This document shows positions 1 to 64,000 of a DNA stretch of 64,000 nucleotides, one piece after another. Each line of letters begins with the position of its first letter. The stretch's first letter is position 1. The notes beneath the pieces are model-generated. The model was not told where the DNA came from. It saw nothing but the letters and a program-made list of their open reading frames with translations, and made no database searches. The DNA is taken from IMG/VR virus record IMGVR_UViG_3300042308_001511, positions 248,001 through 312,000 of that record. One strand, given 5' to 3'. The position numbers and the translations under genes were made by a program.

Positions 1-1
1 A

Positions 2-1273
2 AGTACACTTATAGGAAGTTATGATGGAAAGGGACTCATAGAATCTAGTGTTTTGGTTAATAAAATTGAAAAACCTACGGTAGCAGGAACTTATGTTCTA
101 AAATCTATAGGTAGTAAAAATCAGTGGGTACTTGAGAGTACTAGTGCACTTAGTGTCGGTGTGGCAAATAACACAACATTGAATCCGGGTTATCTTACAT
201 TTACTTCTGGATCTTCTGCGGGTTCTTCTTTATCCATAAACAATGTTAGTGGTAATAAAGCAATAGCATTAGATGCATCAACCTCTCAGCTTTTGGCTAG
301 TAGTGATACTACTAATTCTTCGAGTAAACCAGGTTATTCATTCTTAGGTGCTTCTAGTACAGGTCTTTATGCAAGTACTACAGAAGTTGGTATTTCATTG
401 GGTGGTTCTAAAACTATTTATTCAACATCTACTTCGACTAAAATTAGTGTTGCTGGTTTGGAAGTTGCTAAGTTTGAAGGTACTGCTATATTTCTAAACA
501 AGGGTACTACCATATCAGGTGGTACTACAACTATAACAGGTGGTCTTTTAGTTGCATCTACTTTTGGATATACTTTCGGAACTCCAGGTACTGGAAAAGT
601 ATTGACATCTGATTCCACGGGTAACGCACTATGGTCTTCGTTAGGTATGCCTTATGGAACAATAATAATGTGGGCATTTGATGCTGGTTCGATACCACCG
701 GATTTTAAGATTTGTAATGGTGTTGGATTTATTTTTGTAAATGGTGCGTATAAAGCTATACCTGATCTTAGGGATAGAAACATATCAGCTTCGAGTGATA
801 ATTCAACGGGTCCATATGGAAGTCTTACACCTACTACACAACAAACCGTTACTCTTTCGAATAGTCATTTACCACAACACTACCACAGTATTGACACTGC
901 TGTAAAAAATTATGCAGGTGAGAACGGTGGTGCTATAGTAGCTGCTTGGTCCACATTTACAGAGACAACGAATGGTGGTGCAGGACATACACACACTTTA
1001 AATTCAAGAGATGGATGTGCGGATAATTCTAGTTCCAGAAACTTTGGAAGTCATACGGGTGACTGTACTAGGTACACAGGTTATACTAAAATAACCGGAT
1101 CGGTTACAACATCACTCGATGGTTACACTGGTGGTCTGACTAGGTGGCAAGGTGCTGGTAATGTAAACCAACCATTCGCCGTACCATTTCTGAGAGGTTA
1201 TAAACTTATATTTTTGATAAAGTTTAACCCTGATGCAAATGCTAGCCAAAGTGGACATTATAAAGCAACTTAA
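2..1273 (+). CDS. Tail fibre/baseplate-type protein with phage tail-collar domain (5' partial)
   Basis: Frame is open from base 2, so the gene starts upstream of the window. G/S/T-rich; PYGTIIMWAF..IPPDFKICNG..IPDLRDR is the tail-collar signature. Confidence 0.75.
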   Translation, partial: STLIGSYDGKGLIESSVLVNKIEKPTVAGTYVLKSIGSKNQWVLESTSALSVGVANNTTLNPGYLTFTSGSSAGSSLSINNVSGNKAIALDASTSQLLASSDTTNSSSKPGYSFLGASSTGLYASTTEVGISLGGSKTIYSTSTSTKISVAGLEVAKFEGTAIFLNKGTTISGGTTTITGGLLVASTFGYTFGTPGTGKVLTSDSTGNALWSSLGMPYGTIIMWAFDAGSIPPDFKICNGVGFIFVNGAYKAIPDLRDRNISASSDNSTGPYGSLTPTTQQTVTLSNSHLPQHYHSIDTAVKNYAGENGGAIVAAWSTFTETTNGGAGHTHTLNSRDGCADNSSSRNFGSHTGDCTRYTGYTKITGSVTTSLDGYTGGLTRWQGAGNVNQPFAVPFLRGYKLIFLIKFNPDANASQSGHYKAT

Positions 1274-2224
1274 TCAAAGAACCTCTCTAGCAATCCTGAC
1301 GAAACCATCAACACGACCCATTGTGTAGTAGTGTAAACAAGGTGCTCCTCTCTTTATTAGATCCTTCGATTGTTCTACACACCAACGTTCGCCAAGCGTT
1401 CGTATTGCGGTATCGTCTTTACACAATAAAGCTTCTTTGTGTAAAGCCTCAGGTATGTCAATCGAGAAAACACGTGGAATCATCGAAATCTGTGCCTTAC
1501 TTGCTAATGGTTTCAAACCCGGTATAATTGGAACCGTAATACCTGCTACACGACACTTAGCAACAAAGTCGAAGTATTTATCATTGTCATAGAATAGTTG
1601 TGTCACTACATAGTCAGCACCTGCATCCACCTTTGCTTTCAACCAATCAATGTCACTTGTTGGATTCACCGCCTCTGCGTGTTTTTCAGGATAACCAGCA
1701 ACACCCATACAGAAGTTAGTAGAAACCCCATTCAAATCTTCTTCAAGATAAACACCTTTGTTCAAATCAGATACTTGTCTAACTAAATCAATCGCATGAG
1801 AATGACCACCCGGCTCCGCTGAAAATACCTTTTCATTCTTAGTAGGGTCTCCTCTCAATACTAACATATTTTCAATACCTAAATAATGAAGATCCAAAAG
1901 TGCATCCTCGGTCTCCTCTTTGGTAAAACCACCACAGATAATGTGTGGTACCGTATCGACACCATATTTATGTGTGATTGAAGAACATATTCCGACCGTC
2001 CCAGGACGTTTTCGAATATGTACTTTCTCTAACAAACCATTGTCTCTCTTTTTATAGATGAACTCCGCTCTGTGATAGGTCACATTTATGAAAGGTGGCT
2101 TGAACTCCATAAGTGGATCAAGTATATCGTATAAATCTACGATGTTACTACCTTTCAATGGTGGTAGTATTTCGAAACTTGCAAATGGTTTTTTCGCTTT
2201 AGCTATGTGTTCTGTTACCTTCAT
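1274..2224 (-). CDS. metF: 5,10-methylenetetrahydrofolate reductase
   Basis: SFEILPP, VPHIICGG, LVLRGD, AGYPEKH, KVDAGADYVVTQLF, IPIIPG, LHYYTM motifs; Bacteroidota-type HRAEFIYK..RKRPGTVGIC insert. Confidence 0.95.
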   Translation of the reverse strand: MKVTEHIAKAKKPFASFEILPPLKGSNIVDLYDILDPLMEFKPPFINVTYHRAEFIYKKRDNGLLEKVHIRKRPGTVGICSSITHKYGVDTVPHIICGGFTKEETEDALLDLHYLGIENMLVLRGDPTKNEKVFSAEPGGHSHAIDLVRQVSDLNKGVYLEEDLNGVSTNFCMGVAGYPEKHAEAVNPTSDIDWLKAKVDAGADYVVTQLFYDNDKYFDFVAKCRVAGITVPIIPGLKPLASKAQISMIPRVFSIDIPEALHKEALLCKDDTAIRTLGERWCVEQSKDLIKRGAPCLHYYTMGRVDGFVRIAREVL

Positions 2225-2808
2225 TTCTTCTTTCTCTTTCTTTTTAGTATCTCATTGAACTGTTCGGCCATCTCAGGTGTTGCTTTTACACGGTCTCGGT
2301 AGCCGACGTATAGGACTTCTCCGGTCAATTTGACGTAGTTCGCATGTCTAAGCAACAACTCCCACCAAGCAACGTAGTCCTCGCCTTCAAGAGAAGTGGG
2401 ATAAAGTTGGAGAGCCAATCTGTGTGTTGTAAAGAATGTACTCATTTCCTTTTTAGATGATTTGTTAATCATTCCCCACTCCTCAATCAGCCTCTGATAA
2501 TCCTTTGAAAAAAGAGACTGCATCTTTATGGTGAGTTCTGAAAGACTCGGGTCGACATCTCCGAATACTGCATCAATCTGGTTGGCTCTTTTCTGTTCGG
2601 TAATGTAGGAATCCATTGAGAAGTCCTCAATAAGTTCCCAAACACGTATGCTGTACTCAACATCATCGGCTCTTTGATCCTTACTAAGGTACGCAGTAAT
2701 CTTAGCAATTTCTTTCCTTAGTGATTTCTCAGTCTCGAAAGTTTTAAAACTTATTTTATAACGTCCTCGCCAATCTTTAAACTTACGTATCAAATCCCAT
2801 CTTTTCAT
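2221..2808 (-). CDS. Hypothetical protein
   Basis: 195-aa ORF, stop overlaps metF start (ATGA). Confidence 0.6.
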   Translation of the reverse strand: MKRWDLIRKFKDWRGRYKISFKTFETEKSLRKEIAKITAYLSKDQRADDVEYSIRVWELIEDFSMDSYITEQKRANQIDAVFGDVDPSLSELTIKMQSLFSKDYQRLIEEWGMINKSSKKEMSTFFTTHRLALQLYPTSLEGEDYVAWWELLLRHANYVKLTGEVLYVGYRDRVKATPEMAEQFNEILKRKRKKK

Positions 2809-2819
2809 AAATATTGATA

Positions 2820-2850
2820 TAAAAAAAGAGCCGATTGTTTAAACCGACTC
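2820..2850 (-). terminator. Intrinsic terminator
   Basis: GAGTCGGTT..AATCGGCTC + T7 on the minus strand, downstream of 2864..3202. Confidence 0.6.
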
Positions 2851-2863
2851 TCAAATATTAAGA

Positions 2864-3202
2864 TTACTTCCAGAAAATCTGTATCAGTACGACGAGCATC
2901 GAAAGTAACACACAGATTGCAGTTTTTGTGTTGAGACCCTCTCCGAAAACAATGTTCGACATAACTCCGAAAACCACAATACCAATACTGAATCCGATTA
3001 TTCTGGACGGCCATAGCTGACCATCGCCCCATATTACTAAATTTCGAACTGAATTCAAAAAGAACCAAGAGATTGGTAGTCCCATCAGTAAGACAAGCCA
3101 TGTGTTATTTTTGAGTAAATCGAACTTCATTGTTCCTTGTAATTGTAGGAAGACACCAATCTGTCCGAGTATTCCCCAAAGTATTCCGTATAATAGATTC
3201 AT
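2864..3202 (-). CDS. Small 4-TM membrane protein (DMT/SMR-like)
   Basis: Four hydrophobic segments, 112 aa. Confidence 0.55.
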   Translation of the reverse strand: MNLLYGILWGILGQIGVFLQLQGTMKFDLLKNNTWLVLLMGLPISWFFLNSVRNLVIWGDGQLWPSRIIGFSIGIVVFGVMSNIVFGEGLNTKTAICVLLSMLVVLIQIFWK

Positions 3203-3210
3203 ATTTTATA

Positions 3211-4587
3211 TTATTTACCGAAGTCTTTCCACCTAATTATTTTCGACTCGTTCTTTTTCACTTTCGCACTTATTTTAGCATGAAGTGGATTCGATGCAGA
3301 TGGTTTGGCTAAACTGTAAAGTTTGCTCAACTTCTTTAACAACTTATTTGTGGTATTACGAAAGAACTTCTCTTTGTCTTTGAAATAATTCACCGGATTT
3401 TGAACGTCTCTACGTGCAACTTTGATGAATGAATCTAAATACTCTTGTTTTTCTTCATCTGTCGCATCATCTTCTGGATCAATAAGAGACATTCCAAAAA
3501 GTGAAGGAGTTCTAAGTTTATCAATCAAATCACCGATACTCGATGTATTTATGTTATGTACTACCAATTGAATAAGTTTATCAATAATTTCGTCATCTGA
3601 GTATTCATCTGGTTCTTCCGTTTTTTCTTGTGATTCATCTGGATCTTCCAGTTCTTCTTGTGATTCATCTGGATCTTCCAGTTCTTCTTGTGATTCATCT
3701 GGATCTTCTGTAATTTTCGGTGATGGTTTAATAACTTTCTTTATTTCATCCATATCCGCCTTTAATTCTTCAACAAAACCATCGAATGTCCACTCATTTA
3801 TTTGTTTGAGCATTTTATATGTTTCGTTACTAGTCAGATACTCTTCAAACTTCTCTTGTTCTGCACCTTGTGCATCCATTGCACTGGCAACTTCTGCATT
3901 TCTAACCATAGATTCACATCTTGTTGTGTAGTAGAGATAGAATAAGAAATCATCAATTGGTTTTATACCGAACCTGATATTATTGTACGCAGCATACTTT
4001 GCAGAAGATTTGTGTTCTTCACCACCTTTCACGTGTCCAAGATCATATGCGTGCATAATTTCGTGTCCAATTGATGATACCATACGTGCTTTGTTGTACT
4101 CGAACGTCTCGATAACCATTCTTTCCCAATACTCGTTCTCATTCACACTCTCCTTAGGTTCAGAGAATATAAGTTTTATTTGTAAATCAATCAATCCATC
4201 GTCCTCATAGATTGTTTTAAAGTTCTTTCGGTCTATTTGTGCCTTTGGTCCGTATCCTGCACCAGCCATCCTATCACCAGGACTTTTCTCTTGTCGGTCT
4301 TCTGGGAAATCAACAACGTCAAATTTAATCAGAACGTTAAACTCTTTAATCTCATAATCATTTATAGACTTTACGTCACCAAGATCTTTTGCACGAATAT
4401 ATGTTGTAAGATAGATGTGTCTGGTTGGATATTTATATTCATCCGGATCCGCACGTTCTTCGTCGATACTATAATATCCATCATTCAACTTTTTGATAAG
4501 CAAATCATAAAGTTTACCCGAAATTTCAACTAAGCCCTTAGGTACACCAACCGCCTCGAAACTTTTGAAACCCTCAATATTCCTCAT
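3211..4587 (-). CDS. N-tag protein with zincin HExxH motif and acidic repeat
   Basis: MRNIEGFKSFEA start; SIGHEIMHAY plus downstream E (RCESMVRNAE); late motif at 4607-4617. Confidence 0.65.
   Translation of the reverse strand: MRNIEGFKSFEAVGVPKGLVEISGKLYDLLIKKLNDGYYSIDEERADPDEYKYPTRHIYLTTYIRAKDLGDVKSINDYEIKEFNVLIKFDVVDFPEDRQEKSPGDRMAGAGYGPKAQIDRKNFKTIYEDDGLIDLQIKLIFSEPKESVNENEYWERMVIETFEYNKARMVSSIGHEIMHAYDLGHVKGGEEHKSSAKYAAYNNIRFGIKPIDDFLFYLYYTTRCESMVRNAEVASAMDAQGAEQEKFEEYLTSNETYKMLKQINEWTFDGFVEELKADMDEIKKVIKPSPKITEDPDESQEELEDPDESQEELEDPDESQEKTEEPDEYSDDEIIDKLIQLVVHNINTSSIGDLIDKLRTPSLFGMSLIDPEDDATDEEKQEYLDSFIKVARRDVQNPVNYFKDKEKFFRNTTNKLLKKLSKLYSLAKPSASNPLHAKISAKVKKNESKIIRWKDFGK
3601..3710. 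repeat. 30-bp coding tandem repeat (EDPDESQEEL), about 3.5 copies
   Basis: tgattcatctggatcttccagttcttcttg at 3631 and 3661, partial at 3691, degenerate at 3601. Confidence 0.95.
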
Positions 4588-4631
4588 ATAAAAAAATAAG
4601 TTTAGGGTATATATAAAACTCCATAGATGGT

Positions 4632-5276
4632 TTACCTAATACTGACCTGAATCTCATTACCATCTATGAACTGGCACCAAGCAAACCTACCATCCTGAGA
4701 TACATTTACATCAAATCCCCACGTCTTCAAAGATTGAACGGATCTTTCGTGTTTCACATGTGTTACATCATCCAGTAATAACACTTTATTGCGTCTTATA
4801 TTCAATGGCCACGACATAAACTCAATAAATTCTAAATAACCAACACCACCTGCACTATCTAAAAATACTAATTGTTTAGTCTCATTTTTGGCGAACAGAC
4901 TAAGTGCATCCTCAACTAAAACCGGATATAAAACTTCTTGAATATAAGATACTTTAGGTCTCGTAGAATCATAGATACCACCATCTGGGAAAGTCATAGA
5001 CATAATACCCTTTATTAAGTTTTCCCTTTTTAGTGAAAGACCATGAACGAAGCAAACATTATCTAAACCTTCCAAGTTTTGTACAGCATGTGTTATATGA
5101 TTAGGATTACATTCAATTGTAAAAACATTTAGACCTTCACCTGCGAAAACCTTTGTAGAACCGGTGCCCAAAAACGTACCAGTCTCTACAACTTCATTTA
5201 TATTATATTCCTTAACTAAACGTTTTACTGTGTCTCTAAACTCGTTCGAGTTCAACTCTATACCATAGTTTGCCAT
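4632..5276 (-). CDS. Class I SAM-dependent methyltransferase
   Basis: VVETGTFLGTGST motif I; VFLDS; LLLDD. Confidence 0.7.
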   Translation of the reverse strand: MANYGIELNSNEFRDTVKRLVKEYNINEVVETGTFLGTGSTKVFAGEGLNVFTIECNPNHITHAVQNLEGLDNVCFVHGLSLKRENLIKGIMSMTFPDGGIYDSTRPKVSYIQEVLYPVLVEDALSLFAKNETKQLVFLDSAGGVGYLEFIEFMSWPLNIRRNKVLLLDDVTHVKHERSVQSLKTWGFDVNVSQDGRFAWCQFIDGNEIQVSIR

Positions 5277-5277
5277 A

Positions 5278-5673
5278 TTATTCTATTCCTAATTTTTCAA
5301 GTCTGACGTCACGCCAATCTTGTGTATTCTTTTGATCCACCACCATATCCACTGATTCACTATAATAACCATTCGATTCTCCAAACCATCTAATAGTAAC
5401 CCAACCTTTTATAGTTGCAAAACGATAAAAGGTCCAGGTTGCACTTTCATATTTACCAGTAACATCAACATTTGAACTTTCTTCACAGACAATAAGTGGT
5501 GAACCTTCGAGATCCGATAAGTCACCACAAATATCATCTATCGTAACAGACTCACAACAATCCTGACTATGCATAAATGTGTATATCCTACCATCTTCGC
5601 AATACATAACAATACTTTCGTCAATACACCTGACCGCGAACATCGTTAATCCAACTAAATCATTTACCATCAT
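5278..5673 (-). CDS. Conserved phage protein (DUF7448-like), C-tag
   Basis: QDCCESV..DICGDL..TWTFY..IRWFGESNGYYSE; ends WRDVRLEKLGIE. Confidence 0.65.
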   Translation of the reverse strand: MMVNDLVGLTMFAVRCIDESIVMYCEDGRIYTFMHSQDCCESVTIDDICGDLSDLEGSPLIVCEESSNVDVTGKYESATWTFYRFATIKGWVTIRWFGESNGYYSESVDMVVDQKNTQDWRDVRLEKLGIE

Positions 5674-5694
5674 TTTTTTGTTTATGCTACGTTG

Positions 5695-6384
5695 TTATGC
5701 TACGTTGGTAACCATATAAGTTGCCATCGCTTCCCATCTATCTGGAAAATTTACAGCCATCTTAGTTACCATTATAAACATCCTCATATTTATAGATACT
5801 TTATCTTTTACAGAATCTAAGAAGTTTAAAGCTTCTATTTTTATTTCTCTGCAGTATTCTGGAAGAACGTTGTCTATTATTGCACTCATTCGTTCAACTT
5901 TATCTTCTGGTGACATAGATAAATCTACCACAAGACTTCTCGAAAGAACTGCTTGGTCAAGTGAAGACTTCTTTTTATTTGATATAAAAATTATACGACC
6001 GTTGAATTTGAACTTATTCGGATACTCGTCAGATTTGTTCATTTTAGACATCCATGTAATCTCTCTTTCATCATATGAATCAAGTGCAGACTTAAGTATG
6101 TTGATTGCAACTTTGTCCTCTAACACAGAATCACAATCGTCGAAAATAATAACCTTACCGTTGTTATCATAAAGAGAGTTGTAAAGACCTCTGGCAGTTG
6201 AATAACCTTTGAAGAAAACATACTCTTGTTCCTCCATACCACATTCAACTAACGCATTCTTTATAGAATACGATTTTCCCAAGCCCCCTTCCCCCGTCAC
6301 AATCAGCGATGGTGAAACACCCATTATAACCATCTTAGCCAAATCTCCTAAAAACCCAAATCTTTTGTTTATCTCAAATTCCAT
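5695..6384 (-). CDS. AAA+ family ATPase
   Basis: Walker A GEGGLGKS, Walker B IIFDDCD, IIFISN sensor, LSRS arginine finger. Confidence 0.85.
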   Translation of the reverse strand: MEFEINKRFGFLGDLAKMVIMGVSPSLIVTGEGGLGKSYSIKNALVECGMEEQEYVFFKGYSTARGLYNSLYDNNGKVIIFDDCDSVLEDKVAINILKSALDSYDEREITWMSKMNKSDEYPNKFKFNGRIIFISNKKKSSLDQAVLSRSLVVDLSMSPEDKVERMSAIIDNVLPEYCREIKIEALNFLDSVKDKVSINMRMFIMVTKMAVNFPDRWEAMATYMVTNVA

Positions 6385-6453
6385 ACGTTCCTTATTTGTT
6401 ACACTACAAATATAACAAAACTAAATAACAAAACAATAAAACAATAAAACAAT

Positions 6454-6912
6454 TTATAGCGACTCGTAAACAAAATCCGCTGCTGTACACGGTGCCGAAG
6501 TAGCGAGTTGATCACACCTTTCATTGAGTTCAGTACCTACGTGACCTTTTACCCAATTTATCTTTACTGACTTTAATCTCCTCGAAACCGAAAGGTATTC
6601 CTTCCATAAATCAGGGTTTTTCTTACCACTAAATCCTTTCTTTTCCCAACCGAATACCCAACCCTTCATCACAGAGTCACAAACGTATTTAGAGTCGGTA
6701 TAGACAACTACATCTAAATCTTGACGAGTTATCGCCCTTAGACCTTCGATAGTGGCAGTAAGTTCCATCCTATTATTTGTTGTCATCCTGAAACCACCAC
6801 TTAGTTCTTTACGTTTCCCTTTCCAACAAAGAACCACGCCCCATCCACCAGGACCGGGATTTCCTCTGGATGATCCGTCTGTCCAGACTTCTACTTTAGA
6901 TTCTTTTTCCAT
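6454..6912 (-). CDS. rnhA: Ribonuclease HI
   Basis: WTDGSSRGNPGPGGWG, TTNNRMEL, YTDSKYV, KNPDLW, WVKGH, NERCDQLA. Confidence 0.97.
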   Translation of the reverse strand: MEKESKVEVWTDGSSRGNPGPGGWGVVLCWKGKRKELSGGFRMTTNNRMELTATIEGLRAITRQDLDVVVYTDSKYVCDSVMKGWVFGWEKKGFSGKKNPDLWKEYLSVSRRLKSVKINWVKGHVGTELNERCDQLATSAPCTAADFVYESL

Positions 6913-6947
6913 ATTATATTTTTGTATTTAAACTCATAAAATAATTA

Positions 6948-7673
6948 CTAAAAGGGAAGGTAATCGTCGTTGTTGTAGGTTATTGGTTCCTTACCATGCT
7001 CTGTCACGAACTCTATCTCTTCCAGTTCCAGTACTGCGTGTATCCTTAGGTCTCTTATACTATCGTATCCTTTCAGTGGCTTCCATCCACGAGAGTCTAG
7101 CTTCCACGTCCTGGCGTTTGTCCTATCTGTTCGCATCTTACCGGAGTAGTTCGTTTGGTAGTGCATCGTCTGACAGTGAAGCACTGCTTCAGGGTGGTTC
7201 TCATAAAGTTTTTCACCATCCCAACTAACACCACAACACGAGATGTCCACGTTCTGAACGACTGCTGCGATTGGGTTATCTGCTGTAAATCCTGTAGGTC
7301 TTATGAGTTGAACAATCGCCATATTCTTCGGATTGAGCCAGGTCCTGGGTTCGTCGATTATCTTAAGGTTTTTGTACATCGCACCTAGGTCCTTCCCAGT
7401 GAGATTCTCCATATAAACGAATCCTTTAGAATGTAGAACTGCCTCTGCAGTGTGTAACATCTTCGAACCGAGTACTATATCAACATCATGTATATCTTGC
7501 TCGGCAATTGAATCTCTTATAGCACCACCGAAGATGCGTATGAACGGTTCTCCGACGATCTGACGGAACTTCGCAACAGTCCTGGGTATTCCTTCCACTA
7601 TTATTTTTTTTGGTCTTAGAAGTTCGTTAGAATCGAATCCAAGGTAGTCATCTAATCTTTTCTTTATGTCCAT
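6948..7673 (-). CDS. Nucleotidyltransferase (poly(A) pol/CCA head-domain-like)
   Basis: IFGGAIRD..DVDI and VDISCCG motifs; C-tag-like IRDLRIHAVL near the C-terminus. Confidence 0.7.
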   Translation of the reverse strand: MDIKKRLDDYLGFDSNELLRPKKIIVEGIPRTVAKFRQIVGEPFIRIFGGAIRDSIAEQDIHDVDIVLGSKMLHTAEAVLHSKGFVYMENLTGKDLGAMYKNLKIIDEPRTWLNPKNMAIVQLIRPTGFTADNPIAAVVQNVDISCCGVSWDGEKLYENHPEAVLHCQTMHYQTNYSGKMRTDRTNARTWKLDSRGWKPLKGYDSIRDLRIHAVLELEEIEFVTEHGKEPITYNNDDYLPF

Positions 7674-8177
7674 CTACTTAAGCATTTTTATTATCTTTTC
7701 TTTTATTCCGCTCTGTTTTATACCTTCATTCATTTTCTTTGTGTGTACAAAGTTTTTCAAAGCAGAAAGATCCATATCATCAATTGCGACCCACTTAACA
7801 ACGTGTGGGTTTTTTTCTAACCATTCATTTATTTCACCGACACGTAGCTCTGGTGACTTAAATGATGAGTGATGGTTTGGTGTGCAATCAATTGGTTGTT
7901 TGTAAACACCATAGTCTGTGAACATCTGTTTTAATTCTTCTAAACTACAATAAAGTTTCCAATCAGAAGAAACTACTATATCTGCACCAGTTTCTTCAAT
8001 TATAGTGTTTAGAATTTTCACCGCTTTGATATCAAAGTTGTCCATTTTGACCGACGCTGGTGCAGGAACATCAGGATTTTCAAGATTCCAACGTTTTATT
8101 TTTTTGGCACGAGTACCCCATTGCATAGCAAGGCATACGACACCATCATTGTCTAGAAATATTATCTTGTCGTTCAT
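7674..8177 (-). CDS. HAD-superfamily protein (Swiss-army RNA-repair-like HAD)
   Basis: IFLDNDGV, IVVSSDWK, WVAIDD. Confidence 0.8.
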   Translation of the reverse strand: MNDKIIFLDNDGVVCLAMQWGTRAKKIKRWNLENPDVPAPASVKMDNFDIKAVKILNTIIEETGADIVVSSDWKLYCSLEELKQMFTDYGVYKQPIDCTPNHHSSFKSPELRVGEINEWLEKNPHVVKWVAIDDMDLSALKNFVHTKKMNEGIKQSGIKEKIIKMLK

Positions 8178-8217
8178 TAATAAAATTTATCTTACGAATA
8201 TAAGAATAATTTTTGAA

Positions 8218-8745
8218 TCAATCTTCGTATTTTATGAAATGCGCCATAATCGAGTACATCGAACGGTGTATGGTTAGAAGGTACGTGCAATCCATATCGA
8301 GTTCTGAACATACCTTACCACACGCGTCCTCTATCTTTTCGATAATCTCACGTTCGTTGTCAAATATCTCCTGATCGTTTACGTTCGCTTCCCTCCTGTG
8401 GCTGACGTTGGTTATGTAGAAAACCTTCGTAGGTGTCAGATCTCCGTTCTCTATGTTTCCTATAAAGGAAATCTGTTGGGTATTTTCACCCATCGTTAGA
8501 TTTCTTTCGCTGAAGTCGTGTGATACACGAAGTCTCTTGTTCATAGTTATCTCAATATTCTCGTACGGATCCTGATCATCATCACCGTTTCCGTATGGAA
8601 AGTACTCGTGGTTTATATTGAAATCTGACCATTCGTCTTCATCCGTTATGTCCGCGAAACAGTATTTGATTGCCTGAAGTCTTCCGTCTTCCTCAATCTC
8701 TTGTAAGTCCTCTTTTATAAACTCTTTCCAGTTTCTTATCTTCAT
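8218..8745 (-). CDS. N-tag hypothetical protein
   Basis: MKIRNWKEFIKE start; co-transcribed with 8754..10031. Confidence 0.6.
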   Translation of the reverse strand: MKIRNWKEFIKEDLQEIEEDGRLQAIKYCFADITDEDEWSDFNINHEYFPYGNGDDDQDPYENIEITMNKRLRVSHDFSERNLTMGENTQQISFIGNIENGDLTPTKVFYITNVSHRREANVNDQEIFDNEREIIEKIEDACGKVCSELDMDCTYLLTIHRSMYSIMAHFIKYED

Positions 8746-8753
8746 AACGTATC

Positions 8754-10031
8754 TTATTTTCCTGTTCCTTCGCAGTATTCACAACTTTCAGAGTCGTAGT
8801 TTGTGTTGCAGGTGGAACACTCGACTTGACCGTCACCGTTACAATATTCACATTCCATTGTTCCACGACCACCGCACTCCTCACAATCAACTTCCTCGGT
8901 CTCACCTTCGCTATCCTCTATCTCAATCGATCCGTCACCGTCACAGGTTCCACATTGCCAGCTTCCTGTTCCTTCACAGTCTCCGCACTCCTGCATACCT
9001 TTGTTACAATCCGGACAGAGCTTGTGACCTCCTTCACAGTGTACACAATCACAACTTCCGTCCATTTCTTCGAGTTCCATATCGTATTCGGTACCGAAGT
9101 ATCCGTCGTTGTTACTTATTATCATATCGTTCTTGAAGAAATACTTAAGAGTGTCCATATATGGCCATTGTGAGTAGTGGTCACTACCCATCTCAACAGT
9201 GAAATATTTTGCACTCTCATCTTCTTTACCTTTGTAAATTGCGGTGAAATGCTCGTCATTGTTTTGAGACTCTTTGTAATGGTAACCATTGTCGTTGGCC
9301 CAGTTTTTGAAAACATTAACAAGTGACTCCTCGTTTGTGTAGATCCTATCCATCAACTTACCTTGTTTCTCGTACTTCATCTGGTACCCTTTATTCGAGT
9401 ATATTGCGATGTCAGTCCAGAGTATGGCTCTACCGACGATTAGATTCTGGTCTTCTGGAGACTTAAGTATGAGCAGCTTGCAGACGTCCGGATTGTTGGC
9501 GTATAAGTCAAAGTAATCAGATTTGTGTGCGTGTCTCATACACGACTTACCTAAGTCACCCTCTTGATTATAATAATTATTTACATTGTAGAACTTCCTG
9601 ATGTCTTCACCATCGACGACCTCCAAATACTTCTCCATATCATTAGCAAGTTGCTGCTCTCCTTTGTATCTGGTGACAAATTTGTAGACGTCCTCCTCGT
9701 TAACCTCAACGAATGGATCATCGAGGTTATATTCTTTGACCCATTGTCTTACAGCATTTATAATTGAGTTAACTACTTTACCGATGTTAGCGAGTTGTTT
9801 TTTATCACTCTCTGGGTGGTTAGTGAAACTGGCTTTACCGACCTCTCTTGACAAACCGATGTAGGTCTGTCTGAGTTTCTCGAAATCTCCACCACCTAAC
9901 TTTATAAGTGCTGCTGCGACCTTATCTTGGTGTTTGTTACTTATTATTTGTAGGGTGTCGAAAAAGTCTTCCTCGAAAATAAGGTACATCTCGTTCAACA
10001 TGAATAGTTCGTACGTCTTTAGTTTTCTCAT
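8754..10031 (-). CDS. N-tag protein with SC/GRA/DRxY domain and C-terminal DnaJ-like Zn fingers
   Basis: MRKLKTYELF start; repeated CxxCxGxG (CGDCEGTG, CGTCDGDG, CEECGGRG, CEYCEGTG); late motif 10036-10046. Confidence 0.7.
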   Translation of the reverse strand: MRKLKTYELFMLNEMYLIFEEDFFDTLQIISNKHQDKVAAALIKLGGGDFEKLRQTYIGLSREVGKASFTNHPESDKKQLANIGKVVNSIINAVRQWVKEYNLDDPFVEVNEEDVYKFVTRYKGEQQLANDMEKYLEVVDGEDIRKFYNVNNYYNQEGDLGKSCMRHAHKSDYFDLYANNPDVCKLLILKSPEDQNLIVGRAILWTDIAIYSNKGYQMKYEKQGKLMDRIYTNEESLVNVFKNWANDNGYHYKESQNNDEHFTAIYKGKEDESAKYFTVEMGSDHYSQWPYMDTLKYFFKNDMIISNNDGYFGTEYDMELEEMDGSCDCVHCEGGHKLCPDCNKGMQECGDCEGTGSWQCGTCDGDGSIEIEDSEGETEEVDCEECGGRGTMECEYCNGDGQVECSTCNTNYDSESCEYCEGTGK

Positions 10032-10061
10032 AAGGTTATATATAAAAAACTAAATTCCGAT

Positions 10062-10273
10062 TCATAATCCAAGCTCTTTCATCTTGATAATCTAAAGTGT
10101 TCTATTTCTATGTTATAAATTTCACATATACTCTCAGTTGACATCTTAGAAAAAAGTTCTGGTGTCAAACCATGCTTGAAATATCCATCTATGAACCAAT
10201 GACAGCGTTGTCTTGCCTCGTAAATCTGTGCATCAAGATCGAACGTACTTATTACTTTTTGTAGTGGTTTCAT
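10062..10273 (-). pseudogene. Hypothetical protein, C-tag split by an apparent 1-nt frameshift
   Basis: ORF ends HFRLSR* at 10079; the -1 frame continues MKELGL* to 10062. Confidence 0.55.
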
Positions 10274-10286
10274 AGTACAAATATAA

Positions 10287-10724
10287 TTAACTTCTATCTA
10301 ATAATCCATTTATTCTAATTTCTCTCAACAAATATTTCATCTCATCATCGTGTGAGTGTTCCCATTCATCCATAACCTGCCTTATTTTGGGATGAAGTCC
10401 GTTGTAAGAAAAATCGTGAGTATCATCCCATTCAGTACCTTTGAACTTCTCTATTATAAGTAATGGCGTCATTTTTTTCTGAATACTCTGAATAAGTTGT
10501 ATATGTCCAGCAACCAGGTCGAAGTTTGACCATCTATCACACCATTTAGTCTTAATATAAGAATCGATGAAATCGGTTGTTATTGCAGGTGGTTTAGAGT
10601 TTCCAAAATAAGAGTGCCACTTCTCCAATATGTAAGTAGCATCCATATCCTCAACCTTACTACCCATAAGGCGATTGAAGTGGAAAGCGAACCTTAACAT
10701 ATTGTATAATCTATTCTCTGTCAT
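10287..10724 (-). CDS. C-tag hypothetical protein
   Basis: ends LLREIRINGLLDRS. Confidence 0.65.
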   Translation of the reverse strand: MTENRLYNMLRFAFHFNRLMGSKVEDMDATYILEKWHSYFGNSKPPAITTDFIDSYIKTKWCDRWSNFDLVAGHIQLIQSIQKKMTPLLIIEKFKGTEWDDTHDFSYNGLHPKIRQVMDEWEHSHDDEMKYLLREIRINGLLDRS

Positions 10725-11091
10725 TTCCTAATATTTTTTCAATTGCATTATCTCTATTAACCATTTTTAGCCAATTGTCGTCCGGTCTTAGTACTAACGG
10801 AGGAAAGGTTCCATCCTGTACCGACTTAATATTTGCGATGTTCCAGTTTCTTCGTGTCTCAACCGAGTAGTATGTCATGTGTTCAGAGTATCCTGTAATT
10901 GTGTATCCTTCCTGCCAGAAACCAGTGTGATCCTTTCTTAGACACATCATACCAATTGGGTACCACTTCTCTAATATTGCGAGTTGTATATCCATTGGTG
11001 AATTGTTAAACCTCTGTAACTGAGACCTCAATTCATTTTTTTCGAACTGGTAGTCCCACTTATTTAGAGCTCTTTTTCCGAATGTGCTCAT
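10711..11091 (-). CDS. C-tag hypothetical protein
   Basis: ends NRDNAIEKILGNDRE. Confidence 0.65.
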   Translation of the reverse strand: MSTFGKRALNKWDYQFEKNELRSQLQRFNNSPMDIQLAILEKWYPIGMMCLRKDHTGFWQEGYTITGYSEHMTYYSVETRRNWNIANIKSVQDGTFPPLVLRPDDNWLKMVNRDNAIEKILGNDRE

Positions 11092-11445
11092 TTATTCATC
11101 ATCTAATAGTTCGTCAATCTTTTTGTCTCTGATTTCCTGTGCAGTGTTGTTTGATCCGGTCTCCCACTTCACTTTGTACTCCTCGATGAATTTTCGGCCG
11201 TCCTCGACGGTGTCGAATTTCTTGCCGTACGATTCTATGCTGTCGTATGTGGCGTCTACATACCTTCCGCAAATGTCTTCTGTGAGGCATATAGTACCGT
11301 TGGCTTTGTTATAATATGATATGACGTGGTATGTCCAAAGCACCTTCGCGGTGTTGAATATCCCGTATACACCTAATTGTATGTCGTTCGAATTAGTTTT
11401 ATAGTCCTTCGGGTGGGTTGTGTATAACATCTTACCTTTGTACAT
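11092..11445 (-). CDS. C-tag hypothetical protein
   Basis: ends IRDKKIDELLDDE. Confidence 0.65.
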   Translation of the reverse strand: MYKGKMLYTTHPKDYKTNSNDIQLGVYGIFNTAKVLWTYHVISYYNKANGTICLTEDICGRYVDATYDSIESYGKKFDTVEDGRKFIEEYKVKWETGSNNTAQEIRDKKIDELLDDE

Positions 11446-11491
11446 AGTATTCTTTTTTGCTAATATAATGTATTTTTTTTATATATAGTAT

Positions 11492-12136
11492 ATGATGTAT
11501 TTAAAAACTTTCGAAGGTTTCGCAGAAGGAAATAGGGGCTATGTGATGCAGGTTATTACGTCCATGTGTGAGAACGACGAGATTGACTTCTCACTCGAGA
11601 CGACCAGTGTGAAGGACGGGAAGGAGACCGATTCGGTGTTTATTTTTCGTCTCGATAAAGGACCGCAGATTGAATCCGTACACGAGGCGATTGCTAGGCT
11701 CGACGACATCGGTTACTTCGCACAGAAGGTGAATTGGATACACGCCTTTCACTGTGTCATTGTTTACAGGAAGGACTGCTTGCTGGTCGATTATATGGAC
11801 GAGTTCTACGAGCGGGCTTTGAGCAGAAGAAAACTTTCTGGTGGTTATTTGGATTGTCTGGTCGGATCCCATCCTGAGAAGTCCCAGGAGATATACGCGG
11901 ATATGATTAAGAATTACGAGCACGTCGTTCTTGGAAACGAGACGTATTTCATCAGTGAGAAGGCGGAACAGTTGACGCTGAACCACGGTTCTGTGGAATG
12001 GAAGGACGGCAAATTCGGGTGGCTGCCTAAGACGAAGACCAGACATTTCGCGACTATGTACAAAACGAACAGTGCTTGGTGGTCTTGGTATTCTACATTG
12101 GATGTAGATGACTGCATCTTTATTCCCTGGACTTAG
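11492..12136 (+). CDS. N-tag hypothetical protein
   Basis: MYLKTFEGF start; TTTATATATAG at 11478-11488. Confidence 0.65.
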   Translation: MMYLKTFEGFAEGNRGYVMQVITSMCENDEIDFSLETTSVKDGKETDSVFIFRLDKGPQIESVHEAIARLDDIGYFAQKVNWIHAFHCVIVYRKDCLLVDYMDEFYERALSRRKLSGGYLDCLVGSHPEKSQEIYADMIKNYEHVVLGNETYFISEKAEQLTLNHGSVEWKDGKFGWLPKTKTRHFATMYKTNSAWWSWYSTLDVDDCIFIPWT

Positions 12137-12151
12137 AATAGATTTTTTATT

Positions 12152-12739
12152 ATGAAATGGATTAAAACATATGAAGCTTTTGGTAACGAACTCGAGACAG
12201 CTATACAAGTTGTTATAACGATGCTCGGTGAGGTCGAACGGCTGTACAAGGTGCCACGGAGCGAGTGGGGCGACGAAAAGATTGACGTGCCTGAGGAACT
12301 TATAGTGCTAGAGCTTCTGGACTATGACCGGTACACGAAGGATTGGGACGACTTCGAGGCGATGATGGCGGAGCAGTGCCCGGGCGTTCTCTTCCGTGAG
12401 AACATGAGGAACCGAAGGATTGTGCTCGGACTGGGCTCATTCGACGAGTACTGCATAAAGAAGCTGAACGAGATGTTCCCTTATAGCTGGGCCGATGAAA
12501 TGAGTACGCCGAACATATACACTTACAGGACGCCTTCGATGCGCTTCGACCAGGGCCTCGCGTTCCGTGAGCCTGTGCTGAACAAGGTCAAGGTGGCGAG
12601 CTATGTCTGGACTTTCCTGGACGCGGTGATGTGTATGGGTAATAGGAGTCGTGACGCGCAGAGGCTGGTTGGTCGTTGGCTTAACGAGATGCTCGGCTGG
12701 GATCTGGACGTGAATAGGACGACCTACGATAGTTGGTAA
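12152..12739 (+). CDS. N-tag hypothetical protein
   Basis: MKWIKTYEAF start. Confidence 0.65.
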   Translation: MKWIKTYEAFGNELETAIQVVITMLGEVERLYKVPRSEWGDEKIDVPEELIVLELLDYDRYTKDWDDFEAMMAEQCPGVLFRENMRNRRIVLGLGSFDEYCIKKLNEMFPYSWADEMSTPNIYTYRTPSMRFDQGLAFREPVLNKVKVASYVWTFLDAVMCMGNRSRDAQRLVGRWLNEMLGWDLDVNRTTYDSW

Positions 12740-12755
12740 CGTTCAATACAACAGA

Positions 12756-13988
12756 TCAGTTTAAAATCTTGGTAGCATAACCGTTATTATATTCCTTTTT
12801 GGTAATAACGTCAACTATTGTAATATCAGTCTTTTGTGATTTAGACCATTTTACAAACTCAGGAAGGTGATCTCTTCGATCATCATAGAAAACAACCTCA
12901 GTTGGGTTGAATTCTTTTATCTTATCTTCTAATGTTTTGATTTTATATTCTAAGGTTACTGAGTCGATTGGTTTAAAGATATATTCATCAAACTCTAAGT
13001 TTTGACTTTCTAATACTTTTCGAACTTCATTTTCTAAAGTTACGACACGACCAGTCATCATTATAAGATAATCACCATTTTCCTTACTATGATTGTATTT
13101 GTCAATGGTCCAATCATTTGTTTTAATATCAAACAAAGATAAATCTAATGATAGTGGTGATTTCCACCAATCAACACCCCTTTTAAAAGGCTCACCAAAT
13201 TTCAACATCCATTCACTTTTAATTGGTGTATGAAATAAAGTATCGTCAAAATCAAAAAATACTAATCTTTGAGTGGTTAAACTTTCTTTTATAACATAAG
13301 TGTCATTTTTTCTAACTGCCAATTTTCCATCCATAAATTTGTAAAACTTATATTTCTTATCAATTGAGGTTACAATATAATAAGAATCTGGGTTTAATCC
13401 TTTATATCTCTTAATATTTCCGTCTATTTTAATACCATCAACTTCACCACCTTGTTGTTTAGCATAAGCCCACTTAATATAGTTAGGATCGACATGTCTA
13501 TCTCTTAGTTTATCTTGATCCAATGAAGTCTGAAGTGTTGATAAAAGATGTATAAAAACAATTTCATAGTTAAACTCTTTTGCTTTATCAAATATTTCTT
13601 TAACGTGTCTAAACCCTTTATCTGTAAATTCTTTACCTGCACCAGTTGTATCATAGATAAAGTTTTGACCAGTTTTAATAAAAGATTCTAATTTACTAAT
13701 ATTTAATTCAGATGCATTTTTAGTTCTACCACCTTCCGGAGTTTCTTTACCTTTGTAATAAACATTTGGATCTCCAGTATAAAGAAGTGATACGTCATCA
13801 GTTGAGAAATCTTTTATACTTTGATTCTTAGTATGTATATGATTCTTAATAAAATAAGATTTACCAATACCAGGTGCTCCAATAAGAAAAACTGCTAAAC
13901 CTTTTTCCTTATTAATTATTTCTTTGATAGGTTCATTTTTAGACCATTCTTCTAAAATAAATTGTTGATAGATATTTATATACTTCAT
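12756..13988 (-). CDS. N-tag P-loop kinase (zeta-toxin/AAA_33-like) fused to HAD phosphatase; Pnkp-like architecture
   Basis: Start reassigned to MKYINIYQQFILE behind TAATATATAC (13992-14001); GAPGIGKS, FIYDTTG; FFDFDDTLF, MMTGR, FYDDR. Confidence 0.75.
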   Translation of the reverse strand: MKYINIYQQFILEEWSKNEPIKEIINKEKGLAVFLIGAPGIGKSYFIKNHIHTKNQSIKDFSTDDVSLLYTGDPNVYYKGKETPEGGRTKNASELNISKLESFIKTGQNFIYDTTGAGKEFTDKGFRHVKEIFDKAKEFNYEIVFIHLLSTLQTSLDQDKLRDRHVDPNYIKWAYAKQQGGEVDGIKIDGNIKRYKGLNPDSYYIVTSIDKKYKFYKFMDGKLAVRKNDTYVIKESLTTQRLVFFDFDDTLFHTPIKSEWMLKFGEPFKRGVDWWKSPLSLDLSLFDIKTNDWTIDKYNHSKENGDYLIMMTGRVVTLENEVRKVLESQNLEFDEYIFKPIDSVTLEYKIKTLEDKIKEFNPTEVVFYDDRRDHLPEFVKWSKSQKTDITIVDVITKKEYNNGYATKILN

Positions 13989-14019
13989 AAAGTATATATT
14001 ATGAATGCAACTTATATTT

Positions 14020-14313
14020 TTATAATATTCCCAGGTCCCTAAGTTTTTTGTCTCTTTGCTCTTCCTTGCTGAGTTTGCACTGATACCAAGTCCCGTTTGT
14101 GTGTTTTTTTTCCTTCGTACCACACTTCGTACAGTATCTTGTTTTGAAGATTTGCTTTATGGGTTGTTTCGTGCCGATGTGAATACCGAGTTCTTCTACC
14201 TGTGAAGAGTACACCCAGTCGTGTCTGTGCGTCGCTGCTCGGTATATTTCCACCACGTTCACGATTGCGATGTAGATAGCACTGTTTCGTATGAGGTTCA
14301 TTATGTGTTTCAT
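14020..14313 (-). CDS. C-tag hypothetical protein with CxxC
   Basis: ends QRDKKLRDLGIL; RYCTKCG. Confidence 0.65.
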   Translation of the reverse strand: MKHIMNLIRNSAIYIAIVNVVEIYRAATHRHDWVYSSQVEELGIHIGTKQPIKQIFKTRYCTKCGTKEKKHTNGTWYQCKLSKEEQRDKKLRDLGIL

Positions 14314-14348
14314 ATTCCTAGTACATCGATTGTTTGTTCTTTTCTCAT
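14310..14348 (-). CDS. 12-aa minigene MRKEQTIDVLGI (C-tag only)
   Basis: ATG at 14348 overlaps the upstream TGA; its TGA overlaps the ATG at 14313. Confidence 0.55.
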   Translation of the reverse strand: MRKEQTIDVLGI

Positions 14349-14632
14349 ATTCCGAGATTTTTTAACGTTTCATCTCTCTTCCATGCCAATATTGTAGATT
14401 CGTCGGTATTGGCATAGTCTTCCCACCATTCGATTCCTCTCTTCGTCTCATTCCAGTTAAACGAGCGCGAAATGAAATCTTGGAAGTCATGACGCCACCA
14501 AGTAAAAAATGTTTCTAAACTTGTTCCCTGTTTCACATGATATGACCTATTGAATTCCTGTAGCCATTCCTCTTGCATATCTTTTGTCATCAGACTATGA
14601 TAATACGAACCTTGTTCCCTCTTTTTAATCAT
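14345..14632 (-). CDS. C-tag hypothetical protein
   Basis: ends KRDETLKNLGI. Confidence 0.65.
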   Translation of the reverse strand: MIKKREQGSYYHSLMTKDMQEEWLQEFNRSYHVKQGTSLETFFTWWRHDFQDFISRSFNWNETKRGIEWWEDYANTDESTILAWKRDETLKNLGI

Positions 14633-14853
14633 ATTCCAATCTCCTTAAGCCTTTCTTCTCTGTGCTCGTAAATGTGCTTGAAGTCCGATTTTTGTCGTAT
14701 CCTGTCTTTTTCGTCCTCGCAGGTGACGATGACGAGTTTTGGTCCTATCTCAAGGTCGGGGCAGTCCGTTGTCTCGTATGTCCTTCCGGTCTTCAGCAGC
14801 CAGTTGCCGTCAACGTCTATCAGGTCGTGCTTCGATATCATCGTCTCGTTCAT
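14629..14853 (-). CDS. C-tag small beta-barrel-like protein (paralog of 58063..58302)
   Basis: Start reassigned to coupled ATG (MNETMISKHD); shares ISKHD..DGxW..YETxDCP..GPKLVIVTCED; ends HREERLKEIGI. Confidence 0.7.
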   Translation of the reverse strand: MNETMISKHDLIDVDGNWLLKTGRTYETTDCPDLEIGPKLVIVTCEDEKDRIRQKSDFKHIYEHREERLKEIGI

Positions 14854-15131
14854 ATTCCCAGTTCTTTCATTCTTTCCTCGCGGTGCTCTACGATTACATC
14901 GTTCAGGTTCTTTAGGTATCTCCACCCGGTTATCGCGTAGTCATGTATTTCAGAATCATTTGTAAAAACATATACCCATATTATGTTTTTACTTCCGACG
15001 TTCAGGTTTTCAGAATTCTCGTGGATTTTTATACTCAACACTTTAGTGCCTTTACTTTCACCGTTCTCGTTGATTATCTGTTGAGCACTACGCATCAGTG
15101 CCTCCTTCTGAAAGTTATCCATGAGTTCCAT
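14850..15131 (-). CDS. C-tag hypothetical protein
   Basis: ends HREERMKELGI. Confidence 0.65.
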   Translation of the reverse strand: MELMDNFQKEALMRSAQQIINENGESKGTKVLSIKIHENSENLNVGSKNIIWVYVFTNDSEIHDYAITGWRYLKNLNDVIVEHREERMKELGI

Positions 15132-15321
15132 CAGTTAGTGAAATACCGTGCTTGACACCTGAGATGACCGCGTCTTTGTCCCAACCCATCTCATCATCGA
15201 GGAACTTACCAATCAAAACGCCGAACTCGTTACCGATATCCGACGCATCACCAGTGTATTTCACGGTGAGAAGGCCCGCTGCAATCTCGTCCAGTGCCTT
15301 TCTGAACTTATTCTCGTCCAT
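15115..15321 (-). CDS. Hypothetical protein
   Basis: 68 aa, overlaps neighbours in the operon. Confidence 0.55.
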   Translation of the reverse strand: MDENKFRKALDEIAAGLLTVKYTGDASDIGNEFGVLIGKFLDDEMGWDKDAVISGVKHGISLTDGTHG

Positions 15322-15784
15322 CTTCGATTTCTTTTATTCGTTTGTCAATCACCGCGATGTTCTCGTATAACTCTGCATCGAGTAATTGTTCTTTCAACTT
15401 TTCGAGTGCCTTTGTATTTCCACAATCGGCTATTTTTTTGTCATAAATCTCAGTAGCATCTGCTAGTAACAAAAACAATGTTTCCATAGAGAATCTATTT
15501 ATCTCCATACTTTCCTCGTTTTTTGCCTTTAAAAGTGTGATATACTTTGTGTGACAATCTGTAACATGTTTTGTATCAAGATTATCTGGATCTGCTATGT
15601 TAGCAATCGCCAATTTGATTGTTTCCTCGTCGGATTCATACTCGTCATGTCTAATCGCTAAATCGATTAAGAAACCGAGTGTAAGTTCTTGGTCAATTAG
15701 TTTAGATACTAAGATGTCCAACTGGATTGCATCTTGATATGATTTATCAAGAAGGCATTGGTAGATTTCTTCGATGTCGTTCAT
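15308..15784 (-). CDS. Hypothetical protein with UVR-like C-terminal helix
   Basis: LDAELYENIAVIDKRIKEIE; early promoter 15801-15808. Confidence 0.55.
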   Translation of the reverse strand: MNDIEEIYQCLLDKSYQDAIQLDILVSKLIDQELTLGFLIDLAIRHDEYESDEETIKLAIANIADPDNLDTKHVTDCHTKYITLLKAKNEESMEINRFSMETLFLLLADATEIYDKKIADCGNTKALEKLKEQLLDAELYENIAVIDKRIKEIEDGRE

Positions 15785-15820
15785 AAGAGTAGATTTTCTA
15801 CAAATATAAACAAACTCCTC

Positions 15821-16054
15821 CTATTCACCAAGTACCTTTTCAATCCTGTGATCACGTCGCTCGTCCTTATCCCACGGTTCAGCGTATATCTTTCCGTCCT
15901 CAATATAAATCTCCCACTCTTTTCCGGTCTTCCTGTCATGAAGCACAAGGTTTCCGAGCACACACTTACCATCTGCCCTTATCGTGTCAGGTTGGTATTG
16001 TCCTATTGTAGTAGGTCCTGGTGGTATGAAAATGTTTGCACTATTTATTGCCAT
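15821..16054 (-). CDS. C-tag hypothetical protein
   Basis: ends RRDHRIEKVLGE. Confidence 0.6.
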   Translation of the reverse strand: MAINSANIFIPPGPTTIGQYQPDTIRADGKCVLGNLVLHDRKTGKEWEIYIEDGKIYAEPWDKDERRDHRIEKVLGE

Positions 16055-16116
16055 ATTAGTTTTGTTCTTTATATACTTCTACCTGATTTTTGTTATATTC
16101 GTAGAAAAAAAAGAAT

Positions 16117-16746
16117 ATGTCTGTTTTTACTAAAAAGGAGTGGCTAGGTTTCTCTATGTGGTGGTTTCTATGTCTTATAAAGAAAAACATCGCCAAATCG
16201 ATTTGCCTAGTGATACTAATCATCATTTACCCGTTTCTGAATTGTTATCCTGATAAGATAGATAGGGACTTTGTTGATCACCAATACAAAAGTGGTGACC
16301 TTAATGTCTACGTTACCGTTGAGAAAAAAAACAGCAATCTTGATTATGATGTACGAACTTCTGTAAAACCAATCAAACTTAAAGGAAGATATATTGTGGA
16401 AAAAGAATGGGATGACACGAACTTAATATTGTGGATACCGTTTGTGATTGGTGTTATTATGCAGTTGGTCGGTCTTTTCGCTAAGAGTGATGATGACCTA
16501 AACTGGGAACTCGACGTCGTCTTCGCCCGTGCAATATCTCGTTTCGTAAGATGTGAGATTGAGGAAGGTCATTACCATTACTTTGTCGGTAACAGGTACA
16601 TAGGTGAGTTCGAACAAAGTATGAACGACTATGACTACATCGGTAGAAAACTATACATTAACTCATTCACGAAGATACTTTGTATGCCAATCTGGAAGAC
16701 TAAGACATCGAAGAGAAGTGATAAGTTGGAAGAATTAGGTATTTAG
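16117..16746 (+). CDS. C-tag membrane protein
   Basis: Two hydrophobic segments; ends KRSDKLEELGI; TATATTCG at 16094-16101. Confidence 0.65.
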   Translation: MSVFTKKEWLGFSMWWFLCLIKKNIAKSICLVILIIIYPFLNCYPDKIDRDFVDHQYKSGDLNVYVTVEKKNSNLDYDVRTSVKPIKLKGRYIVEKEWDDTNLILWIPFVIGVIMQLVGLFAKSDDDLNWELDVVFARAISRFVRCEIEEGHYHYFVGNRYIGEFEQSMNDYDYIGRKLYINSFTKILCMPIWKTKTSKRSDKLEELGI

Positions 16747-16747
16747 A

Positions 16748-17446
16748 TTATATCCTGAACGTGTCACCCGGTCTAAGTACTTTGTGTCCATCTGATGTTA
16801 TCAATGTAACATTACCAGATCCAATAATATCAATTGAGTTTTTACGTATAATCGCTGCGGCATCCTCAGAGAGTCCGAGTCCTATCCTGTTACCACCCAT
16901 ACTATCAACTGCTTTCTGTAACCTAGTCATTCTGTTCCTTTCTTCAAAGTGACTATCAATTATAATATCTGGAACCAATGAAATGCCTGCACCAATACTT
17001 GGAGTTTCCTTACCACCCGTTATCATATAACTTGACATAACTGAAGCTCCTGCAGATGTACCCGAAATAACAAGGCCATTCTTAACCATCCTCTTCATAC
17101 GTGTTAGAAATTTAGTTCCTAAAAGACAATTACTTATACGCGATTGATCACCACCACAAAAGAAAACAAAATCTGCATCATCTAATTTAGACAAATTCAT
17201 ATCGGTATCAAGCTCATCACGTGTAACTGCATGTATTGTGAAAACTTCACAATCCATACCACCGAAAATTTTTGTGTATTTTTCTTCTGCCTCATCTTTA
17301 TACGAAGTAGCCGATGTAATCAACAACAAATTTATTCTACTACCCACCAGATCAATAACCTGTTTTAGTGTATTTGTGCTTTCCGCACCACCTATTGGTA
17401 CAAATATTCCTCGATTCATAAAGTAAGAGTATTTTTGGAGTCTCAT
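16748..17446 (-). CDS. cphB: Cyanophycinase-like peptidase S51
   Basis: PIGGAE, CGGDQSR, GTSAGAS nucleophile elbow, IDSHFEERNRMTRL, GLSEDAA. Confidence 0.85.
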   Translation of the reverse strand: MRLQKYSYFMNRGIFVPIGGAESTNTLKQVIDLVGSRINLLLITSATSYKDEAEEKYTKIFGGMDCEVFTIHAVTRDELDTDMNLSKLDDADFVFFCGGDQSRISNCLLGTKFLTRMKRMVKNGLVISGTSAGASVMSSYMITGGKETPSIGAGISLVPDIIIDSHFEERNRMTRLQKAVDSMGGNRIGLGLSEDAAAIIRKNSIDIIGSGNVTLITSDGHKVLRPGDTFRI

Positions 17447-17449
17447 TAT

Positions 17450-19174
17450 TTACATAAATTTCAAAGCACTCTCGAGACGTTTCATCTTCTCCATAGATTC
17501 CGACAAGTCTCCGTTCTTTTCCCACTCTTCCATTATCGCTACGGTGACGTTGTGATATGACATCGAAGACTTAAGGTTGAAATAGTCTGAAATCTTCCAT
17601 ATGTAGGTCGGTACTATCCTCTTATTGTCCTCAAGGTGATCCAACATCTTTATAGTTGCGGAGATTGTTGACAGCTGTTCGATTGTTTCGAACTTTTTGG
17701 AGAAGTAAGAGTTCTTGTAGTCACGGCTTATCCTTTCGAACTCCTTGTGAAGTTTCATAAACTCTACTACAAGTCTCTGATCTTTATCTTCCAATTGTTT
17801 CTTTATCTCTGTGATGTATTCGATGTACTCGGCGTTCTTCCTCTGATTGTTCGATATCATACTCTTAACTTTGTCTACGACCTGTCTCTCGTGATAGTCG
17901 GTGTCCTTTCCAGTCTCGACTGATTCGAGGTAATCATAGAGTTCGTTAATGAGTCTCTCAAATTCCCACCTGAATGTATCCTTCAACGAGAAGAGAAGGA
18001 AGTTGGTTCCGCCTAAAAGGTGTGGTGTTTTGTTGATCAGCTTACCGAGACCCTCTCTTAGGTTCAGGTCAGCTATCTTCTGTCTGTACCTCTCAAGGTT
18101 GGCTTTCCTTACACTGTCGTTGTCATTTAGTGCGACTGCTCCTGTCCTGGCTTCTTCCCTTTCCTTCTTGGTATCATCCGTGGATTTGAACTCACCTGCC
18201 TCAACGTCTGCAAAGTATTTGTCTGCGTCGAAAAGGATCACGTAGTCCGAATCCTTTATTTCGTCTTCATCGATTCCATGGGTTTGTTTTGAGATGCCGC
18301 CTCTGTATCCAGTACTGACTCTTAGGTTGTAGCCGTACGGCTCCTCGATTGGTTCGTTAGAGGTTATTTTGTAGAGCTCTATTTTGTAAGAACTCTCGTC
18401 GTTGTTAATTTTATTAAGTGATATGTGATGTATTCCCAGATCCTTCCATTTCGTTCCTGCTATACTCACACCCTGACCTCTGGTCTTCGTCGAACCGATA
18501 CCACTATTTATGAAGTGGTACTCACCGTTGTTATCTTTCCAGAATACACCAATCTTAACATCTGGGTGCCAAGACCTCCCATGCTTGAGTATAAGTCTGG
18601 TCTTACCAGGTACTATTTCGTTTTCTTCTATGAACTTCTCCTGTCCGGTTACAAAGTCAAACGCGTCGCCATTGGAAGGAAGTTTTATCCTCTCTGTCTC
18701 CCAGAATTTCGGACTTGATATCTCTCCGTAGTATTTACCGTCGGTGAAAGTGGTTCTCTTAAGTTCACCATCTTCACTCAACCAAAATTTGTAGAGTTTC
18801 TTATCACTTGCGTATTCAACGCCATCACCTTCACATTTCGTACATATTTTACTCGTAAATGATACCGCTTTCTTCGTGGTCGATGCGGTCTGGATATATC
18901 CATCACCGTTACACACAGGACATAATGTGTGCTCGTTACCACCGAGTCTGATTGTCCTCTGAGACTTTCTCTCGTATTTGAAGTATTTGTCACTCACCTC
19001 ACTCACAGGCATCTTACCAATTACCGTGGATGAAATATTCGTTGCCTCGACACAGATGGCTTTTATCGTGTCCAGTATTTCTCGTCTAGCATGTGATGTT
19101 ACGTTTCTGAGAGTCTTACCAAGTATTTTGGACTTGGTTGCCTCGAATATGTTGAATGCCTTTACGTGCTTCAT
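17450..19174 (-). CDS. N-tag large protein with DnaJ-like Zn-finger pair
   Basis: MKHVKAFNIFEA; CPVCNGDG..CTKCEGDG. Confidence 0.65.
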   Translation of the reverse strand: MKHVKAFNIFEATKSKILGKTLRNVTSHARREILDTIKAICVEATNISSTVIGKMPVSEVSDKYFKYERKSQRTIRLGGNEHTLCPVCNGDGYIQTASTTKKAVSFTSKICTKCEGDGVEYASDKKLYKFWLSEDGELKRTTFTDGKYYGEISSPKFWETERIKLPSNGDAFDFVTGQEKFIEENEIVPGKTRLILKHGRSWHPDVKIGVFWKDNNGEYHFINSGIGSTKTRGQGVSIAGTKWKDLGIHHISLNKINNDESSYKIELYKITSNEPIEEPYGYNLRVSTGYRGGISKQTHGIDEDEIKDSDYVILFDADKYFADVEAGEFKSTDDTKKEREEARTGAVALNDNDSVRKANLERYRQKIADLNLREGLGKLINKTPHLLGGTNFLLFSLKDTFRWEFERLINELYDYLESVETGKDTDYHERQVVDKVKSMISNNQRKNAEYIEYITEIKKQLEDKDQRLVVEFMKLHKEFERISRDYKNSYFSKKFETIEQLSTISATIKMLDHLEDNKRIVPTYIWKISDYFNLKSSMSYHNVTVAIMEEWEKNGDLSESMEKMKRLESALKFM

Positions 19175-19869
19175 TTCGTCTTTTTGTTTTTTATTATGAG
19201 CTCACCTAATACCTCGAGTCTTCCGACCTCTCTCTGGAACTCTATCTGATCCATATCAGTAGATATACTCCTGTAGGTCTCATCAAACTCCTTCTTAGCC
19301 TCTTCCACGTCGAACTTTCCAGAAGCAGCCTTCTTGTAGTATGGTAGTTTCACTTTGAAGTGATGCCACGTAAGAAGTGCTAGGCCACCTTTGTCGTGTG
19401 CGTTATTGGCAATCTTCTCTGCACCTGCCTCTCTTGTGTCTGCGAACTTACTAAGCTCGTCCGTCTTATCAACCTTCTCTTCTTTGGCTTCGTTGAACTT
19501 CTTCCAATTATTCAATATATCTTGATACATTTTCGGGTAAAGAGTTATAATCAGATTACTGGTCGATATTTTGAACTTAACTTCGAATCTCTCGCTGAGT
19601 CTGTCGGCGACCTGGATCGCGTTGTCCCTTATGTCGGCGATGATAGAGGTGAATTTTTCGAACTGGTCTCTGGTGATTTCGGTGTCCAAAGTTGGATTTA
19701 CGTCCATCTCATGAATGTTTAGGTTCCAGTTGAAATACTCGAAGTCCACTCTGTAGCCATACGTCGGTTGGCCGAGCGTGTCGGTAATCTCCTGTATGCT
19801 GTCCATAACCTCGCGGTCATCTTTTACCAATGCCTCAAATACCCTATCGAACCTTCTTATGTGTTTCAT
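19171..19869 (-). CDS. N-tag protein, two-module fusion (paralog of 19875..20522 in N-half)
   Basis: MKHIRRFDRVFEA; internal second tag ILNNWKKFNEA. Confidence 0.65.
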   Translation of the reverse strand: MKHIRRFDRVFEALVKDDREVMDSIQEITDTLGQPTYGYRVDFEYFNWNLNIHEMDVNPTLDTEITRDQFEKFTSIIADIRDNAIQVADRLSERFEVKFKISTSNLIITLYPKMYQDILNNWKKFNEAKEEKVDKTDELSKFADTREAGAEKIANNAHDKGGLALLTWHHFKVKLPYYKKAASGKFDVEEAKKEFDETYRSISTDMDQIEFQREVGRLEVLGELIIKNKKTK

Positions 19870-19874
19870 ATCTA

Positions 19875-20522
19875 TTAAACCAGTTTTATGTGTGTGTCTT
19901 CGTATTCGTCGTCGTTGACTCCTAAATAAACTTCATCGTTTCCTGCTTGTATGCTGAACATATCACCCAGTTCTTTACCCGGCTGGTCGAAACCTACCTT
20001 CTCAGCATCAAGCATGCTTTCGAAGTCCCATAGTTTCTCCTCTACGTCCTGCCCTGAGAACTTCAGTATTAAGTCTGTCGTGCTGTACTCCTCCTGTGGG
20101 TTTTCCTCAAAGCCTGCGAACTGAATACCATTGTCACTAGCCCATCTCTCGACCTCACTTCTCGATATGAGTATATTAAAGTCGTAGACGTCCTCCTCAA
20201 CACCTTTTATGAAATCGTAACCGTTGTTTTCTTTCAGCTCTATCATAAACTCCGCGGCAGTCATATTGAATAGTACTTTGTACCTGTCCGCCAGCCTGTC
20301 CGCTAACGTGAGTGCGTTGTCTTTTATGTTATTGTAGGTATCAATCATCTTCTCTAATCCGTCCTTGTCCAACCAACGTGAGCTAGCATCACCAATTGTC
20401 CATTTGTACCTGTTGTTGATTACTTCCGGATCACCAAACGCATCAGTGAACTCCTGCATACTGTCCCTAAGTTCGATATACTGTGAATTGTCGGACTCAT
20501 TGAATCTTCTTAAGTGTTTCAT
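19875..20522 (-). CDS. N-tag hypothetical protein
   Basis: MKHLRRFNES; shares DSxQExTDxxGxP..DNAxxxADRL with 19171. Confidence 0.65.
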   Translation of the reverse strand: MKHLRRFNESDNSQYIELRDSMQEFTDAFGDPEVINNRYKWTIGDASSRWLDKDGLEKMIDTYNNIKDNALTLADRLADRYKVLFNMTAAEFMIELKENNGYDFIKGVEEDVYDFNILISRSEVERWASDNGIQFAGFEENPQEEYSTTDLILKFSGQDVEEKLWDFESMLDAEKVGFDQPGKELGDMFSIQAGNDEVYLGVNDDEYEDTHIKLV

Positions 20523-22273
20523 TTCTTCTTACTCTTTTTCTTTTTAGAAAGTAAGCCTTCCTTTCTCCACTGACCAATCTGCTTACTAGCAACTGCCGAC
20601 TTCAGGAACTCCACGTTCTCCGGGTCCATAAGAAAGTGGTCAGAAACAACCAGATTCTTTATTCTAGCATCCGCAATTACATCCGATAATTTCCTACCCT
20701 CTGTGTCACTTTTCAACACTAAGTCTTGTAATTGCATACCCTCAAAGGATATGCCTGCTATGTCACAATTGATTAATGATAACTTATCCAATTTAGTACC
20801 TTCAAGTCCTTTTCTAAGATCCACCATATTAGTGCGGCACTCTCTTAGTTCTATGTCTCCGGTTCCAAATTTAGACAGTTCTGGCATATCAGAAATGTCA
20901 ATATTCACTATTGATAACTTTTCTAAATTGTATTTGAGGTCGAACAAGTTTGAGGGAACCTTCGGTGTAGATATAATCATTGTCTCGATCCTGTTATTCT
21001 CTCTAACAACCACATCACTCCAGTCAGTGCTCGGATTTATGTTTAAGAACCTACAATTTATACCTATTGTCCTTTTGTGTTGTATATTATGTAAAGTGTC
21101 ATGATAAGGACTATCTATATTATCATCTGATGATATATCCGGTGCGAATACATATACAGCACTCCTCGCATCCTCGTCTGTGGAGTCGAGATACCTTTTT
21201 ATACCTGCCACCTGCTCGACCATATTATATATGCCGTCATTCTCACCGTCACTCATACGTTGTGGGTAGACACGGTCGAAGAAAAGTCCTTTGCTTTCTG
21301 ATGGCATCACTATCGATCTTATGAAGAACCTTGCCAATGGAAGTTTTTCTGCTATTAGTTCACCATCACTATTATAAACAGGTGAGTCCAAATAGATGAA
21401 CGCTGGAACACTATTAGGATCAAATACATTAGCTAGTAAACTTCTTACATGTGATCCACCATATAATTCTTGACACGATGCATAAAATTTACTCACTGAT
21501 ATGTTGAGTATATCCTGTGGATTGTGTAGAATACTTACATAAACATCCTTATGAAAAACTTTGAGGTCTGCCTTATGTCCTTTCACTTCTGTGGCAAGCA
21601 TATTCTTTATGGACCCAATCTCAGAAGACGAGAAGTTCCTGTTAACAATCTGGTCTTCTCTACCTAGTTTCTTCATACAATCGTCGTAGTCCTTCGCAAA
21701 ACTATTAAGGTTATATAAACCGTTGTAGTAAGCAAACTCACCAGCAACTTTTTCCTCGAACTGAAACTGGCCATCCTCACCTTTTATTGGAACACCGAGC
21801 TCGTCTCTAACCATCTGTTTATCGGAACAGGTTGTCTTCACGTCAATTCTAGGTAGCACGTTGTTTGTCAGTGCGGCGATTTCTTCCAGGCCGATGTTAG
21901 TGAAATCTATACCATCTTCCATAAGTTCTGCAATTTTATCAGTCTCACTGGAATAATCATCTAATTCTAATGCCCAATTAAGTGCATCCGAAACCACCCT
22001 TATGAATTCGGTAGGTAAGTTATCAAAAACTAACTCAGCTTTTCGGATATTAGTTTTAAAGAATAAGTCTAATACACGGTATTTCTGCTCAGGTTCTAAT
22101 TTCCAATTACCCTGAATCGCTTTTATCTCGTCATTTGGTTCTATCTCTTCGTATTCGAGGTATTTTTTACCCCACCTTTTGGTAACTATTTCCTTTTGTT
22201 TAGGATTTATGACATCACCAATCTTAGCTTCAGTTAGGAACTGCTTTCTTCCTTTTATCCATTTCATATTCAT
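20519..22273 (-). CDS. N-tag protein with SC/AR/DRxY domain and C-terminal leucine-rich repeats
   Basis: MKWIKGRKQFLTEAK; YASCQ..LARFFIR..FFDRVYP; LEKLSIVNIDI, LDKLSLINCDI; TAATATATAA at 22277-22286. Confidence 0.65.
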   Translation of the reverse strand: MNMKWIKGRKQFLTEAKIGDVINPKQKEIVTKRWGKKYLEYEEIEPNDEIKAIQGNWKLEPEQKYRVLDLFFKTNIRKAELVFDNLPTEFIRVVSDALNWALELDDYSSETDKIAELMEDGIDFTNIGLEEIAALTNNVLPRIDVKTTCSDKQMVRDELGVPIKGEDGQFQFEEKVAGEFAYYNGLYNLNSFAKDYDDCMKKLGREDQIVNRNFSSSEIGSIKNMLATEVKGHKADLKVFHKDVYVSILHNPQDILNISVSKFYASCQELYGGSHVRSLLANVFDPNSVPAFIYLDSPVYNSDGELIAEKLPLARFFIRSIVMPSESKGLFFDRVYPQRMSDGENDGIYNMVEQVAGIKRYLDSTDEDARSAVYVFAPDISSDDNIDSPYHDTLHNIQHKRTIGINCRFLNINPSTDWSDVVVRENNRIETMIISTPKVPSNLFDLKYNLEKLSIVNIDISDMPELSKFGTGDIELRECRTNMVDLRKGLEGTKLDKLSLINCDIAGISFEGMQLQDLVLKSDTEGRKLSDVIADARIKNLVVSDHFLMDPENVEFLKSAVASKQIGQWRKEGLLSKKKKSKKK

Positions 22274-22352
22274 ATCTTATATATTATTTACATAACCTCT
22301 GAAAACTTCCAAAGATTTTATTATATTTGTAGTTAGTATAAACTTATTCATT

Positions 22353-22808
22353 ATGGACAAAATAGAATGCCAAGTGGTACTACTACCTACTGAAAAACAA
22401 TCAAATATAGTCTTCGTTAATCAAAAATTGGACTGGCTTGGTCAAAACCAACAAAAAAACGAAGAAAAGAAATTTGTATCATTCGTAGATGATAAAGGAA
22501 ATGTACTCGCGACTTCATTAAAAGAAGATGGATTCCCAAACATCGGTATTGACTTCCTATGGACATATGTAAAAGCAAACGGTAAAATAAATAGTGTATT
22601 CTTATTCGAAGATTTAAAAGACACCAATAATAAAGTAAGAACAAGAAACAATGGTGATGTTGTTGTAGCTAGATCTGACGAGAAAGAATTCACCGAGAAA
22701 GATGTAGTTGATATGTTATCTTATGCAATTGCACACTCTGGTATAAGCTCTAAAGAAATGAACCAAAAAATAGAAGAAACCATTAAATGGTTCAGATCCT
22801 ATAACTAA
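22353..22808 (+). CDS. Hypothetical protein
   Basis: TATATTTG at 22322-22329, terminator downstream. Confidence 0.6.
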   Translation: MDKIECQVVLLPTEKQSNIVFVNQKLDWLGQNQQKNEEKKFVSFVDDKGNVLATSLKEDGFPNIGIDFLWTYVKANGKINSVFLFEDLKDTNNKVRTRNNGDVVVARSDEKEFTEKDVVDMLSYAIAHSGISSKEMNQKIEETIKWFRSYN

Positions 22809-22812
22809 AAAC

Positions 22813-22844
22813 AAAAAAGGGACTATTTTTAGTACCTTTTTTTT
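22813..22844 (+). terminator. Intrinsic terminator
   Basis: AAAAAAGGGACTA-TTTT-TAGTACCTTTTTTTT. Confidence 0.6.
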
Positions 22845-22931
22845 ATCTCGTTTCAGCTACGTTACTATCATTCAAAGGATAACCTCCTCTTTCTCGAAGT
22901 CTACGTGAATGAAACACCAAAAAAAAATAAA

Positions 22932-23147
22932 ATGGAAGACATTACACTCTACAAACTCATAAAACAAACCTTTATCGAAGAAAACCCCACTGCCACCGTA
23001 CACGACGTCAGAGAAACCGCATACGACTCTATACTAATAATGTACACAACACCAGAATCATCACCCAAACTAAACATAAAAACAATAGAAACAACCCAAG
23101 CACTTGCCTGGGTCCGAGAAAAAAGACTAGGAGACATAGGACTCTAA
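22932..23147 (+). CDS. C-tag hypothetical protein
   Basis: ends VREKRLGDIGL; start moved to the first ATG. Confidence 0.6.
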   Translation: MEDITLYKLIKQTFIEENPTATVHDVRETAYDSILIMYTTPESSPKLNIKTIETTQALAWVREKRLGDIGL

Positions 23148-23180
23148 AATATAAACCGTATATTTGTAAAAAAAAAAGAA

Positions 23181-24131
23181 ATGATGATGAACAGAACCAC
23201 AAAAGAAGAATTCACACAGGAACTATCCGACTGGGCTAAAAACTGGGAAAACGATATCCAAAAGTCTCTAAAAAGAAACATCACACTTTATTTAAACGGA
23301 ATCGGCAATATGGGTGAATACCTGGCATCACTAATTTCCGGAAAAAAAGGCACCGCATCCGGCGGCAGCGGATTCGACCTATTACACGGCACAACCGCAG
23401 ATGAATCCAAATTCGCATGTCTTGTACAAGCAAAAAAATGCACAAACAAAAATTGCGAAACAAAATTCCTTTTCTTTATGCCAACCGATAAATGTGAAAA
23501 ATGTGGCAGCAACTTAGATTATATGAGCGACTCACGTTGGGGAATCGATTCAGATGCTGGCATAAAATACCACGAAACATTAGAATACTACTGGATGCAA
23601 ATACTTGAACCAGTAAAATACCACTACTCTTGTAGAGAATTCGTATACAAATGCTTTAGAATAGACGCTAAAGATAAAAACTTCTACGAATACCTAAAAA
23701 ACCAAAACGATAACGGATCCAAAAATAACTGCAACTTCCAACCATACTCCGTAGACTTCTACAGATCATCACCTGTACTTGTTGCAGAATTCAAAATAGA
23801 AATCGGTATCGAAACTAAAGTAACACCAACATTCTTCGACCTAGATAACCAACAACCCGAAGAATTCGATACAAAAATATTAGAAATAACACACTGCAAA
23901 AGAACTCTCGATGTATTAGGACTTGATGAAACCAAAATATACCCATACACTCAGAATAAAAATAAATCTTGGAGCAAACAAGATGTACTAGAAACAGGTT
24001 TCACTAAAGAAAGAGATTACCTAATCAAAATTATACTCGAAAACCTAAACGGTAAAAAACTTTCACAAATAGTTCCAATCAAACCAAAATCATTAGGCAA
24101 AGAAAGAGGAACAACAAGGAGAAAACTCTAA
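23181..24131 (+). CDS. Putative PD-(D/E)xK endonuclease with Zn ribbon (restriction-enzyme-like)
   Basis: MGEYLAS..SGFDLL..DESK; CTNKNC..CEKC; convergent with a DNA MTase. Confidence 0.5.
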   Translation: MMMNRTTKEEFTQELSDWAKNWENDIQKSLKRNITLYLNGIGNMGEYLASLISGKKGTASGGSGFDLLHGTTADESKFACLVQAKKCTNKNCETKFLFFMPTDKCEKCGSNLDYMSDSRWGIDSDAGIKYHETLEYYWMQILEPVKYHYSCREFVYKCFRIDAKDKNFYEYLKNQNDNGSKNNCNFQPYSVDFYRSSPVLVAEFKIEIGIETKVTPTFFDLDNQQPEEFDTKILEITHCKRTLDVLGLDETKIYPYTQNKNKSWSKQDVLETGFTKERDYLIKIILENLNGKKLSQIVPIKPKSLGKERGTTRRKL

Positions 24132-24157
24132 AAACAAATAAAACAAATAAAACAAAT

Positions 24158-24180
24158 AAGAGGCCAAACGGCCTCTTTTT
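24158..24180. terminator. Bidirectional terminator
   Basis: AAGAGGCC-AAAC-GGCCTCTTTTT between convergent genes. Confidence 0.75.
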
Positions 24181-24182
24181 CT

Positions 24183-25196
24183 TTATTCTAAATCCAATTC
24201 CGAATCCAATTCCGATTCCAAACCAGAATCCATCTTAATCAACTCCTTCTTACGCTTCTTACCCTTCTCCCTAACACTACCATCAAAGTAACCCTCCGGC
24301 AATTCAAAATTACTATCCTTTAACCTCTGTTCAACCAACCAAAAATACCTCTGATCTATATCAACTCCTAAATAGTCACGCCCTAACCTCTTAGCACCCA
24401 TTAATGAACTACCAGAACCCATAAAAAAATCTATCACCAAATCACCCTCTACCGAACTAGTCTTTATTATACGATCAACCAACATATCCGGCTTCTGTGT
24501 AGGATGAAACTTAGTACCCTTCTTAAAATAAAAAACAATATCGTCCCAAACATCCGTAAGTCCAAACTGCATATTGAATTTGTAAACCATATCATCATAC
24601 GCCGGTAACCTACCGTCAAATAAAATATCCAACTTAGTCCAATCCTCCCTCGTTGGCTGCATCAATGTCTTCTGTCTCAAACCGGCTATAGAACTCCACG
24701 TTCCACCTCCCCATGATGCCTTACCCAAATACTCATTTATCTCCTTTGGCGTAAGACCCTTCCTATCCTTCTCAACATTCAAAAGCTTCCTAATAACATC
24801 CGTAGAATCATAGTAAAATAAAAATGCACTCTCCGTAGTAGTTGGATACATCTTCAACTTAGAACTAACACGACCCGCCGCACTCTTCATACCCTTCCAA
24901 ATAACAACCTGCTGCTTAAACTTAAAACCATACCTCTCAAAAATAGGTATCAACATAGATAACTGATAAGGAAAACCAAAAACCCATACAGATCCAGAAT
25001 ATTTCGATATCCTCGAAACCTCACTAATCCATTTCTCACACCAATCTAAATACTCATCTATACTACGCCACTGCTTATCCCAATCCTCATTCACCACATT
25101 CATATACGGCGGATCTAATAAAAACAAATCACAGCTCCTGTCTGGTAACGTCGGCAAAAATTTGATTATGTCCGCGTTGTGAATCTCATTCCTCAT
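24183..25196 (-). CDS. Beta-class N6A/N4C DNA methyltransferase
   Basis: DLFLLDPPY before FHPTQKP and DFFMGSGS; helical insert in the TRD region. Confidence 0.9.
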   Translation of the reverse strand: MRNEIHNADIIKFLPTLPDRSCDLFLLDPPYMNVVNEDWDKQWRSIDEYLDWCEKWISEVSRISKYSGSVWVFGFPYQLSMLIPIFERYGFKFKQQVVIWKGMKSAAGRVSSKLKMYPTTTESAFLFYYDSTDVIRKLLNVEKDRKGLTPKEINEYLGKASWGGGTWSSIAGLRQKTLMQPTREDWTKLDILFDGRLPAYDDMVYKFNMQFGLTDVWDDIVFYFKKGTKFHPTQKPDMLVDRIIKTSSVEGDLVIDFFMGSGSSLMGAKRLGRDYLGVDIDQRYFWLVEQRLKDSNFELPEGYFDGSVREKGKKRKKELIKMDSGLESELDSELDLE

Positions 25197-25303
25197 ATTA
25201 CAATAAATTTATATTTATATTCAAAATAAACCTAATAGTTTCCCTCCAAAATTTATATTATAATACTAAAAAATCCATATATTCGTAAAAAAATAAAAAA
25301 AAC

Positions 25304-25801
25304 ATGAACGACTACACATACCAAAAATTCAAAGAAGACTTTGAAAACGCCCAAACACCCGAAGCTAAACAAGATGCCATCTTTACCTTGCTAGATTCCA
25401 ATATCGACATAAATGAATATAAAGAAGATATCCAAGAATATAAAGATCAACTCAAAGATCTGAAACATCAAATGGAAGTAGAAGAAGATACCTACATAAA
25501 CAAAGGCATCGATAACGGAACATTTACACTCTACACCTGTACACAAAACATCCATCAATACACCGCAGGAAACAACTACTACGTAAGTATCGATAACATC
25601 AAAACCAGATACACCGCAGCTCTTATCGGAGATGCCCCAGAATCTGAAATACCAAATGCAATAAAAGAATACTTCAACGGTCTAAAAGACCTAATCTGGA
25701 TCGTTACTGACAATGGATTAGGAACACTAAAAAAGAAAGAACTTGTAGTAGGTCTTAATTTTCACGACTTTGATTTTAATAAACACTTCACAAAACTATG
25801 A
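25304..25801 (+). CDS. Hypothetical protein
   Basis: TATATTCG at 25278-25285. Confidence 0.6.
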   Translation: MNDYTYQKFKEDFENAQTPEAKQDAIFTLLDSNIDINEYKEDIQEYKDQLKDLKHQMEVEEDTYINKGIDNGTFTLYTCTQNIHQYTAGNNYYVSIDNIKTRYTAALIGDAPESEIPNAIKEYFNGLKDLIWIVTDNGLGTLKKKELVVGLNFHDFDFNKHFTKL

Positions 25802-25861
25802 AATCAAAAAAATGTAGTATATTCGTAAAAACAAACTTTTCTTAAAACTAAAACGAAACCT

Positions 25862-26359
25862 ATGAAAACAATACTTACAATTATACTGACAACATTCACC
25901 TTATGTGTAAATGCTAATTATGTAATTAAAGATTCTACAACACTAAAAAATGAACTAAATGAACAAAAAATACAACTTAATTACTTATTTAGTTTACTTT
26001 CTAAAAATGAAGAACTAAATGGAATTTTACAAAAAATAAATGATCAAGAAAAATACAAATTTCTCAAAATAACATTCGGTCTAAACAAAAATGACGAACT
26101 CTTCAAAACTAATCAAAACATAAGTAGAATCAAATTCACTATCGCACAATATTTATACCGTTTACATTCTAAAATAGACACAACAAATATAGAAGAAGTG
26201 AAAAAAACTACACAAATACTCAAAAATATAAATATCATATCAACCAGTAATTATGATATGTTAGATAGTGATTTCACTGATAAACCCCTCAAAAAAACCA
26301 AATTGTATAAAGAACATAAAAATGATTACAGACAAAAAAGAATCAAAGAATTTTTCTAA
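25862..26359 (+). CDS. Secreted hypothetical protein
   Basis: Signal peptide MKTILTIILTTFTLCVNA; TATATTCG at 25818-25825. Confidence 0.65.
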   Translation: MKTILTIILTTFTLCVNANYVIKDSTTLKNELNEQKIQLNYLFSLLSKNEELNGILQKINDQEKYKFLKITFGLNKNDELFKTNQNISRIKFTIAQYLYRLHSKIDTTNIEEVKKTTQILKNINIISTSNYDMLDSDFTDKPLKKTKLYKEHKNDYRQKRIKEFF

Positions 26360-26377
26360 ACTAGATAACAAAAAAAA

Positions 26378-26425
26378 ATGCGAAAACTACTAACAATCAT
26401 CCTAACAACACTTGCGTTATACTAA
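26378..26425 (+). pseudogene. Signal-peptide remnant MRKLLTIILTTLALY*
   Basis: LTIILTT identical to 25862; stop falls inside palindrome copy 1. Confidence 0.5.
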
Positions 26426-26710
26426 AAATACCACGTTTTTTAGTATGTTTTTTTCTGAACCGTGCAAGCACCTATAAATTGTTATTTCAAAAGCGGCTAT
26501 ACCGTAAATGCAGGTACATGCATCGGTCTCTAGGAGCCTTGCCCTTACTGGCTTTCAGAGGGTCTCATTTTTTTCACTGGTTTTCACTTTTTTTCCACAG
26601 GTTTTGAGCTTGTAGGCGTTGGTAAATAGTTACTAGGTCCCATACAAAAAAAACGTGGGATTTTTGGCACCTCAATTTTGGATATACTAAAAATCACGTG
26701 TTTTTTAGTG
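26419..26710. other. Candidate replication origin / skew-switch locus
   Basis: Non-coding, flanked by palindromes at 26419 and 26642/26684; hairpins 26508-26523 and 26542-26562; + strand changes from C/A-rich to G/T-rich here. Confidence 0.5.
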
Positions 26711-26750
26711 CTTTATTTTTTTGAATATATACTCTAAAATAAACTGAGTT

Positions 26751-27011
26751 ATGCAGATATTGAAGACATATGAGGGATTCCACGGGTATGGACCACAAAA
26801 GAAGAGGATATTGATTGAACAAAAGATGAAGTTTTTGCCTTTATTGGAGCAGCTACCAGATGAGGCAGATTTTTCTGTTGTTCATCAGAGTGATAAGTGG
26901 ACTGCGATTTCCTTTATCAAAATGGGTGGGAATCCGAGTGAGTTTTACTTAGATAAGGTTTTAGACATACTAAAGGAGAATGGCATTGACACCTCATCAA
27001 TCAGTGAGTGA
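26751..27011 (+). CDS. N-tag hypothetical protein
   Basis: MQILKTYEGF; GAATATATAC at 26723-26732. Confidence 0.6.
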   Translation: MQILKTYEGFHGYGPQKKRILIEQKMKFLPLLEQLPDEADFSVVHQSDKWTAISFIKMGGNPSEFYLDKVLDILKENGIDTSSISE

Positions 27012-27095
27012 TCATTTTTTTATAAGATACTAAAAATCACGTGTTTTTTTGTATATTTCAAATTTATATACAAAAAAACACGTGATTTTTAGCAT

Positions 27096-27791
27096 TTATT
27101 TGTTTTTGAAATATGTTAGGCCGAATGTGAATGTGTGTATTGTTTTCACTTTTTGTATTCCGTAGTAGTTATAGACATCTGCCGCAGTTATTGCTAAATT
27201 GGTTGCTATTCTATAGCTTATTTTAGTTGTTCCGTAAATAATAACATTTTCGCCACCATTTATAACGGGTTGATAATAATATTCGCTAGTAAATGTAAGT
27301 TTTTGTAGTTCTCTTACTATTTTTAGACGGAAAGAGTGTCTTATATATGATATGTCTTTGTTATTTATTCTTTGCCACAATAGGGCGTATGAGTAATTGA
27401 TTTTGAAACCTATAATTGTATCTCTTCTACCATATCCGATACCGATTAGGTTATCTAAATTCAGATCACGTGTTAGTGAGTAAGTTGTTTGTATTGTAGT
27501 AAATGCGCTATTATTTTTATTAGAGTATGGTATAATTAGTTTATTAGAAAATTCATTACTAATTAGTTTACTGGAGTATGAGATATCGTGATTTAGGTTG
27601 TTATTTATTGATATTTTGCCTAATTCGATATTTGTTGTGGAGTTTATACTCCCGTTGTAAGTTTTCTTAGAGTTATCGATATAATTGAATCCGAGTGTAT
27701 TATTGAGGTTATATTTCTGTGAAAAGATTATTATTGGTAGTAGTAATACCAATATTGTTATTTTGATTTTGTGTAATATACTAAAATTCAC
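27096..27791 (-). CDS. Outer-membrane beta-barrel protein (DUF481-like)
   Basis: Signal-like N-terminus, alternating beta strands, YYQP, ends TFTFGLTYFKNK; GTG start lies in palindrome copy 6. Confidence 0.6.
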   Translation of the reverse strand: MNFSILHKIKITILVLLLPIIIFSQKYNLNNTLGFNYIDNSKKTYNGSINSTTNIELGKISINNNLNHDISYSSKLISNEFSNKLIIPYSNKNNSAFTTIQTTYSLTRDLNLDNLIGIGYGRRDTIIGFKINYSYALLWQRINNKDISYIRHSFRLKIVRELQKLTFTSEYYYQPVINGGENVIIYGTTKISYRIATNLAITAADVYNYYGIQKVKTIHTFTFGLTYFKNK

Positions 27792-27805
27792 GTGATTTTT
27801 TGTAT

Positions 27806-28453
27806 TTAGAATGTTAGTTTTAGAGATTTGAGTATATGGTTATCATTAGATCCTCCTGTTGCAGCGCCTATACCTAAGTAGTAATTGTTATTATCGAAAG
27901 TAAAGTTTGTATATGAATGTTGCTCTGTAACGGGTTTTGTGTTACTGGTTGAGTAATATACCTTAGCGGTGCCGTTTGAGTGGTTGTAATCGAGCCAATA
28001 GTATGCATTTTGTCTAAATGAGATGGCTTGTGTTTCTGTGCCTTGGCTGGTATTATTTTTGTACCAGGTAACATTGTTATTGGTGAATGTAAGGAATGTT
28101 ATTGCGTTTATGGCGGATGTAATTCTGCCTACGCCACCGCCGGATACTCCGTTAGAGTTATTTGTTTGTGTCCATTGGATTGAGAATCCGTCGGCACCTG
28201 TTCCGTCGCTACATTCGAAGTTCCATTGTAGAGAGAAGTTTCGGTTGTATTTTATTTTGTTTGATCTGTATATGTTACCTACGTTTGCGTTGGTGTTATT
28301 TGTTATGTATATCCAGTTGTTGGATATTCCATAAGTAGATACGAGGTTTAGACCTTGCGTAGATATAAAGTTATCGTAGTTGAAACTGTCGTTTGTTTTA
28401 CTTTTCGGTAGTTTGGTTAGAGGTCCAGAGAAGGATGATACTTTATTGAGCAT
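27806..28453 (-). CDS. L-type (legume/ConA-like) lectin domain protein
   Basis: GADGFS, YWLDYN, YLGIGAATGG..DNHILKS; late motif 28474-28483. Confidence 0.75.
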   Translation of the reverse strand: MLNKVSSFSGPLTKLPKSKTNDSFNYDNFISTQGLNLVSTYGISNNWIYITNNTNANVGNIYRSNKIKYNRNFSLQWNFECSDGTGADGFSIQWTQTNNSNGVSGGGVGRITSAINAITFLTFTNNNVTWYKNNTSQGTETQAISFRQNAYYWLDYNHSNGTAKVYYSTSNTKPVTEQHSYTNFTFDNNNYYLGIGAATGGSNDNHILKSLKLTF

Positions 28454-28574
28454 TTTTATTTATATGGTTTCTATTATATATTATAATAGATTATACTAAA
28501 AAACACGTGAATTTTAGTATATTATTTTATAGAGGTGCCAAAGGGGATGTGATTTTTGGCACCTTTTGTATTGT

Positions 28575-28883
28575 TTAGATGTTATTGAAATTGGCAACGA
28601 CGTTATTTATGATTTTGTTTTTGATGTATTCTTTGCCTTGTTCGTCTGTGAATTTTTCAATTTCTGGGTTTGACATAGCATCTATGGTTGTTTGTAAGGC
28701 AGCGGTTGTCACTTCCATTACGGTCAGGTGGAATACTTTGGCGAAGTTATTTTTCAGGATCTCGCGGTTGGCTTCCATAGTTTCGGTTCCTTCGTCGAAT
28801 AGTTCTAAAAGGAATTCTACTTGTTCGTTTACTGGTTTAGCTTTGATTGTGTCGGCTTGTTCTTGTGTTAGGATAGTTTTCAT
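28575..28883 (-). CDS. Hypothetical protein
   Basis: TATATTTG at 28905-28912. Confidence 0.6.
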   Translation of the reverse strand: MKTILTQEQADTIKAKPVNEQVEFLLELFDEGTETMEANREILKNNFAKVFHLTVMEVTTAALQTTIDAMSNPEIEKFTDEQGKEYIKNKIINNVVANFNNI

Positions 28884-28924
28884 TGTTTAGGTTTTAGTTT
28901 TAGACAAATATACGTACGTAGTTC

Positions 28925-28984
28925 TTATAAAGAAAATAAGACTAATGTCACAATAACGATAACGATTACGATAATAATAGGCAT
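28925..28984 (-). CDS. 19-aa hydrophobic peptide MPIIIVIVIVIVTLVLFSL
   Basis: Short ORF with TATATTTG promoter at 29008-29015. Confidence 0.35.
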   Translation of the reverse strand: MPIIIVIVIVIVTLVLFSL

Positions 28985-29090
28985 GGCTTTATGTTTTTAG
29001 TGTTTCTCAAATATACTCATTCTTTGGGTACCAGGTACTAACAGGTGCTAAAAAAGACGTATTTTTTAGTATATTATTATTTTATAAGAT

Positions 29091-29215
29091 AGGTTGGAGT
29101 CTACCCTCTGCGTGCTGGTAGTGCACGAACCCTTTTCCCGGCTTTCCCAGTGAGTTAGTATGTGAAGTTATGGTCCCATCGTTTCTTTTGTTAAAGATAC
29201 GGAACTTTCCTGGAT
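29091..29215. ncRNA. Non-coding repeat copy 1 (structured RNA or DNA element)
   Basis: Four identical blocks (14, 22, 21, 11 nt) shared with 33328-33454; indels break frame. Confidence 0.55.
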
Positions 29216-29247
29216 GAATGGCTAAAAAAGACGTATTTTTTGGCATA

Positions 29248-30042
29248 TTATTTTGATTTGGGTCTGATAGAGATACCGAATAGTAGTTGTGTACTTTGTG
29301 TGTATACGCCGTATGCGAGTTTCTGGTTATCGATTTGTCCTATAGCATGCCTTAGATCTGTTCTGAAACTGATACGTTCTGAGATTGGTATTTTGATACC
29401 TATGTCTGCGAGTAGTCCCGCATCGACTCCAATGGTCTGCATTGGCTCTATATCGGATCGTATACCGTTGGTTGTGTTTGTATGATACTCTGATATAGGA
29501 AGAGAGAGAAAACCTCCCAGGTCGAGCGAGAGTGCCGTTTTGGTGCCATCTGTCTGTATTCCTATCATAAGTGGGATTGTGATATAGTTTAGCCTGGAGT
29601 ATCCTTCTGATACGACCCATGTTTTTGATTGGTATCCATAGTTTTCGGTTTGTGTCCAGAATTCGGAGTAGTAGGATCTTCCCTTGCTTTCTATGAAGAG
29701 TCCAGACTTCACGTTTATCCCTGGATTGACTGTACTTATCATTGCACCTGCGGAGTATCCCCAGATGTTGCCGAATTGTATTTGAAAGTCTGGTATGTTT
29801 CCGTAGAATTCTTCGTATCCGTTCTGGTCGTATCTGAACCAGTTTATGCTTGGTCCAATCTGTGGTGTTATTTCGACTGGGTACTTAGTACTTACTATGG
29901 TACCGAGAGCGGTTACAACACCTGCGGTTATGTAGCTGTTTACTGGATCCCAGGTTACTTTCTGTACTGGTGTATATGATTGTGCGATAAGTTTGGTGGA
30001 TAGCAGCACGATAAGTGCTAAAAAGTACGTGTTTTTTGGCAT
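29248..30042 (-). CDS. Outer-membrane beta-barrel, porin/PorT-like family
   Basis: Signal peptide; LNYITIPLMIG, DAGLLADIG, DLRHAIG, LLFGISI; ATG lies in palindrome copy 11. Confidence 0.7.
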   Translation of the reverse strand: MPKNTYFLALIVLLSTKLIAQSYTPVQKVTWDPVNSYITAGVVTALGTIVSTKYPVEITPQIGPSINWFRYDQNGYEEFYGNIPDFQIQFGNIWGYSAGAMISTVNPGINVKSGLFIESKGRSYYSEFWTQTENYGYQSKTWVVSEGYSRLNYITIPLMIGIQTDGTKTALSLDLGGFLSLPISEYHTNTTNGIRSDIEPMQTIGVDAGLLADIGIKIPISERISFRTDLRHAIGQIDNQKLAYGVYTQSTQLLFGISIRPKSK

Positions 30043-30044
30043 AT

Positions 30045-30812
30045 TTATTTTTCTAAGTTTTCTTTTACTCCAATTTGGTTCAGTCTATCAACACACATAT
30101 CATAATACATAGGATTGTTTTCAATTAGTATAAAATTCCTTTTTGTGTTTTTCGCGGCTAATCCTGTAGTCCCACAACCAGCACAATTATCTAAAATAAT
30201 ATTATCTTCATTACTATATGTTTTTATTAGATACTCACACAATTCTTGACTTTTTTGTGTTGGATGTATCGGTGGATGTGGTCTATCAAAACTTAAAATA
30301 CTTTTAGGATATTTTTTAGTATCACCCTTTCTATTTGCCGAAGGATTTTTATGACTATCAAATTTACCATAATTATTATTACCTAAATTACCATCTTTAT
30401 ATTTAGTACCCATACCATGTAAAGGTTCACCCTCAGTAAATTGTGGATTATATATTGGTAATTTTTTATAAAACACTATGATATCCTCATGGTTTCTTAA
30501 AGGCATTCTTTTAGCATTTAAAAATCCACTTCCCCTATTACCTTTATCCCAAATAAGATTATATCTATGTATTTTTTCATTAGATAACATCAACTTAGCA
30601 GTGAATTTATCCTGTCCAAATAAAATTATAGGTGAATTTTCTTTAGTTATCCTATTATATTGTTCCCAAAGTAATTCTAAATTTATGACTGAATCCCATT
30701 TGTTTTTGGTAACACCATAAGGTAAATCACATAATATCATATCAATATACTTATCAGGGATAGATTTCATTACTTCTAAACAATCCCCTAAATATGTTTT
30801 ATTTATTTCCAT
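30045..30812 (-). CDS. Beta-class DNA methyltransferase
   Basis: DMILCDLPYG, HPTQK, DNCAGCGTT. Confidence 0.9.
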   Translation of the reverse strand: MEINKTYLGDCLEVMKSIPDKYIDMILCDLPYGVTKNKWDSVINLELLWEQYNRITKENSPIILFGQDKFTAKLMLSNEKIHRYNLIWDKGNRGSGFLNAKRMPLRNHEDIIVFYKKLPIYNPQFTEGEPLHGMGTKYKDGNLGNNNYGKFDSHKNPSANRKGDTKKYPKSILSFDRPHPPIHPTQKSQELCEYLIKTYSNEDNIILDNCAGCGTTGLAAKNTKRNFILIENNPMYYDMCVDRLNQIGVKENLEK

Positions 30813-30830
30813 ATCCGTTTAATTTTGTTT

Positions 30831-31238
30831 TCATACGGTATTCCTTAGTACACCGTTTTTGTTTATTTTCCATTTATTCGAATGGTTTTTATGGTTCGTA
30901 TACATTATTGATTCTAAGCTTCTAAGGCCTTTGATACTCAGCATGTATTTTAGATCCGACTCTAAGCCATAACATTCGTCTTTATATGATATTCTTATCG
31001 TATCTGATAGGGTCCCGTTCATCTTATTGTAGAAATCATCATTGGATCTTATATCGATGTTTAAAACGTCTTCAGTGAAGTATATACTCCTTACAATGAA
31101 TGGTATCAGGGGCTCGTCGAATAGATAAAGGTTTGGAGGCCAATCGCGTTCGTTAGCAGGGATTCTGAGTTTCCCATTTATATCCAGATAGTTTAGAATC
31201 CTTTCAATCATTTCCAGCTTGATGTTCTTTGTCTTCAT
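30831..31238 (-). CDS. Hypothetical protein
   Basis: 135-aa ORF in operon. Confidence 0.55.
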   Translation of the reverse strand: MKTKNIKLEMIERILNYLDINGKLRIPANERDWPPNLYLFDEPLIPFIVRSIYFTEDVLNIDIRSNDDFYNKMNGTLSDTIRISYKDECYGLESDLKYMLSIKGLRSLESIMYTNHKNHSNKWKINKNGVLRNTV

Positions 31239-31242
31239 CTCA

Positions 31243-31509
31243 TTAATACTTAACCATTAAAAATGAGTGATCCCATTGATTGTAGTCTCCGCCTACAACA
31301 TCTTGAACTTGATATCCTTTCTTAATGTACTTATACATCTCGTCTGTGCCTCTTACATAAACTGTTGCTATGGGTTTAGCAGGAACTGAAAGTATAACTC
31401 CATTATCTACTCTAAATCGTTTGTCTTTTGACGCATCGGTTATTGTCATTGACATCATTACAAAAAATGCAAATCCTGCAATTAAGTATCCTAAGTTTTC
31501 TCTATTCAT
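31243..31509 (-). CDS. Membrane-anchored hypothetical protein
   Basis: Start at coupled ATG (MNRENLGYLIAGFAFFVMM). Confidence 0.6.
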   Translation of the reverse strand: MNRENLGYLIAGFAFFVMMSMTITDASKDKRFRVDNGVILSVPAKPIATVYVRGTDEMYKYIKKGYQVQDVVGGDYNQWDHSFLMVKY

Positions 31510-31757
31510 ATACCGATCTGGTTTAGGTTTGATTCTCTCAGCTTCTGTTTCAGTCTTTTCTCGTACTCCTCGATGGAGATTCGGAACTTGTTGCTCCATA
31601 CGAGTTCTCTGTACGGTGCCATTATGATGTCATCGTAGACGTATACGTTTTCGAAGATGATGTTTTTTCTGTTGACGGTCGGATCTGCCAGGCAGATAGC
31701 GTCTTTGATTATTTCGTGGTCGGGTTTCAAATCATTATTAATTTTGTATTTTTTCAT
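31506..31757 (-). CDS. C-tag hypothetical protein
   Basis: ends LRESNLNQIGI. Confidence 0.65.
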   Translation of the reverse strand: MKKYKINNDLKPDHEIIKDAICLADPTVNRKNIIFENVYVYDDIIMAPYRELVWSNKFRISIEEYEKRLKQKLRESNLNQIGI

Positions 31758-32031
31758 ATCTGTAAATATACGGAAAATAGTGAGAAGGTGCTAAACACCT
31801 CATCGTTTATTTAGACGATACATAACATAGACACTCAGACGCGACATATGTCTATGTACAACAAAGATTGATTGTTCTTCGATGGAGACATAGACATATG
31901 TCGAAAAGATTGATGTAAATCGACGCGTTCCTGTGATGCGTCTACTGTGCCGACGCTTTTTATTTTCACGGTTTCTGCACCAGTACCGGTATTTTTATTA
32001 TATTTGTAGAAACGAAGAAAAACGACGGACT

Positions 32032-32289
32032 ATGACAACTGATTTGAATAAGACCTTAGAGAAAGACGCAAACGGACGCTTGATCGACCTATACAACATC
32101 ATCCAGAACGAGGACATCACCAAAGCCGAAGGAGCCAACCTAAAGAGCTTATTCGAGACCGAGTTGAGAGTGATGCAGGAAGTGAGCGTACACCTACGCA
32201 GTGTACGTTTCGACCCATCGAGTGAAGAAGGAATGGAGCTGCAGCTTGGCCTTTGCCAAAAAGTGTTGAACGGCGAGTCATTGTCATAA
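32032..32289 (+). CDS. Hypothetical protein
   Basis: Start MTTDLNK behind TATATTTG at 31999-32006. Confidence 0.6.
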   Translation: MTTDLNKTLEKDANGRLIDLYNIIQNEDITKAEGANLKSLFETELRVMQEVSVHLRSVRFDPSSEEGMELQLGLCQKVLNGESLS

Positions 32290-32299
32290 ATCTACTAAA

Positions 32300-32818
32300 A
32301 TGAAATACTTCTCAGATTTCCAGACCGGAAAGACATACAACTACAAAACGCTCTCATTGGACGGCACCAAGACCGTTCGCGAGACTAACACCAAATACCT
32401 TTTCTCCTTCTACACAAGCAACGGAAACGAGATCGACCTTCACTTCTTCCCGAACGATAACTTCTCGGCACCTGAGGGATCCACGTTCGACGAGAAGAAA
32501 AAGAGGAAGTTGAACGACTCCAGGTGCAGGTACATACTGTGTGAGGTCGAGACAATAGTATACGACGTCGAAGGAAACGAGCACGGACGTGATACGAAGT
32601 TCGAGGTGTACGATAAGTCTACGGACAAGCAAACCTTCGCACGTGGAAAGAAAGCTCGTTACAACAAGGATTTCGCACCTTTCACGAGGTTCTTCAACAT
32701 CGAGCTGAAGGGCGGGAAGATGGTCTTGGCACCGGGCGGTGTCCACTACGGCGTGGTGCCAGGCACGTTGAAGCACGGAGTGGAGGTGAAGGCGGTTGAC
32801 TCATTAACAATAGTATAG
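32300..32818 (+). CDS. Hypothetical protein
   Basis: 172-aa ORF in island. Confidence 0.6.
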   Translation: MKYFSDFQTGKTYNYKTLSLDGTKTVRETNTKYLFSFYTSNGNEIDLHFFPNDNFSAPEGSTFDEKKKRKLNDSRCRYILCEVETIVYDVEGNEHGRDTKFEVYDKSTDKQTFARGKKARYNKDFAPFTRFFNIELKGGKMVLAPGGVHYGVVPGTLKHGVEVKAVDSLTIV

Positions 32819-32820
32819 AA

Positions 32821-33015
32821 ATGGACGGGTTGAGAATCATCGACAACAACACCGGGAACAAGTGGGTCATCAGATCAACGGGCAGAGGGCAGTTCCATCT
32901 GTCCAGGATCTATTCCAGCAAGAAGAACAAGAGAAGGCAGCAGTCGGAGCTGGTCTTCTCGGAATCTGAATGTCAAAAGTACATTAGTAATGGCAATTGG
33001 TCAAGCATCGTCTAA
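32821..33015 (+). CDS. Hypothetical protein
   Basis: 64-aa ORF in island. Confidence 0.5.
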   Translation: MDGLRIIDNNTGNKWVIRSTGRGQFHLSRIYSSKKNKRRQQSELVFSESECQKYISNGNWSSIV

Positions 33016-33058
33016 ATAGACGATAATACGTTTTATCGTTTATTTAGACGATTATCTT

Positions 33059-33256
33059 TCACGATATAGATATGTTTACGCACCATTTGACTCTGTGCTG
33101 CACGACACCGTTTTCGTTCAGGAAAGTCTCTCTGCGCAGGAAGCCATACAGATCCTTCTGGTCCACGATGACTCTTTCTCTGCCGTGCAGGCGCTGTAGC
33201 CTGAGAATCTCCTCATAGACCTCATCGATTGAGTTCGCTTCTATTTTTCGTGTCAT
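33059..33256 (-). CDS. Hypothetical protein
   Basis: Start MTRKIEA behind TATATTTG at 33272-33279. Confidence 0.5.
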   Translation of the reverse strand: MTRKIEANSIDEVYEEILRLQRLHGRERVIVDQKDLYGFLRRETFLNENGVVQHRVKWCVNISIS

Positions 33257-33327
33257 AGATATGTTTTTTGACAAATATAAGGAATATATTCTAATGAACA
33301 AAGGACGACTTTATTTTTTTATAAAGC

Positions 33328-33454
33328 AGGTTGGAGTCTACTCTTCCTGCACTGATGTTGTGCAACGCCCCTTTCCCGGCTTTCCCAGTGAGTCGATATG
33401 TCTTAGCTATGGTCCCATCGTTTCTTTTCATAAATATAAGGATCTTTCCTGGAT
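33328..33454. ncRNA. Non-coding repeat copy 2
   Basis: Homologous to 29091-29215; hairpin TGCAC-7nt-GTGCA corresponds to CGTGC-7nt-GCACG. Confidence 0.55.
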
Positions 33455-33515
33455 TAAACAAAGAAAGGTGCCAAAAATACACGTTTTTTGGCACCTTTCT
33501 ATAATCTGTATCAGA

Positions 33516-34805
33516 TTAGTTTTTTATGGCTTTCAGTGATATTGTTTGTCTGTCCTTTGTTATGTTCAGAAAATAAGTCCCTGGTTGCAGCATCTGTGTA
33601 TCGATTGAGATTGTGCCTCCGTCGAATACCTGGATTGTTTTCCCTTCGATGGTTGTAAATGTACCGTATGATCCAGGTGTCAAGCTAATCTCTATCCTAT
33701 CGTTGAAAGGGTTCGGCCAGAACAACTCTTTAAGTTGTTGTTCACGTAAAGATAAGCTAGATGAGTCTTTTAGTCCTGTATTGTCCCACAAACACTTCAC
33801 CGAGTCGAACTGGTAGACGTAGATAGTGTCTGTAGGCTGTACCGGTTTTGTGCCTTTGTTCTCCCATACGAGTGTTTTGATGTTGAACTGGTGGTTGTCC
33901 CAACAGGTTGTATCTGCAGGCCTGGTCGGTATTGCTCTTACAGAGTCCAGCCAGAAATATCCTGCGTACGGGTGGTACATCTGACATACGGGAGTATTAT
34001 CGTTACAATCAGATAGGAACTTACCAGATACTATAATACTATCGAGGTGAACGATTCCTGCGACCTGTGCTGCTGCGTAGTTACAGATCTTATACTGAGT
34101 GTTGTCGTAGCTGATATAGTAGCCTGAGCAGTCTGTAAAGCCGAGTGCTACGTAGTTGGTGATTGGTCCTGGTTCTGTACCTGGTACAATCATTATAGGA
34201 ACACCGGTTGGTTTGTATTCTTTGTTATTGGTTCCAACAACGGAACAACCGTTAGCGTCGGTGAATACGACGTATAGTTTAGGATTGTATAGGTTCATAA
34301 AGCAACCACCTTGGTTTGGACCGTAGTATTGGGTGAATGTGTTGTCCCAGTTCTTTGTGTATACTTTATCAATCATAGCATAGTTAGCTTTATCGACTGA
34401 AAAGTAAATACAGGTTTGTTGGTTTTGAGGGTTCTGTGGATCTGGCATCTGTATAACATTGAAGGAAGTGACCTTCAGTGAGTCACAGTCTTTAGTGACA
34501 GCGATAGAGATGTTTATTAGTGTGTCCAACGAGAATTTGGCTAAGCCGTCATCTTTCTTCTTACCGAGTACCCAGTAGGTGCCTGGTACGAGTTCGCCTT
34601 TTGTTTTAAAGTTTGTGGCCAGTTCGGATCCCTGTATTGCAGCGTCTACGACTCTATAGATTGACCACTTTTTAATGTTTGTTCCTGTGGTGTCGACTGA
34701 TACGGCACCATCATTGAAGTTTGGTCCAGTAGCGTTTGTGACCTTTACTTGTGAGTTTGCTAGGAATGCTAGCATAAATGAGATTGTAGCTATTAGTTTT
34801 TTCAT
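33516..34805 (-). CDS. Secreted protein with T9SS type A C-terminal sorting domain
   Basis: Signal peptide; C-term FWPNPFNDRIEI..TIEGKTI..IDTQMLQPGTYFLNI..LKAIKN. Confidence 0.8.
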   Translation of the reverse strand: MKKLIATISFMLAFLANSQVKVTNATGPNFNDGAVSVDTTGTNIKKWSIYRVVDAAIQGSELATNFKTKGELVPGTYWVLGKKKDDGLAKFSLDTLINISIAVTKDCDSLKVTSFNVIQMPDPQNPQNQQTCIYFSVDKANYAMIDKVYTKNWDNTFTQYYGPNQGGCFMNLYNPKLYVVFTDANGCSVVGTNNKEYKPTGVPIMIVPGTEPGPITNYVALGFTDCSGYYISYDNTQYKICNYAAAQVAGIVHLDSIIVSGKFLSDCNDNTPVCQMYHPYAGYFWLDSVRAIPTRPADTTCWDNHQFNIKTLVWENKGTKPVQPTDTIYVYQFDSVKCLWDNTGLKDSSSLSLREQQLKELFWPNPFNDRIEISLTPGSYGTFTTIEGKTIQVFDGGTISIDTQMLQPGTYFLNITKDRQTISLKAIKN

Positions 34806-34850
34806 ATTATTTTTTATACGAAAATAAATAAAAGATTTGATATGGTGTAA

Positions 34851-34882
34851 AAAAAAACCGTTCTGTTTTGAACGGGTTTTTT
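34851..34882. terminator. Intrinsic terminator
   Basis: AAAAAACCGTTC-TGTTTT-GAACGGGTTTTTT. Confidence 0.65.
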
Positions 34883-34895
34883 ATAATGTGAAAAA

Positions 34896-35201
34896 CTATG
34901 GTCTGTTTTGGTTCTGTTGTTGCTGAGGTTGTGGACAGATGACGTTCATAGTGGCGCCGTAGACCTTTAGGCCCAACGGAGTGTCCGCACCGTGAAGTTG
35001 GTGCCACTGACCCTCTGTTTTCATACCAGGGTTCACCGCCTCACCCTGTTGTTGTGCTCTGTACTGGTCACAAAGACCGTTAGGGCCATATACCAAACCC
35101 TTAATACCCTGTTGTTGCTGTTGTTGAGTCATATTCTGTGAGAATACAAATCCTGTAAACAAAAACGACACTATAAAGGCAATCACTTTACTTTTCTCCA
35201 T
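34896..35201 (-). CDS. Secreted Gln-rich protein
   Basis: MEKSKVIAFIVSFLFTGFVFSQ signal; polyQ tracts; two Cys. Confidence 0.6.
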   Translation of the reverse strand: MEKSKVIAFIVSFLFTGFVFSQNMTQQQQQQGIKGLVYGPNGLCDQYRAQQQGEAVNPGMKTEGQWHQLHGADTPLGLKVYGATMNVICPQPQQQQNQNRP

Positions 35202-35839
35202 CTTTTTATTATTTTTTTTATACGGCACCGAAACCAGCACCAGTTATATATTCCATTCCTAAAATCTCCCAAAAGGTACCAAAATCTCCACCAAACCCTC
35301 GGCCAGAACCTCCAATCATTCTTCCTATCCTCAACCAAACGCTCTGACCTCATAACGTTGGCCCACTCATCGTAGTCTAAATAAGCCAACTCTGCGTCAC
35401 CTATATCCCAAGACCCAGGTACCGACCAATCCTTTCCCATGTGACCTGAAAGTGCAAGAACACATACCTCCTCTAACAATGGTGAAACACCTATGTCTAA
35501 TCGCTTACTAGCCCTACGAAAACGTCCAACATGCCAAGCATTGACATCTATCAGTGCCACGTAGAACTCGTAATGTACAAACGAAGAGTCGGGTATGCCA
35601 TATCTACCCAGATCCAAAAGACGATCTTGTAACTGAAAGTAAGTAAGTTCGAACACAACACTACCATCACCAGAAAGACGATAACCCAAGTCCCTATCGA
35701 AACCTGTTTCCCAGTCATGCGTGAACCAGTCGTACATCGCCTGCACCGGATCTGAATACTCCTCTACCCAATAACCCTGTGTAGGACTAAGAACACCATT
35801 TACCTTCCTAAGTGGTAATAGAACCAATAACCAGCACAT
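35183..35839 (-). CDS. Hypothetical protein
   Basis: Start at coupled ATG (TGATG overlap); Trp/Arg-rich C-terminus. Confidence 0.55.
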   Translation of the reverse strand: MCWLLVLLPLRKVNGVLSPTQGYWVEEYSDPVQAMYDWFTHDWETGFDRDLGYRLSGDGSVVFELTYFQLQDRLLDLGRYGIPDSSFVHYEFYVALIDVNAWHVGRFRRASKRLDIGVSPLLEEVCVLALSGHMGKDWSVPGSWDIGDAELAYLDYDEWANVMRSERLVEDRKNDWRFWPRVWWRFWYLLGDFRNGIYNWCWFRCRIKKIIKRWRKVK

Positions 35840-36195
35840 CAATCGTAACAAATATGACCCTCCAAAGTACCAACACCGTAGACGTGTCCTTGTACGTAAA
35901 CCGTGTAGGTACCTGGTGGAATCTTAAATACACCATGTTCGAAAACTTGACTATAGTAATCACCAAACATAGTTATACCTGAAATCTTAACTCCAGTCGC
36001 CTGACCATCACCATACTTCATAAACCTGACAGATATCCGTCCAGTCTTAGTCGTGAACGTACCGTTAGTCTGAGTTATGTTGGGTGTCGATTGCCAAGAA
36101 GACCTACGTCCCTGTGTGAAAATTGAACTGCACATCTCACATGAGAAACACCAAACAGAAAATAACAAAAAAACCAATGAAACTAATATCCTCAT
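35839..36195 (-). CDS. Secreted hypothetical protein
   Basis: MRILVSLVFLLFSVWCFSC signal peptide. Confidence 0.55.
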   Translation of the reverse strand: MRILVSLVFLLFSVWCFSCEMCSSIFTQGRRSSWQSTPNITQTNGTFTTKTGRISVRFMKYGDGQATGVKISGITMFGDYYSQVFEHGVFKIPPGTYTVYVQGHVYGVGTLEGHICYD

Positions 36196-36205
36196 AATAT
36201 GATAT

Positions 36206-36574
36206 TTACTTACCCAGTATTTCTTTGTCAGTTGCTGACATAGATGTAACTACCATCGATAAGCCGGTGGCCATTACTGAGGCCCATTCAGGAAGTTTGA
36301 ATATGACACAGATTATGCCTAATATGATGTAAATTAATATACCTATCAGTATTCCTTTACCTAAACTTTTCCAGGTCGGTGGAACCTCATCTTCGTCTGC
36401 TACTGTAAGTGCCATTATGCCGGAACACACCGTTGCTATTGTTAGTAATAGATAGTATCCACCTGACCAGGTTCCACCGACCCACCAGTTTAGTAACAGG
36501 TAGTAAAGTGTACCTGTAGCGAGTGTGGTTCCGAGTGCTTTGATGATTCTTGAGATAATTAATGGTAAGTTCAT
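36206..36574 (-). CDS. 4-TM membrane protein
   Basis: Four hydrophobic segments. Confidence 0.6.
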   Translation of the reverse strand: MNLPLIISRIIKALGTTLATGTLYYLLLNWWVGGTWSGGYYLLLTIATVCSGIMALTVADEDEVPPTWKSLGKGILIGILIYIILGIICVIFKLPEWASVMATGLSMVVTSMSATDKEILGK

Positions 36575-36662
36575 AATAAAAAATATTTTTGTTTTTATAC
36601 AAAAATAAATAAAAGATTTGATATGGTGCTAAAAAATAATATATACAAAAAAGAAGATATTT

Positions 36663-37544
36663 ATGAAGTACATAAAGACTTACGAAGTGCTGAAGGAGGC
36701 CAAGCTTCCCAGAAGGAGGTTCATACTACTGTCAGGCCCCAGCGCCTCTGGTAAGTCAACACTGGCAAAGAACCTAGGTGCCACTCACTGGTACGATAAG
36801 ATGTCCCAGGCGGTACTGATTGGCACCGACGACTTTATGAATAGAAAGGCCTTCGGGGTTATGAAAAGTCTTTGTAAGGCTGCGGGAATGCCTTTACTGG
36901 CCGCTATGATGAAGGACTGGCCGCACGTATTCGACCAATACAAAAAAGACTTCACAAAGTGGCGCAAGACGGCATCAACCGAGGAGCAGTCAATCTTCGA
37001 CGACCTACATAAGAGGTTCCCTATCGATAAGGCGAAGGACAACGCTCCACACTTCCACCAAGACGGAAGGATCACAGGGATGGCCTGGTGTGCTGCACTT
37101 CTACCTAAGGAGTGTAAGACCATATTGTTCGACGACATATCTGTTGGTATAAAGAAGTACTTCGATGTTGATGAGTGGATCCTGTTCACACCATTTGACT
37201 GGTTGCTTAAGAACATAACCGACAGGAACTCAGATAAGGATAAGAGTGTTCATATAGACGTGAACTCGGAGGGTACCGCTATATACCAGTACTGCCAATG
37301 GTGGCAGGCGTCTGCTGAGGCGGATCTCGACAACAAGATGTACACGGCGGATTCTGTTAGGACGATGCTGTCTGCGGCAGGTCATAATGATCCAGATGAG
37401 GTTCTTTCGCTACTGGGTGTTAAGGGTCTTGATAACGGGTTCTATCTTACGACCAGGGACTGGATCGACGCGGGTTCGAGGATTGTGAACACCAGGGATG
37501 TTTCTACCGGTAGGGCCGGGGATTTGCCGGGTGGCTTAAAATAA
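36663..37544 (+). CDS. N-tag P-loop kinase
   Basis: MKYIKTYEVLKE; FILLSGPSASGKST; ILFDD; TAATATATAC at 36637-36646. Confidence 0.75.
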   Translation: MKYIKTYEVLKEAKLPRRRFILLSGPSASGKSTLAKNLGATHWYDKMSQAVLIGTDDFMNRKAFGVMKSLCKAAGMPLLAAMMKDWPHVFDQYKKDFTKWRKTASTEEQSIFDDLHKRFPIDKAKDNAPHFHQDGRITGMAWCAALLPKECKTILFDDISVGIKKYFDVDEWILFTPFDWLLKNITDRNSDKDKSVHIDVNSEGTAIYQYCQWWQASAEADLDNKMYTADSVRTMLSAAGHNDPDEVLSLLGVKGLDNGFYLTTRDWIDAGSRIVNTRDVSTGRAGDLPGGLK

Positions 37545-37561
37545 CATGGACTTTATGAAAC

Positions 37562-37767
37562 TTACATTCCCAATTCCTTAAGTTTATCTTCTCTGAGCTC
37601 TTCTACGGTTCTGAAGTTTTTCCGATCCAGATAAGACCATCTATCACTATCATTTTTGACTAAAATCAAATCCGGAGACATTCCATAGTCGTTTGCATCG
37701 TACCACTTGCCGACGTGACTGACAGGCGTTCTAATATTGATTGATTACTTACACAAATGACCTTCAT
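37562..37767 (-). pseudogene. Frameshifted C-tag small beta-barrel paralog
   Basis: MKVICVSNQ.. in frame 0; -1 frame ..HVGKWYDAND..LREDKLKELGM*. Confidence 0.6.
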
Positions 37768-37879
37768 ACTATTGTTATTCTCATAGGAACAAATATAGCG
37801 ATTAAAAAGAAAGGTGCCAAAAAATACGAGTTTTTTGGCAACTCATCATACTGGGTTCCGGTAAATAATATATACCCTT

Positions 37880-38524
37880 ATGAGACTACTGAAGACATTC
37901 GAGGGATTCCACCTGGACGAGACAACACAGTTGATAACACACCTCTGCGAGGAACTGGGAGTTGACATAACATCCAGTGAAGAGATTGAGAGTGCGACAA
38001 TATACACAACCGACTATTCTGAGTTGTCCGAACTAGAGATTGCTACGATACTAGAAGACCACATACCTATGCTGGGTGAGGGTAAAAGGATCGCGATGGC
38101 AATCGACCGGCTTAAGCCGATGAGGATATTCGTCTACGAGGGTAACCTGATTGATGTGATATTCTCCTACCTAGACTCAAGGCTCGGTGACATGGAGGTT
38201 GAGACCAACAAGAACAGGTGGGGTGAAGACACAATCGTGTACACAAAGGGTGGTTCGTGGTACTTCTGGCACTTCAAAGACGACAGTGAGCTGAAGATAT
38301 CCTACCAGAACGAGAACATACTCAACGAGATTGGATTGAAGAGCAAGCTAATAATGCCCAAAGTGGATCTCGAAGGGTTCATCGATTACATATCTGGGAA
38401 CCACTACGAGCGGGGTGAGAAGATTACCGCGAACATATCGGCGGGATCCGTGAAACGTATGAACGTGGTGCATGAGTGGTTCTCCTCCAGGTTCGAGAAG
38501 TTCGACTACGTGGACTTCGTATAA
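37880..38524 (+). CDS. N-tag hypothetical protein
   Basis: MRLLKTFEGF; TAATATATAC at 37866-37875. Confidence 0.65.
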   Translation: MRLLKTFEGFHLDETTQLITHLCEELGVDITSSEEIESATIYTTDYSELSELEIATILEDHIPMLGEGKRIAMAIDRLKPMRIFVYEGNLIDVIFSYLDSRLGDMEVETNKNRWGEDTIVYTKGGSWYFWHFKDDSELKISYQNENILNEIGLKSKLIMPKVDLEGFIDYISGNHYERGEKITANISAGSVKRMNVVHEWFSSRFEKFDYVDFV

Positions 38525-38527
38525 GTT

Positions 38528-38782
38528 TTATAGACCAAGTTCCTTTAGCTTCATCTCGCGCCACTCTTCCTTTGAGACGAATCTCGACCTTAGATACTCG
38601 GTGTTGTGACCGAAGTTGTTGATGATCTCGACGAACTCGTCGAACAGGTTTTCTGCATAGTTTACTACCTCGTACTCCTTTCCGTAGGTCAAGCCCCCAG
38701 GGATATGGCCTCTGGATTTGTATCCTCTTTTTGTTGATTCGTTGTTGTCGTAAGGTTCTATACAGACGATTTTTTCACACAT
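38528..38782 (-). CDS. C-tag SH3-like protein (LTYGKxYEV family)
   Basis: KIVCI..LTYGKEYEV..IINNFG..RF; ends WREMKLKELGL. Confidence 0.7.
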   Translation of the reverse strand: MCEKIVCIEPYDNNESTKRGYKSRGHIPGGLTYGKEYEVVNYAENLFDEFVEIINNFGHNTEYLRSRFVSKEEWREMKLKELGL

Positions 38783-38810
38783 GCCGTAAATATACGATAA
38801 AGTATTAAAG

Positions 38811-38837
38811 AAAAAAGCACCTAAGGTGCCTTTTTTT
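38811..38837. terminator. Intrinsic terminator
   Basis: AAAAAAGCACC-TAA-GGTGCCTTTTTTT. Confidence 0.65.
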
Positions 38838-39378
38838 ATCTCATTGATAGGACGAATACTATGTACTCTAATATCAAATCTTTCCTCCTGTGCTTGTACT
38901 CCCAGACGTCCTCCCCGGACTCTAACTCGTCATCTTCGTTAGTGAACTCGTCGAAGAAGGTGTCCGCGAAGTCCTCCTCCTCTGCGTCAGGATTAGAGGT
39001 GCCAAGTTCGTCTTTCAGAATATCCAAGCAGTCCCATAGTTCATCCTGATCGAGCATCTCGAGAAGTTCATCCTCGTCGTAGAAAATCACATATATCCTG
39101 TCGCTGGTACCGCCACCCTGTCCTACGGCGTAGTTCCAACCCTCGTCTTCGAGCATAGGTTTGAACCTGGTCTTAGTGTCTTTGTCAATGAACGGATTTT
39201 GACCATAAGGACCATAAGATGGTTTGTCTGCGTAGGACCATATACGAAACACGTTGTCTTTGGCGAGATTTATCCTCTCGGCATCTTTGTCTTCCAGCAT
39301 CGCAGTGGCTATCTGGTTGACCTGGTCCATTTTGTTATCCTGTCCGAACTCCTCGAACATCATCAGTCTTCTTCTCAT
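38836..39378 (-). CDS. N-tag acidic protein
   Basis: MRRRLMMFEEF; TAATATATAA at 39382-39391. Confidence 0.65.
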   Translation of the reverse strand: MRRRLMMFEEFGQDNKMDQVNQIATAMLEDKDAERINLAKDNVFRIWSYADKPSYGPYGQNPFIDKDTKTRFKPMLEDEGWNYAVGQGGGTSDRIYVIFYDEDELLEMLDQDELWDCLDILKDELGTSNPDAEEEDFADTFFDEFTNEDDELESGEDVWEYKHRRKDLILEYIVFVLSMR

Positions 39379-39460
39379 GCTTTATATATTAAAAGCATTA
39401 TCCGTTTTCTTATTGTCTGTTGTGCCAGAATCCGGGAATGTTTGCGTTAATATATACTCT

Positions 39461-40255
39461 ATGAAGTACATTAGAACATACGGGATCTTCGAGTCGAAGA
39501 AGAAGGACGTGAAGGATTACATGGGCAAAGACAGGATCATACTGATAGGTCCACCTACGGTCGGAAAGTCGACCATATCCAATGCACTCGCCAAGAGCCT
39601 GGGCCTCGAGGTCGTCTCTCTGGACAGGCTACAGGCTGAGTTCGGGTACGGAGAGGATTCCGAGCGCGAGTGCGTGGCCCACGTCCTGTCGGAGGACTAC
39701 GAGGGCTTCGACAAGCCTTCGATACTCGACTTCGGTGGAGGGCACGTCTACAAGAAGGACGCTCACAAGCTGCTGAAGGGTTACAGGAACATCTTCGTCC
39801 TTGTCCCTTCGGAGGACATTGAGTTCAGCAGGGAACTTCTGGAGAAGGGCCACGAGAGGAGGTTGCAGGTAGGTACTGACCGCGAGCTCAAGAAGGTCAT
39901 GTCCGCCTACGAGAAGGGTTGGAAGGGAATGGACGAGGGCAAGGCCGAGAAGATGATTGAGTTGATAAAGAAGGTGCTGGAAGGCGGCGCTGGTAAGATA
40001 AAGGTCGAGGATCTACCGCCTAACATGAAGTCGGAGTTCACTGGCTCGTCCTTCTACAAGTCGCAGAAGCCAAAGTACTTCTGGGACGTCGAGTCAGGCT
40101 GGAGGAAGTACCAGGACCTTTTCACGAAGAGGCACGACAGGATAAACAGGTCCATAACGGACAACGTGGTTGAGGTCTACACTAAGAAGGGCGTCCGCAG
40201 GTCGAAGTCGGCCATAGTGAAGGAGATACTGGGTGGTCTGGTGAAATTCACTTAA
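39461..40255 (+). CDS. N-tag shikimate-kinase-like P-loop kinase
   Basis: Start reassigned to MKYIRTYGIFES; IILIGPPTVGKSTI, SLD, LDFGGG; TAATATATAC at 39448-39457. Confidence 0.75.
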   Translation: MKYIRTYGIFESKKKDVKDYMGKDRIILIGPPTVGKSTISNALAKSLGLEVVSLDRLQAEFGYGEDSERECVAHVLSEDYEGFDKPSILDFGGGHVYKKDAHKLLKGYRNIFVLVPSEDIEFSRELLEKGHERRLQVGTDRELKKVMSAYEKGWKGMDEGKAEKMIELIKKVLEGGAGKIKVEDLPPNMKSEFTGSSFYKSQKPKYFWDVESGWRKYQDLFTKRHDRINRSITDNVVEVYTKKGVRRSKSAIVKEILGGLVKFT

Positions 40256-40298
40256 TAAGGGTGAAATTCACTTAAAATAAAATTTGAGTGAAAAACAC

Positions 40299-40519
40299 TT
40301 AATATTTTAGAACCATATGAGGTTGTATGAATGGTGATTCTTCTTTGCAATTGAATTCGAATTCTACGTTGATTTCCGGTATTACGCCTTTCACGATACC
40401 CTCAACGCCAATGAACTTCTCCATTTGAGAGTTCCAGTGTACGCCAAAATACCGGGAGAAGGTGGTACTTGATGAGGTCTCAAACCTGAAACCCTTCGCC
40501 TGTCTCCTACTTTTATCAT
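40299..40519 (-). pseudogene. Frameshifted, tag-less member of the KGFxF family
   Basis: Coupled ATG gives MIKVGD; -1 frame continues AKGFRFE..GVEGIV. Confidence 0.55.
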
Positions 40520-40725
40520 CTATGAAGTGATTCAACCGTTATACTTCCATCTTCATGCTTGGTGAACTTATCTCCTTTCGACGGTAGGTGCATTTTACCG
40601 TTGGCTAATCGTATGAATGATCCTACGGTATCACAACCATCTCTTTCTTCTCTTATGCAGTTCCCTTCGAAGAACTTCTGAGCTTCTCGCCCCATCCATC
40701 CTTCATATACTAATTCTTCTTTCAT
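40516..40725 (-). CDS. Hypothetical protein
   Basis: Start at coupled ATG (MKEELVYEG). Confidence 0.55.
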   Translation of the reverse strand: MKEELVYEGWMGREAQKFFEGNCIREERDGCDTVGSFIRLANGKMHLPSKGDKFTKHEDGSITVESLHR

Positions 40726-40979
40726 CTTATTCCCAGTTCTTTTAGTTTGTCTTCTCTTAGTATTACAAGGTACTCGTCGATTGGGTACCACCAAGCAGAA
40801 GTGCCATTGTCTACGTTTTTATTTCCGAATTCTATTTTGAAGGTGCCATTATCGTGGTCTATTTCTACAATGGTTCCATCGACGCCTATGAGGTTGTACA
40901 TAGGTGTTGTCATCGCAACAAATAAGGCTCGCCTCTGTTCTGCGAATTCGAACCCTTTCACTCTGTCTCCTATCTTCAT
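40722..40979 (-). CDS. C-tag KGFxF-family small beta-barrel protein
   Basis: KIGDRVKGFEF..GVDG..WYP; ends LREDKLKELGIR. Confidence 0.7.
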   Translation of the reverse strand: MKIGDRVKGFEFAEQRRALFVAMTTPMYNLIGVDGTIVEIDHDNGTFKIEFGNKNVDNGTSAWWYPIDEYLVILREDKLKELGIR

Positions 40980-41203
40980 ATTCCAAGTTGTTTCAGTTTC
41001 TCTTCTCTGTACTCGTCGGGCTCCAGGAATTGTAGGTGTCTGTTGTGAACGACCAGCTCGTACTCGGTCCCGTCGACGGTGAAGAAGACTAAGGTATAGT
41101 ATTTGTTCGAGAATTCCGACTTGTAGAGACCACCACAGATGAGCGGCTCGTAACTGTAGTCCTTCAGCGTCGCGTCGTCCGATATGACCTTTACGTATTT
41201 CAT
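40976..41203 (-). CDS. C-tag hypothetical protein
   Basis: ends YREEKLKQLGI. Confidence 0.65.
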   Translation of the reverse strand: MKYVKVISDDATLKDYSYEPLICGGLYKSEFSNKYYTLVFFTVDGTEYELVVHNRHLQFLEPDEYREEKLKQLGI

Positions 41204-41430
41204 ATCCCTAGTTCTTTTAGTCTCCGTTCCCTTTGTATCGCCAGGTACTCCTTGATTGGGTAGGACCAGTAGCCGACTCCGTCGTAGAATATGCTGAATG
41301 TGTCGGTCCCCACGTCGCTTACGACGCCTTCTACACCCACGAAACGGTTCATACCTCTATTGTAGTTAAGGATTGCCGAGTTATTGAATGCGGGGAATTT
41401 GAATCCTTTCGCTATGTCTCCTATCTTCAT
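41200..41430 (-). CDS. C-tag KGFxF-family protein
   Basis: KIGDIAKGFKF..GVEG..WSYP; ends QRERRLKELGI. Confidence 0.7.
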   Translation of the reverse strand: MKIGDIAKGFKFPAFNNSAILNYNRGMNRFVGVEGVVSDVGTDTFSIFYDGVGYWSYPIKEYLAIQRERRLKELGI

Positions 41431-41705
41431 ATCCCAAGTTCTTTAAGTTTTTCTTCTCTCTGCAATACCAGGTATTCGTCCAGAGGATAGATCCAGTGCT
41501 GCATGTTTGGTTCTGCTGGCATTACGCGAAATGTATCTACGTGTATGGGTGTACCGATAAAGCCTATGACCAGCTCGTTCATTTTCGGCCTGACCTGCCT
41601 CGCGATACCTTCCACGCCCACGAACTGTTCCATTAGGTCGTTCCAGTGAACCCCACTCGAGTTTTCGAACCGGAATCCTTTTGCCTTGTCTCCACGCTTA
41701 ATCAT
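41427..41705 (-). CDS. C-tag KGFxF-family protein
   Basis: MIKRGDKAKGFRF..GVEG..WIYP; ends QREEKLKELGI. Confidence 0.7.
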   Translation of the reverse strand: MIKRGDKAKGFRFENSSGVHWNDLMEQFVGVEGIARQVRPKMNELVIGFIGTPIHVDTFRVMPAEPNMQHWIYPLDEYLVLQREEKLKELGI

Positions 41706-41712
41706 CTTTCTA

Positions 41713-41958
41713 TCAAAAATGGTCTGGATCATAAAAGTCTCTATCTATGAATATAAGATCAGAGACCGGTATTGTTTTATAACCATCATCGAATGTTTTA
41801 TTGTTTAGAATAAATGCTGTGCCGAAGTCAAACGAATAATCTGAATTTTGAACGCAGCATATCTTATAGGTATTATCATTGTAATTGTATGATACTTTGA
41901 CAATATCACCTTCTAATACTTCTATGGCAGTGTCTTTGTATTTGAGCTTTATTTTCAT
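41713..41958 (-). CDS. Hypothetical protein
   Basis: 81-aa ORF. Confidence 0.5.
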   Translation of the reverse strand: MKIKLKYKDTAIEVLEGDIVKVSYNYNDNTYKICCVQNSDYSFDFGTAFILNNKTFDDGYKTIPVSDLIFIDRDFYDPDHF

Positions 41959-42020
41959 GGCAGTTTATGTATTAAAATTTTATTTGATCTCGACTTATCT
42001 CGCTCAGAGCAATGCCACAA

Positions 42021-42362
42021 TCATATTCCTATTTCTTTTAGTTTTTCTTCTCTATCTCTTCTTAATATCTCATTATCAAAAGGTATCCAATTTTCATCAA
42101 AGCTATACTTATAGATTTTCTTATTATCTTGCCAAATAAGATAAGAAGAAAACTTAACTACATTACCAAGATAGTCTACTCCTGTAAAAGCTTCTTTGTG
42201 TATGCTTTTTCCAAAACCCACTTTTTGAGTTTCTATATCCCTGATTATTTTTAATAAATCTTCAAAATCAATATCTCGCTCTATAATTTCTTCGCCAGTA
42301 GTTGATATATACTCACCGGGCTTTAAAAACTTTATTTTAAGTATTTTCTCTATTTCCATCAT
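42021..42362 (-). CDS. C-tag hypothetical protein
   Basis: ends DREEKLKEIGI. Confidence 0.65.
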   Translation of the reverse strand: MMEIEKILKIKFLKPGEYISTTGEEIIERDIDFEDLLKIIRDIETQKVGFGKSIHKEAFTGVDYLGNVVKFSSYLIWQDNKKIYKYSFDENWIPFDNEILRRDREEKLKEIGI

Positions 42363-42637
42363 ATCCCTAATTCTTTTATTCTTTCTTCTCTATACCATGA
42401 CACCGGCATGAAGTAGGGATCGAACCAGGGTTCGATCCCAGGCGTGACCACAAGGTTCTCGTCGACCCACTGCTCTATCCAGTTACAGGTTAGACCATCG
42501 TCGGATTTGAGCTTGTAGATCCATTGTCCAAATGAGTCGAGCGCTCGGTCAGTTATCTCGTATGTCTTTCCCAGGACGAGGGTGTTATAGTTTTCCTCAC
42601 CTTTCGTGCATATTACTCGTTCTCCTATTTCTAACAT
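42359..42637 (-). CDS. C-tag SH3-like protein (LxxGKxYE family)
   Basis: VICT..LVLGKTYEI; ends YREERIKELGI. Confidence 0.7.
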   Translation of the reverse strand: MLEIGERVICTKGEENYNTLVLGKTYEITDRALDSFGQWIYKLKSDDGLTCNWIEQWVDENLVVTPGIEPWFDPYFMPVSWYREERIKELGI

Positions 42638-42638
42638 A

Positions 42639-42932
42639 TTACCATTTCTTTCTAAGACCTTCTTTTATCTCTGGATGGTATTTGTCCACTAGGCGTTCGA
42701 ACTGACCGTGGTGAAGCCCGTAGATAGGTATTCCACCCTCTCCGCAATAGATTTTTATTACGTGCCCGAACGCTATTACTAACTTCGCATGCCTTACGAT
42801 GTCTTCTGGGTCCGGTAGGCGAGCTCCTATGAAGAACCCGTCGTGGTCGTCTATCTGATCAGCAAGGTCTTTGGCCATAATTTCCAAAGTACCATACTTT
42901 ACTTGTTTGAGTATGTCTGTTACTTCCATCAT
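42639..42932 (-). CDS. Hypothetical protein
   Basis: 97-aa ORF. Confidence 0.55.
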   Translation of the reverse strand: MMEVTDILKQVKYGTLEIMAKDLADQIDDHDGFFIGARLPDPEDIVRHAKLVIAFGHVIKIYCGEGGIPIYGLHHGQFERLVDKYHPEIKEGLRKKW

Positions 42933-42933
42933 C

Positions 42934-43260
42934 CTATAAGTGTTTCTGTGTATATGGAATAATTTCTATTCCTATTGTAACTAAGGCAAACTGAATCATC
43001 TCGTCATCCATATTTAGTTCTCGTATATGATCCGGGTTTCTGACTACACGGTTGGCAGTCTGCAGAGCAGTAAGTTCAGGTGTGAATTTTTTTAGATCCG
43101 TTTTTATAGCGTTTATCTGATCGTTATTTAGTACCTGGACTATTTTGTATAGTTCGATAATACGCTCTCTGGTCGATTTTTCTTTGATGAGGTCTAATTT
43201 CCTTTTCAGGTTCTTGGTAGCCAGTCGTGTTATAAAGTCTTTTTTTCTCGTATCCGTCAT
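42934..43260 (-). CDS. Hypothetical protein
   Basis: TATATTTG at 43306-43313. Confidence 0.55.
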   Translation of the reverse strand: MTDTRKKDFITRLATKNLKRKLDLIKEKSTRERIIELYKIVQVLNNDQINAIKTDLKKFTPELTALQTANRVVRNPDHIRELNMDDEMIQFALVTIGIEIIPYTQKHL

Positions 43261-43331
43261 CGTCGTTCGTTTCTAGCATCGCGTGATACGCTCTGCGTTA
43301 TACTACAAATATAGTAAAAACTTACGGGAAT

Positions 43332-43634
43332 TTATATGCCGAGTTCGTTTATTCTTTCATGTCTTGTAATCTCTATGTAGTCAGCGATTGGGTAGGTCCA
43401 ATAATCATAATTTTGAAAATGAAGCAGATCAGACAAATTCCTGAGGTTCATGAACTTTACTACAAATGTCTCCTCCTTTACCTCAGCAACTTCACCCTCT
43501 TCACCAACGTAGAGATCCATGCTGGGGTGGTAGTTCAGCCCGGTCGTTTTGTCTATTGAAAAGGTGGTCTCAGATCCGTCACCTATTTTCTCTCCGAACT
43601 TGAACCCCTTTACTTTGTCTCCTACTTTTATCAT
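43332..43634 (-). CDS. C-tag KGFxF-family protein
   Basis: MIKVGDKVKGFKF..GEEG..WTYP; ends RHERINELGI. Confidence 0.7.
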   Translation of the reverse strand: MIKVGDKVKGFKFGEKIGDGSETTFSIDKTTGLNYHPSMDLYVGEEGEVAEVKEETFVVKFMNLRNLSDLLHFQNYDYWTYPIADYIEITRHERINELGI

Positions 43635-43635
43635 A

Positions 43636-44397
43636 TCAATGTGGTACAATGATTGTCTTGCCCTCACCCTTCTTTACATGTTCTCTCTCGTTCAGTATCC
43701 TCTTTATAGCAGCGTTCCCAATACCTCTGTTCCTTTTCATTCCTGCCTTATACATCTTCAATAACCTCTCAGTCGATAACTTCTCTAGTCTTTTGTCCTC
43801 GGGTCTCTTATCCTTCTGTGCCAATGGCTTGGCTTTCTCTACCTTTCTTTTGGAGAGCTTGGTCCCGCAAACGTATCTGTGCTCGTCGTCGCCTACCCTG
43901 ACCGACCATAGCTGGTAGCCTTTATCCTCGTTTTGGTGCTTGAAGGTGATTGTGGCGTGGTGTCCATTATAGTAGACTGGCTCACCTACGGTGAATGAGT
44001 TGGCCCACTCCATTTTTACCTGACGGATCTCTTCTTTGAAGTTAATCCCAGGTGGAACCATAATGTTTCGCCAGGTCGTTGTCTTACCTGAACGTAGCTC
44101 TTCCAGGCGTTTTTGCTGCTCGTCCGAGTATATGATACTCTCGATGTCGAAGGTCTCTTCCAGGTCTTCCCCTTTGTTGTCCAGCAGGTCTTCTATGAGT
44201 GAGTTCCTAATCTCGGCTTTGATGTCGAGGTGGTCGATGTGTATGTAGTCAACCAGGAATGAAGGTTCGTGGTTATACATTGATATCTTTATGTAGTGTG
44301 CGATGTGTGTGCCCTCGTGCCTCTCTAAACTGAGAAGCTTGTGGAATCCGGATACCCTGCTTCGGACTAAGTCCTCTATTCTCTTACTGTGTTCCAT
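43636..44397 (-). CDS. Multi-module hypothetical protein with internal C-tag-like helix
   Basis: IRNSLIEDLL at about aa 62-71; SH3-like VGEPVYY module. Confidence 0.6.
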   Translation of the reverse strand: MEHSKRIEDLVRSRVSGFHKLLSLERHEGTHIAHYIKISMYNHEPSFLVDYIHIDHLDIKAEIRNSLIEDLLDNKGEDLEETFDIESIIYSDEQQKRLEELRSGKTTTWRNIMVPPGINFKEEIRQVKMEWANSFTVGEPVYYNGHHATITFKHQNEDKGYQLWSVRVGDDEHRYVCGTKLSKRKVEKAKPLAQKDKRPEDKRLEKLSTERLLKMYKAGMKRNRGIGNAAIKRILNEREHVKKGEGKTIIVPH

Positions 44398-44418
44398 TTA
44401 TTCTAGTATTTCGTCAGT

Positions 44419-44679
44419 TTATGTGTTTAGAATTTTTTCAAGGACCTTACCATCTTCGTAATAGAAGTGTGATAAAGTCCAGCCTTTTTCTATACAGATT
44501 TTATCGATGTATTCATCTAATATAGATTCTCTTTGACCACAAAGTAAAGAATCATAATCTTTTACCTCATCCTTTATCAATCGTTTGGCCTCTCTTACGA
44601 TGTTCTTACGATGTTTCAATGTCATTGGTCCTTTCATATCAGATGTGTTTAGAAAATAAAGATAAGAATTATATTCCAA
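44419..44679 (-). CDS. Hypothetical protein
   Basis: 86-aa ORF. Confidence 0.55.
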   Translation of the reverse strand: MEYNSYLYFLNTSDMKGPMTLKHRKNIVREAKRLIKDEVKDYDSLLCGQRESILDEYIDKICIEKGWTLSHFYYEDGKVLEKILNT

Positions 44680-44703
44680 TTTTTGATTAATATATATAAA
44701 CGT

Positions 44704-45138
44704 ATGAGATACATAAAGCTTTACGAGGATTTCTCCGCATCGGATTTGGACCAGGTGATGATGTCCATCTGCGACGACATGTCGTTTAGTCTCTACTACG
44801 AGGGTAATCTGTCCAGGGTCTACACGGTCGATGGGCGGGTTGACGACACCGACCTGTCCAGGTGGAAGGACTACCTCGGTAGCGAGTGGACCATACTTGT
44901 GAACACACTTGTCAATAATAGCTGCGTGACGTTTGTTAGGGGAGACGAGGGTGTTTTCCCTGCGGTAAAAGAGATGTTGATGAAGTTATGGCCAACGAAG
45001 AGGTCGATAGATTACAATGGATTTGGTGGTGTTGATACGAACTGGTTCAGGATCAGGAGAGATCTGATATGGTACTTCGATCTCAGCTCGTCACAGGCAA
45101 GAACTTTGTTGAAGGATCACTACGAAGAGGCAGAGTGA
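44704..45138 (+). CDS. N-tag protein, paralog of 51307..51939
   Basis: MRYIKLYEDFS..DQVMMSICDDMSF; TAATATATA at 44688-44696. Confidence 0.7.
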   Translation: MRYIKLYEDFSASDLDQVMMSICDDMSFSLYYEGNLSRVYTVDGRVDDTDLSRWKDYLGSEWTILVNTLVNNSCVTFVRGDEGVFPAVKEMLMKLWPTKRSIDYNGFGGVDTNWFRIRRDLIWYFDLSSSQARTLLKDHYEEAE

Positions 45139-45453
45139 TCAAATCCCAATCTCCGATAGTCTACAATCTCTTAGAAGCTCTTTGAATACCAATATATCGA
45201 CTTCCAATGTATTGTCAAAGCAAATATCATCGGGCATGCTTTGGAGCTTATTGTCTTTATATACGAAATAGCATTTGTTAGGATCTAAAAGAATCGATTC
45301 TGTAATCTCTCTTATGGCTCTTTCTTCAGATACTCGCCATTTATTGAATGATCCTTTTTCATAGTCCCACTGATAGTCGACCCAGCGAATGAATCTTTTT
45401 CCAAGGCGTTCTCTCTTTTCGCTTTTGATGGCGTTTAAAAGGCTCTCACTCAT
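45139..45453 (-). CDS. C-tag hypothetical protein
   Basis: ends LRDCRLSEIGI. Confidence 0.65.
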   Translation of the reverse strand: MSESLLNAIKSEKRERLGKRFIRWVDYQWDYEKGSFNKWRVSEERAIREITESILLDPNKCYFVYKDNKLQSMPDDICFDNTLEVDILVFKELLRDCRLSEIGI

Positions 45454-46004
45454 ATCCCAAGACTTGATATTTTATCGTCTCTCTTTCCCTCTACGTCCAG
45501 GTACCCTTCTTTTTTCATTAGCCTTTCTACGAATTCTCGTTTTCTCTTACGTTCTTCTTTTTCTGCTATCTCGTCTTTGTATCTGGTATCAAGGTATTTC
45601 TTTATGGTCTCCATTAAGCTGTATTTGTCTAGGTCGAATTTGCCTATTTCTTTACAGGAGAAGATACCTTGTTTCACCAATAGTCCTTCTAACTCGTCTT
45701 CGTCGATGATTAGTTCAAACTCTCCCATAGTAGAGTGGTACAGTCTCTTTCTCTTTTGAAATGAAATCATAAAGAAAGCGGTGAAGATTATTCTTCCACT
45801 ATCCTCAAAGAGTTTGTTTGTGACTCCACCTAAAAAGAGCATCATAACGGTTATTAGGATTCCTATAATAGACATTCCTATAACTGCACCAATAGTGACT
45901 TCGAATTTGGTTTCTTGTGCCATAGCGTATATAAGGCCTATGGCAGGAGCTGTTACGAATGCTATTCCAATTAGTGTGAATATTAATCTTTTTAAGTGTC
46001 TCAT
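45450..46004 (-). CDS. C-tag membrane protein
   Basis: 2-3 TM segments; ends KRDDKISSLGI. Confidence 0.65.
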   Translation of the reverse strand: MRHLKRLIFTLIGIAFVTAPAIGLIYAMAQETKFEVTIGAVIGMSIIGILITVMMLFLGGVTNKLFEDSGRIIFTAFFMISFQKRKRLYHSTMGEFELIIDEDELEGLLVKQGIFSCKEIGKFDLDKYSLMETIKKYLDTRYKDEIAEKEERKRKREFVERLMKKEGYLDVEGKRDDKISSLGI

Positions 46005-46031
46005 TCTGTCTTATAATTAAAAAATAACAAA

Positions 46032-46119
46032 AATACATATGGATAAAGTTCCTGATCCATGTACCACTGAGGGAACTTTTAGTTTGTTCGGTTTCATTTC
46101 ATGGTCATCCATATGTATT
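46032..46119 (-). ncRNA. Candidate structured RNA / 5' leader
   Basis: Perfect 13-bp outer stem AATACATATGGAT/ATCCATATGTATT with inner 8-bp stem AAAGTTCC/GGAACTTT; promoter at 46147-46154. Confidence 0.45.
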
Positions 46120-46167
46120 GTGTATTCAGTACAATGTTTTACAATACAAATATAGTGTTTTTATTTA

Positions 46168-46659
46168 TTAAATACCAATCTCCAACAATTTTTTATCTCT
46201 TCTTATTTGGACATAGTCGAAGTATTCATCGATTACCCTTACGGTGTGTTCGAACGCCGGCTTACCTCTGAGGTGGTTGTTTCTCGCTTCGCTTATCGCA
46301 GCACCCATCTTATAGAACTCTTCATATGAAGTTAAACAAAATGCTACGGTATGTACATCATCACCTTTTATAATTGCGTGTGGTACCATCACTTCTTTCA
46401 CATAAAGTCGTTTTACTTCTTCTATCGTCAGATATCCAGGTATGACCTCGTGAAGGTTCTCTTTGGTATATCCTTTTCTGATCCATTCTCTAGCTCCGGC
46501 TATGAGCTTGGTCTTTTCCCAGTACCTGTCGTAGTCTGTTATGAATTCGACTTTTCTTTGTATTATACCAATAACATCATATTCTTTCCCTTCTTCGAAG
46601 ATTGTTCCACCCGTAAAAGAATGATTGATCATTTTTTCGTTAGTACATCTCAGTCTCAT
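46168..46659 (-). CDS. C-tag hypothetical protein
   Basis: Coupled start MRLRCT..EGKEYDV; ends RRDKKLLEIGI. Confidence 0.65.
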   Translation of the reverse strand: MRLRCTNEKMINHSFTGGTIFEEGKEYDVIGIIQRKVEFITDYDRYWEKTKLIAGAREWIRKGYTKENLHEVIPGYLTIEEVKRLYVKEVMVPHAIIKGDDVHTVAFCLTSYEEFYKMGAAISEARNNHLRGKPAFEHTVRVIDEYFDYVQIRRDKKLLEIGI

Positions 46660-46871
46660 ATCCCAATCTCTTTTAGTTGCAGCTCTCGCCATTCTTCTGG
46701 CGTCCAGAACCAGGTTCCTATGAAATCAACGCCTTTGGCTATTTTGAGTCCATAGAACCATTTCTTTTGGTCTTTCTCTCGTATAATCATAATGGCGTTT
46801 TGTACATAAACACCTTCATATACTTCACCTTTTCTGAAACCATTGTGAGTATGTTTACATATTAGTTTCAT
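46656..46871 (-). CDS. C-tag SH3-like protein
   Basis: Coupled start MKLICK..KGEVYE; ends WRELQLKEIGI. Confidence 0.65.
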   Translation of the reverse strand: MKLICKHTHNGFRKGEVYEGVYVQNAIMIIREKDQKKWFYGLKIAKGVDFIGTWFWTPEEWRELQLKEIGI

Positions 46872-47185
46872 AGAGGCATTGTTATTTGTTGACCTTCTTC
46901 GAAATCGATATCGGTTATGAACTCTACTTTGATCCAATCTTCTGTATAGTGTCTTTGATATTCTTCTTTGACTTCTCCTATGAAATCGTGTTCGACCCAT
47001 CTATAGTCTTTTATCTGTAGCCCCTTAGTGATAATATTTACTTTGAGTGGCTTCCAATCTGGATTGACCAGGTTTATATCGGTGATGATGGCTTTGATAG
47101 GTGTATCAACGTCAGGGAACTTTATAGTCACCTGACGCTTGCCGTTGGCTATCTCCTGGAGGAGCTGGTTGAATGAGTATTCCAT
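46868..47185 (-). CDS. Hypothetical protein
   Basis: 105-aa ORF. Confidence 0.55.
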   Translation of the reverse strand: MEYSFNQLLQEIANGKRQVTIKFPDVDTPIKAIITDINLVNPDWKPLKVNIITKGLQIKDYRWVEHDFIGEVKEEYQRHYTEDWIKVEFITDIDFEEGQQITMPL

Positions 47186-47208
47186 ATCACAAATATTGTT
47201 AATGCATT

Positions 47209-47490
47209 TTATTTTAATTTTCGTAGACCATAGAATATAAATGCTTTTTCAATCTGTTCTAAACTATATCCTTTAGATTCTTCACCGTTATTAAATTTTT
47301 TCTCTAAATCATTCATCTTTCTAGTTATACCAAATAACATAAATCTTGACGAAACTAATTTAGTATACACCACTTGATTATAATCAGTAAAATCTATGGT
47401 TTTAGACTTCTCTCTGACTATATCAACACATAAATCCCACGTAATTCTTTCTTGTGGTGATAAACTATTAAGTAAATTGGTATAACTCAT
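47209..47490 (-). CDS. Hypothetical protein
   Basis: 93-aa AT-rich ORF. Confidence 0.55.
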   Translation of the reverse strand: MSYTNLLNSLSPQERITWDLCVDIVREKSKTIDFTDYNQVVYTKLVSSRFMLFGITRKMNDLEKKFNNGEESKGYSLEQIEKAFIFYGLRKLK

Positions 47491-47523
47491 ATTGTACAGA
47501 TTTTAGTAGTGAACTTCGCGAAC

Positions 47524-47811
47524 TCAGTATTCCGCTCCGGAATTTTCCAATACATAATCGAACCAGTCTTCTGGCATGTCGTCGCAGTTTCCAGCGATTG
47601 CATCTGCTAGTACTTTGTTTCTATCTGAATACCCTTCGGCATCAATCACTTCTTTTATGATTGCTGCGGCGTCTTCTTTGGATAGTGTCTTTACGAAGTC
47701 GGTGATGGGTGTGATGTTCATTACTTCGTAGGGTCCTTTGTCGTCAAAGGAATATGTACCGAATCGGGTTAAGGCTTCGGTTAGTTTTTGTAAGATGTTT
47801 TCTGCGGTCAT
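47524..47811 (-). CDS. Hypothetical protein
   Basis: Start reassigned to MTAENILQK, downstream of the tRNA-like element. Confidence 0.6.
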   Translation of the reverse strand: MTAENILQKLTEALTRFGTYSFDDKGPYEVMNITPITDFVKTLSKEDAAAIIKEVIDAEGYSDRNKVLADAIAGNCDDMPEDWFDYVLENSGAEY

Positions 47812-47839
47812 GTTTAGAGTTTTTATTTTAAAATTTTTA

Positions 47840-47956
47840 GAGTCAGGACAAGATTCGAACTTGTTATAAGAGAGGTCACTTACCGCTGATGGGACTTTCA
47901 CCATCACCCTCTGTATTGCCATACCACGTTGCGTCTACCAATTCCGCCACCTGACT
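47840..47956 (-). tRNA. Atypical tRNA-like RNA (Leu-type D arm, no canonical anticodon arm)
   Basis: Acceptor AGTCAGG/CCTGACT, D arm GCGGAATTGGTAGACGC, T arm ACAAG-TTCGAAT-CTTGT; 66 nt between D and T arms; no encoded CCA. Confidence 0.7.
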
Positions 47957-47977
47957 ATTCAAAGATAAGAATTATCC

Positions 47978-48661
47978 CTAATAAAATCTAAGTAAGATTG
48001 TTTTTTCTCCAGAGCGTGCAAATATAAAATCTTTGTATAATATCTCACTATTCGAGAATATACCGTAAATGTAATCCTCCTCAAAGTCTGCCTCGTAAAT
48101 CTCTTCAGTGGTCATAACCCTTCTACCCCTCTTACCAAATATGAAATTAGAGTCCTCTATAAGAACCATTTGATTCTCGTTTACGTGATCCATCACATAG
48201 TCACCATCATCATCACGTGTTGTCTGTTTATTTGACTGTCCCAAAAAGTCACTAAGATCAAACTCTATTGCTAATGAGTTCCTACATTCATAGATATTGT
48301 ACAACTCTTTGTATCCATACTCCTTAACGGTATCTGCAGGGTCATATACAATAAACTTTCCACCTACCGTTTTTAGTACCACCCAATGTTTTATGTTACC
48401 GTAGTAAACTGCAAGCATCCAAACTTTGTCGGGGTTTTGTAAGAAATAATTGAGAGGAGTTTCCGCCATAACCCGGTGCTTTATACCGAGTTTATTTATT
48501 ATGTCATGCATTCTTGGCCAAGGTGTGCCACCGATTCTGGTAGGAGACATATCGAATATATCTTGTATACCCAGTTCTTCTCGGTAACCAACAGCACTCA
48601 TAATCATTCTGAGAGACGTTGGTCCACAAGATGATCCACAATTTTGGTTAAGGTGTTTCAT
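47978..48661 (-). CDS. Peptidase C39-like (papain fold) protein
   Basis: QNCGSSCGPTSL, HWVVL, VYDP. Confidence 0.75.
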   Translation of the reverse strand: MKHLNQNCGSSCGPTSLRMIMSAVGYREELGIQDIFDMSPTRIGGTPWPRMHDIINKLGIKHRVMAETPLNYFLQNPDKVWMLAVYYGNIKHWVVLKTVGGKFIVYDPADTVKEYGYKELYNIYECRNSLAIEFDLSDFLGQSNKQTTRDDDGDYVMDHVNENQMVLIEDSNFIFGKRGRRVMTTEEIYEADFEEDYIYGIFSNSEILYKDFIFARSGEKTILLRFY

Positions 48662-49372
48662 TTAGAATAAGTTTAAGTATTGAGTTATTTCTTTTATCTC
48701 TTCAGGGTCAAAGGCACTTAGTAGTTCATCACCTTGTATTTCTTCCAAACTTTTCCCTTCTTTAGCGAGTTCTTCTATGTAGTCCGCTGCTGACTTTTTA
48801 TTGGTCTCGTAGAATGCGAGGTGTTCAGTTGTTGGATACTTATCGATTGTACCGTCGTATACTTCTATGGTGAAGTAAACACCATCTAAGTCGTTAAAGA
48901 GTTTCCTACTTTTCAACCAGTGATCTATGTTCTTTAGTCCGTGGAATGCTTGGCCCCATATGAACTTTACATCCGGTCTTGGGTTTTCTTTGTAGTAGTA
49001 TTTAAGCATGTGTCCAATACCTTTTTCTTTATGGTCTGGATGCACAAATAAAGAAACACCTTCTATACCTGTAGAGTCGTCACCTTCAAAGTCGTAGAAG
49101 TTACCGATTATGACTGGGAGCTTTGTTTTTTTGAGTATATACCCACCTACAATTTCACCGTTTATTTCTGCTACAATTGAAACTGAATAATCAAGTTTAT
49201 TGATAGAGTATTGGTCGTGTTTTTCTTTGGTCTTTGGATCTGCTAAGTCGCCCCAGAATTTACCAAAGTATTGGAACTTAATATCCATACAGGTTCTCAC
49301 ATCGGCTTCAGTCATTGGTCTTATCGTTATGCCTTTGTTTAGAAATCCTTCGTATGTTTTCAGTATTTTCAT
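48662..49372 (-). CDS. N-tag GNAT acetyltransferase
   Basis: MKILKTYEGF; IRPMTEAD; SLFVHPDHKEKGIGHML; AAATATATAC at 49394-49403. Confidence 0.75.
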   Translation of the reverse strand: MKILKTYEGFLNKGITIRPMTEADVRTCMDIKFQYFGKFWGDLADPKTKEKHDQYSINKLDYSVSIVAEINGEIVGGYILKKTKLPVIIGNFYDFEGDDSTGIEGVSLFVHPDHKEKGIGHMLKYYYKENPRPDVKFIWGQAFHGLKNIDHWLKSRKLFNDLDGVYFTIEVYDGTIDKYPTTEHLAFYETNKKSAADYIEELAKEGKSLEEIQGDELLSAFDPEEIKEITQYLNLF

Positions 49373-49433
49373 AGGTGTGTTTTTATTTATAGAGTATATA
49401 TTTCACGTAGAAAATACGTTCTCTTTAGTAGCG

Positions 49434-49655
49434 TCAAATTTCATCTTGTTCTTTGATATGTTCTTTGATATCTCCAATACAATTGATTCCTTGGTTGCTA
49501 TTATCTATAGCTACTACTTCTAAATCATTAGGTAATAATTCGCCTAATTTTTTAACCCAGGTCAATCTTACTTTACCGTTACCAATTCCTACTCTTCTAG
49601 CAATTGGTATTATTTCTCCGGTGCTAGGTATTTTTACTCCAAATGTCGTGCTCAT
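49434..49655 (-). CDS. Hypothetical protein
   Basis: 73-aa ORF. Confidence 0.55.
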   Translation of the reverse strand: MSTTFGVKIPSTGEIIPIARRVGIGNGKVRLTWVKKLGELLPNDLEVVAIDNSNQGINCIGDIKEHIKEQDEI

Positions 49656-49677
49656 ACTTTTTATGTTTTAAGATTTT

Positions 49678-50031
49678 TTATTCGAGAACCAGGTCAATCT
49701 TCAACTCTCTAATCTCTTCGTCTGTTAGAGCTCCTATTTGTGCCACTCGGTCTAATATAATCTTTTCTAAATCAGTGGCCAAGCGTACTTCACGGTCGTA
49801 CACAGAGACTCTTTTTCCACTCAAATAAGGATAGGTGTTTTGACCGTCTTTTCTGAGGAACTCATTACTGGACTTCCGCCACATATGGTTCATATTACTG
49901 AAGGTCAATCCAAATACTAACGCGTTGGCAAAATCATCGTTCTGTGTGGTGTAAGGTCGTATAAGGCACCAGCTACCATCGTGTTCGTCGGTGATGAGGT
50001 ATGTCTCGTCTTTTATGAATGTTCTTTTCAT
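49678..50031 (-). CDS. C-tag hypothetical protein (paralog of 56217..56553)
   Basis: ends IRELKIDLVLE. Confidence 0.65.
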   Translation of the reverse strand: MKRTFIKDETYLITDEHDGSWCLIRPYTTQNDDFANALVFGLTFSNMNHMWRKSSNEFLRKDGQNTYPYLSGKRVSVYDREVRLATDLEKIILDRVAQIGALTDEEIRELKIDLVLE

Positions 50032-50324
50032 ACACCCAGTTCTTTAAGTCTTTCTTCTCTTATATGTTGTAAGTATTCCGCGAGAGGATAAATTACGCCC
50101 CAACTGTTAGACCACGATGTATTGGCTTCGTTGCTGTAGTCTCTATCCCATTCTCTAGGAAATCGAACTTCGAATCTCGGTCCGACGCCGTGTGGTCCTT
50201 CAGATATCTTTTTAACAATTCCTTCGACACCGATGAATCGTTCCTTAGATTCGGTCCAATCTAGGTTTGCCGAGTTTAGTTCGTGGAATCTGAATCCTTT
50301 TACTTTACTGCCTTTCTCTATCAC
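50028..50324 (-). CDS. C-tag KGFxF-family protein
   Basis: GTG start after tandem promoters at 50333-50349; KVKGFRF..GVEG..IYP; ends IREERLKELGV. Confidence 0.65.
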   Translation of the reverse strand: MIEKGSKVKGFRFHELNSANLDWTESKERFIGVEGIVKKISEGPHGVGPRFEVRFPREWDRDYSNEANTSWSNSWGVIYPLAEYLQHIREERLKELGV

Positions 50325-50353
50325 TTTTTTTACAAATATAACAAATATAAGAA

Positions 50354-50548
50354 TCATTCTGTAACCTTTATTATGTCGTTCGAAAAATAATCGCTAACTT
50401 TTTCTTCCTCTCCATATGGTCTGAAGTAAAGAAGACCGTCTCTTTTGTAGATCCTGTGTTGACCCGCTTGTTGTACATCTACCAGGTCTCCATCCGCGAG
50501 TTCGTTGTCGAACTTGTCTATACATTTTATTTTCATGTTGTCTCTCAT
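50354..50548 (-). CDS. Hypothetical protein
   Basis: 64-aa ORF. Confidence 0.5.
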   Translation of the reverse strand: MRDNMKIKCIDKFDNELADGDLVDVQQAGQHRIYKRDGLLYFRPYGEEEKVSDYFSNDIIKVTE

Positions 50549-50644
50549 GTCGTTTTTTTAGTAAAGATAAGGTGGTGGTTTGGTGTCCACAACGGACAAT
50601 TGTCCTCATTTGTTTTAGGGTAAATAATAATAATATATACTCGT

Positions 50645-51310
50645 ATGAAAATTAGAATGTTTGAGAATTGGTCACAAGACTTCGTGACAGATTTCACCGA
50701 CAACGGTTTCGATGTTGATGTGAATGAATATACTATCAACGGACAGTATAAGGGTAAGTTCGTGGTTACACAGGTTTCCAGGTGGTTCGACGATATGTTG
50801 GGTAAGATAGATACCGAGTACAATATAATGAGGACTAAGACATTCTTTAATTCGATTACAGGGAATGCCAACTTCGAGGTTGTTGTTGCACCTCCTACGA
50901 GTGGAAACTCGATTGAGTTTATGTTGGATGGTGTCAAGCATGAGTTCTATATAAAATATGTCAGGTGTTTCGGTAGCGGATCTGAAATAGGCCTTGCGTT
51001 TGTGGGTAACCGTGGTGATGGAGATTCTGGAACGATTTATATCAGTGTAGTTGAGAGTCCTGTGAGGAAGACGAAGAAGATCCGTTTTGGTTACAACAAC
51101 AGGACCAAAAACGTTCTTGTGTCGATGGATGTAGTGGGTAAGCTACTGGAACTAATCATCTCAGATAAATTAGAGGTAGGTGATTATGGTGAGAGAAAGA
51201 AGTATAGTGAGTTAACTAATGAAGAGCTAATTATTCGTAAATTTGATGGTGGGATGACCAAGCAGAAGTTCGATTTACATATAGATGCAATAAAGAGTGT
51301 AGTGAGATGA
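50645..51310 (+). CDS. N-tag hypothetical protein
   Basis: MKIRMFENWS; TAATATATAC at 50631-50640. Confidence 0.65.
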   Translation: MKIRMFENWSQDFVTDFTDNGFDVDVNEYTINGQYKGKFVVTQVSRWFDDMLGKIDTEYNIMRTKTFFNSITGNANFEVVVAPPTSGNSIEFMLDGVKHEFYIKYVRCFGSGSEIGLAFVGNRGDGDSGTIYISVVESPVRKTKKIRFGYNNRTKNVLVSMDVVGKLLELIISDKLEVGDYGERKKYSELTNEELIIRKFDGGMTKQKFDLHIDAIKSVVR

Positions 51311-51939
51311 GGTACATAAAACTATATGAAGAGTTCTCCAAGAACGAGTTCGACCAGGTGATGATGTCAATCTGTGAGGATATGTCCTTCGAGGTCTACG
51401 AAGATTTCCCTTCTACTGAGGATGTAAGGGTCTACTTGGTGGACGGTTTACCTAACATAGATCGTTCTAGGTATGAAGAGTATTTGGGTGATGATTGGCA
51501 TATTATTTCGAAAGAGTACAGGTATCTCGATAAGTGTATGGTTAGTTTCGTGAAGGGTGAGCCTAGTGATGCAGCTCTTAAGTGGTTGGAGGATGTGTAT
51601 GGTGACCTGAGACGAGAAGAGGAGCATCTTCCTTCGACTGAATGGGGAGCTTATGGTGAGAAGGCGGGTATTTCCTACAACTACATTGATGGTACTGGTA
51701 GGAAGATACTATCATTCGTTGTGCGTGATGTTTTAAATCAATCGATGGATCCGTTCGATATGGAATCTTCGGGTGGTACGAAAGTATATTTCAACACTGA
51801 TGTGCGTGACTTCCTACGAGCTTGTTTCGGTCTGTCGGATTTATTTGCACATATTCTAAGAGATATAGTAAATATTTGGATTAAGGATGTGTATGGTATA
51901 AACGGTCATGTCTATCTTCTTCCTCCTAATAACAGGTAG
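51307..51939 (+). CDS. N-tag protein, paralog of 44704..45138
   Basis: MRYIKLYEEFS..DQVMMSICEDMSF. Confidence 0.7.
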   Translation: MRYIKLYEEFSKNEFDQVMMSICEDMSFEVYEDFPSTEDVRVYLVDGLPNIDRSRYEEYLGDDWHIISKEYRYLDKCMVSFVKGEPSDAALKWLEDVYGDLRREEEHLPSTEWGAYGEKAGISYNYIDGTGRKILSFVVRDVLNQSMDPFDMESSGGTKVYFNTDVRDFLRACFGLSDLFAHILRDIVNIWIKDVYGINGHVYLLPPNNR

Positions 51940-51941
51940 TT

Positions 51942-52199
51942 TTAGATTCCTAGTTGATTGAGTTTGTTTTCTCTCATCTCTACCGCGAAGTAATTTTTGA
52001 GTATTTCTCTGTCGTGAAATTGAATGTTCTTGTGAGTTATCTCGACCGTTTCTAATGGATCTGGATTGTAGTCGCTGTATGTTAGTTCGTAGTCAATGAA
52101 TCTAATATATATTCGCCATCGATCGTAATTGAATCTACCAGAGTTCTTTACGACCTCTTTAAACCCTATGCTTTTTATTTCTCTTATTAGGTCTTCCAT
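51942..52199 (-). CDS. C-tag hypothetical protein
   Basis: ends MRENKLNQLGI. Confidence 0.65.
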   Translation of the reverse strand: MEDLIREIKSIGFKEVVKNSGRFNYDRWRIYIRFIDYELTYSDYNPDPLETVEITHKNIQFHDREILKNYFAVEMRENKLNQLGI

Positions 52200-52200
52200 A

Positions 52201-52659
52201 TTATGGATTTTTATCGGTGCACATCTCTTTTTTAATCGCTTCTTCCACCTTGGAATACCAGGTGGCAGTGGAGGTGGTTGGTGGACTCACCTCTCGTTTG
52301 AGTGCGTCTTCTACCTTATAATAGTATTGGAATTTCGTTGGATCAGGTGTACCCACCTCTCGTTTGAGTGCGTCTTCTACCAGCACCTTCGTTATTGCTT
52401 GTATTTCCTCGTATTTCAAATGGAAATTGGATTCGAAAAACTCCCAGTATTTATAATAGTGTGTCCAGAATTTTTCATTTTTACAATCCTGGTAGAATAT
52501 CCATTGACCATCTTTATGATATATGAATTCTAATCCATCTTCATTATATACATTACAATTGATAATCTCAATTCCTGACGTAATTTCGCAGAACAGGTCT
52601 ATGACAGTGTTTTGGTTCCCCATCAGTAAATCAATCTTTATGTCTCTTACTTCTTTCAT
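52201..52659 (-). CDS. Hypothetical protein with tag-like N-terminus and 22-aa repeats
   Basis: Coupled start MKEVRDIKIDLL; KVEDALKREV repeats. Confidence 0.6.
   Translation of the reverse strand: MKEVRDIKIDLLMGNQNTVIDLFCEITSGIEIINCNVYNEDGLEFIYHKDGQWIFYQDCKNEKFWTHYYKYWEFFESNFHLKYEEIQAITKVLVEDALKREVGTPDPTKFQYYYKVEDALKREVSPPTTSTATWYSKVEEAIKKEMCTDKNP
52222..52381. repeat. 66-bp-period coding tandem repeat x3
   Basis: CACCTCTCGTTTGAGTGCGTCTTCTACC at 52288 and 52354; degenerate copy at 52222. Confidence 0.85.
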
Positions 52660-52922
52660 TAGTCTAAAAGTTCTTCTTCTCTTGCATAAAACTGTTCGCC
52701 ATTTTCGTCGGTGAAATAGTAGATATAATTTCCACCTTTCATACCACATTTGTCTATGGTTATAATCTTCCCATCCATCTTTACCTTATCTCCTTTGTAG
52801 AATAATGGCATACTTATCCAATGGGGAAAAAGGTCTAGCACCTGTTGTACTTTACCATTGTCTCCGATTATCTCTTTTATCTTTCTTTCGAATCCTGATA
52901 GGTTGTCCATTTCTTCTTTCAT
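52659..52922 (-). CDS. Hypothetical SH3-like protein
   Basis: Start MKEEMDNL; FYKGDKVK. Confidence 0.55.
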   Translation of the reverse strand: MKEEMDNLSGFERKIKEIIGDNGKVQQVLDLFPHWISMPLFYKGDKVKMDGKIITIDKCGMKGGNYIYYFTDENGEQFYAREEELLD

Positions 52923-52945
52923 AGGTACAATATACGGAAAATAAT

Positions 52946-53221
52946 TTACCTCATCTCTATTTCCTCTAATGATACAACGTTCACCTCTGCCAGTGTGTGG
53001 TATTTTGCCCACTGCTCTATGTAGATGCCACGCATCGGATCATCATCATCGTTTAGTTTCTCGTCAATCTCGCGGTAGTATTCTTTCACTTTCACTAAGA
53101 GTTTGTTTGCCTTTTCTACGTAGGCAAGTGCGAGTTCTTTGTCATTGGTTACGAACAGGTTACCTCTGTGGAAGTCGTCCCAACTTCCGCTTGTGTATGT
53201 TATTATGTACATATTTTTCAT
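52946..53221 (-). CDS. Hypothetical phage protein
   Basis: Coupled start MKNMYIITY; GSWDD. Confidence 0.55.
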   Translation of the reverse strand: MKNMYIITYTSGSWDDFHRGNLFVTNDKELALAYVEKANKLLVKVKEYYREIDEKLNDDDDPMRGIYIEQWAKYHTLAEVNVVSLEEIEMR

Positions 53222-53469
53222 TGTATTTCTAATTTGTTCAATTGTCTTTCTCTCCACTCTTTTTGTGTGTAAAATCTTTCTTCAATATCACCGCCGACCC
53301 AATGTGGAATACCATCTCCGTTTGTATTTTTTATGATGCTACCTGGCCCGTCTACGAAAGTAATTTCATACATATCACCTGGTATGAAATGGTATTCATA
53401 AGACCCTCCGGTTTTACCATATAGTGCGGTATAGGGTTTATTAACATAGATTATATCTCCTACTTTCAT
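53218..53469 (-). CDS. C-tag SH3-like protein
   Basis: ends WRERQLNKLEIQ. Confidence 0.65.
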   Translation of the reverse strand: MKVGDIIYVNKPYTALYGKTGGSYEYHFIPGDMYEITFVDGPGSIIKNTNGDGIPHWVGGDIEERFYTQKEWRERQLNKLEIQ

Positions 53470-53807
53470 ATTCCTAGTTCTATTAGTCTCTGTTCTCGTA
53501 TCTCACGGAGATACTCTTTTATAGGATAGCACCATTTCCTTGGCGGCACTTCCTCTAAACGATAATCTCCTTCATTCGAACTTGATAATACTAATCTTTC
53601 AATTTCCTCATCAGGAAGGATTTCGAATTGTATGGTTATGTAGTTTTCATTCGGTGTTCTGGATTCGTATACTATTTCTACTATTGATCCCTCGCGACCG
53701 ATGTATTTCTCCATACGTTGATCCCAGTACATATTCGAAGAGTTTTTCTTATTTGTGAACCTGAACCCTTTTGCTTTTTGTCCTAACTCTAGTGTACCTA
53801 CTTTCAT
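53466..53807 (-). CDS. C-tag KGFxF-family protein
   Basis: GQKAKGFRF..GREG..WCYP; ends IREQRLIELGI. Confidence 0.7.
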   Translation of the reverse strand: MKVGTLELGQKAKGFRFTNKKNSSNMYWDQRMEKYIGREGSIVEIVYESRTPNENYITIQFEILPDEEIERLVLSSSNEGDYRLEEVPPRKWCYPIKEYLREIREQRLIELGI

Positions 53808-54004
53808 ATCCCCAGTTCTTCCAGCTGTTTCTCTCTCCACTTATTCATTGGTATTACCGTTCTTATATTATGCCAGGTAAAATAACCTTTATCATCAACT
53901 ATTTTATAGTCAAAATAAGTTTGGTCGATAACGTCATATGCCTTACCATAGGTGAGGTTCGTAGTTGTGCCGTAGCTGATCTCGCTTATACAAACAACTT
54001 TCAT
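53804..54004 (-). CDS. C-tag SH3-like protein (LTYGKxY family)
   Basis: MKVVCI..LTYGKAYDV; ends WREKQLEELGI. Confidence 0.7.
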   Translation of the reverse strand: MKVVCISEISYGTTTNLTYGKAYDVIDQTYFDYKIVDDKGYFTWHNIRTVIPMNKWREKQLEELGI

Positions 54005-54005
54005 T

Positions 54006-54401
54006 TCATTTCGTTTTTGTAATCTCTTTGTCGAAGCAGTATAGAGCATCCAGAACCTCTTTCTTTGTGTCGAAGTTGTTCCATTCGTTGAAGTAATCGA
54101 AAACACACCCGTCTACGCCGTCTGCGTAAATAGATACTTCCCACCACTTTGTCTCACACTCTTCGTTGAATATATCCACCGTGAAGTTCTTGCCGTGGTA
54201 TGTGTACCACCCAATCCCATTTTTGGTCACTTTGATACCGTCTTCTTTCAGGATCTCACCGAAAGACTTTGGCTTACACAGCTTGGCCCACTTCTTCGCT
54301 AGTTTGTCGTACTGAGATTTATAGTCAGTGTAGTTCATCTTACCTGCTTTATAGTCTTCACCAAGTGTCAGAATGTTTTGTTTTATTTCTTCGTGTGTCA
54401 T
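54006..54401 (-). CDS. Hypothetical protein
   Basis: Start MTHEEIKQ after TATATTTG at 54420-54427. Confidence 0.6.
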   Translation of the reverse strand: MTHEEIKQNILTLGEDYKAGKMNYTDYKSQYDKLAKKWAKLCKPKSFGEILKEDGIKVTKNGIGWYTYHGKNFTVDIFNEECETKWWEVSIYADGVDGCVFDYFNEWNNFDTKKEVLDALYCFDKEITKTK

Positions 54402-54473
54402 CGCAGTGGGTTTGTTTAACAAATATAGTTAAATGGTTTAACACCTCATCATATCCCCCATTGTATTTTTATT

Positions 54474-55724
54474 TTATTGTTTCTTCTTTGTCTTCTTTTT
54501 AGTTGGTATTGGCGGTAAAGATTTGAACTCTGTCAGTGTAGGCTCGAGTCCTTTCATTATCGGCCTCAGGTACGACACGTGTTCCTTTTCGTACTGTTCT
54601 ATTATCCAACTTTCTTTAAACTCTTTCTCTATCTTTGTGACCAGGTCGCCGAACTCTCGGTCCAACTCTGTGAAGACTTTGACAATCTCCGGGTTCCCCA
54701 TCGTTTCTTTGTATATTTCTGGGTAATTCTGTTTGGCGTAGAGTAGGTACCATCCCGTGAATGTCCTGAACTCGTACCAAGCGAAGTAGGTCGATAGGCA
54801 GCCTTCCTCGAATATTTTCAACGACACCTTGTCACCTTTCACCTTTGCTGTCTGGTATCCTATCCAGTTAGACCGGGTTCCGTTATAGTATGCAGAGAAC
54901 TCGTCCATCATTCCGTATATGCCCCACGAGTTGGCACTTACTTTCGAGTTGGCACTTACGTAGGTGCCGTACCTGAATATCTTTGATGGTGCGTCCTTTG
55001 GAACTATGGCTATGAACTCGCATGAATTGTAAGGTTTAGTGTGTCTCGCCCATAGGTCGTGGCCGGGTGTTATCATATAGCGGTGTCGAAGATCTTTGTC
55101 CCATCCCCAGTCTATCTTGTTGTAGTGATGTGTCGTCTCGTGTAGTAGCGTGTTGAGTTTATGTGGAAAACTTACACTGGTGTCACCACCGTATGGTATA
55201 GTCTTTCCATTTACCACAGAGTTGTAACATCCGGGACCGCAGTACGCACTATCTACTACTATCATATACTCTGGACACCACTTTTTGATACTGGCGATGG
55301 CTTTGTTCTTTATATACTCTTGACTTTGCTTGATGTAGAGCTCGTTGTTCTTTCTTATCCATTCTAGTCTTTCCCATTCCTTTATGGTTGGAAACAAATT
55401 GGCTTCGTATTTCTTTATTCGTTTTGGATTGAATATTCCTTCGTAGAGATCGTTTTTCTTGTCGTCGTATCGCATGAACTTGGGAACCTTACCTTTCATA
55501 ACTATTCCGAAACGTTTTATTATGTATGTGCCGGAGTCGATCTTCTCGATCGGTATTCTGACATCCTTTGGTTTGTATGGTTTTTGATAAGAGTGTGTAA
55601 CAAAGGTTCCGTCGCTGTAGAACCTTATGGCTTTTATTGGTTTGTTTCCGGTTAGGTATACTTTGGAAGTGTCTGGTTGTGCCAGTGATATAAGTGGTAA
55701 CAGAAGTAGTATAATGAGTTTCAT
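54474..55724 (-). CDS. Secreted zincin-like metallopeptidase
   Basis: Signal peptide MKLIILLLLPLISLA; LLHETTH; MDEFSAY. Confidence 0.6.
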   Translation of the reverse strand: MKLIILLLLPLISLAQPDTSKVYLTGNKPIKAIRFYSDGTFVTHSYQKPYKPKDVRIPIEKIDSGTYIIKRFGIVMKGKVPKFMRYDDKKNDLYEGIFNPKRIKKYEANLFPTIKEWERLEWIRKNNELYIKQSQEYIKNKAIASIKKWCPEYMIVVDSAYCGPGCYNSVVNGKTIPYGGDTSVSFPHKLNTLLHETTHHYNKIDWGWDKDLRHRYMITPGHDLWARHTKPYNSCEFIAIVPKDAPSKIFRYGTYVSANSKVSANSWGIYGMMDEFSAYYNGTRSNWIGYQTAKVKGDKVSLKIFEEGCLSTYFAWYEFRTFTGWYLLYAKQNYPEIYKETMGNPEIVKVFTELDREFGDLVTKIEKEFKESWIIEQYEKEHVSYLRPIMKGLEPTLTEFKSLPPIPTKKKTKKKQ

Positions 55725-55746
55725 ATCCTTCAAATGTAAGGATATA

Positions 55747-56220
55747 TTAGTATTTACAGTGTATGTTTAGATAGATACCTTTCATTTGTGCATTGATATA
55801 TACAAATCGAATAAAGTAGGTTGTATTCTTTTTTATGTAGGTATATTCTTCAAATGAAGTAACCTCGCTTAAGAAGTTGGATTCATTTATATCTACTTTG
55901 ACTTTTGTTCTATCTTTTGGTAAATCTTTGGCAAATTTATTTAAAACATTAGTAATAGAATCTGATGAGACATTACTTTTTAGATCAACACCATCATAAT
56001 CATTAAGATAATAAAGCCCGGTGAATCCTTTTGTTTTGACCATATCGACTATTATGTCGATTTTTTTTGAATAAAGAATGTCCAAAAGGCGGTTTTTATA
56101 TTTGTTATGATTGGCAAATACTTTTGTAGGTTGCCATGTATCTGAAGCGTCTATATCTGTACTATCTGATTGTGAGTACAAATTCAATGCTATCAATAAG
56201 AATAAAGTTAAAATTTTCAT
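55747..56220 (-). CDS. Secreted hypothetical protein
   Basis: Signal peptide MKILTLFLLIALNLYSQ. Confidence 0.6.
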   Translation of the reverse strand: MKILTLFLLIALNLYSQSDSTDIDASDTWQPTKVFANHNKYKNRLLDILYSKKIDIIVDMVKTKGFTGLYYLNDYDGVDLKSNVSSDSITNVLNKFAKDLPKDRTKVKVDINESNFLSEVTSFEEYTYIKKNTTYFIRFVYINAQMKGIYLNIHCKY

Positions 56221-56553
56221 AGTAGGCTGCCTATTTTTATGTCTCTTATTTCCTGTTCGGTCAGAGCGAATTTTATTTCTGTTGCTTGTTGGTGCATTAG
56301 TATTTCGATTTCGGTCGCTGATCTGGTTTCCCTACTCTTTATGCTTATAGCGTTGGTAAACCACCAAGGCCACGTATTCTCACCGTCGTTTAAACAACAA
56401 TGAGGTTTCGCTCCAGTGATTGTTCATATCGGTTAGTACATATGCACCAAGAGACCATTGATCGTCCTCTATTTGTGTCCTTAAAGGACGGAATATGGCG
56501 ATTCCACCTTTGGTCTCACACACGTATGTTTCTCCTTCTATGAACACTCTCAT
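56217..56553 (-). pseudogene. Frameshifted C-tag paralog of 49678..50031
   Basis: MRVFIEGETY..NHWSETS in frame 0; +1 frame NDGENTWP..EIRDIKIGSLL*, stop coupled to the ATG at 56220. Confidence 0.65.
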
Positions 56554-56563
56554 TGTTTATCCT

Positions 56564-56800
56564 TTATTCAATTCCAATTTCTTTTAGTTTAAGTTCCCTG
56601 AACTCTTCCTGTGTCACGAACCTAGTTCTTAGGTAGTCATTGCTTATACCCATATCGTTGATGAGCGTGTAGAATCTTATGTGATATGTTTCGATTACGT
56701 AGTATGTCTTCCCATAGGTAAGCTCTTGACCTCCATTTTGTCCGAATTTGAGTATGTCGGTCTCGCAGTCTATGCAGACGAGTGGTTTTCCTTTCATCAT
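56564..56800 (-). CDS. C-tag SH3-like protein (LTYGKxY family)
   Basis: LVCI..LTYGKTYYV..INDMG..RF; ends FRELKLKEIGIE. Confidence 0.7.
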   Translation of the reverse strand: MMKGKPLVCIDCETDILKFGQNGGQELTYGKTYYVIETYHIRFYTLINDMGISNDYLRTRFVTQEEFRELKLKEIGIE

Positions 56801-56801
56801 C

Positions 56802-57128
56802 TTACTTTTTTGATTCGTGCCACTCCCGTTTGTTGGTGTATGTCTTCCTGTGTTCGTCTATCATACCAAGTGCCTCTTCGTATTCGTAGATCCTTTCCTT
56901 CTCGAAGATTTCGAGTGTCTCACCACCCAATCCTCTCTTAACGTAGAGTTTGTGTGGGTTCGCCACACAGGTCTCAATCTCGTTTCCTTCTCCTGTGTAG
57001 TCTCTAACATATCCGTAAGGCTTGTCGATCAACTGTGCGAAGTTTTTCTTGCTGTTCGTTGCGCAGATGATTAGTACCTCTACACCTCTTATCAGAGTCG
57101 TTAGGTTGTATTGTTTTAGTTTTGCCAT
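56802..57128 (-). CDS. Hypothetical protein
   Basis: 108-aa ORF. Confidence 0.55.
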   Translation of the reverse strand: MAKLKQYNLTTLIRGVEVLIICATNSKKNFAQLIDKPYGYVRDYTGEGNEIETCVANPHKLYVKRGLGGETLEIFEKERIYEYEEALGMIDEHRKTYTNKREWHESKK

Positions 57129-57148
57129 ACTGTGAATATAAGGATTTT

Positions 57149-57700
57149 TTAGAAGTTCTTGTATGTCTCGAAAGATTTTCCGGTTGTGTCACCACCGTAG
57201 TTGTCAACTTCTTCACCATCGTAGAACACCTCGCCTACTATATCTCCGTAGAAGTATTGGTCTATACCTATCTCGTCATAGATCTTGATTTTCATTTTGG
57301 TGATGTCGAACTCGTCCTCTGTTGTTATGTCTCCTTGGAAGAAACTACCTTTCTCGAAAGAGATACACATAAGAAGATCCTTCGTCTCGTCGACTGGGAC
57401 GTACTCATACTCTACAAGTTCGAAGTCTTCTGTGTCGTGGTCGTGTAGGCTCTCGGAGTCTATTGTAAAAACAGTTTCGCCTTCTTCGTCGGTGATTTCT
57501 ATGGTGTATCCACCGGACGCGCCCCATTTGTGGAACTGGTTATCTATCTCGTGCCAGCCACCAATCTCGTCTAAGTCTTCATCTACTGCCTCAACGAGTT
57601 CTTTGTAGGGGTTGTTCAGTATTTTCTTTATGTCTTCGTTAACGGATCCGATGGTGACTTCACTACCATATCCGCTGATTGATATTTTGTAAGTTCTCAT
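57149..57700 (-). CDS. Acidic hypothetical protein
   Basis: 183-aa D/E-rich ORF. Confidence 0.6.
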   Translation of the reverse strand: MRTYKISISGYGSEVTIGSVNEDIKKILNNPYKELVEAVDEDLDEIGGWHEIDNQFHKWGASGGYTIEITDEEGETVFTIDSESLHDHDTEDFELVEYEYVPVDETKDLLMCISFEKGSFFQGDITTEDEFDITKMKIKIYDEIGIDQYFYGDIVGEVFYDGEEVDNYGGDTTGKSFETYKNF

Positions 57701-57722
57701 ATTGTAAATATAAGGAAGTTTT

Positions 57723-58049
57723 TCATAGTATAAGTTCGATCCTGGCGTCTCGTTTTTCTTGTTCGGTCACTTTATGCTTAACGAACCTTTCTTCGAATTT
57801 CCTTGCGTTTTCTTCGTCATCGTTGTGATACTCGATCCAGTGTGAGTTATTTGTGCTATATCTGAATCGTTCTTCGAGTTCATTCGAACTTGCATACTTC
57901 ATCACTGCCCAGTTCGTTATAACTCCCTGTATGGTGGTTATCTGTCCGTTTTCTGCGATGTGAATGACACATAGCCAGTAGCTAAGCATCTCACTGAACA
58001 TAGAACCTCTCTTTGGGTTAAGCAGTGCGTTTTTGGTTTTGTTTTCCAT
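57723..58049 (-). CDS. C-tag hypothetical protein
   Basis: ends KRDARIELIL. Confidence 0.65.
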   Translation of the reverse strand: MENKTKNALLNPKRGSMFSEMLSYWLCVIHIAENGQITTIQGVITNWAVMKYASSNELEERFRYSTNNSHWIEYHNDDEENARKFEERFVKHKVTEQEKRDARIELIL

Positions 58050-58062
58050 TTCTTCTTATGTT

Positions 58063-58302
58063 TTAGATTCCGAGTGAATCGATCCTCTGTTCTCTGTATT
58101 CTGCCATATCCATAAAGTCTGACCTGCGGCGGACCCTGTATTGACCGTCTTCACAGGTGACGATGACAAGTTTTGGTCCTAGCTCACCAGTTGGTGTGTA
58201 CGTTGAAGGGCAGTCTGATGTCTCGTAAGCCTTTCTAGCTTTCATTAACCATACTCCGTTACCATCCTTCCAATCGTGTTTGGATATCATTATATCGTTC
58301 AT
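58063..58302 (-). CDS. C-tag protein (paralog of 14629..14853)
   Basis: ends YREQRIDSLGI. Confidence 0.7.
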   Translation of the reverse strand: MNDIMISKHDWKDGNGVWLMKARKAYETSDCPSTYTPTGELGPKLVIVTCEDGQYRVRRRSDFMDMAEYREQRIDSLGI

Positions 58303-58514
58303 ATTCCTAGTTTTTCCAGTACGAGTTGTCTTTTTTCCACAGTTGATATGAATAGTTCTCTATCGTATATTGCATAGTCGGTTTCGCCGTTTCCCCAGTA
58401 TATTGCGTAGTAGTTTACTCTATCCACCGCATCGTACCATTCGCCAATCTTTATGTCGGTGTGATAGCCGGATCTGTTTGATACACACTGAACTTTTATC
58501 CTCTGTCGTTTCAT
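58299..58514 (-). CDS. C-tag SH3-like protein
   Basis: VQCVSN..IGEWYDA; ends KRQLVLEKLGI. Confidence 0.65.
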   Translation of the reverse strand: MKRQRIKVQCVSNRSGYHTDIKIGEWYDAVDRVNYYAIYWGNGETDYAIYDRELFISTVEKRQLVLEKLGI

Positions 58515-58777
58515 ATTCCGAGTTCTTTTATCTTTTGGTCTCTTAGTCGTATTTTGTATTCGTCGAGATTTATGGTGATGTCTTTTTTATAGGTGAAATG
58601 TTTCTTCATACCTTGTACGTTCTTTATGATAGTAAAGTAATAGTTCACCATTAGTAAGTCTTCGGTAAAGTCTAATTGTATTTCGTAGATTTTATCGATG
58701 ACTATTTTATCTCTTTCTATCGTAGGCTCTTTTTCGGTTATAAAGTCCTTTATCAGTTCGTTGTCGTATTCGATCAT
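58511..58777 (-). CDS. C-tag hypothetical protein
   Basis: ends LRDQKIKELGI. Confidence 0.65.
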   Translation of the reverse strand: MIEYDNELIKDFITEKEPTIERDKIVIDKIYEIQLDFTEDLLMVNYYFTIIKNVQGMKKHFTYKKDITINLDEYKIRLRDQKIKELGI

Positions 58778-59028
58778 TCTATTCCTAGTTCATCGAGTTT
58801 TCTGTCTCTTTGTCTCTGTGCCTCGCTGAGGTTGATTAGTCGGCCTCTTGTGTGTGAATTTGGGCTGTGGAAGTTTTTGTTGTGACTCGACGTCCACGGT
58901 ATGTCGAGCTCGCTGGACCAAATCCATATTCTATCGTACGTGAAGTTCTTGTCGTCGAGTTCCTCTATCGTGAACGTCTTTTCTGGCTGTGTTTCCCAGT
59001 ACACGAGGTCTCCTACCTGGTAGTTCAT
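58774..59028 (-). CDS. C-tag SH3-like protein
   Basis: YQVGDLVYW; ends QRDRKLDELGIE; TATATTCG at 59088-59095. Confidence 0.65.
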   Translation of the reverse strand: MNYQVGDLVYWETQPEKTFTIEELDDKNFTYDRIWIWSSELDIPWTSSHNKNFHSPNSHTRGRLINLSEAQRQRDRKLDELGIE

Positions 59029-59168
59029 ATCCCTATTACTTTTACGTGCGACTTTATATCCATTGGTGTTCCTGCTGTTTTATTTTCCGAATATAAGTAA
59101 ATAATATGTAACTGACAAATTATAGTTATTTTATTTTTAATATATAAGATATAAAAAAAATATTTATA

Positions 59169-60341
59169 ATGGCAACATTTACCACATCAAAAACTTCTGG
59201 AAGTATATATGTATCTGTTAATACAACAACGGGTTATTGGATGAGTTTCCATAATGGAAGTTATAATGGAAATTCAAACACCCCACAGATATATAGTGAT
59301 TCTGGTACCTTCAATTATTGGGGTAAAAGATTGGATGTAATTGCAACAAATGGTGAATTTACAATTGTCGCGTGTGATGTTAATGGAAACATTGGTGGTG
59401 ATATAACTTTGTTGAATTTATATTCTAGTTCTGATATAATTGCGTTTGACGGAACTGGTTTGACCGCTTTGACTAAATTGAGTATAGAGGGTGCATCGAA
59501 TATTAGAGGTCAGCTAACATCTTTTGATGCGACTGGTATGACTTCATTGAATTGGTTATACTTAAGGAGTAATTTACTAACAAATATAAACGTAACTGGT
59601 TTAGTAAATCTAACTAAGTTAGTGTTGGATGGTAATCAATTAACTTGGGGAGGTATAAGTGGTTTAAATACTTTGAGTAGTTTAACTTGGTTAAACTTAA
59701 ATGGTAACTTATTAACTACATTTGATGGTTCAGGTTTGAGCTCGTTATTACAACTTGATTTGTTCTACAATCAGGTAACAACATCTGGAATAACTAATTT
59801 ACCAAATACATTGGTTAAATTGAATTTACGTTATAATAGACTTACATCATTTGATGCTACTAGTTTAGTAAACTTAACTGAACTTAGTTTACAGATGAAT
59901 CAAATAACATCTGTAAATTTATCTGGCCTAACAAAATTGATTTTACTTAATTTATCTGATAATTTATTGACAGATATAAATGTTTCTGGATTGACTAGTT
60001 TGAAATATATAAATCTTACTGGTAATCGTTTATCTACAATGGATGTAAGTGGTCTAACTAATTTAGTTGATTTGAGATTATGGCGTAATTCGTCTATAAC
60101 ACCTAGTGTTAACAATCAGATATTACAACAATTGGATCAAAATGGTGCTATTGGTGATACTTCTACTAGTAAGGGTTACTTTCCAGCAAATGGTGTTTTT
60201 TGGTCTAATAATGGTAGAACTTCTGTTAGTAATGTAAGTTTCAATAATTTGACGAATAAAAATTGGGAATTTGATGGTTTGGATTTGATTGCGAGTCCAA
60301 CTCGTCAGTTATCGGGCACTAAGGACAGAAAAAACTTATAA
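59169..60341 (+). CDS. Leucine-rich repeat (internalin-like) protein
   Basis: About 10 repeats of LTxLxLxxNxLTxxDxSG; TAATATATAA at 59138-59147. Confidence 0.85.
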   Translation: MATFTTSKTSGSIYVSVNTTTGYWMSFHNGSYNGNSNTPQIYSDSGTFNYWGKRLDVIATNGEFTIVACDVNGNIGGDITLLNLYSSSDIIAFDGTGLTALTKLSIEGASNIRGQLTSFDATGMTSLNWLYLRSNLLTNINVTGLVNLTKLVLDGNQLTWGGISGLNTLSSLTWLNLNGNLLTTFDGSGLSSLLQLDLFYNQVTTSGITNLPNTLVKLNLRYNRLTSFDATSLVNLTELSLQMNQITSVNLSGLTKLILLNLSDNLLTDINVSGLTSLKYINLTGNRLSTMDVSGLTNLVDLRLWRNSSITPSVNNQILQQLDQNGAIGDTSTSKGYFPANGVFWSNNGRTSVSNVSFNNLTNKNWEFDGLDLIASPTRQLSGTKDRKNL

Positions 60342-60449
60342 ATTTGTTATATCACCTACGGGATTTCCATTTAGATTTACCTCATTTTCTTGTGATAAGG
60401 AAAAAACAGAGATAGATAAAAAGATGAAAGTGATGATAAACGTTTTCAT
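60336..60449 (-). CDS. 37-aa signal-peptide ORF
   Basis: MKTFIITFIFLSISVFSLSQENEVNLNGNPVGDITNL; promoter at 60485-60492. Confidence 0.35.
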   Translation of the reverse strand: MKTFIITFIFLSISVFSLSQENEVNLNGNPVGDITNL

Positions 60450-60530
60450 ATTTGAATTTTTTAGGTGAGTAATTATCTACACAACAAATATAATGAAAAT
60501 ATTTTATAAAGTGGTATTCGGTAGAAAATA

Positions 60531-61253
60531 TCAATTACATATTGCCTTTATTAGTGCTGCCTCTTGCTTCGGGGATATCCTTCCGTTACGGTCGTAGTAT
60601 TCCAATACACTAGATACGAATTGTGATGATTTGTGGTTTATCTCACGGCTCTTCACCAGGAACTTGGCTTGTCTTATACAATCTATACCTTCTGATTTGT
60701 CGTCGAGTAGCGAGTTTATCTTCGCGTCTCTCATATCGGATTTGTCTGACTCTATGTAGTCGAGGAATGCAATCCATTCGCATTCCTCCATCGTGTAGTA
60801 GCTTTTGTTGAACGTAGATATGATTATCTTTATCTCGTTCTTATCCTGTATGCAGTAGAAACTATTTATCGGACAGTTCTTGTAATTAATGAGTATTCGG
60901 TCTCCTTCCTTCTTACAAAAGCTTAGGTCATAGGGGTTCAAGCTATCAAAATTCAACTTCTGTGGATAGGAGTAGTCGACTTCGCAGTTTCCGAATACTT
61001 CCATTGTTTTTATGAACTCCTCGTCAGATATGTCTTCTATTCTCTTACCTATGTTCAGTATCTTCTCTACGGGCTTCCACCACGCGGTCCAACTTATGCA
61101 TTCCGGTTCTAAAATCGCCTCAGCTCCTCGCATCTCGGCAATACCCCTAACCTTACGTGTCTGCCAGACTTGTACGGTCTGATACCAGCCAGCTGTGTTC
61201 ACCTTTCCAAAGTCTTCTTCTGCAGAGAATGATATGTAGAAGTTTGTTACCAT
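60531..61253 (-). CDS. Hypothetical protein with internal C-tag-like helix
   Basis: MRDAKINSLLDD before a short C-terminal module. Confidence 0.6.
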   Translation of the reverse strand: MVTNFYISFSAEEDFGKVNTAGWYQTVQVWQTRKVRGIAEMRGAEAILEPECISWTAWWKPVEKILNIGKRIEDISDEEFIKTMEVFGNCEVDYSYPQKLNFDSLNPYDLSFCKKEGDRILINYKNCPINSFYCIQDKNEIKIIISTFNKSYYTMEECEWIAFLDYIESDKSDMRDAKINSLLDDKSEGIDCIRQAKFLVKSREINHKSSQFVSSVLEYYDRNGRISPKQEAALIKAICN

Positions 61254-61600
61254 CTACTTTCTATATCTGTGGTCTCGTTGATTATGAATTGTGATCCGTC
61301 TTCTATTGATTCACCTGATTGTAGGAATAAATCTTCACTTTTCCACGCGCTGTTGTAGAACTCTTCATATTCGGGTTCTATTAATGGTGCTATACTATCT
61401 TGAGTCTCTGGATCTAATTCGTTCCAAAGATCTTCGTCGTCATTTAGTTCATAAAGTAAAGTATCTATGTATTGTACGAAATCTTTTTCGGTTGTGCCTT
61501 CGTAAGGAATTGATATTTCCCTGAACTTCTCTGGATCCAGAGTAATATGTTCTGATTGTCTTAGAACGGTGTATCGTTCTACTTTTCGAATTGTTATCAT
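61247..61600 (-). CDS. Acidic hypothetical protein
   Basis: TATATTTG at 61619-61626. Confidence 0.6.
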   Translation of the reverse strand: MITIRKVERYTVLRQSEHITLDPEKFREISIPYEGTTEKDFVQYIDTLLYELNDDEDLWNELDPETQDSIAPLIEPEYEEFYNSAWKSEDLFLQSGESIEDGSQFIINETTDIESRW

Positions 61601-61709
61601 ATTTTTTTATTTAGTATTCAAATATAACTATTTATTTTGAATTGTAAAAAGAAATATGGAAAGACTGTCGGGTTTGTGTGTTTATATATATCCTAAACTA
61701 ATAAAACAT

Positions 61710-62285
61710 ATGTTATCCAGAGAAAAGATGATTAGTATGATTAGGAGGTCACAAACCTACATATCTGTATTACTATTCACTTTTGTTTTCATATTCTGTT
61801 GGAAGACTACGAATCTCGATATAACAAAGATAGAGTTATCGAAATGGGGTCAATCTGGATTTGTTTCTATTATATGGAATAGTGCGGTATTAATTTTCTC
61901 ATTATCAATTGCGGTAAATTCATGGTTGTATATGAGGGGACATAAACGACTTAAGCATCGTAGGAAGTTTTATATTCTTTTCGCGTTTCTTCCGATGGCA
62001 TTGGCTGTGGTTGGTTTATTTGATGCGTTTTCACATCCTTATATTCACTCGGTTGCAGCAGGTCTTTATTTCTTCGTATATCCACTTACCATTTTTCTTT
62101 TTGCACATTTCAATAGAAAGAATATGCAATATTTACAATGGACTACACATATAACTTTAGCGGTATTGATGGCAATTGCACCAATATCATTTATGCTTTT
62201 GTTTAAAGGAAAGGCAATAGCAGAAACGGTACACACATTGCTCGTAATCATATACAATGTAATGATTGCTAGACACGAGCATTAA
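61710..62285 (+). CDS. Multi-pass membrane protein (DUF998/Frag1-like)
   Basis: 5-6 TM segments, IHSVAAGLYF; late-like motif at 61681-61691. Confidence 0.6.
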   Translation: MLSREKMISMIRRSQTYISVLLFTFVFIFCWKTTNLDITKIELSKWGQSGFVSIIWNSAVLIFSLSIAVNSWLYMRGHKRLKHRRKFYILFAFLPMALAVVGLFDAFSHPYIHSVAAGLYFFVYPLTIFLFAHFNRKNMQYLQWTTHITLAVLMAIAPISFMLLFKGKAIAETVHTLLVIIYNVMIARHEH

Positions 62286-62303
62286 TAAAAATAAAATAAT
62301 AAA

Positions 62304-62969
62304 ATGAAAAATCAAAAATGGAAATACAATCAGAAGGCAGAAGACGCGTGGCAAGTTTTGAGAATACAAAGTGAGTTTATAAAGGGATTCGATGAATTAT
62401 CTGAGTTAACTCCATGTATATCGGTCTTCGGATCTGCTAGGACTGATAAAGACGACAAATATTATAAAGAAGCAACTAGATTGTCTGAGATGATTGTAAA
62501 AAGTGGATATGGTGTAATAACTGGTGGTGGACCAGGAATAATGGAGGCTGCAAATATGGGTGCGTATGGTAATGATGGTAAATCTGTGGGTTTGGAAATT
62601 GAATTACCATTTGAGACAAGTGCTAATAAGTATATTGATAAATTGGTTTCGTGTAGGTATTTCTTTACACGAAAAGTATTCTTTTTGAAGTATTCACAAG
62701 CATTTGTTGGTTTTCCGGGTGGTTTTGGAACATTAGATGAATTGTTCGAAACATTGACACTTATGCAGACTGGACATCTAAGGATGTTGCCAATTGTTTT
62801 AGTTGGTAAAGACTATTGGAAAGGGATGATTAAATGGATTAAGAAAACTATGTTAGAGGATGGTAAAGTTTCTAAAGAAGATTTAAACCTTTTCAAAGTT
62901 GTTGATACTGCAGAAGAAGCGATGGAGTATATTTTATCGAAATTGGAAGAGAACAAACCTAACTTTTAG
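62304..62969 (+). CDS. LOG-family (TIGR00730) nucleotide phosphoribohydrolase
   Basis: FGSAR, ITGGGPGIMEAANMGA, IELPFE, FFTRK, PGGFGTLDELFE. Confidence 0.93.
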   Translation: MKNQKWKYNQKAEDAWQVLRIQSEFIKGFDELSELTPCISVFGSARTDKDDKYYKEATRLSEMIVKSGYGVITGGGPGIMEAANMGAYGNDGKSVGLEIELPFETSANKYIDKLVSCRYFFTRKVFFLKYSQAFVGFPGGFGTLDELFETLTLMQTGHLRMLPIVLVGKDYWKGMIKWIKKTMLEDGKVSKEDLNLFKVVDTAEEAMEYILSKLEENKPNF

Positions 62970-63027
62970 TAACTGGTTTTGGTGTATAGTTTATAATATA
63001 TAGTTTATAAAAAAAAATAAATCTACG

Positions 63028-63237
63028 ATGATAAAATTGAAGAAGTTTGAGGAGTTGGATTACGAACAGCTTAGAGACCAAACGAATAGAGACTTCCACG
63101 GAAGTAAATCAGATACTGTTGAATATCCGGATGTTAGGAATATGAATAGGGATGAGTTGAAGGACTATCTTGAAACTATTGGTGTTCCATCAAACATACT
63201 CGATGAAACTGTGGATAATATACTTAGTGCACTATAA
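63028..63237 (+). CDS. N-tag small protein
   Basis: MIKLKKFEEL; TAATATATAG at 62994-63003. Confidence 0.6.
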   Translation: MIKLKKFEELDYEQLRDQTNRDFHGSKSDTVEYPDVRNMNRDELKDYLETIGVPSNILDETVDNILSAL

Positions 63238-63238
63238 T

Positions 63239-63270
63239 AAAAATACCTTCCAATTGGAAGGTATTTTTTT
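63239..63270. terminator. Bidirectional terminator
   Basis: AAAAATACCTTCC-AATT-GGAAGGTATTTTT between convergent genes. Confidence 0.85.
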
Positions 63271-63700
63271 ATTCAAATGTTACTATTTTTCCTATAAATA
63301 CACAATGTTTATTATATTTTGATTTCTCACCAGTTTCCACATTCACCACAAAAAATGCTTCTTTAGATTCTTTGGCATCGTACATCTCGTACTCTGTCAT
63401 ACCTTCAAAGTTTATTACTTCAAGATAACAATTCTTTGGAATTGCCATTCCTGATATGATTTTACCATCTGTTGATTTCACATATATTTTGTTTGTACTT
63501 TTTCTATACACAACGAAGAAGTCTGCACCATAACCTAATATTTGCTTATCATCATCTATTGTCTCCACAAAAAGTGTCTTACCTGTCTCAGAACTAACTA
63601 TTGCGGTCTGGTAGTCGTCTAGCTCGTCTAAATATATTTCACTTTGTGCACTTACCAGTGTAGATAAGAATAGTAATGTGATTGTGATAATGTTTCTCAT
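63269..63700 (-). CDS. Secreted hypothetical protein
   Basis: Signal peptide MRNIITITLLFLSTLVSA; TATATTCG at 63718-63725. Confidence 0.6.
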   Translation of the reverse strand: MRNIITITLLFLSTLVSAQSEIYLDELDDYQTAIVSSETGKTLFVETIDDDKQILGYGADFFVVYRKSTNKIYVKSTDGKIISGMAIPKNCYLEVINFEGMTEYEMYDAKESKEAFFVVNVETGEKSKYNKHCVFIGKIVTFE

Positions 63701-63749
63701 AGTAGTTTTCGTTTCTACGAATATACTAAATTTTTATCAATTACGGTCT

Positions 63750-63953
63750 TTATATTCCTAATTCTTCTAATTTCAAGTCTCTTAGCATTTTGTACTTCCA
63801 TTCTATGTATTCACTATCCATATAATGGAAAACAAGTGTTTCCAGGAATACGAAGAATCCTTCAGGTGTCAGTTCACATATTTTCTCACATGCGTATAGG
63901 TTTGAACCCATAGAGAAATTGATGTAATAGTCGGTAGGCTCAAATGGTGCCAC
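63750..63953 (-). CDS. C-tag hypothetical protein
   Basis: ends LRDLKLEELGI. Confidence 0.65.
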   Translation of the reverse strand: MAPFEPTDYYINFSMGSNLYACEKICELTPEGFFVFLETLVFHYMDSEYIEWKYKMLRDLKLEELGI

Positions 63954-64000
63954 CGGCCATTGACTTAAGTTTATATCTCCCAGTGAACTTATAAACGGTT

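What the first reader, a model, noticed from the sequence alone, without database searches (positions are those of the whole stretch)
3211..63237. 20 proteins carry a T4-CTS-like N-terminal tag and sit behind a late promoter: a large predicted capsid-packaged, injected proteome
Seen: starts such as MKYIKTYEVLKE (36663), MRYIKLYEEF (51307), MKILKTYEGF (48662), MKHLRRFNES (19875), MRKLKTYELF (8754) on 20 ORFs. Each is directly behind the TAATATATA-type motif or in an operon led by one. Established: T4 internal proteins use a 10-aa N-terminal capsid-targeting sequence (MKTYQEFIAE) removed by the prohead protease after Glu. Inference: these are head-packaged proteins ejected with the DNA. The cargo is unusually enzyme-rich: three P-loop kinases, a HAD phosphatase, a GNAT, a zincin, Zn-finger and LRR proteins.
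Basis: partly seen in the sequence, partly recalled or inferred. Interest (0 to 1): 0.82.

Follow-up and report, generated by a model that had tools for sequence, protein, structure and literature searches.

The report
T4-type capsid-targeting tags in huge phage
Twenty otherwise unrelated genes in this piece of a huge freshwater phage start with the same short peptide that phage T4 uses to load proteins into its head, which suggests that this phage lineage packs dozens of proteins, several of them enzymes, into the capsid; packaging itself is not shown.

Summary
Twenty ORFs in the window start with M-[KR]-x-[IL]-[KR]-x-[YF]-E-x-F-like peptides. Fourteen sit 4-25 nt behind an AATATATA motif, and six follow such a gene in the same operon. 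The conservation is at peptide level, and beyond residue 16 the proteins are mostly unrelated.

A scoring matrix built only from these tags ranks T4's internal proteins IPIII, IPII and IPI at ranks 1, 2 and 4 of 1,580 candidate starts in the T4 genome.

The tag is widespread in uncultured T4-superfamily phages. In one clade it marks the gene between portal and prohead protease. In the clade nearest this phage, the motif precedes the portal, protease and major capsid genes, and a gp55-like late sigma factor is present. The 642-kb relative LR756502 has 90 tagged ORFs out of 958.

The window lies on a partial contig (344 kb; a close relative reaches 661 kb). I found no head genes in the 130 kb I could read.

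Best reading: a T4-type capsid-targeting propeptide on late-expressed cargo, removed by a gp21-type protease. Packaging, cleavage and injection are inferred, not shown. I rate it a new variant of a known mechanism, unusual for its scale.

The parts
3211..4587 (-). Tagged ORF, 458 aa, starts MRNIEGFKSFEAV; HExxH motif at residue 175
   Evidence: AATATATA-type motif at 4608-4614, 20 nt before the ATG. No Pfam or PHROG family.
8754..10031 (-). Tagged ORF, 425 aa, starts MRKLKTYELFMLNE; six CxxC pairs near the C-terminus
   Evidence: Motif at 10037-10043, 5 nt before the ATG. A tagged paralogue lies outside the window (L300:9148-10818, starts MKRLMTRQQFLNEA).
8218..8745 (-). Tagged ORF, 175 aa, starts MKIRNWKEFIKED; second gene of the operon led by 8754-10031
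11492..12136 (+). Tagged ORF, 214 aa, starts MMYLKTFEGFAEG
   Evidence: Motif at 11481-11487, 4 nt before the ATG.
12152..12739 (+). Tagged ORF, 195 aa, starts MKWIKTYEAFGNE; second gene of the operon led by 11492
12756..13988 (-). Tagged ORF, 410 aa, starts MKYINIYQQFILEE; polynucleotide kinase-phosphatase-like (Walker A at residue 37, HAD domain at the C-terminus)
   Evidence: Motif at 13993-13999, 4 nt before ATG 13988. Pfam HAD_SAK_1. PHROG polynucleotide kinase, with the match starting at residue 33.
20519..22273 (-). Tagged ORF, 584 aa (probable start 22267), starts MKWIKGRKQFLTEAK; first gene of a four-gene tagged operon
   Evidence: Motif at 22278-22284. In 32 homologues at 32-95% identity the N-terminus MKWIKxRxxFLxEAK is nearly invariant. 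AlphaFold2 mean pLDDT is 85.8, with residues 1-13 below 50. No significant PDB match.
19875..20522 (-). Tagged ORF, 215 aa, starts MKHLRRFNESD; operon gene 2
   Evidence: Paralogue of 19171-19869.
19171..19869 (-). Tagged ORF, 232 aa, starts MKHIRRFDRVFEAL; operon gene 3
17450..19174 (-). Tagged ORF, 574 aa, starts MKHVKAFNIFEAT; operon gene 4; CxxC zinc-finger-like stretch at residues 80-121
   Evidence: Tagged homologues sit next to the 584-aa homologue in clade B loci L117 and L021.
26751..27011 (+). Tagged ORF, 86 aa, starts MQILKTYEGFHGY
   Evidence: Motif at 26725-26731, 19 nt before the ATG.
36663..37544 (+). Tagged ORF, 293 aa, starts MKYIKTYEVLKEAK; P-loop NTPase or kinase (Walker A at residue 25)
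   Evidence: Motif at 36639-36645. Weak AAA-type Pfam matches begin at residue 21. Walker A.
37880..38524 (+). Tagged ORF, 214 aa, starts MRLLKTFEGFHLDE
   Evidence: Motif at 37868-37874, 5 nt before the ATG.
38836..39378 (-). Tagged ORF, 180 aa, starts MRRRLMMFEEFGQD
   Evidence: Motif at 39383-39389, 4 nt before the ATG. A similarly tagged ORF lies just right of the window (64789-65298 in window numbering, starts MRRIKMFEEFGFDE).
39461..40255 (+). Tagged ORF, 264 aa, starts MKYIRTYGIFESKK; P-loop kinase-like (Walker A at residue 30; faint SKI match on record)
   Evidence: Motif at 39450-39456, 4 nt before the ATG. JGI gene call and Pfam note. Walker A.
44704..45138 (+). Tagged ORF, 144 aa, starts MRYIKLYEDFSAS
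   Evidence: Motif at 44690-44698. Paralogue of 51307-51939.
48662..49372 (-). Tagged ORF, 236 aa, starts MKILKTYEGFLNK; GNAT acetyltransferase. An untagged Peptidase_C39-like gene follows at 47978-48661
   Evidence: Motif at 49395-49401. Pfam Acetyltransf_1 and Acetyltransf_9, with the domain starting at residue 17.
50645..51310 (+). Tagged ORF, 221 aa, starts MKIRMFENWSQD (weaker tag)
   Evidence: Motif at 50633-50639, 5 nt before the ATG.
51307..51939 (+). Tagged ORF, 210 aa, starts MRYIKLYEEFSKNE; second gene of the operon led by 50645
63028..63237 (+). Tagged ORF, 69 aa, starts MIKLKKFEELDYE
   Evidence: Motif at 62996-63002, 25 nt before the ATG.
59169..60341 (+). Motif-led but untagged ORF, 390 aa, leucine-rich repeats
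   Evidence: Motif at 59140-59146. Pfam LRR_4 and LRR_8. Starts MATFTTSK, which is not a tag.
27806..28453 (-). Motif-led but untagged ORF, 215 aa (weak lectin-like match on record)
   Evidence: Motif at 28475-28481. Pfam note.
1..1273 (+). 3' part of a motif-led, untagged 548-aa ORF that begins 373 nt left of the window
   Evidence: No family match.

Best explanation

Proposed mechanism, with the status of each step:

1. Shown by sequence only: the genes are transcribed from a simple AT-rich -10-type late promoter (T/A)AATATATA. It would be read by a gp55-like late sigma factor, as T4 reads TATAAATA.

2. Inferred by analogy with T4: the amphipathic tag binds the scaffolding core of the assembling prohead, so the attached protein is enclosed when the gp23-type shell forms.

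3. Inferred: a gp21-type (Peptidase S77) prohead protease cuts after the Glu of an [ILVM]-x-E site at about residue 9-15 and frees the mature protein inside the head.

4. The least certain step: the cargo leaves with the DNA at infection and acts before any phage gene is expressed. In the window the cargo includes a polynucleotide kinase-phosphatase, two further P-loop proteins, a GNAT, zinc-finger-like proteins and many orphan proteins.

The phage is a freshwater member of the huge T4-superfamily phages related to LR756502 and LR745206, probably infecting Bacteroidota.
For: Tag and T4 CTS are the same motif:
- A matrix from 22 tag cores of this contig scores T4 ipIII 19.0, ipII 19.0, gene 61.1 17.8 and ipI 11.0. 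The next best of 1,580 T4 ATG starts scores 9.1 (T4 sequences).
- T4 residues 4 and 7 matter for targeting, 8 and 10 for processing (PMC9026906).
- In 115 distinct IMG/VR tags the positions I did not fix in the search show [ILV] at 11 (57 of 115) and E at 13 (55 of 115). Fifty of 115 have [ILVM]-x-E at 11-13.

Peptide-level selection and modularity:
- Codons vary synonymously.
- Only 3 paralogous pairs among 24 tagged proteins.
- Recognised domains begin right after the tag, at residues 17-33.
- In the 584-aa family the tag is nearly invariant while the body falls to 32% identity. AlphaFold2 leaves residues 1-13 unplaced at pLDDT below 50.

Link to head assembly:
- In 33 clade A loci a tagged 112-116-aa ORF lies between the gp20 portal and the protease (Peptidase_S77, E = 4e-12). 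This is the T4 gp67/gp68 slot.
- In clade B, tagged ORFs flank the portal, and homologues of the window's tagged operon lie about 8 kb upstream of it.

Late promoter:
- The motif precedes the portal, protease-scaffold and Gp23-family capsid genes in L209, L265 and LR756502.
- A gp55-like late sigma is present (phrog_234, E = 2e-8), and so is the head maturation protease (phrog_207, E = 2e-30).
- Tag and motif are associated: p = 2e-10 in this contig, p = 9e-6 in portal-centred clade B loci not chosen by tag, and p = 8e-13 in the complete LR756502 genome.

Lineage:
- The contig's baseplate wedge protein (phrog_219, E = 6e-22) is 56-57% identical to those of LR745206 and LR756502.

Cleavage site:
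- [ILVM]-x-E ends within residues 9-16 in 11 of 24 tagged proteins against 21 of 146 untagged (p = 9e-4).
- The capsid proteins of clades A and B and of phage PTm1 carry I-N-E or L-Y-E in their N-terminal leader. This is an observation on one alignment.
Against: - There is no direct evidence of packaging, cleavage or ejection for any of these proteins or for any phage that uses this tag. I found no cultured phage with the tag. The clade A 115-aa protein has no match in 50,697 phage records. Tenacibaculum phage PTm1, the nearest cultured relative by capsid protein, shows no tags in the 45 kb around its head genes.
- No portal, capsid protein, prohead protease or gp55-like gene was found in the 130 kb of this contig that I read (214,354-344,083).
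- About half of the tags lack a canonical [ILVM]-x-E site nearby.
- The cargo is mostly acidic (pI 4.2-5.5). The review describes related phages' CTS-bearing internal proteins as basic (PMC9026906).
- Ninety different cargo proteins in one relative exceeds the roughly 50 head proteins reported for giant phage SPN3US (PMC5694885), so part of the tagged set may do something else.
- The only RNA run found holds a few short contigs and says nothing about start sites or timing.
Confidence: 0.65

Rival explanations
1. The tag does direct proteins to the prohead core, but most tagged proteins are assembly or scaffold components. They would be degraded or stay in the head, and would not be injected as effectors.
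For: The best-placed tagged gene (clade A, 112-116 aa) sits in the slot of T4 gp67/gp68. In T4 those are core proteins that gp21 cuts into fragments (PMC5694885). Many tagged proteins are small, acidic orphans. The four-gene tagged operon is conserved near head genes in relatives.
Against: Several tagged proteins are complete enzymes with intact motifs: a polynucleotide kinase-phosphatase, two P-loop proteins and a GNAT. That makes little sense for scaffold that is destroyed. Tagged genes are spread over the whole 642-kb genome of LR756502, not clustered at the head genes.
Confidence: 0.15
2. The shared N-terminus is a signal for some destination or process other than the capsid. Examples are recognition by a phage or host protease or unfoldase (the contig encodes a ClpP), timed degradation, or recruitment to another late assembly.
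For: The contig encodes ClpP, Peptidase_M50, S51 and C39 homologues. The number of tagged proteins in LR756502 (90) is very high for capsid cargo. Half of the tags lack the canonical cleavage site.
Against: The matrix test singles out exactly the T4 proteins whose N-termini are proven capsid-targeting sequences. The tag occurs on genes inside T4-type head modules. Expression from the same motif as the portal and capsid genes fits assembly.
Confidence: 0.1
3. The motif is a by-product of translation start on late mRNAs. Many late genes have only 4-6 nt between the promoter motif and the ATG, so the first codons might be constrained at RNA level to allow leaderless or Shine-Dalgarno-free initiation.
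For: Motif-to-ATG spacing is 4-6 nt for 10 of the 17 motif-led tagged genes in this contig, and for 33 of 52 IMG/VR tagged genes that have the motif. The tags are rich in A-rich codons (Lys, Ile, Asn).
Against: Codons vary synonymously while the residues stay fixed. The conserved positions are aromatic and Glu residues with helical spacing. Operon-internal genes without the motif carry the tag. Thirteen motif-led genes in this contig, and the portal, capsid and protease genes of relatives, lack it.
Confidence: 0.05
4. The N-termini are alike only through common descent or cassette recombination. The ORFs would be one duplicated family, or would share a recombination box, and the peptide would have no function.
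For: Three paralogous pairs exist among the tagged proteins. Tandem arrays of tagged genes occur, such as L029 with 13 in 15 kb. The conserved promoter plus tag could serve as a recombination site.
Against: Most tagged proteins share nothing beyond residue 16 and belong to different folds. The tag stays nearly invariant while orthologues diverge to 32% identity. At DNA level the tags differ at synonymous sites.
Confidence: 0.05

Closest known systems
[quoted passage not shown]
   Same: - An N-terminal propeptide of 10-19 residues.
- The core K-T-[YF]-x-x-F followed by [ILV]-x-E.
- Attached to unrelated proteins.
- In relatives, genomes with gp20, gp21, gp22-like and gp23 head genes.
- Late expression.
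- The window-derived matrix retrieves the three T4 proteins.
   Different: - Three extra residues (M-K-x-I/L) before the core.
- 20 tagged genes in 64 kb and 90 in a related 642-kb genome, against 3 (perhaps 4) in T4.
- The cargo includes recognisable enzymes and is mostly acidic.
- The host is probably Bacteroidota.
- No experimental proof.
Ejection and inner-body proteins of giant phages phiKZ and SPN3US, processed by a gp21-related protease
   Same: Many head-internal proteins (about 50 head proteins in SPN3US). Propeptides are removed after Glu at A/S/G-x-E. The propeptides are thought to target proteins into the prohead (PMC5694885).
   Different: Most of those propeptides are over 100 residues long and share no universal short consensus. 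Here one short consensus is reused on nearly all candidates, so the cargo can be listed from sequence alone. The lineage is also different: here the capsid protein matches Pfam Gp23 and the portal matches Portal_T4 directly.
T4 late transcription: promoter TATAAATA read by the gp55 sigma factor
   Same: A single AT-rich octamer without a -35 box. In relatives it stands upstream of the portal, protease and capsid genes, and a gp55-like sigma is present (phrog_234).
   Different: The sequence is (T/A)AATATATA rather than TATAAATA. It lies 4-6 nt or 17-25 nt from the ATG, so many transcripts would have almost no leader. The motif is nearly palindromic and is shared by divergent gene pairs. No start sites have been mapped.
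Huge phages LR756502 and LR745206 (about 640 kb, uncultured; records from the huge-phage survey, attribution from my own knowledge)
   Same: The baseplate wedge protein is 56-57% identical. The tagged 584-aa protein is 33% identical, and the kinase-phosphatase up to 42%. The tag and the motif are the same.
   Different: G+C content is about 38-40% here against 31%. The window's contig holds only part of the genome.

Membership tests
T4-type capsid-targeting sequence (CTS) propeptide | Lies at the extreme N-terminus, about 10-19 residues long | tested here: met
   All 20 tags begin at the initiator Met. 138 of 140 IMG/VR matches have an in-frame stop within 55 codons upstream, and most within 10.
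T4-type capsid-targeting sequence (CTS) propeptide | Sequence signature with the two targeting residues (T4 Tyr4 and Phe7) three residues apart, inside K-T-Y-x-x-F | tested here: met
   Window-derived matrix: T4 ipIII, ipII and ipI rank 1, 2 and 4 of 1,580. The second aromatic position is Phe in 17 of 22 cores and aromatic in 19 of 22 (core list).
T4-type capsid-targeting sequence (CTS) propeptide | Processing site [L/I]-x-E directly after the targeting part (T4 residues 8-10) | tested here: inconclusive
   The site is present at residues 9-16 in 11 of 24 tagged proteins against 21 of 146 untagged (p = 9e-4). It is present in 50 of 115 IMG/VR tags and is invariant ([FW][LI]xE then AK) in the 584-aa family. 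About half of the tags lack it.
T4-type capsid-targeting sequence (CTS) propeptide | Portable: attached to unrelated cargo proteins | tested here: met
   Only 3 related pairs among 24 proteins beyond residue 16. Known domains start at residues 17-33.
T4-type capsid-targeting sequence (CTS) propeptide | The same genome encodes a gp21-type (Peptidase S77) prohead protease and a scaffolding core | tested here: inconclusive
   Not found in the 130 kb of this contig that I read. The contig is partial. Both are present in relatives: L009 matches Peptidase_S77 at 4e-12, and L265 and LR756502 match phrog_207 at 2e-30 and show homology.
T4-type capsid-targeting sequence (CTS) propeptide | The protein is found inside proheads and virions, and the propeptide is removed | not testable with these tools
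   Needs virion proteomics. I found no cultured phage with the tag.
T4-type late promoter and gp55 system | An AT-rich -10-type element, without a -35 box, upstream of virion genes | tested here: met
   The motif precedes the portal, protease and capsid genes in L209, L265 and LR756502. In this contig it precedes 30 of 170 genes, including a 1,722-aa and a 548-aa untagged protein.
T4-type late promoter and gp55 system | A gp55-family late sigma factor is encoded | tested here: inconclusive
   Found in clade B locus L117 (phrog_234, E = 2e-8). Not found in the part of this contig that I read.
T4-type late promoter and gp55 system | Transcripts start just downstream of the motif, late in infection | not testable with these tools
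   One metatranscriptome (X20) holds only four short contigs on 6 kb. No reads and no time course.
T4 superfamily of huge phages (clade of LR756502 and LR745206) | Homologous virion genes and shared gene content | tested here: met
   Baseplate wedge 56-57% identical over 99-100% of its length. The 584-aa protein and the kinase-phosphatase are shared.
T4 superfamily of huge phages (clade of LR756502 and LR745206) | gp20 portal and gp23 capsid protein in this genome | tested here: inconclusive
   Not in the 130 kb read. By gene order in LR745206 the head genes would lie about 350 kb from the wedge gene, which is off this contig.

The most novel reading that the evidence does not exclude
A widespread lineage of huge, uncultured T4-superfamily phages uses one short universal capsid-targeting tag to load on the order of 25-90 different proteins into the head, roughly a tenth of its coding capacity. 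The cargo would include RNA-repair, kinase and acetyltransferase enzymes, delivered with the DNA as a ready-made toolkit. If so, the injected proteome of thousands of uncultured phages could be read directly from their sequence. The tag would also be a natural handle for packaging foreign proteins in phages of Bacteroidota.
Probability: 0.4. Interest if true: 0.8.

Novelty: new variant of a known kind. Interest (0 to 1): 0.68.

Why it matters
What huge phages do with their hundreds of orphan genes is an open question, and so is which proteins any uncultured phage injects. If this tag works as in T4, a 13-residue pattern plus a promoter motif would list the capsid cargo of a whole phage lineage without culturing it. 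That list runs to 20 proteins in this window and 90 in a complete 642-kb relative. It would point to candidate early-acting counter-defence enzymes, such as a packaged polynucleotide kinase-phosphatase that could repair cleaved tRNA.

The finding also suggests that the T4 capsid-targeting sequence, known mainly from close relatives of T4, is shared across very distant members of the T4 superfamily. The prediction is directly testable by virion proteomics with N-terminal mapping.

Tried and rejected
1. Finding this phage's own head genes. I walked the source contig (JGI 3300042308, Ga0453162_0000001, 344,083 bp) from 214,354 to its right end, and ran on into a related ENA scaffold, using 11 of 12 look-ups. 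I found a baseplate wedge gene, metabolic genes and an endolysin, but no portal, capsid protein or protease. One look-up returned only a relative's contig because I asked for a single place.

2. Portal-profile scans of IMG/VR and a protein search with a clade B portal. These keep only the hits closest to the query, so this contig never appeared. The contig is probably half a genome: a relative whose 584-aa protein is 87% identical lies on a 660,742-bp contig. The ENA relative continues past this contig's end into sequence with no close match in the IMG/VR scan.

3. RNA evidence. Only one metatranscriptome was listed. It is kept as contigs and was uninformative.

4. Cultured model. Phage PTm1 has the T4-type head module but no tags in the 45 kb examined. 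The clade A tagged protein has no match among cultured phages.

5. Function of the conserved 584-aa tagged protein. The model is good (pLDDT 85.8), but no PDB match reached E = 0.001. There were only weak GNAT-like and LRR-like similarities, which I do not rely on.

6. 'Zincin'. The only support is an HExxH motif in 3211-4587, with no family match.

7. BLAST of T4 gp55, gp22, gp67, gp68 and PseT against the loci found nothing. gp55 was detected only through the PHROG profile.

8. A near-identity search of the window against cultured and deposited phage genomes found nothing, and there are no tRNA genes.

9. In clade A my motif expression ([AT]ATATATA) misses the local form GATATATAAA. The null association there is therefore an artefact of the expression, not a finding.

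Full report
**What the window is.** The 64-kb window is positions 248,001-312,000 of a 344,083-bp metagenome contig, JGI 3300042308 Ga0453162_0000001, also held as IMGVR_UViG_3300042308_001511. It has no near match among 50,697 deposited phage genomes. Near-identical DNA occurs in many lake and river metagenomes.

Several features point to a Bacteroidota host; this is an inference. About 38% G+C. Host-type TAnnTTTG promoter elements upstream of 25 genes. Phage-encoded secreted proteins with a type IX secretion sorting domain.

The contig encodes a myovirus baseplate wedge protein (phrog_219, E = 6e-22). That protein is 56-57% identical over its whole length to those of the uncultured huge phages LR745206 (634,780 bp) and LR756502 (642,428 bp). 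The contig is probably only part of a genome. A relative whose 584-aa protein is 87% identical sits on a 660,742-bp contig. A related ENA scaffold runs on past this contig's end into sequence that has no close match in the IMG/VR scan.

**The observation.** Twenty ORFs between 3211 and 63237 begin with variants of M-[KR]-x-[IL]-[KR]-x-[YF]-E-x-F. Three starts had to be moved to see this: 39461, 13988, and probably 22267.

- Fourteen ORFs lie 4-25 nt behind an AATATATA-type motif. The other six directly follow such a gene in the same operon.
- The DNA pattern of the tag has 7 matches against 0.00 expected. Motif-then-ATGA has 12 matches against 0.99 expected.
- Over 98 kb of the contig, an expression written from the window's tags fits 22 of 170 N-termini. 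About one is expected from N-terminal composition, and 1% of internal Met peptides fit. Two further operon genes that the expression misses were added by eye, giving 24 tagged genes.
- Seventeen of 30 motif-led genes are tagged, against 7 of 140 others, and all 7 are operon-internal (p = 2e-10). No tagged gene has the host-type promoter element.
- Over the 130 kb I could read, about 27 of 226 ORFs carry the tag, counting two looser matches.

**Nature of the tag.** Synonymous codons vary freely, for example AAA/AAG, TAC/TAT, GAA/GAG and ACA/ACG/ACT. Selection therefore acts on the peptide, not on DNA or RNA.

Beyond residue 16 the proteins are unrelated, apart from three pairs. Where a domain is recognisable it begins just after the tag:
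- Walker A at residues 25, 30 and 37.
- The GNAT domain from residue 17.
- The polynucleotide-kinase match from residue 33.

In the one family with many homologues (the 584-aa protein, 32 sequences, down to 32% identity) the N-terminus MKWIKxRxxFLxE-AK is almost invariant. AlphaFold2 models the body well (mean pLDDT 85.8) but leaves residues 1-13 unplaced.

**Is it really like the T4 CTS?** I took the T4 genome from the annotated collection. ipII and ipIII begin MKTYQEFIAE-A, and ipI begins MKTFKEF.

A position matrix built only from 22 tag cores of this contig was run over all 1,580 ATG starts in T4 with at least 40 codons to a stop. The top four are ipIII (19.0), ipII (19.0), gene 61.1 (17.8, starting MKTFKEFIKE) and ipI (11.0). 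The fifth scores 9.1.

The alignment is K-T-[YF]-x-x-F-[ILV]-x-E. In T4, residues 4 and 7 carry targeting and residues 8 and 10 carry processing (PMC9026906). These fall on the conserved aromatic, Phe, [ILV] and Glu positions of the new tag.

**How widespread it is.** There were 140 matches, nearly all at ORF starts. One locus (L029) has 13 tagged ORFs in 15 kb.

At the positions the pattern left free, the 115 distinct tags show [ILV] at 11, N or S at 12 and E at 13. Fifty of 115 have [ILVM]-x-E.

**Link to head assembly.**

Clade A:
- In 33 of the retrieved loci, a tagged 112-116-aa ORF lies exactly between a T4-type portal and a protease-scaffold fusion that matches Pfam Peptidase_S77 and T4 gp21. 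A Gp23-family capsid protein follows.
- That is the position of the T4 prohead core genes 67 and 68.

Clade B:
- This clade contains LR756502, LR745206 and contigs up to 483 kb.
- It has Portal_T4, Gp23, a head maturation protease (phrog_207, E = 2e-30), gp4-like and gp44-like genes, and a gp55-like late sigma factor (phrog_234, E = 2e-8).
- Tagged ORFs flank the portal.
- Homologues of the window's four-gene tagged operon (33-36% identity, themselves tagged) lie about 8 kb upstream of the portal.

**The promoter.** In clade B the same (T/A)AATATATA motif stands upstream of the portal, protease-scaffold and capsid genes. Together with the gp55-like sigma, this supports a T4-style late promoter.

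Tag and motif co-occur in portal-centred clade B loci that were not selected by tag (50 of 71 tagged against 347 of 813 untagged, p = 9e-6). They also co-occur in the complete LR756502 genome (52 of 90 against 181 of 868, p = 8e-13).

**Scale.** LR756502 has 90 tagged ORFs among 958 (9.4%). The rate among internal Met peptides is 0.64%. The tagged ORFs are spread over the genome, with a dense region in the first 100 kb. T4 has three known CTS-bearing internal proteins and perhaps a fourth, gene 61.1.

**Mechanism proposed.** Late transcription from the motif is supported by sequence and by comparison with relatives. Binding of the tag to the scaffolding core, removal after Glu by the gp21-type protease, and retention of the mature protein in the head are all inferred from T4. 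Delivery with the DNA is inferred and is the least certain step.

[ILVM]-x-E sites are enriched after the tag (11 of 24 against 21 of 146) but are missing from about half of the tags. The capsid proteins of both clades and of phage PTm1 carry I-N-E or L-Y-E in their leader, which suits the same protease specificity. This is an observation on one alignment.

**What speaks against it, and the limits.**
- No experiment exists for any phage with this tag.
- I found no cultured phage with the tag: PTm1 shows none in the 45 kb around its head genes, and the clade A tagged protein has no match in deposited phage genomes.
- This contig's own head genes were not found.
- The cargo is mostly acidic.
- Ninety cargo species is more than the roughly 50 head proteins reported for SPN3US.
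- The RNA data are uninformative.

The rivals are scaffold-only components, another destination or a degradation signal, a translation-start constraint, and mere shared ancestry. Each is weighed in its own entry in this report. None explains why the matrix retrieves exactly the T4 CTS proteins.

**Novelty.** The mechanism (CTS, gp21, late promoter) is textbook T4 biology, and CTS-like sequences are known in close T4 relatives. Five full-text searches on these themes returned no paper describing this extended tag, its presence in huge or Bacteroidota-type phages, or its use on dozens of proteins. That is no proof that none exists. I rate it a new variant of a known kind.

Noticed in passing
window 10037-10043, 11481-11487, 13993-13999, 22278-22284, 37868-37874, 39383-39389, 39450-39456, 44690-44698, 50633-50639: The distance from the late motif to the ATG falls into two classes, 4-6 nt and 17-25 nt. 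This holds here and in IMG/VR tagged genes (33 of 52 at 4-6 nt). With a T4-like start a few bases after the motif, many late mRNAs would be leaderless or nearly so.
   Followed up: partly
window 4608-4615, 11480-11487, 44690-44698; also about 12.7 kb left of the window: The motif is nearly palindromic. Single copies sit between divergently oriented late genes, so one site may serve both strands.
   Followed up: no
window 40516-43634, 49678-50357, 53218-53807, 58063-59028: Arrays of small overlapping ORFs (70-125 aa). In each, the preceding ORF ends ...R-x-x-R-L-K-E-L-G-I, and many carry a K-G-F-[KR]-F motif near the start. This looks like a multi-copy family of unknown function, on the strand and with the promoter type of non-late genes.
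   Followed up: no
window 33516-34805 (also 54474-55724, 55747-56220, 63269-63700, 29248-30042, 25862-26359): Phage-encoded proteins with signal-peptide-like N-termini. One has a type IX secretion C-terminal sorting domain (Por_Secre_tail). This suggests proteins exported by the infected Bacteroidota host.
   Followed up: no
window 1274-2224; outside the window L289, L293, L129: Many metabolic genes. The window has methylenetetrahydrofolate reductase. To its left lie DHFR, a PurH-like gene, guanylate kinase, GDP-sugar epimerases or dehydratases, several glycosyltransferases and methyltransferases, ClpP, HU, and an Hc1 histone-like protein that is led by the late motif.
   Followed up: no
T4 genome NC_000866, gene 61.1 (18966-19130, minus strand): The 54-aa hypothetical protein gp61.1 starts MKTFKEFIKED. 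It scores as high as the internal proteins with the window-derived matrix. It may be an unrecognised CTS-bearing T4 protein.
   Followed up: no
L029 (IMGVR_UViG_3300031566_000207): Thirteen consecutive ORFs in 15 kb all start MK[HYN]IKT[FY]E.F[IVT].E. It looks like a greatly expanded version of a T4 internal-protein locus.
   Followed up: no
window 19875-20522 versus 17450-19174 and 39461-40255; LR756502 genome-wide: There are two tag subtypes...[KR]-x-[YF]-N-E-[SN] and ...[KR]-x-[YF]-K-[IL]-F-E-[SAN]. They may differ in where, or whether, they are cleaved.
   Followed up: no
window 24183-25196 and 30045-30812: Two N6/N4 DNA methyltransferases, probably protecting the phage DNA.
   Followed up: no
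window 47978-48661: A Peptidase_C39-like cysteine protease gene without a tag lies directly behind the tagged GNAT in the same late operon.
   Followed up: no
whole contig: The 344-kb contig appears to be about half a genome. A close relative's contig is 660,742 bp. By gene order in LR745206 the head genes would lie off this contig.
   Followed up: partly

Follow-up and report, generated by a model that had tools for sequence, protein, structure and literature searches.

In phage T4, capsid-targeting sequences at the N-termini of the internal proteins direct these proteins to the head: residues 4 and 7 of the peptide target the protein, and residues 8 and 10 direct its processing (PMC9026906). 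Short terminal peptides also serve as degradation signals, as ClpX reads both N- and C-terminal degron classes of about 10-12 residues (PMC12723719), and the cargo of encapsulins carries C-terminal loading peptides. The present work concerns a 344,083-bp record of a jumbo phage from lake metagenomes, in which about a quarter of all proteins carry one of two short end-tags, and each tag goes almost exclusively with one of two promoter types. The N-terminal tag closely matches the T4 capsid-targeting peptide, whereas the C-terminal tag, found on about 85 small, predicted early proteins, has no known counterpart.

Two terminal peptides and two promoter boxes

We called 488 genes in the record and analyzed in detail a window of 64,000 nucleotides (bases 248001-312000 of the record), to which all coordinates below refer unless stated otherwise. 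The C-tag (consensus W-R-E-x-K-L-x-E-L-G-I-COOH) was described by a position matrix for the last 11 residues (W-R-[ED]-x-[KR]-[LI]-x-[ED]-[LI]-G-I, with a variant R-[DE]-x-K-I-[DN]-E-[IL]-L-[DE]), which scores at least 11 bits at 85 C-termini but at only 6 of 98,538 internal positions. The N-tag (consensus M-K-Y-I-K-T-Y-E-x-F; matrix M-[KR]-[YHW]-[IL]-[KR]-x-[YF]-E-x-F) scores at least 9 bits at 42 N-termini and at 0 of 1,812 internal Met positions, and a register-free core matrix adds 9 more genes, giving at least 51. Among the 109 genes of the window, 15 carry the N-tag, 29 carry the C-tag, and none carries both. Genome-wide, a single weak protein (record positions 319662-319880, - strand) has both tags, against 7.3 expected (Fisher P=0.005).

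Two promoter boxes were overrepresented upstream of genes. The box T[AT]ATATATA (P1), which is phage-specific, occurs 94 times on both strands, and 80 of these occurrences lie within 100 nt upstream of a gene in sense, against 6.7 expected. The box TATATT[TC]G (P2), which fits the TAnnTTTG box of Bacteroidota hosts, occurs 43 times (31+12) upstream in sense, against about 8 expected. The contingency test of tag and promoter class that had been suggested beforehand was carried out across the whole genome. With a promoter directly upstream, N-tag genes split 33 P1 to 0 P2 and C-tag genes 3 to 8 (P=9e-7); by the nearest promoter in the same-strand run, the split is 48 to 1 against 14 to 52 (P=2e-18); and per transcription unit it is 38 to 2 against 9 to 18 (P=6e-8). 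In the window, P1 is the nearest promoter of all 15 N-tag genes, whereas the C-tag genes split into 21 with P2, 7 with P1, and 1 with none. Some of the C-tag cases assigned to P1 are reverse-strand hits of this near-palindromic box. The observation of the preliminary description, that promoter class predicts the tag and that the two tags exclude each other, is thus confirmed and is stronger genome-wide than in the window, and the association is almost certainly real. The same tags and the same box recur in five other viral records, with zero control matches.

Tagged genes of the window

Fifteen N-tag genes were identified in the window. The gene 8754-10031 (-) (MRKLKTYELF; 22.9 bits) encodes 425 aa with a CxxC-rich tail and has a P1 box at 10037-10045 (-), 5 nt before the ATG. 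The genes 11492-12136 (+) (MMYLKTFEGF; 21.7 bits) and 12152-12739 (+) (MKWIKTYEAF; 23.1 bits) form one unit led by a P1 box at 11479-11487 (+), 4 nt before the first ATG. The gene 12756-13988 (-) (MKYINIYQQF; 14.8 bits), with a P1 box at 13993-14001 (-), 4 nt before the ATG, encodes a P-loop kinase plus HAD phosphatase-like protein (Pfam HAD_SAK_1, 7e-10). A four-gene - strand operon is headed by 20519-22273 (-), which has a degenerate N-tag (MNMKWIKGRKQF) below the matrix threshold and a P1 box at 22278-22286 (-), 4 nt before the ATG; it continues with the N-tag genes 19875-20522 (MKHLRRFNES; 17.1 bits), 19171-19869 (MKHIRRFDRVF; 17.7 bits), the C-terminal part of whose product is 78% identical to Flavobacterium phage immuto gp189, and 17450-19174 (MKHVKAFNIF; 16.1 bits), which has a DnaJ-type zinc finger (Pfam DnaJ_CXXCXGXG, 3.9e-5). 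The gene 26751-27011 (+) (MQILKTYEGF; 19.7 bits) is preceded by AATATATA 19 nt before the ATG.

In the second half of the window, the gene 36663-37544 (+) (MKYIKTYEVL; 21.0 bits) encodes a P-loop NTPase with weak AAA/kinase Pfam hits and has a P1 box at 36637-36645 (+), 17 nt before the ATG, and 37880-38524 (+) (MRLLKTFEGF; 22.1 bits) has one at 37866-37874 (+), 5 nt before the ATG. The shikimate/adenylate-kinase-like gene 39461-40255 (+) (MKYIRTYGIF; 19.0 bits; Pfam SKI) has a P1 box at 39448-39456 (+), 4 nt before the ATG. The genes 44704-45138 (+) (MRYIKLYEDF; 23.3 bits), with P1 5-7 nt before the ATG (7 nt for the box at 44688-44696, +), and 51307-51939 (+) (MRYIKLYEEF; 22.8 bits) are paralogues. 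The GNAT acetyltransferase gene 48662-49372 (-) (MKILKTYEGF; 23.2 bits; Pfam Acetyltransf_1) lies inside a - strand array and has AATATATA 22 nt before the ATG, and 63028-63237 (+) carries a short-register tag (MIKLKKFEEL; core matrix 12.9 bits) behind a P1 box at 62994-63002 (+), 25 nt before the ATG. Degenerate N-tags are also seen in three other P1-led genes: 3211-4587 (-) (MRNIEGFKSFE; box 4608-4616, -, 20 nt before the ATG), 38836-39378 (-) (MRRRLMMFEEF; box 39383-39391, -, 4 nt before the ATG), and 50645-51310 (+) (MKIRMFENW, below the matrix threshold; box 50631-50639, +, 5 nt before the ATG). A P1 box at 59138-59146 (+) lies 22 nt before the ATG of the untagged repeat-rich gene 59169-60341.

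The C-tag genes lie mostly in arrays. A P2 box at 6407-6414 (-) leads 5695-6384 and then the C-tag gene 5278-5673 (-) (...WRDVRLEKLGIE; at least 11 bits). Variant tails end 10287-10724 (-) (...REIRINGLLDRS; 11.1 bits) and 11092-11445 (-) (...RDKKIDELLDDE; 18.6 bits). The box at 15801-15808 (-) leads 15308-15784 and then three overlapping C-tag genes in 14345-15131 (-) (14345-14632, 14629-14853, and 14850-15131). The gene 16117-16746 (+) (...SDKLEELGI; 22.6 bits), which encodes an N-terminal membrane segment and has no downstream same-strand gene, follows the P2 box at 16094-16101 (+) by 15 nt, and the box at 22322-22329 (+) leads 22353 and then the C-tag gene 22932-23147 (+) (...REKRLGDIGL; 20.2 bits). 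The gene 38528-38782 (-) (...EEWREMKLKELGL) has a predicted SH3-like body. The box at 43306-43313 (-) leads the 42934-40722 array, in which six C-tag genes of 40722-42637 (-) (40722-40979, 40976-41203, 41200-41430, 41427-41732, 42021-42362, and 42359-42637) mostly overlap by ATGA, and 43332-43634 (-) ends in ...RHERINELGI.

Three further C-tag genes occupy 45139-46692 (-) (45139-45453, 45450-46004, and 46168-46692), with a P2 box at 46147-46154 lying 142 nt upstream of 46004. The gene 50028-50357 (-) (...REERLKELGV) has P2 boxes at 50333-50349 inside its called 5' end, and 51942-52199 (-) (...RENKLNQLGI) has no downstream same-strand gene. The box at 54420-54427 (-) leads 54006-54401 and then three C-tag genes in 53218-54049 (-) (53218-53469, 53466-53807, and 53804-54049), whereas 56564-56800 (-) ends in ...FRELKLKEIGIE. 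The box at 59088-59095 (-) leads four overlapping C-tag genes in 58063-59028 (-) (58063-58302, 58299-58514, 58511-58777, and 58774-59028). A P2 box at 63718-63725 (-), 17 nt before 63269-63700, marks the end of the region covered by the preliminary description.

The six genes listed in that description as + strand insertions in - strand arrays (11492, 36663, 37880, 39461, 44704, and 50645) all check out, and nine of the 15 N-tag genes of the window are on the + strand amid - strand arrays. However, the other six (8754-10031, 12756-13988, 17450-19174, 19171-19869, 19875-20522, and 48662-49372) are on the - strand, and, genome-wide, only 10 of 39 N-tag units are antiparallel to both neighbours, whereas 14 are parallel to both and 15 sit at strand switches. 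The operon 22273-17450 and the gene 48662-49372 lie on the - strand like the early-type arrays around them, the latter being an example of an N-tag gene with its own P1 box inside a same-strand array with C-tag genes downstream. The suggestion that opposite orientation keeps N-tag genes silent during early transcription is thus contradicted as a rule and appears unlikely.

Tags as modular peptides and the inferred expression programmes

We next considered whether the tags are merely the conserved ends of two large, fast-diverging paralogue families, in which case they would say nothing about destination and the promoter link would reflect where each family was amplified. Clear paralogue groups do exist (a six-member and a five-member C-tag family and a four-member N-tag family), and C-tag genes sit in tandem arrays. 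However, after trimming of the tags, 85 C-tag proteins form 67 BLAST clusters and 42 N-tag proteins form 36, with 60 and 33 singletons, respectively, and the N-tag bodies belong to different Pfam folds (kinase, GNAT, GATase, HAD, and zinc finger), which partly shows, for the N-tag, that the tagged bodies have several unrelated folds. For the kinase encoded by 39461-40255, AlphaFold2 gives a pLDDT of about 90 for the body but about 40 for residues 1-14, and the tag does not pack on the fold; yet 106 of 120 homologues at 40-50% identity keep the tag, and nine homologues carry a different N-peptide on the same body, in another phage lineage. The paralogue explanation is therefore considered unlikely.

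Alternatively, the tags could be by-products of nucleic-acid signals, with the N-tag codons serving translation of leaderless mRNAs and the C-tag codons being the A-rich initiation region and ATGA overlap of the next gene in hosts that lack Shine-Dalgarno pairing. In agreement with this view, 42 P1 genes have the box 4-6 nt from the ATG, 41 of 85 C-tag genes overlap the next gene, 24 of them through ATATGA, and TGA is over-used as their stop codon. In contrast, synonymous codons are mixed at every tag position, with K/R, I/L, and Y/F swaps, and the N-tag is as frequent with 4-6 nt leaders (17/42) as with 12-30 nt leaders (15/42). The C-tag is also present at 16 convergent gene ends, where it scores as high (mean 21.6 bits) as elsewhere, and before 13 gaps over 30 nt, and among small proteins 37% of those with no downstream gene carry it. 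These data make a nucleic-acid origin very unlikely, and indicate that both tags are selected as peptides on unrelated bodies.

The interpretation offered in the preliminary description, a two-channel scheme that couples transcription timing to protein destination, is supported only in part. Two promoter classes and two terminal peptides that sort with them are supported, as is the host-type label of P2, and the N-tag has a direct precedent as a destination signal. However, the TAATATATA box is not specifically late, since it precedes virion genes (head-tail adaptor, tape-measure-like, baseplate wedge, and tail-spike-like) but also ribonucleotide reductase, topoisomerase II, the DnaB helicase unit, and homing endonucleases, suggesting that it is post-early rather than strictly late and that N-tag genes need not be late.

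We propose that the phage, whose host is a Bacteroidota (probably Flavobacteriia), runs two transcription programmes and marks two protein populations with different terminal peptides; as a whole, this model is about as likely as not. In this view, TATATT[TC]G(TAGAAA) is the host sigma-A '-7' box and drives the early units (arrays of small orphan genes, NAD ligase, a phage sigma factor, ClpP, and SmpB), whereas T[AT]ATATATA, which shares the TATAT core and the same spacing to the start codon but differs in the last three bases, is a phage-specific middle and late box that drives virion genes, several replication and nucleotide-metabolism genes, and nearly every N-tag gene. The latter box is most likely read by host RNA polymerase carrying the early-expressed phage sigma factor, the gene of which (Sigma70_r2 plus r4_2) sits in a P2-led unit, although a sigma factor of this type normally needs a -35 element and P1 has none. 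That P2 is early and P1 later is likely. The analysis establishes the tags, the boxes and their association, the selection of the tags as modular peptides, the match to T4, and the gene content. In contrast, timing, the sigma assignment, packaging and cleavage, any partner of the C-tag, and whether the C-tag is a destination signal at all are inferred from sequence alone, the phage being found only in DNA metagenomes.

Comparison with known targeting and degradation signals

The C-tag is predicted to be a 12-residue amphipathic C-terminal helix ending in G-I-COOH. In the AlphaFold2 model of the 38528-38782 product, a beta-barrel is followed by a helix at residues 71-82 that is the tag (pLDDT 86-94); a Foldseek search with this model found SH3 only, and homologues keep the tail. 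We suggest that the tag is read in trans by one common partner, and a docking signal of some kind is somewhat more likely than not. Our preferred partner is the phage's own Clp machinery, as the phage encodes two ClpP, a ClpA/C-like double AAA+ unfoldase, SmpB, and Hsp70, in which case the tag would be a degradation signal that clears early proteins after the switch. This specific reading remains improbable, since Clp degrons described so far are unstructured whereas the C-tag is predicted helical with high confidence, and both ClpP genes are themselves in early-type units. Against the model as a whole, nine C-tag proteins have an N-terminal membrane segment, and 14 C-tag genes have P1 as nearest promoter. 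A further possibility is that the C-tag is also a capsid-loading peptide that binds the inner capsid wall or the scaffold, by analogy with encapsulin cargo peptides, so that the two tags would be alternative tickets to the same place, which would explain why no protein needs both. The mutual exclusion of the tags and the strictly C-terminal motif ending in L-G-I are in line with this idea, but it is unlikely because C-tag genes lie behind the host-type box together with typical early functions, because nine have membrane anchors, and because the tail profile found nothing in the PDB.

For the N-tag, a T4-type capsid-targeting sequence is slightly more likely than not. In this view, it is a detachable N-terminal propeptide whose two aromatic residues three positions apart dock the protein to the prohead core, and the roughly 50 N-tag enzymes (kinases, acetyltransferase, amidotransferase, and zinc-finger proteins) would be packaged in the head and probably ejected into the next host, the peptide probably being cut off after a nearby Glu. 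On the other hand, no T4-type prohead protease, portal, or major capsid protein was detected by Pfam and the capsid genes were not found at all, 50 cargo species is many, and N-tag proteins are acidic (median -4.6 charges per 100 aa), unlike the basic internal proteins of T4. It could also be argued that both tags are degrons, an N-degron and a C-degron for phage-encoded or host Clp proteases, giving two protein populations different lifetimes, neither being a packaging signal; the phage-encoded Clp components, the two degron classes read by ClpX, and the predicted disorder of the N-tag are compatible with this. However, strong conservation of a degron on about 50 enzymes made from the same promoter class as virion genes has no obvious rationale, and the match to T4 is specific, which makes this alternative unlikely. 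On the N-tag core matrix, the T4 sequences of IPII/IPIII (MKTYQEF) and IPI (MKTFKEF) score 15.9 and 14.0 bits, respectively, whereas only 10 of 88,750 internal windows reach 10 bits and none reaches 12. The T4 residues shown to matter for targeting and processing map onto the invariant Y/F7 and F10 of the N-tag, and E/D is enriched 2-4 residues after F10.

Genome context and the two terminal peptides

We examined the two terminal peptides across the entire 344,083-bp virus record that contains the window (referred to as G000), which CheckV estimates as 91% complete and which has a GC content of 36.6%. A total of 488 genes were called with a dicodon model. Several features point to a Bacteroidota host, probably from the Flavobacteriia: a type IX secretion-tail domain (Por_Secre_tail) in the window gene 33516-34805, promoter boxes of the TAnnTTTG type, and the fact that the only nucleotide matches among cultured phages were to a Flavobacterium phage. 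The DNA was found in lake and freshwater metagenomes from eleven coded studies. All twenty-two runs that hold it are DNA metagenomes kept as contigs, and no RNA run could be listed. The stretch at window 32001-40000 has a GC content of 0.435-0.454, compared to about 0.37 elsewhere, and carries the gene for the secretion-tail protein and several genes with signal-peptide-like starts (34896-36574), and may be host-derived. On inspection of the sequence alone, the window genes 1274-2224 (-) and 62304-62969 (+) resemble a methylenetetrahydrofolate reductase and a LOG-family (cytokinin riboside 5'-monophosphate phosphoribohydrolase-like) gene.

Both tags are real. The last eleven residues of 85 proteins fit the C-tag W-R-[ED]-x-[KR]-[LI]-x-[ED]-[LI]-G-I or its variant R-[DE]-x-K-I-[DN]-E-[IL]-L-[DE], whereas the same matrix reaches that score at only 6 of 98,538 internal positions. 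Forty-two proteins start with the N-tag M-[KR]-[YHW]-[IL]-[KR]-x-[YF]-E-x-F, and none of 1,812 internal methionines scores as high; the motif starts at Met1 in 38 of 41 pattern hits. A register-free core, [IL]-[KR]-x-[YF]-E-x-F, adds nine proteins with shorter heads such as MIKKFENF, and more degenerate versions are visible by eye among the genes led by the P1 promoter box (see below), so that at least 51 genes carry the N-tag. Together, the tags mark at least 28% of the proteome.

The tags are peptides rather than relics of protein families or by-products of nucleic-acid signals. After trimming of the tags, the 85 C-tag proteins fall into 67 BLAST clusters and the 42 N-tag proteins into 36. 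The N-tag bodies include P-loop kinases, a kinase-phosphatase, a GNAT acetyltransferase, a class-I amidotransferase, DnaJ-type zinc fingers, and DUF2793, whereas none of 20 C-tag proteins has a named family. Every conserved position uses a mix of synonymous codons and conservative replacements (K/R, I/L across six Leu codons, and Y/F). The N-tag is as common when the promoter box leaves a 4-6 nt leader (17 of 42) as with a 12-30 nt leader (15 of 42). Forty-one C-tag genes overlap the next gene, mostly through ATATGA; however, 16 lie at convergent ends and 13 lie before gaps over 30 nt, and these score equally well. Based on these results, we rejected the possibility that the tags are by-products of the leaderless arrangement or of translational coupling.

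Promoter boxes and their association with the tags

The 7-mer ATATATA lies within 70 nt upstream of 107 genes, against 9.4 expected. The P1 box, T[AT]ATATATA, occurs 94 times in the genome, and 80 of these sites lie just upstream of a gene in sense, with no conserved upstream partner element. Its distance to the ATG is either 4-6 nt (42 genes) or about 17-25 nt. The P2 box, TATATT[TC]G, usually followed by TAGAAA, lies upstream of genes in sense 43 times (31+12), against about 8 expected, and shows the same two distance classes (3-6 or 13-23 nt). The two boxes share TATAT and differ only in the last three bases. Taken together, they sit exactly 3-6 nt before the ATG of about 50 genes (window examples 11479-11494, 39448-39463, and 10273-10285), whereas the other genes have the box 13-25 nt away. 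From the usual position of the -7 box, we infer that the 4-nt class would give leaderless or nearly leaderless mRNAs.

The whole-genome contingency test of tag against promoter class, which had been proposed beforehand, strongly supports the association. With a box directly upstream, N-tag genes split 33 P1 to 0 P2 and C-tag genes 3 to 8 (P=9e-7). By the nearest box along the same-strand run, the split is 48 to 1 for N-tag genes and 14 to 52 for C-tag genes (P=2e-18), and per transcription unit it is 38 to 2 and 9 to 18, respectively (P=6e-8). The two N-tag cases in P2 units are the weakest calls. Several of the C-tag genes assigned to P1 are reverse-strand hits of the near-palindromic box, or lie in units where a P2 box is further away than our 80-nt limit. 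A single weak protein, G000 319662-319880 (-), carries both tags, against 7.3 expected (P=0.005). In the window, none of the 15 N-tag and 29 C-tag genes has both tags; all 15 N-tag genes are served by P1, and 21 of the 29 C-tag genes by P2.

The same picture holds in loci from other viral records, where 11 N-tag ORFs split 8 P1 to 0 P2 and none of 70 C-tag ORFs is double-tagged. Strict DNA patterns for the tags gave 7, 23, 3, 10, and 1 C-tags and 25, 9, 12, 4, and 1 N-tags in five records of 77-476 kb, whereas the reversed control pattern gave zero matches. Among these IMG/VR records, the 77-kb record repeats the C-tag sites of part of the 172-kb record letter for letter; it is probably a fragment of the same or a near-identical phage, so the two are not independent. 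The 476-kb tag-bearing record is classed by IMG/VR as a provirus, 97% complete, a label that deserves a check for a phage of this kind.

The P2-led units hold the arrays of small orphan genes, as well as NAD ligase, a sigma factor with regions 2 and 4, ClpP, thioredoxin, SmpB, and AdoHcy hydrolase. One such unit, G000 14784-19022 (+), carries the sigma factor gene at 14784-15395, ClpP, a 434-aa protein with no family, thioredoxin, and SmpB (Pfam 2e-49). SmpB is the partner of tmRNA, yet no tmRNA, tRNA, or other RNA gene was found by ARAGORN or Rfam anywhere in the 344-kb record. In contrast, P1 precedes virion genes, namely head-tail adaptor, tape-measure-like, the baseplate wedge unit, tail-spike-like, and other structural proteins, but also ribonucleotide reductase, topoisomerase II, the DnaB helicase unit, and homing endonucleases. 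Three large HNH or homing endonuclease genes are present (G000 132671-134443 (-), 175667-177259 (+), and 189534-191453 (+)), of which two belong to the same PHROG family (E about 1e-115) and two sit behind P1 boxes. The flanks of P1 do not separate N-tag genes from virion genes. We infer that P1 marks the post-early class of the phage rather than a purely late one. A sigma gene inside an inferred early unit makes a sigma switch the simplest model, although the assignment of the sigma factor to a box remains an inference.

The observation made in the preliminary description, that promoter class predicts the peptide tag, is thus confirmed at the genome scale. Its interpretation as a two-channel scheme coupling transcription timing to protein destination is partly supported: there are two channels, and the N-tag has a solid precedent as an address, but the promoter that it called late should be read as post-early, and its suggestion that opposite orientation keeps N-tag genes silent during early transcription was rejected. 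The role proposed here for the C-tag is a hypothesis.

Candidate functions of the N-tag and the C-tag

To assess the nature of the N-tag, the internal protein genes were taken from the phage T4 record and scored with the matrix of this phage. IPII and IPIII (MKTYQEF) score 15.9 bits and IPI (MKTFKEF) 14.0 bits, whereas only 10 of 88,750 random internal windows reach 10 bits and none reaches 12. In T4, these ten residues are the capsid targeting sequence, in which residues 4 and 7 direct the protein into the prohead core, residues 8 and 10 direct removal by the prohead protease, and the sequence works on foreign proteins (PMC9026906). The two targeting residues correspond here to Y/F at tag position 7 (50 of 51) and F at position 10 (35 of 51). 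Acidic residues are enriched two to four positions after F10, but with no fixed site.

An AlphaFold2 model of the kinase encoded at window 39461-40255, built from 35 homologues, folds the body with pLDDT near 90 but leaves residues 1-14 at about 40. Nevertheless, 106 of 120 metagenomic homologues at 40-50% identity keep the tag almost unchanged, and nine others carry a quite different N-peptide, MNLNENISRLKGLMGL, on the same body. The latter come from a phage with a different promoter box. An ENA metagenome scaffold of this other lineage (L052, 8189 bp) has its own box, GGTCGGTATATTTATTAT, right before start codons, and its own recurrent N-termini (MNLNENISRLKGLMGL, MKYIITEQQ, and ..KLTESDLVNLIKRV), one of them on a homologue of the window's N-tag kinase. 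A highly conserved, exchangeable N-terminal peptide that is predicted to be structurally detached is what a signal read in trans looks like. Lineage-specific N-terminal peptides may be widespread. In Flavobacterium phage immuto (MW353175 100309-124572), several proteins next to the T4-like portal and terminase genes share other recurrent N-termini (MENFDLKKFLVENKL three times and MKKSQLRQIIKEAL three times). Immuto itself has neither of the two tags and shares only one small gene with this phage. The C-terminal part of the N-tag gene 19171-19869 (window 19183-19446) is 78% identical in protein to a 104-aa immuto gene annotated as TiaS, the only gene shared at that level, suggesting a recent transfer.

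Other results speak against the capsid reading. Pfam models of the T4 protease, portal, and capsid gave nothing above the cut-off, including Peptidase_S77 (T4 gp21), which had no match at E<=1. Searches of 30 large P1-led proteins with Pfam, PHROGs, and NCBIfam found tail and baseplate parts but no capsid, portal, or scaffold, and an Atlas look-up of G000 44051-45688 gave only weak leads to T4 gp9/10-like proteins; the capsid genes were not found at all. In addition, the N-tag proteins are acidic, and in the absence of a proteome their packaging in the head remains inferred from sequence.

For the C-tag, an AlphaFold2 model of the window gene 38528-38782 gives a predicted SH3-like barrel followed by a helix at residues 71-82 (pLDDT 86-94). 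This helix is the tag, and only the last two residues are non-helical. In relatives, the tail is the best-conserved part. Pfam and PHROGs searches of 20 C-tag proteins gave nothing beyond PHROGs of unknown function, and homologues are unnamed metagenome proteins. The tail profile gave only a chance hit to VAMP2 in the PDB (E 1.1) and 8 hits, all unnamed, against 1.84 billion representatives. A tblastn search with a C-tag protein against 50,697 phage records found nothing, and full-text literature searches for the tag strings returned nothing relevant.

The C-tag is strictly terminal, ends in L-G-I, is portable, and marks small proteins of the inferred early class, nine of which are membrane-anchored. 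One common reader is the economical explanation. The phage encodes a full proteolysis set of two ClpP, a double AAA+ unfoldase of the ClpA/C type, SmpB, and Hsp70. At G000 93802-95922 (+), 138004-139902 (-), and 243344-244093 (-), it encodes the ClpA/C-like unfoldase lacking a Clp_N domain, a full-length Hsp70/DnaK (Pfam 2.6e-249), and the second ClpP with a 50-residue N-terminal extension. ClpP is also present in the three most complete tag-bearing relatives. We therefore favor a degradation signal that would clear early proteins, but only as a doubtful proposal, since the predicted helix and the early-type promoters of both ClpP genes speak against it.

In summary, the tags, the boxes, and their association are established by sequence analysis, whereas the early and post-early timing, the use of the boxes by particular sigma factors, the packaging and cleavage of N-tag proteins, and any Clp-dependent degradation through the C-tag are inferred. 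In the most far-reaching view, which we regard as unlikely although it is not excluded, this clade of lake jumbo phages labels its proteome with two addresses: about 50 post-early enzymes would carry a T4-like capsid ticket and be shipped in the head to the next cell, and about 85 early take-over proteins would carry a previously unknown C-terminal tag read by the phage's own Clp unfoldase and ClpP, so that the whole early proteome is erased at the sigma switch. That would be a virus-encoded, genome-wide degron system. If the N-tag is a capsid ticket, a simple sequence rule names about 50 candidate packaged or ejected enzymes per genome in an uncultured phage clade, and would also give a portable tag for loading foreign proteins into large capsids of Bacteroidota phages. 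The C-tag marks 17% of the proteome with one conserved 11-residue ending, which suggests a single common reader for most early orphan proteins, and finding that reader would give a handle on a protein class that is otherwise opaque in every large phage. The pairing of box and tag also offers a clean model of a sigma switch in a phylum whose phage transcription is little studied.

Comparison with known phage and host systems

The phage resembles the recently named moraphages, lake jumbo phages predicted to infect Flavobacteriia (PMC12619734), in its freshwater origin, Bacteroidota host signal, DnaK and DnaJ-type proteins, and homing endonucleases. However, its 344-kb genome is larger than the 307-kb maximum reported for that group, and the paper does not mention tags or promoter boxes.

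The P2 box fits the -7 box TAnnTTTG of Bacteroidota sigma-A promoters, and its use by the host enzyme is inferred. C replaces T at position 7 in a quarter of sites. A TTTG corresponding to the -33 element was seen 17-23 nt upstream at 6 sites, against 1.0 expected, whereas most sites lack it. Similar to T4 late promoters (TATAAATA, read with gp55 and without a -35 element), P1 is an 8-9 nt AT-rich box without an upstream partner that lies in front of virion genes and of genes with tags like the capsid targeting sequence. In contrast, its sequence differs, it also precedes replication and nucleotide-metabolism genes, and the phage sigma factor has regions 2 and 4, whereas gp55 is region-2-like only.

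The C-tag shares several properties with C-terminal degrons of Clp proteases, such as the ssrA tag (AANDENYALAA) and the MuA tail (ILEQNRRKKAI). These comprise about 11 residues at the very C-terminus, with a small and then a hydrophobic residue as the last two and basic residues upstream, and are portable between proteins (PMC12723719). However, there is no sequence match, and the C-tag is predicted to be a stable helix, whereas such degrons are unstructured and accessible. Nothing similar to the C-tag was found in the PDB or in the searchable literature, and it has no known counterpart.

The N-tag is closest to the capsid targeting sequences of the T4 internal proteins IPI, IPII, and IPIII. 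Both are short N-terminal peptides, located in T4 within the first 10-19 residues of the precursor, and both are carried by otherwise unrelated proteins. They share the K-T-[YF]-x-E-F core, with two aromatic residues three positions apart and an acidic residue shortly after, and the genes sit behind an AT-rich box that lacks a -35 element. In contrast to T4, the tag has three extra residues before the core (M-K-Y-I-) and marks at least 51 proteins rather than a handful, and these are acidic enzymes instead of small basic proteins. On this evidence, the N-tag would represent a much expanded version of the T4 system in a distant phage clade.

Follow-up and report, generated by a model that had tools for sequence, protein, structure and literature searches.

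The analyzed window, a 64,000-nucleotide stretch (positions 248,001 to 312,000) of IMG/VR record IMGVR_UViG_3300042308_001511, is part of a 344-kb contig of an uncultured jumbo phage that probably has a Bacteroidota host. About a third of its genes, almost all encoding small proteins of unknown function, end in the same short peptide, a predicted 10-residue helix. In the window, 32 open reading frames (ORFs) end in [aromatic/aliphatic]-R-[DE]-x-[KR]-[LI]-x-x-[LI]-G-[ILV], here called the G-type tail. Six more ORFs end in a Gly-less dialect, R-[DE]-x-K-[LI]-x-x-[IL]-[IL]-x, here called H-type, although two of these are weak candidates. The total is 38 of about 120 ORFs. Two of the tails lie on the plus strand and the rest on the minus strand, as do most genes.

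Tailed open reading frames in the window. Family A is the MKIGD..KGF family and family B the SH3-like family; LR745206 is phage LR745206.1.
Position	Strand	Length (aa)	Tail	Tag position	Remarks
5278..5673	-	131	WRDVRLEKLGIE	5284-5313	DUF7448 body
10287..10724	-		REIRINGLLDRS		H-type; orthologue in LR745206 also tailed
10711..11091	-		RDNAIEKILGNDRE		H-type; orthologue in LR745206 also tailed
11092..11445	-		RDKKIDELLDDE		H-type
14020..14313	-	97	RDKKLRDLGIL	14026-14055	
14345..14632	-	95	KRDETLKNLGI	14348-14377	
14629..14925	-		REERLKEIGI	14632-14661	start uncertain, overlaps the next ORF
14850..15131	-	93	REERMKELGI	14853-14882	
15821..16054	-		RDHRIEKVLGE		possible H-type (weak)
16117..16746	+	209	RSDKLEELGI	16714-16743	hydrophobic segments; orthologue in LR745206 also tailed
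22905..23147	+	80	REKRLGDIGL	23115-23144	
31506..31757	-	83	RESNLNQIGI	31509-31538	
37562..37681	-	39	REDKLKELGM	37565-37594	short ORF
38528..38782	-	84	REMKLKELGL	38531-38560	family B
40722..40979	-	85	REDKLKELGIR	40728-40757	family A
40976..41203	-	75	REEKLKQLGI	40979-41008	
41200..41430	-	76	RERRLKELGI	41203-41232	family A
41427..41732	-	101	REEKLKELGI	41430-41459	family A
42021..42362	-	113	REEKLKEIGI	42024-42053	
42359..42637	-	92	REERIKELGI	42362-42391	family B
43332..43667	-	111	RHERINELGI	43335-43364	family A
45139..45453	-	104	RDCRLSEIGI	45142-45171	
45450..46004	-	184	RDDKISSLGI	45453-45482	N-terminal hydrophobic helices
46168..46692	-	174	RDKKLLEIGI	46171-46200	50% identical orthologue in LR745206 ends RDKKLKELGIC
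46656..47000	-	114	RELQLKEIGI	46659-46688	
49678..50031	-		RELKIDLVLE		possible H-type (weak)
50028..50357	-	109	REERLKELGV	50031-50060	family A
51942..52199	-	85	RENKLNQLGI	51945-51974	TAA stop, convergent neighbor
53218..53469	-		RERQLNKLEIQ		near-G variant, 18.5 bits; orthologue in LR745206 ends RNMKLEKIL
53466..53840	-	124	REQRLIELGI	53469-53498	family A
53804..54106	-	100	REKQLEELGI	53807-53836	family B
56564..56800	-	78	RELKLKEIGIE	56570-56599	family B, SH3-like, modeled
57723..58049	-		RDARIELIL		H-type
58063..58302	-	79	REQRIDSLGI	58066-58095	orthologue in LR745206 has H-type tail RENRINNILDNE
58299..58514	-	71	KRQLVLEKLGI	58302-58331	
58511..58777	-	88	RDQKIKELGI	58514-58543	
58774..59028	-	84	RDRKLDELGIE	58780-58809	
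63750..63953	-	67	RDLKLEELGI	63753-63782	

Occurrence and distribution of the tail

The sequence-only reading that prompted this analysis had reported that about 41 unrelated proteins share one C-terminal tag, and this observation is confirmed, with stronger support than was first given; the total of 38 is close to that count. A regular expression for the tail finds 29 window ORFs. A position matrix built only from sequences outside the window gives 32 window ORF ends a score of 14.5-37 bits, whereas the best of 31,257 internal positions scores 7.4 bits. The strict motif is C-terminal in 25 of 25 window occurrences, and in 408 of 419 occurrences over all fetched loci, with 11 internal. Of the 402 distinct tailed proteins collected from the window and the fetched loci, 92% stop exactly after the final Ile/Leu/Val. 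The degenerate DNA pattern matches six times in the window and not once in 100 shuffles.

The claim that the bodies carrying the tail are unrelated is only partly right, because many are paralogues. The 29 regular-expression hits fall into 18 BLAST clusters, including a six-member MKIGD..KGF family and a five-member SH3-like family. Truly different bodies also exist: the DUF7448 protein (5278-5673) and two proteins with hydrophobic segments (16117-16746 and 45450-46004). None of the recognizable enzymes checked (RNase H, LOG, two DNA methyltransferases, HAD/PNK) carries the tail, as had been claimed. The carriers are almost all proteins without a recognizable domain: 0 of 70 tailed proteins of the 634-kb phage LR745206.1 and about 1 of 60 others have a genuine Pfam domain.

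The same tail is found on 120 of about 970 ORFs of LR745206.1, against 0.65 expected from shuffles, and in more than 120 metagenome stretches, many of them aquatic. It is absent from phage T4 and essentially absent from 185,000 cellular genomes, although the same 10-mer ends two ordinary cellular enzyme families, a YgjP-like peptidase and aldehyde:ferredoxin oxidoreductase, as a plain terminal helix. The LGI ending is one dialect of a wider R-[DE]-x-K-hydrophobic-x-x-hydrophobic-hydrophobic tail spread across a clade of large AT-rich phages. Both dialects coexist in LR745206.1 (94 Gly-less tails and 21 with Gly), and H-type tails replace G-type tails in orthologues. Six of six tailed window proteins have tailed orthologues in LR745206.1 at 25-50% identity, sometimes in the other dialect, and nine of nine untailed proteins have untailed orthologues. 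We found no description of the tail in Pfam, PHROGs, the PDB or the literature searched.

Selection on the peptide and on the underlying RNA

Is it the peptide or the nucleic acid that is conserved? The sequence-only reading had proposed selection on the peptide because codons vary synonymously, which is right but incomplete. Selection acts mainly on the peptide. Arg is 100% although Lys was allowed, and Gly is 100%; both the CTN and TTR Leu codon boxes, both AGR and CGN Arg codons, and all four Gly codons are used. The motif is equally conserved in the 79 ORFs that stop at TAA or TAG and cannot overlap a downstream ATG. However, third positions are biased towards A, with GGA at 70% against 32% in bodies and ATA at 93% against 48%, and synonymous divergence is reduced in the tail (pS 0.37 against 0.55). 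The genes sit in tightly overlapped (ATGA) arrays, and the 30 nucleotides encoding the tag double as the unstructured, A-rich translation-initiation region of the next, overlapping gene, which shapes the synonymous sites.

The tail is modular. Most of the 120 best DUF7448 homologues, of 2,966 found, end shortly after the domain, whereas 18 of them carry the appended tail. The SH3-like body (DUF6501/DUF7244-like) occurs widely without any tail, including as tandem repeats, and tails also occur on proteins with hydrophobic segments. AlphaFold2 predicts a helix exactly on the motif in two unrelated folds, at residues 64-75 of 78 (56564..56800) and 118-128 of 131 (5278..5673).

A candidate docking helix and its alternatives

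What might explain the recurrence of one ending on so many different small, phage-specific proteins? We tentatively favor a peptide module of about 11 residues, an amphipathic α-helix closed by a glycine C-cap and a final hydrophobic residue, [W/Y/F/L/I]-R-[D/E]-x-[K/R]-[L/I]-x-x-[L/I]-G-[I/L/V]-stop, with a Gly-less dialect that ends in two hydrophobic residues plus 0-6 more residues. In this view, one face of the helix (the invariant Arg, two Leu/Ile and the terminal Ile) would be read by one common partner, encoded by the phage or the host, and many different head domains would thereby be brought to the same place or fate, whether localization, assembly or turnover. The analysis itself establishes the existence and C-terminal position of the motif, peptide-level selection, modularity, retention of tail status between distant orthologues, a predicted helical structure, essential restriction to phages and the double role of the tag RNA, whereas the partner and any effect on localization or stability are inferred. 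The interpretation offered by the sequence-only reading, an adaptor library delivering many targets to one hub (protease, RNA polymerase or compartment) or a shared degron, is partly supported: the module, its peptide-level selection, its addition to different bodies and its absence from recognizable enzymes hold, but docking onto a hub and degron function remain conjecture without an identified partner. The high confidence of the helix in both AlphaFold2 models (pLDDT 86-95) could mean that it packs on its own body rather than being free to dock, the two cellular enzyme families show that the same 10-mer can be a plain terminal helix, the coexistence of both dialects in one genome weakens a strict one-receptor, one-code picture, and the nucleotide-level constraint is an additional complication.

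Two alternatives remain possible, although we consider each less likely. The first is self-association, in which the tails bind each other in short helical bundles, so that tailed proteins would form homo- or hetero-oligomers or a shared assembly without a separate receptor. The helix is amphipathic, with Leu/Ile at i, i+3 and i+5 and often a further hydrophobic residue upstream, dozens of carriers are co-expressed from the same overlapped arrays, and both dialects coexist in one genome. However, eleven residues is short for a stable bundle, an invariant Arg on the hydrophobic face and an invariant Gly cap are not typical of zipper-type contacts, and there is no heptad continuity upstream.

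The second, held with equally low confidence, is a standard gene-junction ending, in which the unit under selection would be the junction itself: a harmless, self-contained capped helix encoded by A-rich, unstructured RNA ending in ATATGA, which supplies the start of the next gene and its favorable context in a host that does not use Shine-Dalgarno sequences. The helix would cap or stabilize its own small protein, and the cassette would spread by recombination between junctions. Of the tagged ORFs, 74% end in ATATGA, against 21% ATGA in untagged ORFs, and 63% have an ORF of at least 40 amino acids starting at that ATG. GGA and TTA/CTA place A at -3 and -6 of the next start, which are positive determinants of initiation in Flavobacterium (PMC6847099). 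The junction RNA is the least structured class, with an MFE of -4.3, against -5.8 for untagged gene ends and -8.7 for internal windows, and 47% A. The reduced synonymous divergence and the confidently predicted helix also fit. However, tails at TAA or TAG stops, including those facing convergent genes (16117, 38528, 51942), keep the full motif while most of the codon bias relaxes. An initiation region constrains third codon positions only, and does not explain 100% Arg (never Lys, although AAA is richer in A), 100% Gly or the fixed order of residues. The body folds also exist without the tail, so capping is not needed for folding.

It is improbable that all carriers descend from one small protein of which only the C-terminal helix stayed recognizable, an account of origin that is compatible with any of the functions above. 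Although 99 of 396 bodies fall in one BLAST cluster, several window families are tandem paralogues, and carriers are small and mostly rich in β-strands, 156 clusters and 91 singletons remain at E<1e-3, the tail is appended to DUF7448, a large family that mostly lacks it, and it occurs on proteins with hydrophobic segments and on proteins of up to 731 amino acids. Two unrelated folds, SH3-like and DUF7448, are already indicated. A pure nucleic-acid signal (a recombination linker, RNA-processing site or protein-binding site with the peptide as a by-product) is very unlikely and largely refuted by the codon data: despite non-random third positions, reduced pS and short DNA similarity between junctions seen by BLASTN, conservation follows codon periodicity with first and second positions fixed while Leu and Arg codon boxes interchange, the dialects replace each other in orthologues despite different DNA, the motif is frame-specific and always ends at a stop, and the RNA has no hairpin and is unusually unstructured.

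Comparison with known terminal signals

Encapsulin cargo-loading peptides are C-terminal tags that load unrelated cargo proteins into an HK97-fold shell, and resemble the tail in being about 10 residues long at the extreme C-terminus of unrelated proteins, with hydrophobic Leu/Ile anchors and a Gly, in a phage-related context. They are extended and Gly/Ser-rich, follow a flexible linker and occur on one to a few cargo genes next to the shell gene, whereas the tail is a charged helix that directly follows the last strand and occurs on 12-30% of all ORFs, with no known shell association. The degrons and adaptor tails of AAA+ proteases (ssrA tag, SspB XB tail) are likewise short C-terminal peptides shared by many substrates or adaptors, and 92% of G-type tails end in an apolar residue. 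However, the sequences are unrelated, orthologues and dialect tails tolerate 1-7 extra polar residues after the motif, and any protease link would be hypothetical. Eukaryotic sorting signals (PTS1 -SKL, KDEL) and LxxLL-type helical docking motifs resemble the tail as inferred here, a proteome-wide short terminal code read by one receptor, and the Gly-less dialect is literally hydrophobic-x-x-hydrophobic-hydrophobic within an amphipathic helix, but the organisms and the sequence differ and no receptor or compartment is known for the tail. In the Chimalliviridae, selective protein import into the phage nucleus (PMC11087766) also sorts part of a jumbo phage proteome. No linear targeting motif is known to have been defined for that pathway, no shell or import gene was seen in the window, and the lineage and host are different.

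The L-x-x-L-G-I ending fits the generic Schellman/αL glycine C-cap with hydrophobic staple, both AlphaFold2 models end the helix one residue before the Gly, and the same 10-mer ends two cellular enzyme families. A generic structural motif does not explain recurrence on about 30% of a proteome with an invariant Arg nine residues before the end. Conserved junction or linker sequences that promote module shuffling in phages, such as lambdoid linkers and T4-type PeSL cassettes, are also repeated at gene boundaries within arrays of small variable genes. Those elements are intergenic and conserved as DNA or RNA structure, whereas the tail lies inside coding sequence, is conserved as a peptide and is unstructured as RNA.

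Occurrence and distribution of the C-terminal tail

The sequence-only reading of the window had proposed that about 41 unrelated proteins share one C-terminal peptide, and that observation holds. A strict regular expression, R-[polar]-x-[KR]-[LIVM]-x-x-[LIVM]-G-[ILVM], finds 25 occurrences in all six frames, every one of them within three residues of a stop, and a slightly looser form gives 29 ORFs. A 14-column scoring matrix built only from tails found in other contigs gives 32 window ORF ends 14.5-37 bits, whereas the best of 31,257 internal positions reaches 7.4 bits. A fully degenerate back-translation of the commonest form matches 6 times in the window and never in 100 shuffles. Six further ORFs end in a Gly-less dialect, R-[DE]-x-K/R-[LI]-x-x-[IL]-[IL] plus a few residues, which we call H-type to distinguish it from the Gly-containing G-type. 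In total 38 of about 120 ORFs carry a tail, close to the number first proposed, and two of them are on the + strand. The description of the bodies as unrelated is only partly right: the 29 regex hits make 18 BLAST clusters, including a six-member family beginning MKIGD..KGF and a five-member SH3-like family (family B), although clearly different bodies are also present, namely DUF7448 and two proteins with hydrophobic segments.

The degenerate DNA pattern finds 13 loci on 8 IMG/VR contigs and more than 120 metagenome stretches, a lower bound, mostly freshwater and marine. Among one genome for each of 185,579 bacterial and archaeal species it finds only 8 single hits, most of which are not at ORF ends. 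The real ones are single C-termini of YgjP-like peptidases and an aldehyde:ferredoxin oxidoreductase, which end in exactly the G-type 10-mer (REKRLKEIGI, REEKLKELGI), and the sequence can therefore arise as an ordinary terminal helix. Over all fetched loci the motif is C-terminal 408 times and internal 11 times, and some contigs carry 3-4 tailed ORFs per kb. In 402 distinct tailed proteins (median 84 aa), counting from the last motif residue as 0, Arg occupies position -9 in 100%, Glu/Asp -8 in 83%, Lys/Arg -6 in 89%, Leu -5 in 91%, Leu/Ile -2 in 98%, Gly -1 in 100% and Ile 0 in 85%; weaker hydrophobic preferences appear at -10, -13, -15 and -16, and 92% of the proteins stop right after the last motif residue. 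In the complete 634,780-bp genome of the uncultured phage LR745206.1, read in 14 pieces, 120 of 969 greedy ORFs have a G- or H-type tail within six residues of the end, against 0.65 from within-protein shuffles. As a negative control, the first 50 kb of phage T4, which is rich in small early ORFs, has no C-terminal tail. Two other AT-rich phage contigs reached through DUF7448 homologues (L156 and L157) carry mostly the Gly-less dialect, on many small ORFs. We considered whether one dialect per genome might reflect co-evolution with a receptor, but this did not hold, because LR745206.1 mixes both.

The tail is modular. DUF7448 has 2,966 homologues in the database, and of the best 120 most end a few residues after the conserved ...SNGYYSESVDF, whereas 18 carry a short linker plus WR[DE]xRLExLGI[EKR], others carry Gly-less variants, and a few continue past the motif (...LGIYDEEDQL). 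A profile of the body of the largest tailed family, with the tail removed, hits 5,927 proteins, the top hits being tandem repeats of a DUF6501/DUF7244 domain (SH3 clan; PMC13164509) joined by Ala/Ser/Thr linkers and without tails; this very large DUF6501/DUF7244-like group includes proteins of up to 3,500 aa with 16-21 tandem copies. These folds therefore do not need the tail. Apparent fusions of two adjacent small ORFs also occur: in one protein (P0157) an SH3-like domain is followed by a degenerate tail remnant and then directly by MKVKCI... of a second domain, and a protein in the fetched locus L139 has an internal tail-like stretch (WRQKMLDEIL) in addition to a terminal one. Between the window and LR745206.1, all six tailed proteins that have an orthologue have a tailed orthologue, a G-type tail in the window corresponding to an H-type tail there in one pair, and all nine untailed proteins checked have untailed orthologues. 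Tailed proteins almost never have a recognisable domain, whereas untailed neighbours include RNase H, LOG, methyltransferases and RNA-repair enzymes.

Two models were computed by AlphaFold2 with family alignments. One is predicted to be an SH3-like barrel followed by a helix at residues 64-75 of 78 (mean pLDDT 84.6), and the other a beta-rich DUF7448 body, a five-residue loop and a helix at residues 118-128 of 131 (mean pLDDT 92.6). In both, the predicted helix covers the motif and by DSSP ends one residue before the invariant Gly. This fits a Schellman-type glycine C-cap with the last Ile folding back, as inferred from the sequence pattern. Arg(-9), Leu(-5) and Leu(-2) fall on one face, which may be either exposed or packed on the body.

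Peptide and RNA constraints on the tail

Is the tail conserved as a peptide or as a nucleic acid? Both constraints are evident, with the peptide primary. At the conserved Leu positions the CTN and TTR codon boxes are used about equally, Arg uses AGR and CGN, and Gly uses all four codons. The 79 tails that stop at TAA or TAG cannot overlap a downstream ATG, yet they keep the motif as well as the 292 that stop at TGA, and most of the codon bias relaxes there. Third positions are nevertheless biased towards A: GGA is 70% against 32% in bodies, ATA 93% against 48%, AAA 90% against 69% at one position, and YTA/TTA is enriched. Untagged gene ends show a weaker form of the same trend. Of the tagged ORFs, 74% end in ATATGA, and 63% have an ORF of at least 40 aa starting at that ATG. 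In that arrangement the third bases of the Gly and Leu codons fall at -3 and -6 of the next start, and A at -3 and -6 together with low mRNA structure are positive determinants of initiation in Flavobacterium johnsoniae, which does not use Shine-Dalgarno sequences (PMC6847099). The 60 nt around tagged junctions are the least structured RNA class in the window, with a mean MFE of -4.3 kcal/mol against -5.8 for untagged gene ends and -8.7 for internal windows, and the tag is 47% A. The junctions thus have the features of a Bacteroidota-type translation initiation region. A comparison of divergence in the tail and in the body had been set beforehand as a test of peptide-level selection, and in 80 homologous pairs the tail has half the non-synonymous divergence of the body (0.10 against 0.22), but also lower synonymous divergence (0.37 against 0.55). 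This comparison is partly circular, because both members of each pair were chosen for having the motif, and we rely more on the orthologue comparison and on the TAA/TAG subset. An initiation region constrains third codon positions only, and it cannot explain invariant Arg (never Lys), invariant Gly or the fixed order of residues. A Shine-Dalgarno role for GGA/GGG was rejected, since the spacing to the ATG is only 2 nt and Bacteroidota ribosomes ignore Shine-Dalgarno sequences (PMC6847099 and related papers), and recoding of TGA was rejected because the motif ends identically at TAA, TAG and TGA.

Comparison with recognition tags and possible roles

Database searches gave no family for the tail. 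Pfam and PHROGs scans of tagged proteins returned only DUF7448 and weak DUF6501/DUF7244 hits, all to bodies; a profile search of the PDB found nothing; Foldseek against the PDB found only generic SH3/Tudor matches at E of about 0.04; and the ESM Atlas returned only unnamed viral clusters and small SH3-like DUFs, the tail-only query scoring an uninformative 0.58. PHROGs scans of large ORFs of the window and of related loci gave no lineage hallmark and no hub candidate, and literature searches, including of a jumbo-phage review, found no description of the motif. The nearest concepts are the C-terminal cargo-loading peptides of encapsulins, degrons and adaptor tails of AAA+ proteases, eukaryotic terminal sorting signals, LxxLL-type helical docking motifs and generic glycine helix caps, and none fits as a family. 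Like an encapsulin cargo-loading peptide, the tail is a short tag at the extreme C-terminus of otherwise unrelated proteins, but it lacks the flexible Gly/Pro/Ser-rich linker and extended Gly-rich anchor, since positions -10 to -16 are hydrophobic or charged and the predicted helix starts 4-5 residues after the last strand; encapsulin peptides bind the inner face of an HK97-fold shell and are genetically linked to the shell gene, and there is no capsid gene in the window. With respect to C-terminal degrons of AAA+ or tail-specific proteases, where apolar residues at the free C-terminus are required, 92% of G-type tails stop at Ile/Leu/Val, while orthologues end ...LGIYDEEDQL and H-type tails carry 1-6 extra, often polar, residues. 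The reading as a PDZ class II ligand (hydrophobic-x-hydrophobic-COOH) was rejected: L-G-I fits in the G-type, but the interchangeable H-type and the extended tails do not. The type IX secretion C-terminal domain (PF18962) is a beta-sandwich of about 75 residues, whereas the tail is 10-12 residues and has no Pfam hit. The sequence features of an LxxLL-type amphipathic helix flanked by charged residues are present in the H-type consensus, R-D-x-K-[LI]-x-x-[IL]-L, the G-type having Gly in place of the fourth hydrophobic position. We therefore regard the tail as a candidate shared terminal recognition tag, an idea with precedents, that belongs to none of the families compared here and is unusual in its scale of 12-30% of a phage proteome.

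What the analysis establishes is a peptide-level, modular, phage-restricted C-terminal helix, its helicity being predicted, on a large class of small proteins, superimposed on the initiation region of the next gene. That the helix is read by something common is inferred, as would be any binding to a partner groove or tag-dependent degradation, and the interpretation of the sequence-only reading, an adaptor or address system, is accordingly only partly supported. We tentatively favour a shared partner, at less than even confidence, because the conserved positions are the same on unrelated bodies, the Arg is invariant, and tail status is kept across deep divergence; sorting, assembly, adaptor and degron versions of this idea are not distinguished by the present evidence. 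Self-association of the tails is less likely but possible, as is, to a similar degree, a standard junction ending that combines a harmless capped helix with an optimal restart context. The coexistence of both dialects in one genome and the high AlphaFold2 confidence for the helix keep these rivals alive. A pure nucleic-acid signal, such as a recombination linker or PeSL-like cassette, is largely excluded, since conservation is codon-periodic with interchange of codon boxes, the element lies inside the CDS, and it has the least RNA structure of all classes tested.

A more far-reaching possibility, which we consider unlikely but not excluded, is that huge and jumbo phages of an aquatic, AT-rich clade, including the 634-kb genome, use a proteome-wide C-terminal address code. 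In this view a capped amphipathic helix on more than 100 small phage-specific proteins per genome would be read by one receptor that would send them to a common destination: a phage-built compartment or assembly, the capsid interior, or a host hub such as a protease or the transcription machinery. The code would have lineage-specific dialects (...LGI, ...ILK), and it would be the first linear sorting or docking signal found in phage proteomes. Large phages devote much of their coding capacity to small proteins with no recognisable homologues and no known function, and a tail shared by 12-30% of such proteins gives a handle on them as a class: a single partner search with the peptide as bait could place more than 100 proteins per genome in one pathway. 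If the tail is an address or docking code, it would be a portable tag for Bacteroidota biology and a new principle of how phages organise the infected cell. Even under the more modest reading it is a clear natural case of dual coding, in which one 30-nt segment specifies both a conserved peptide and the initiation region of the next gene in hosts that do not use Shine-Dalgarno sequences. The motif is also a simple marker for recognising this uncultured phage clade in metagenomes.

Host, relatives and neighbouring genes

The window, at 38.6% G+C, matches two IMG/VR loci exactly, both from the 344,083-bp contig IMGVR_UViG_3300042308_001511. Three observations point to a Bacteroidota host. One protein carries a genuine type IX secretion C-terminal sorting domain and is apparently routed through the host T9SS. 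The octamer TATATTTG occurs 22 times against 4.8 expected, a number reached in 0 of 100 shuffles, and most copies lie in short intergenic gaps on the coding strand, upstream of gene arrays (window 6407, 10278, 15801, 22322, 23159, 43306, 46147, 54420 and 14 more); it fits the Bacteroidota -7 promoter box TAnnTTTG, although an explicit -33/-7 pattern was not enriched. Lastly, genes are packed with ATGA stop/start overlaps. About 18 window proteins have relatives at 24-56% identity in LR745206.1, but tblastn of two family B proteins against 50,697 GenBank phage records gave no hit, so no cultured relative is available.

Coordinates of features in the window and in related loci (window positions unless a locus is named)
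Position	Strand	Feature
39665-45089		Equal to IMG/VR locus L001
13557-21329		Equal to IMG/VR locus L005
5278-5673		Tailed protein with DUF7448 body, modelled (helix at residues 118-128)
56564-56800		Tailed protein modelled as SH3-like barrel (helix at residues 64-75)
58063-58302		G-type tail; H-type tail in the LR745206.1 orthologue
14629-14925	-	Tailed ORF; overlaps 14850-15131 by about 75 nt if the longest starts are used
14850-15131	-	Tailed ORF; overlaps 14629-14925 by about 75 nt if the longest starts are used
33516-34805	-	429-aa protein with type IX secretion C-terminal domain (PF18962, E 3e-7)
17450-19174	-	Large Cys-rich protein with DnaJ-type CXXCXGXG zinc-finger motifs
8754-10031	-	Large Cys-rich protein with DnaJ-type CXXCXGXG zinc-finger motifs
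20519-22273		Conserved 584-aa protein
6454-6912	-	RNase H, no tail
6948-7673	-	Weak polyA-polymerase-head match, no tail
7674-8177	-	HAD_SAK_2, no tail
12756-14123	-	PNK/ATPase plus HAD_SAK_1 protein, no tail
59169-60341	+	390-aa leucine-rich-repeat protein (LRR_4/LRR_8, E 1e-16), no tail
L139:1639-1965		Apparent fusion with internal and terminal tail-like stretches
L157:1514-2653		TnpB/Cas12f-like gene (OrfB_IS605 plus Cas12f1-like_TNB domains)

Of the two overlapping tailed ORFs, the downstream one probably starts at a later ATG (MNETMISKHD...), and its body is homologous to that of the ORF with the G-type tail whose LR745206.1 orthologue is H-type. The two Cys-rich proteins are both conserved in LR745206.1, at 24-30% identity, next to the conserved 584-aa protein. 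The RNase H, polyA-polymerase-head, HAD_SAK_2 and PNK/ATPase entries form an RNA repair and nucleic-acid metabolism cluster, and the leucine-rich-repeat protein is encoded on the minority strand. The TnpB/Cas12f-like gene lies inside L157, a 77-kb AT-rich phage contig that also encodes IF1-like, HU, RNA ligase, LOG, flavokinase and NADAR proteins.
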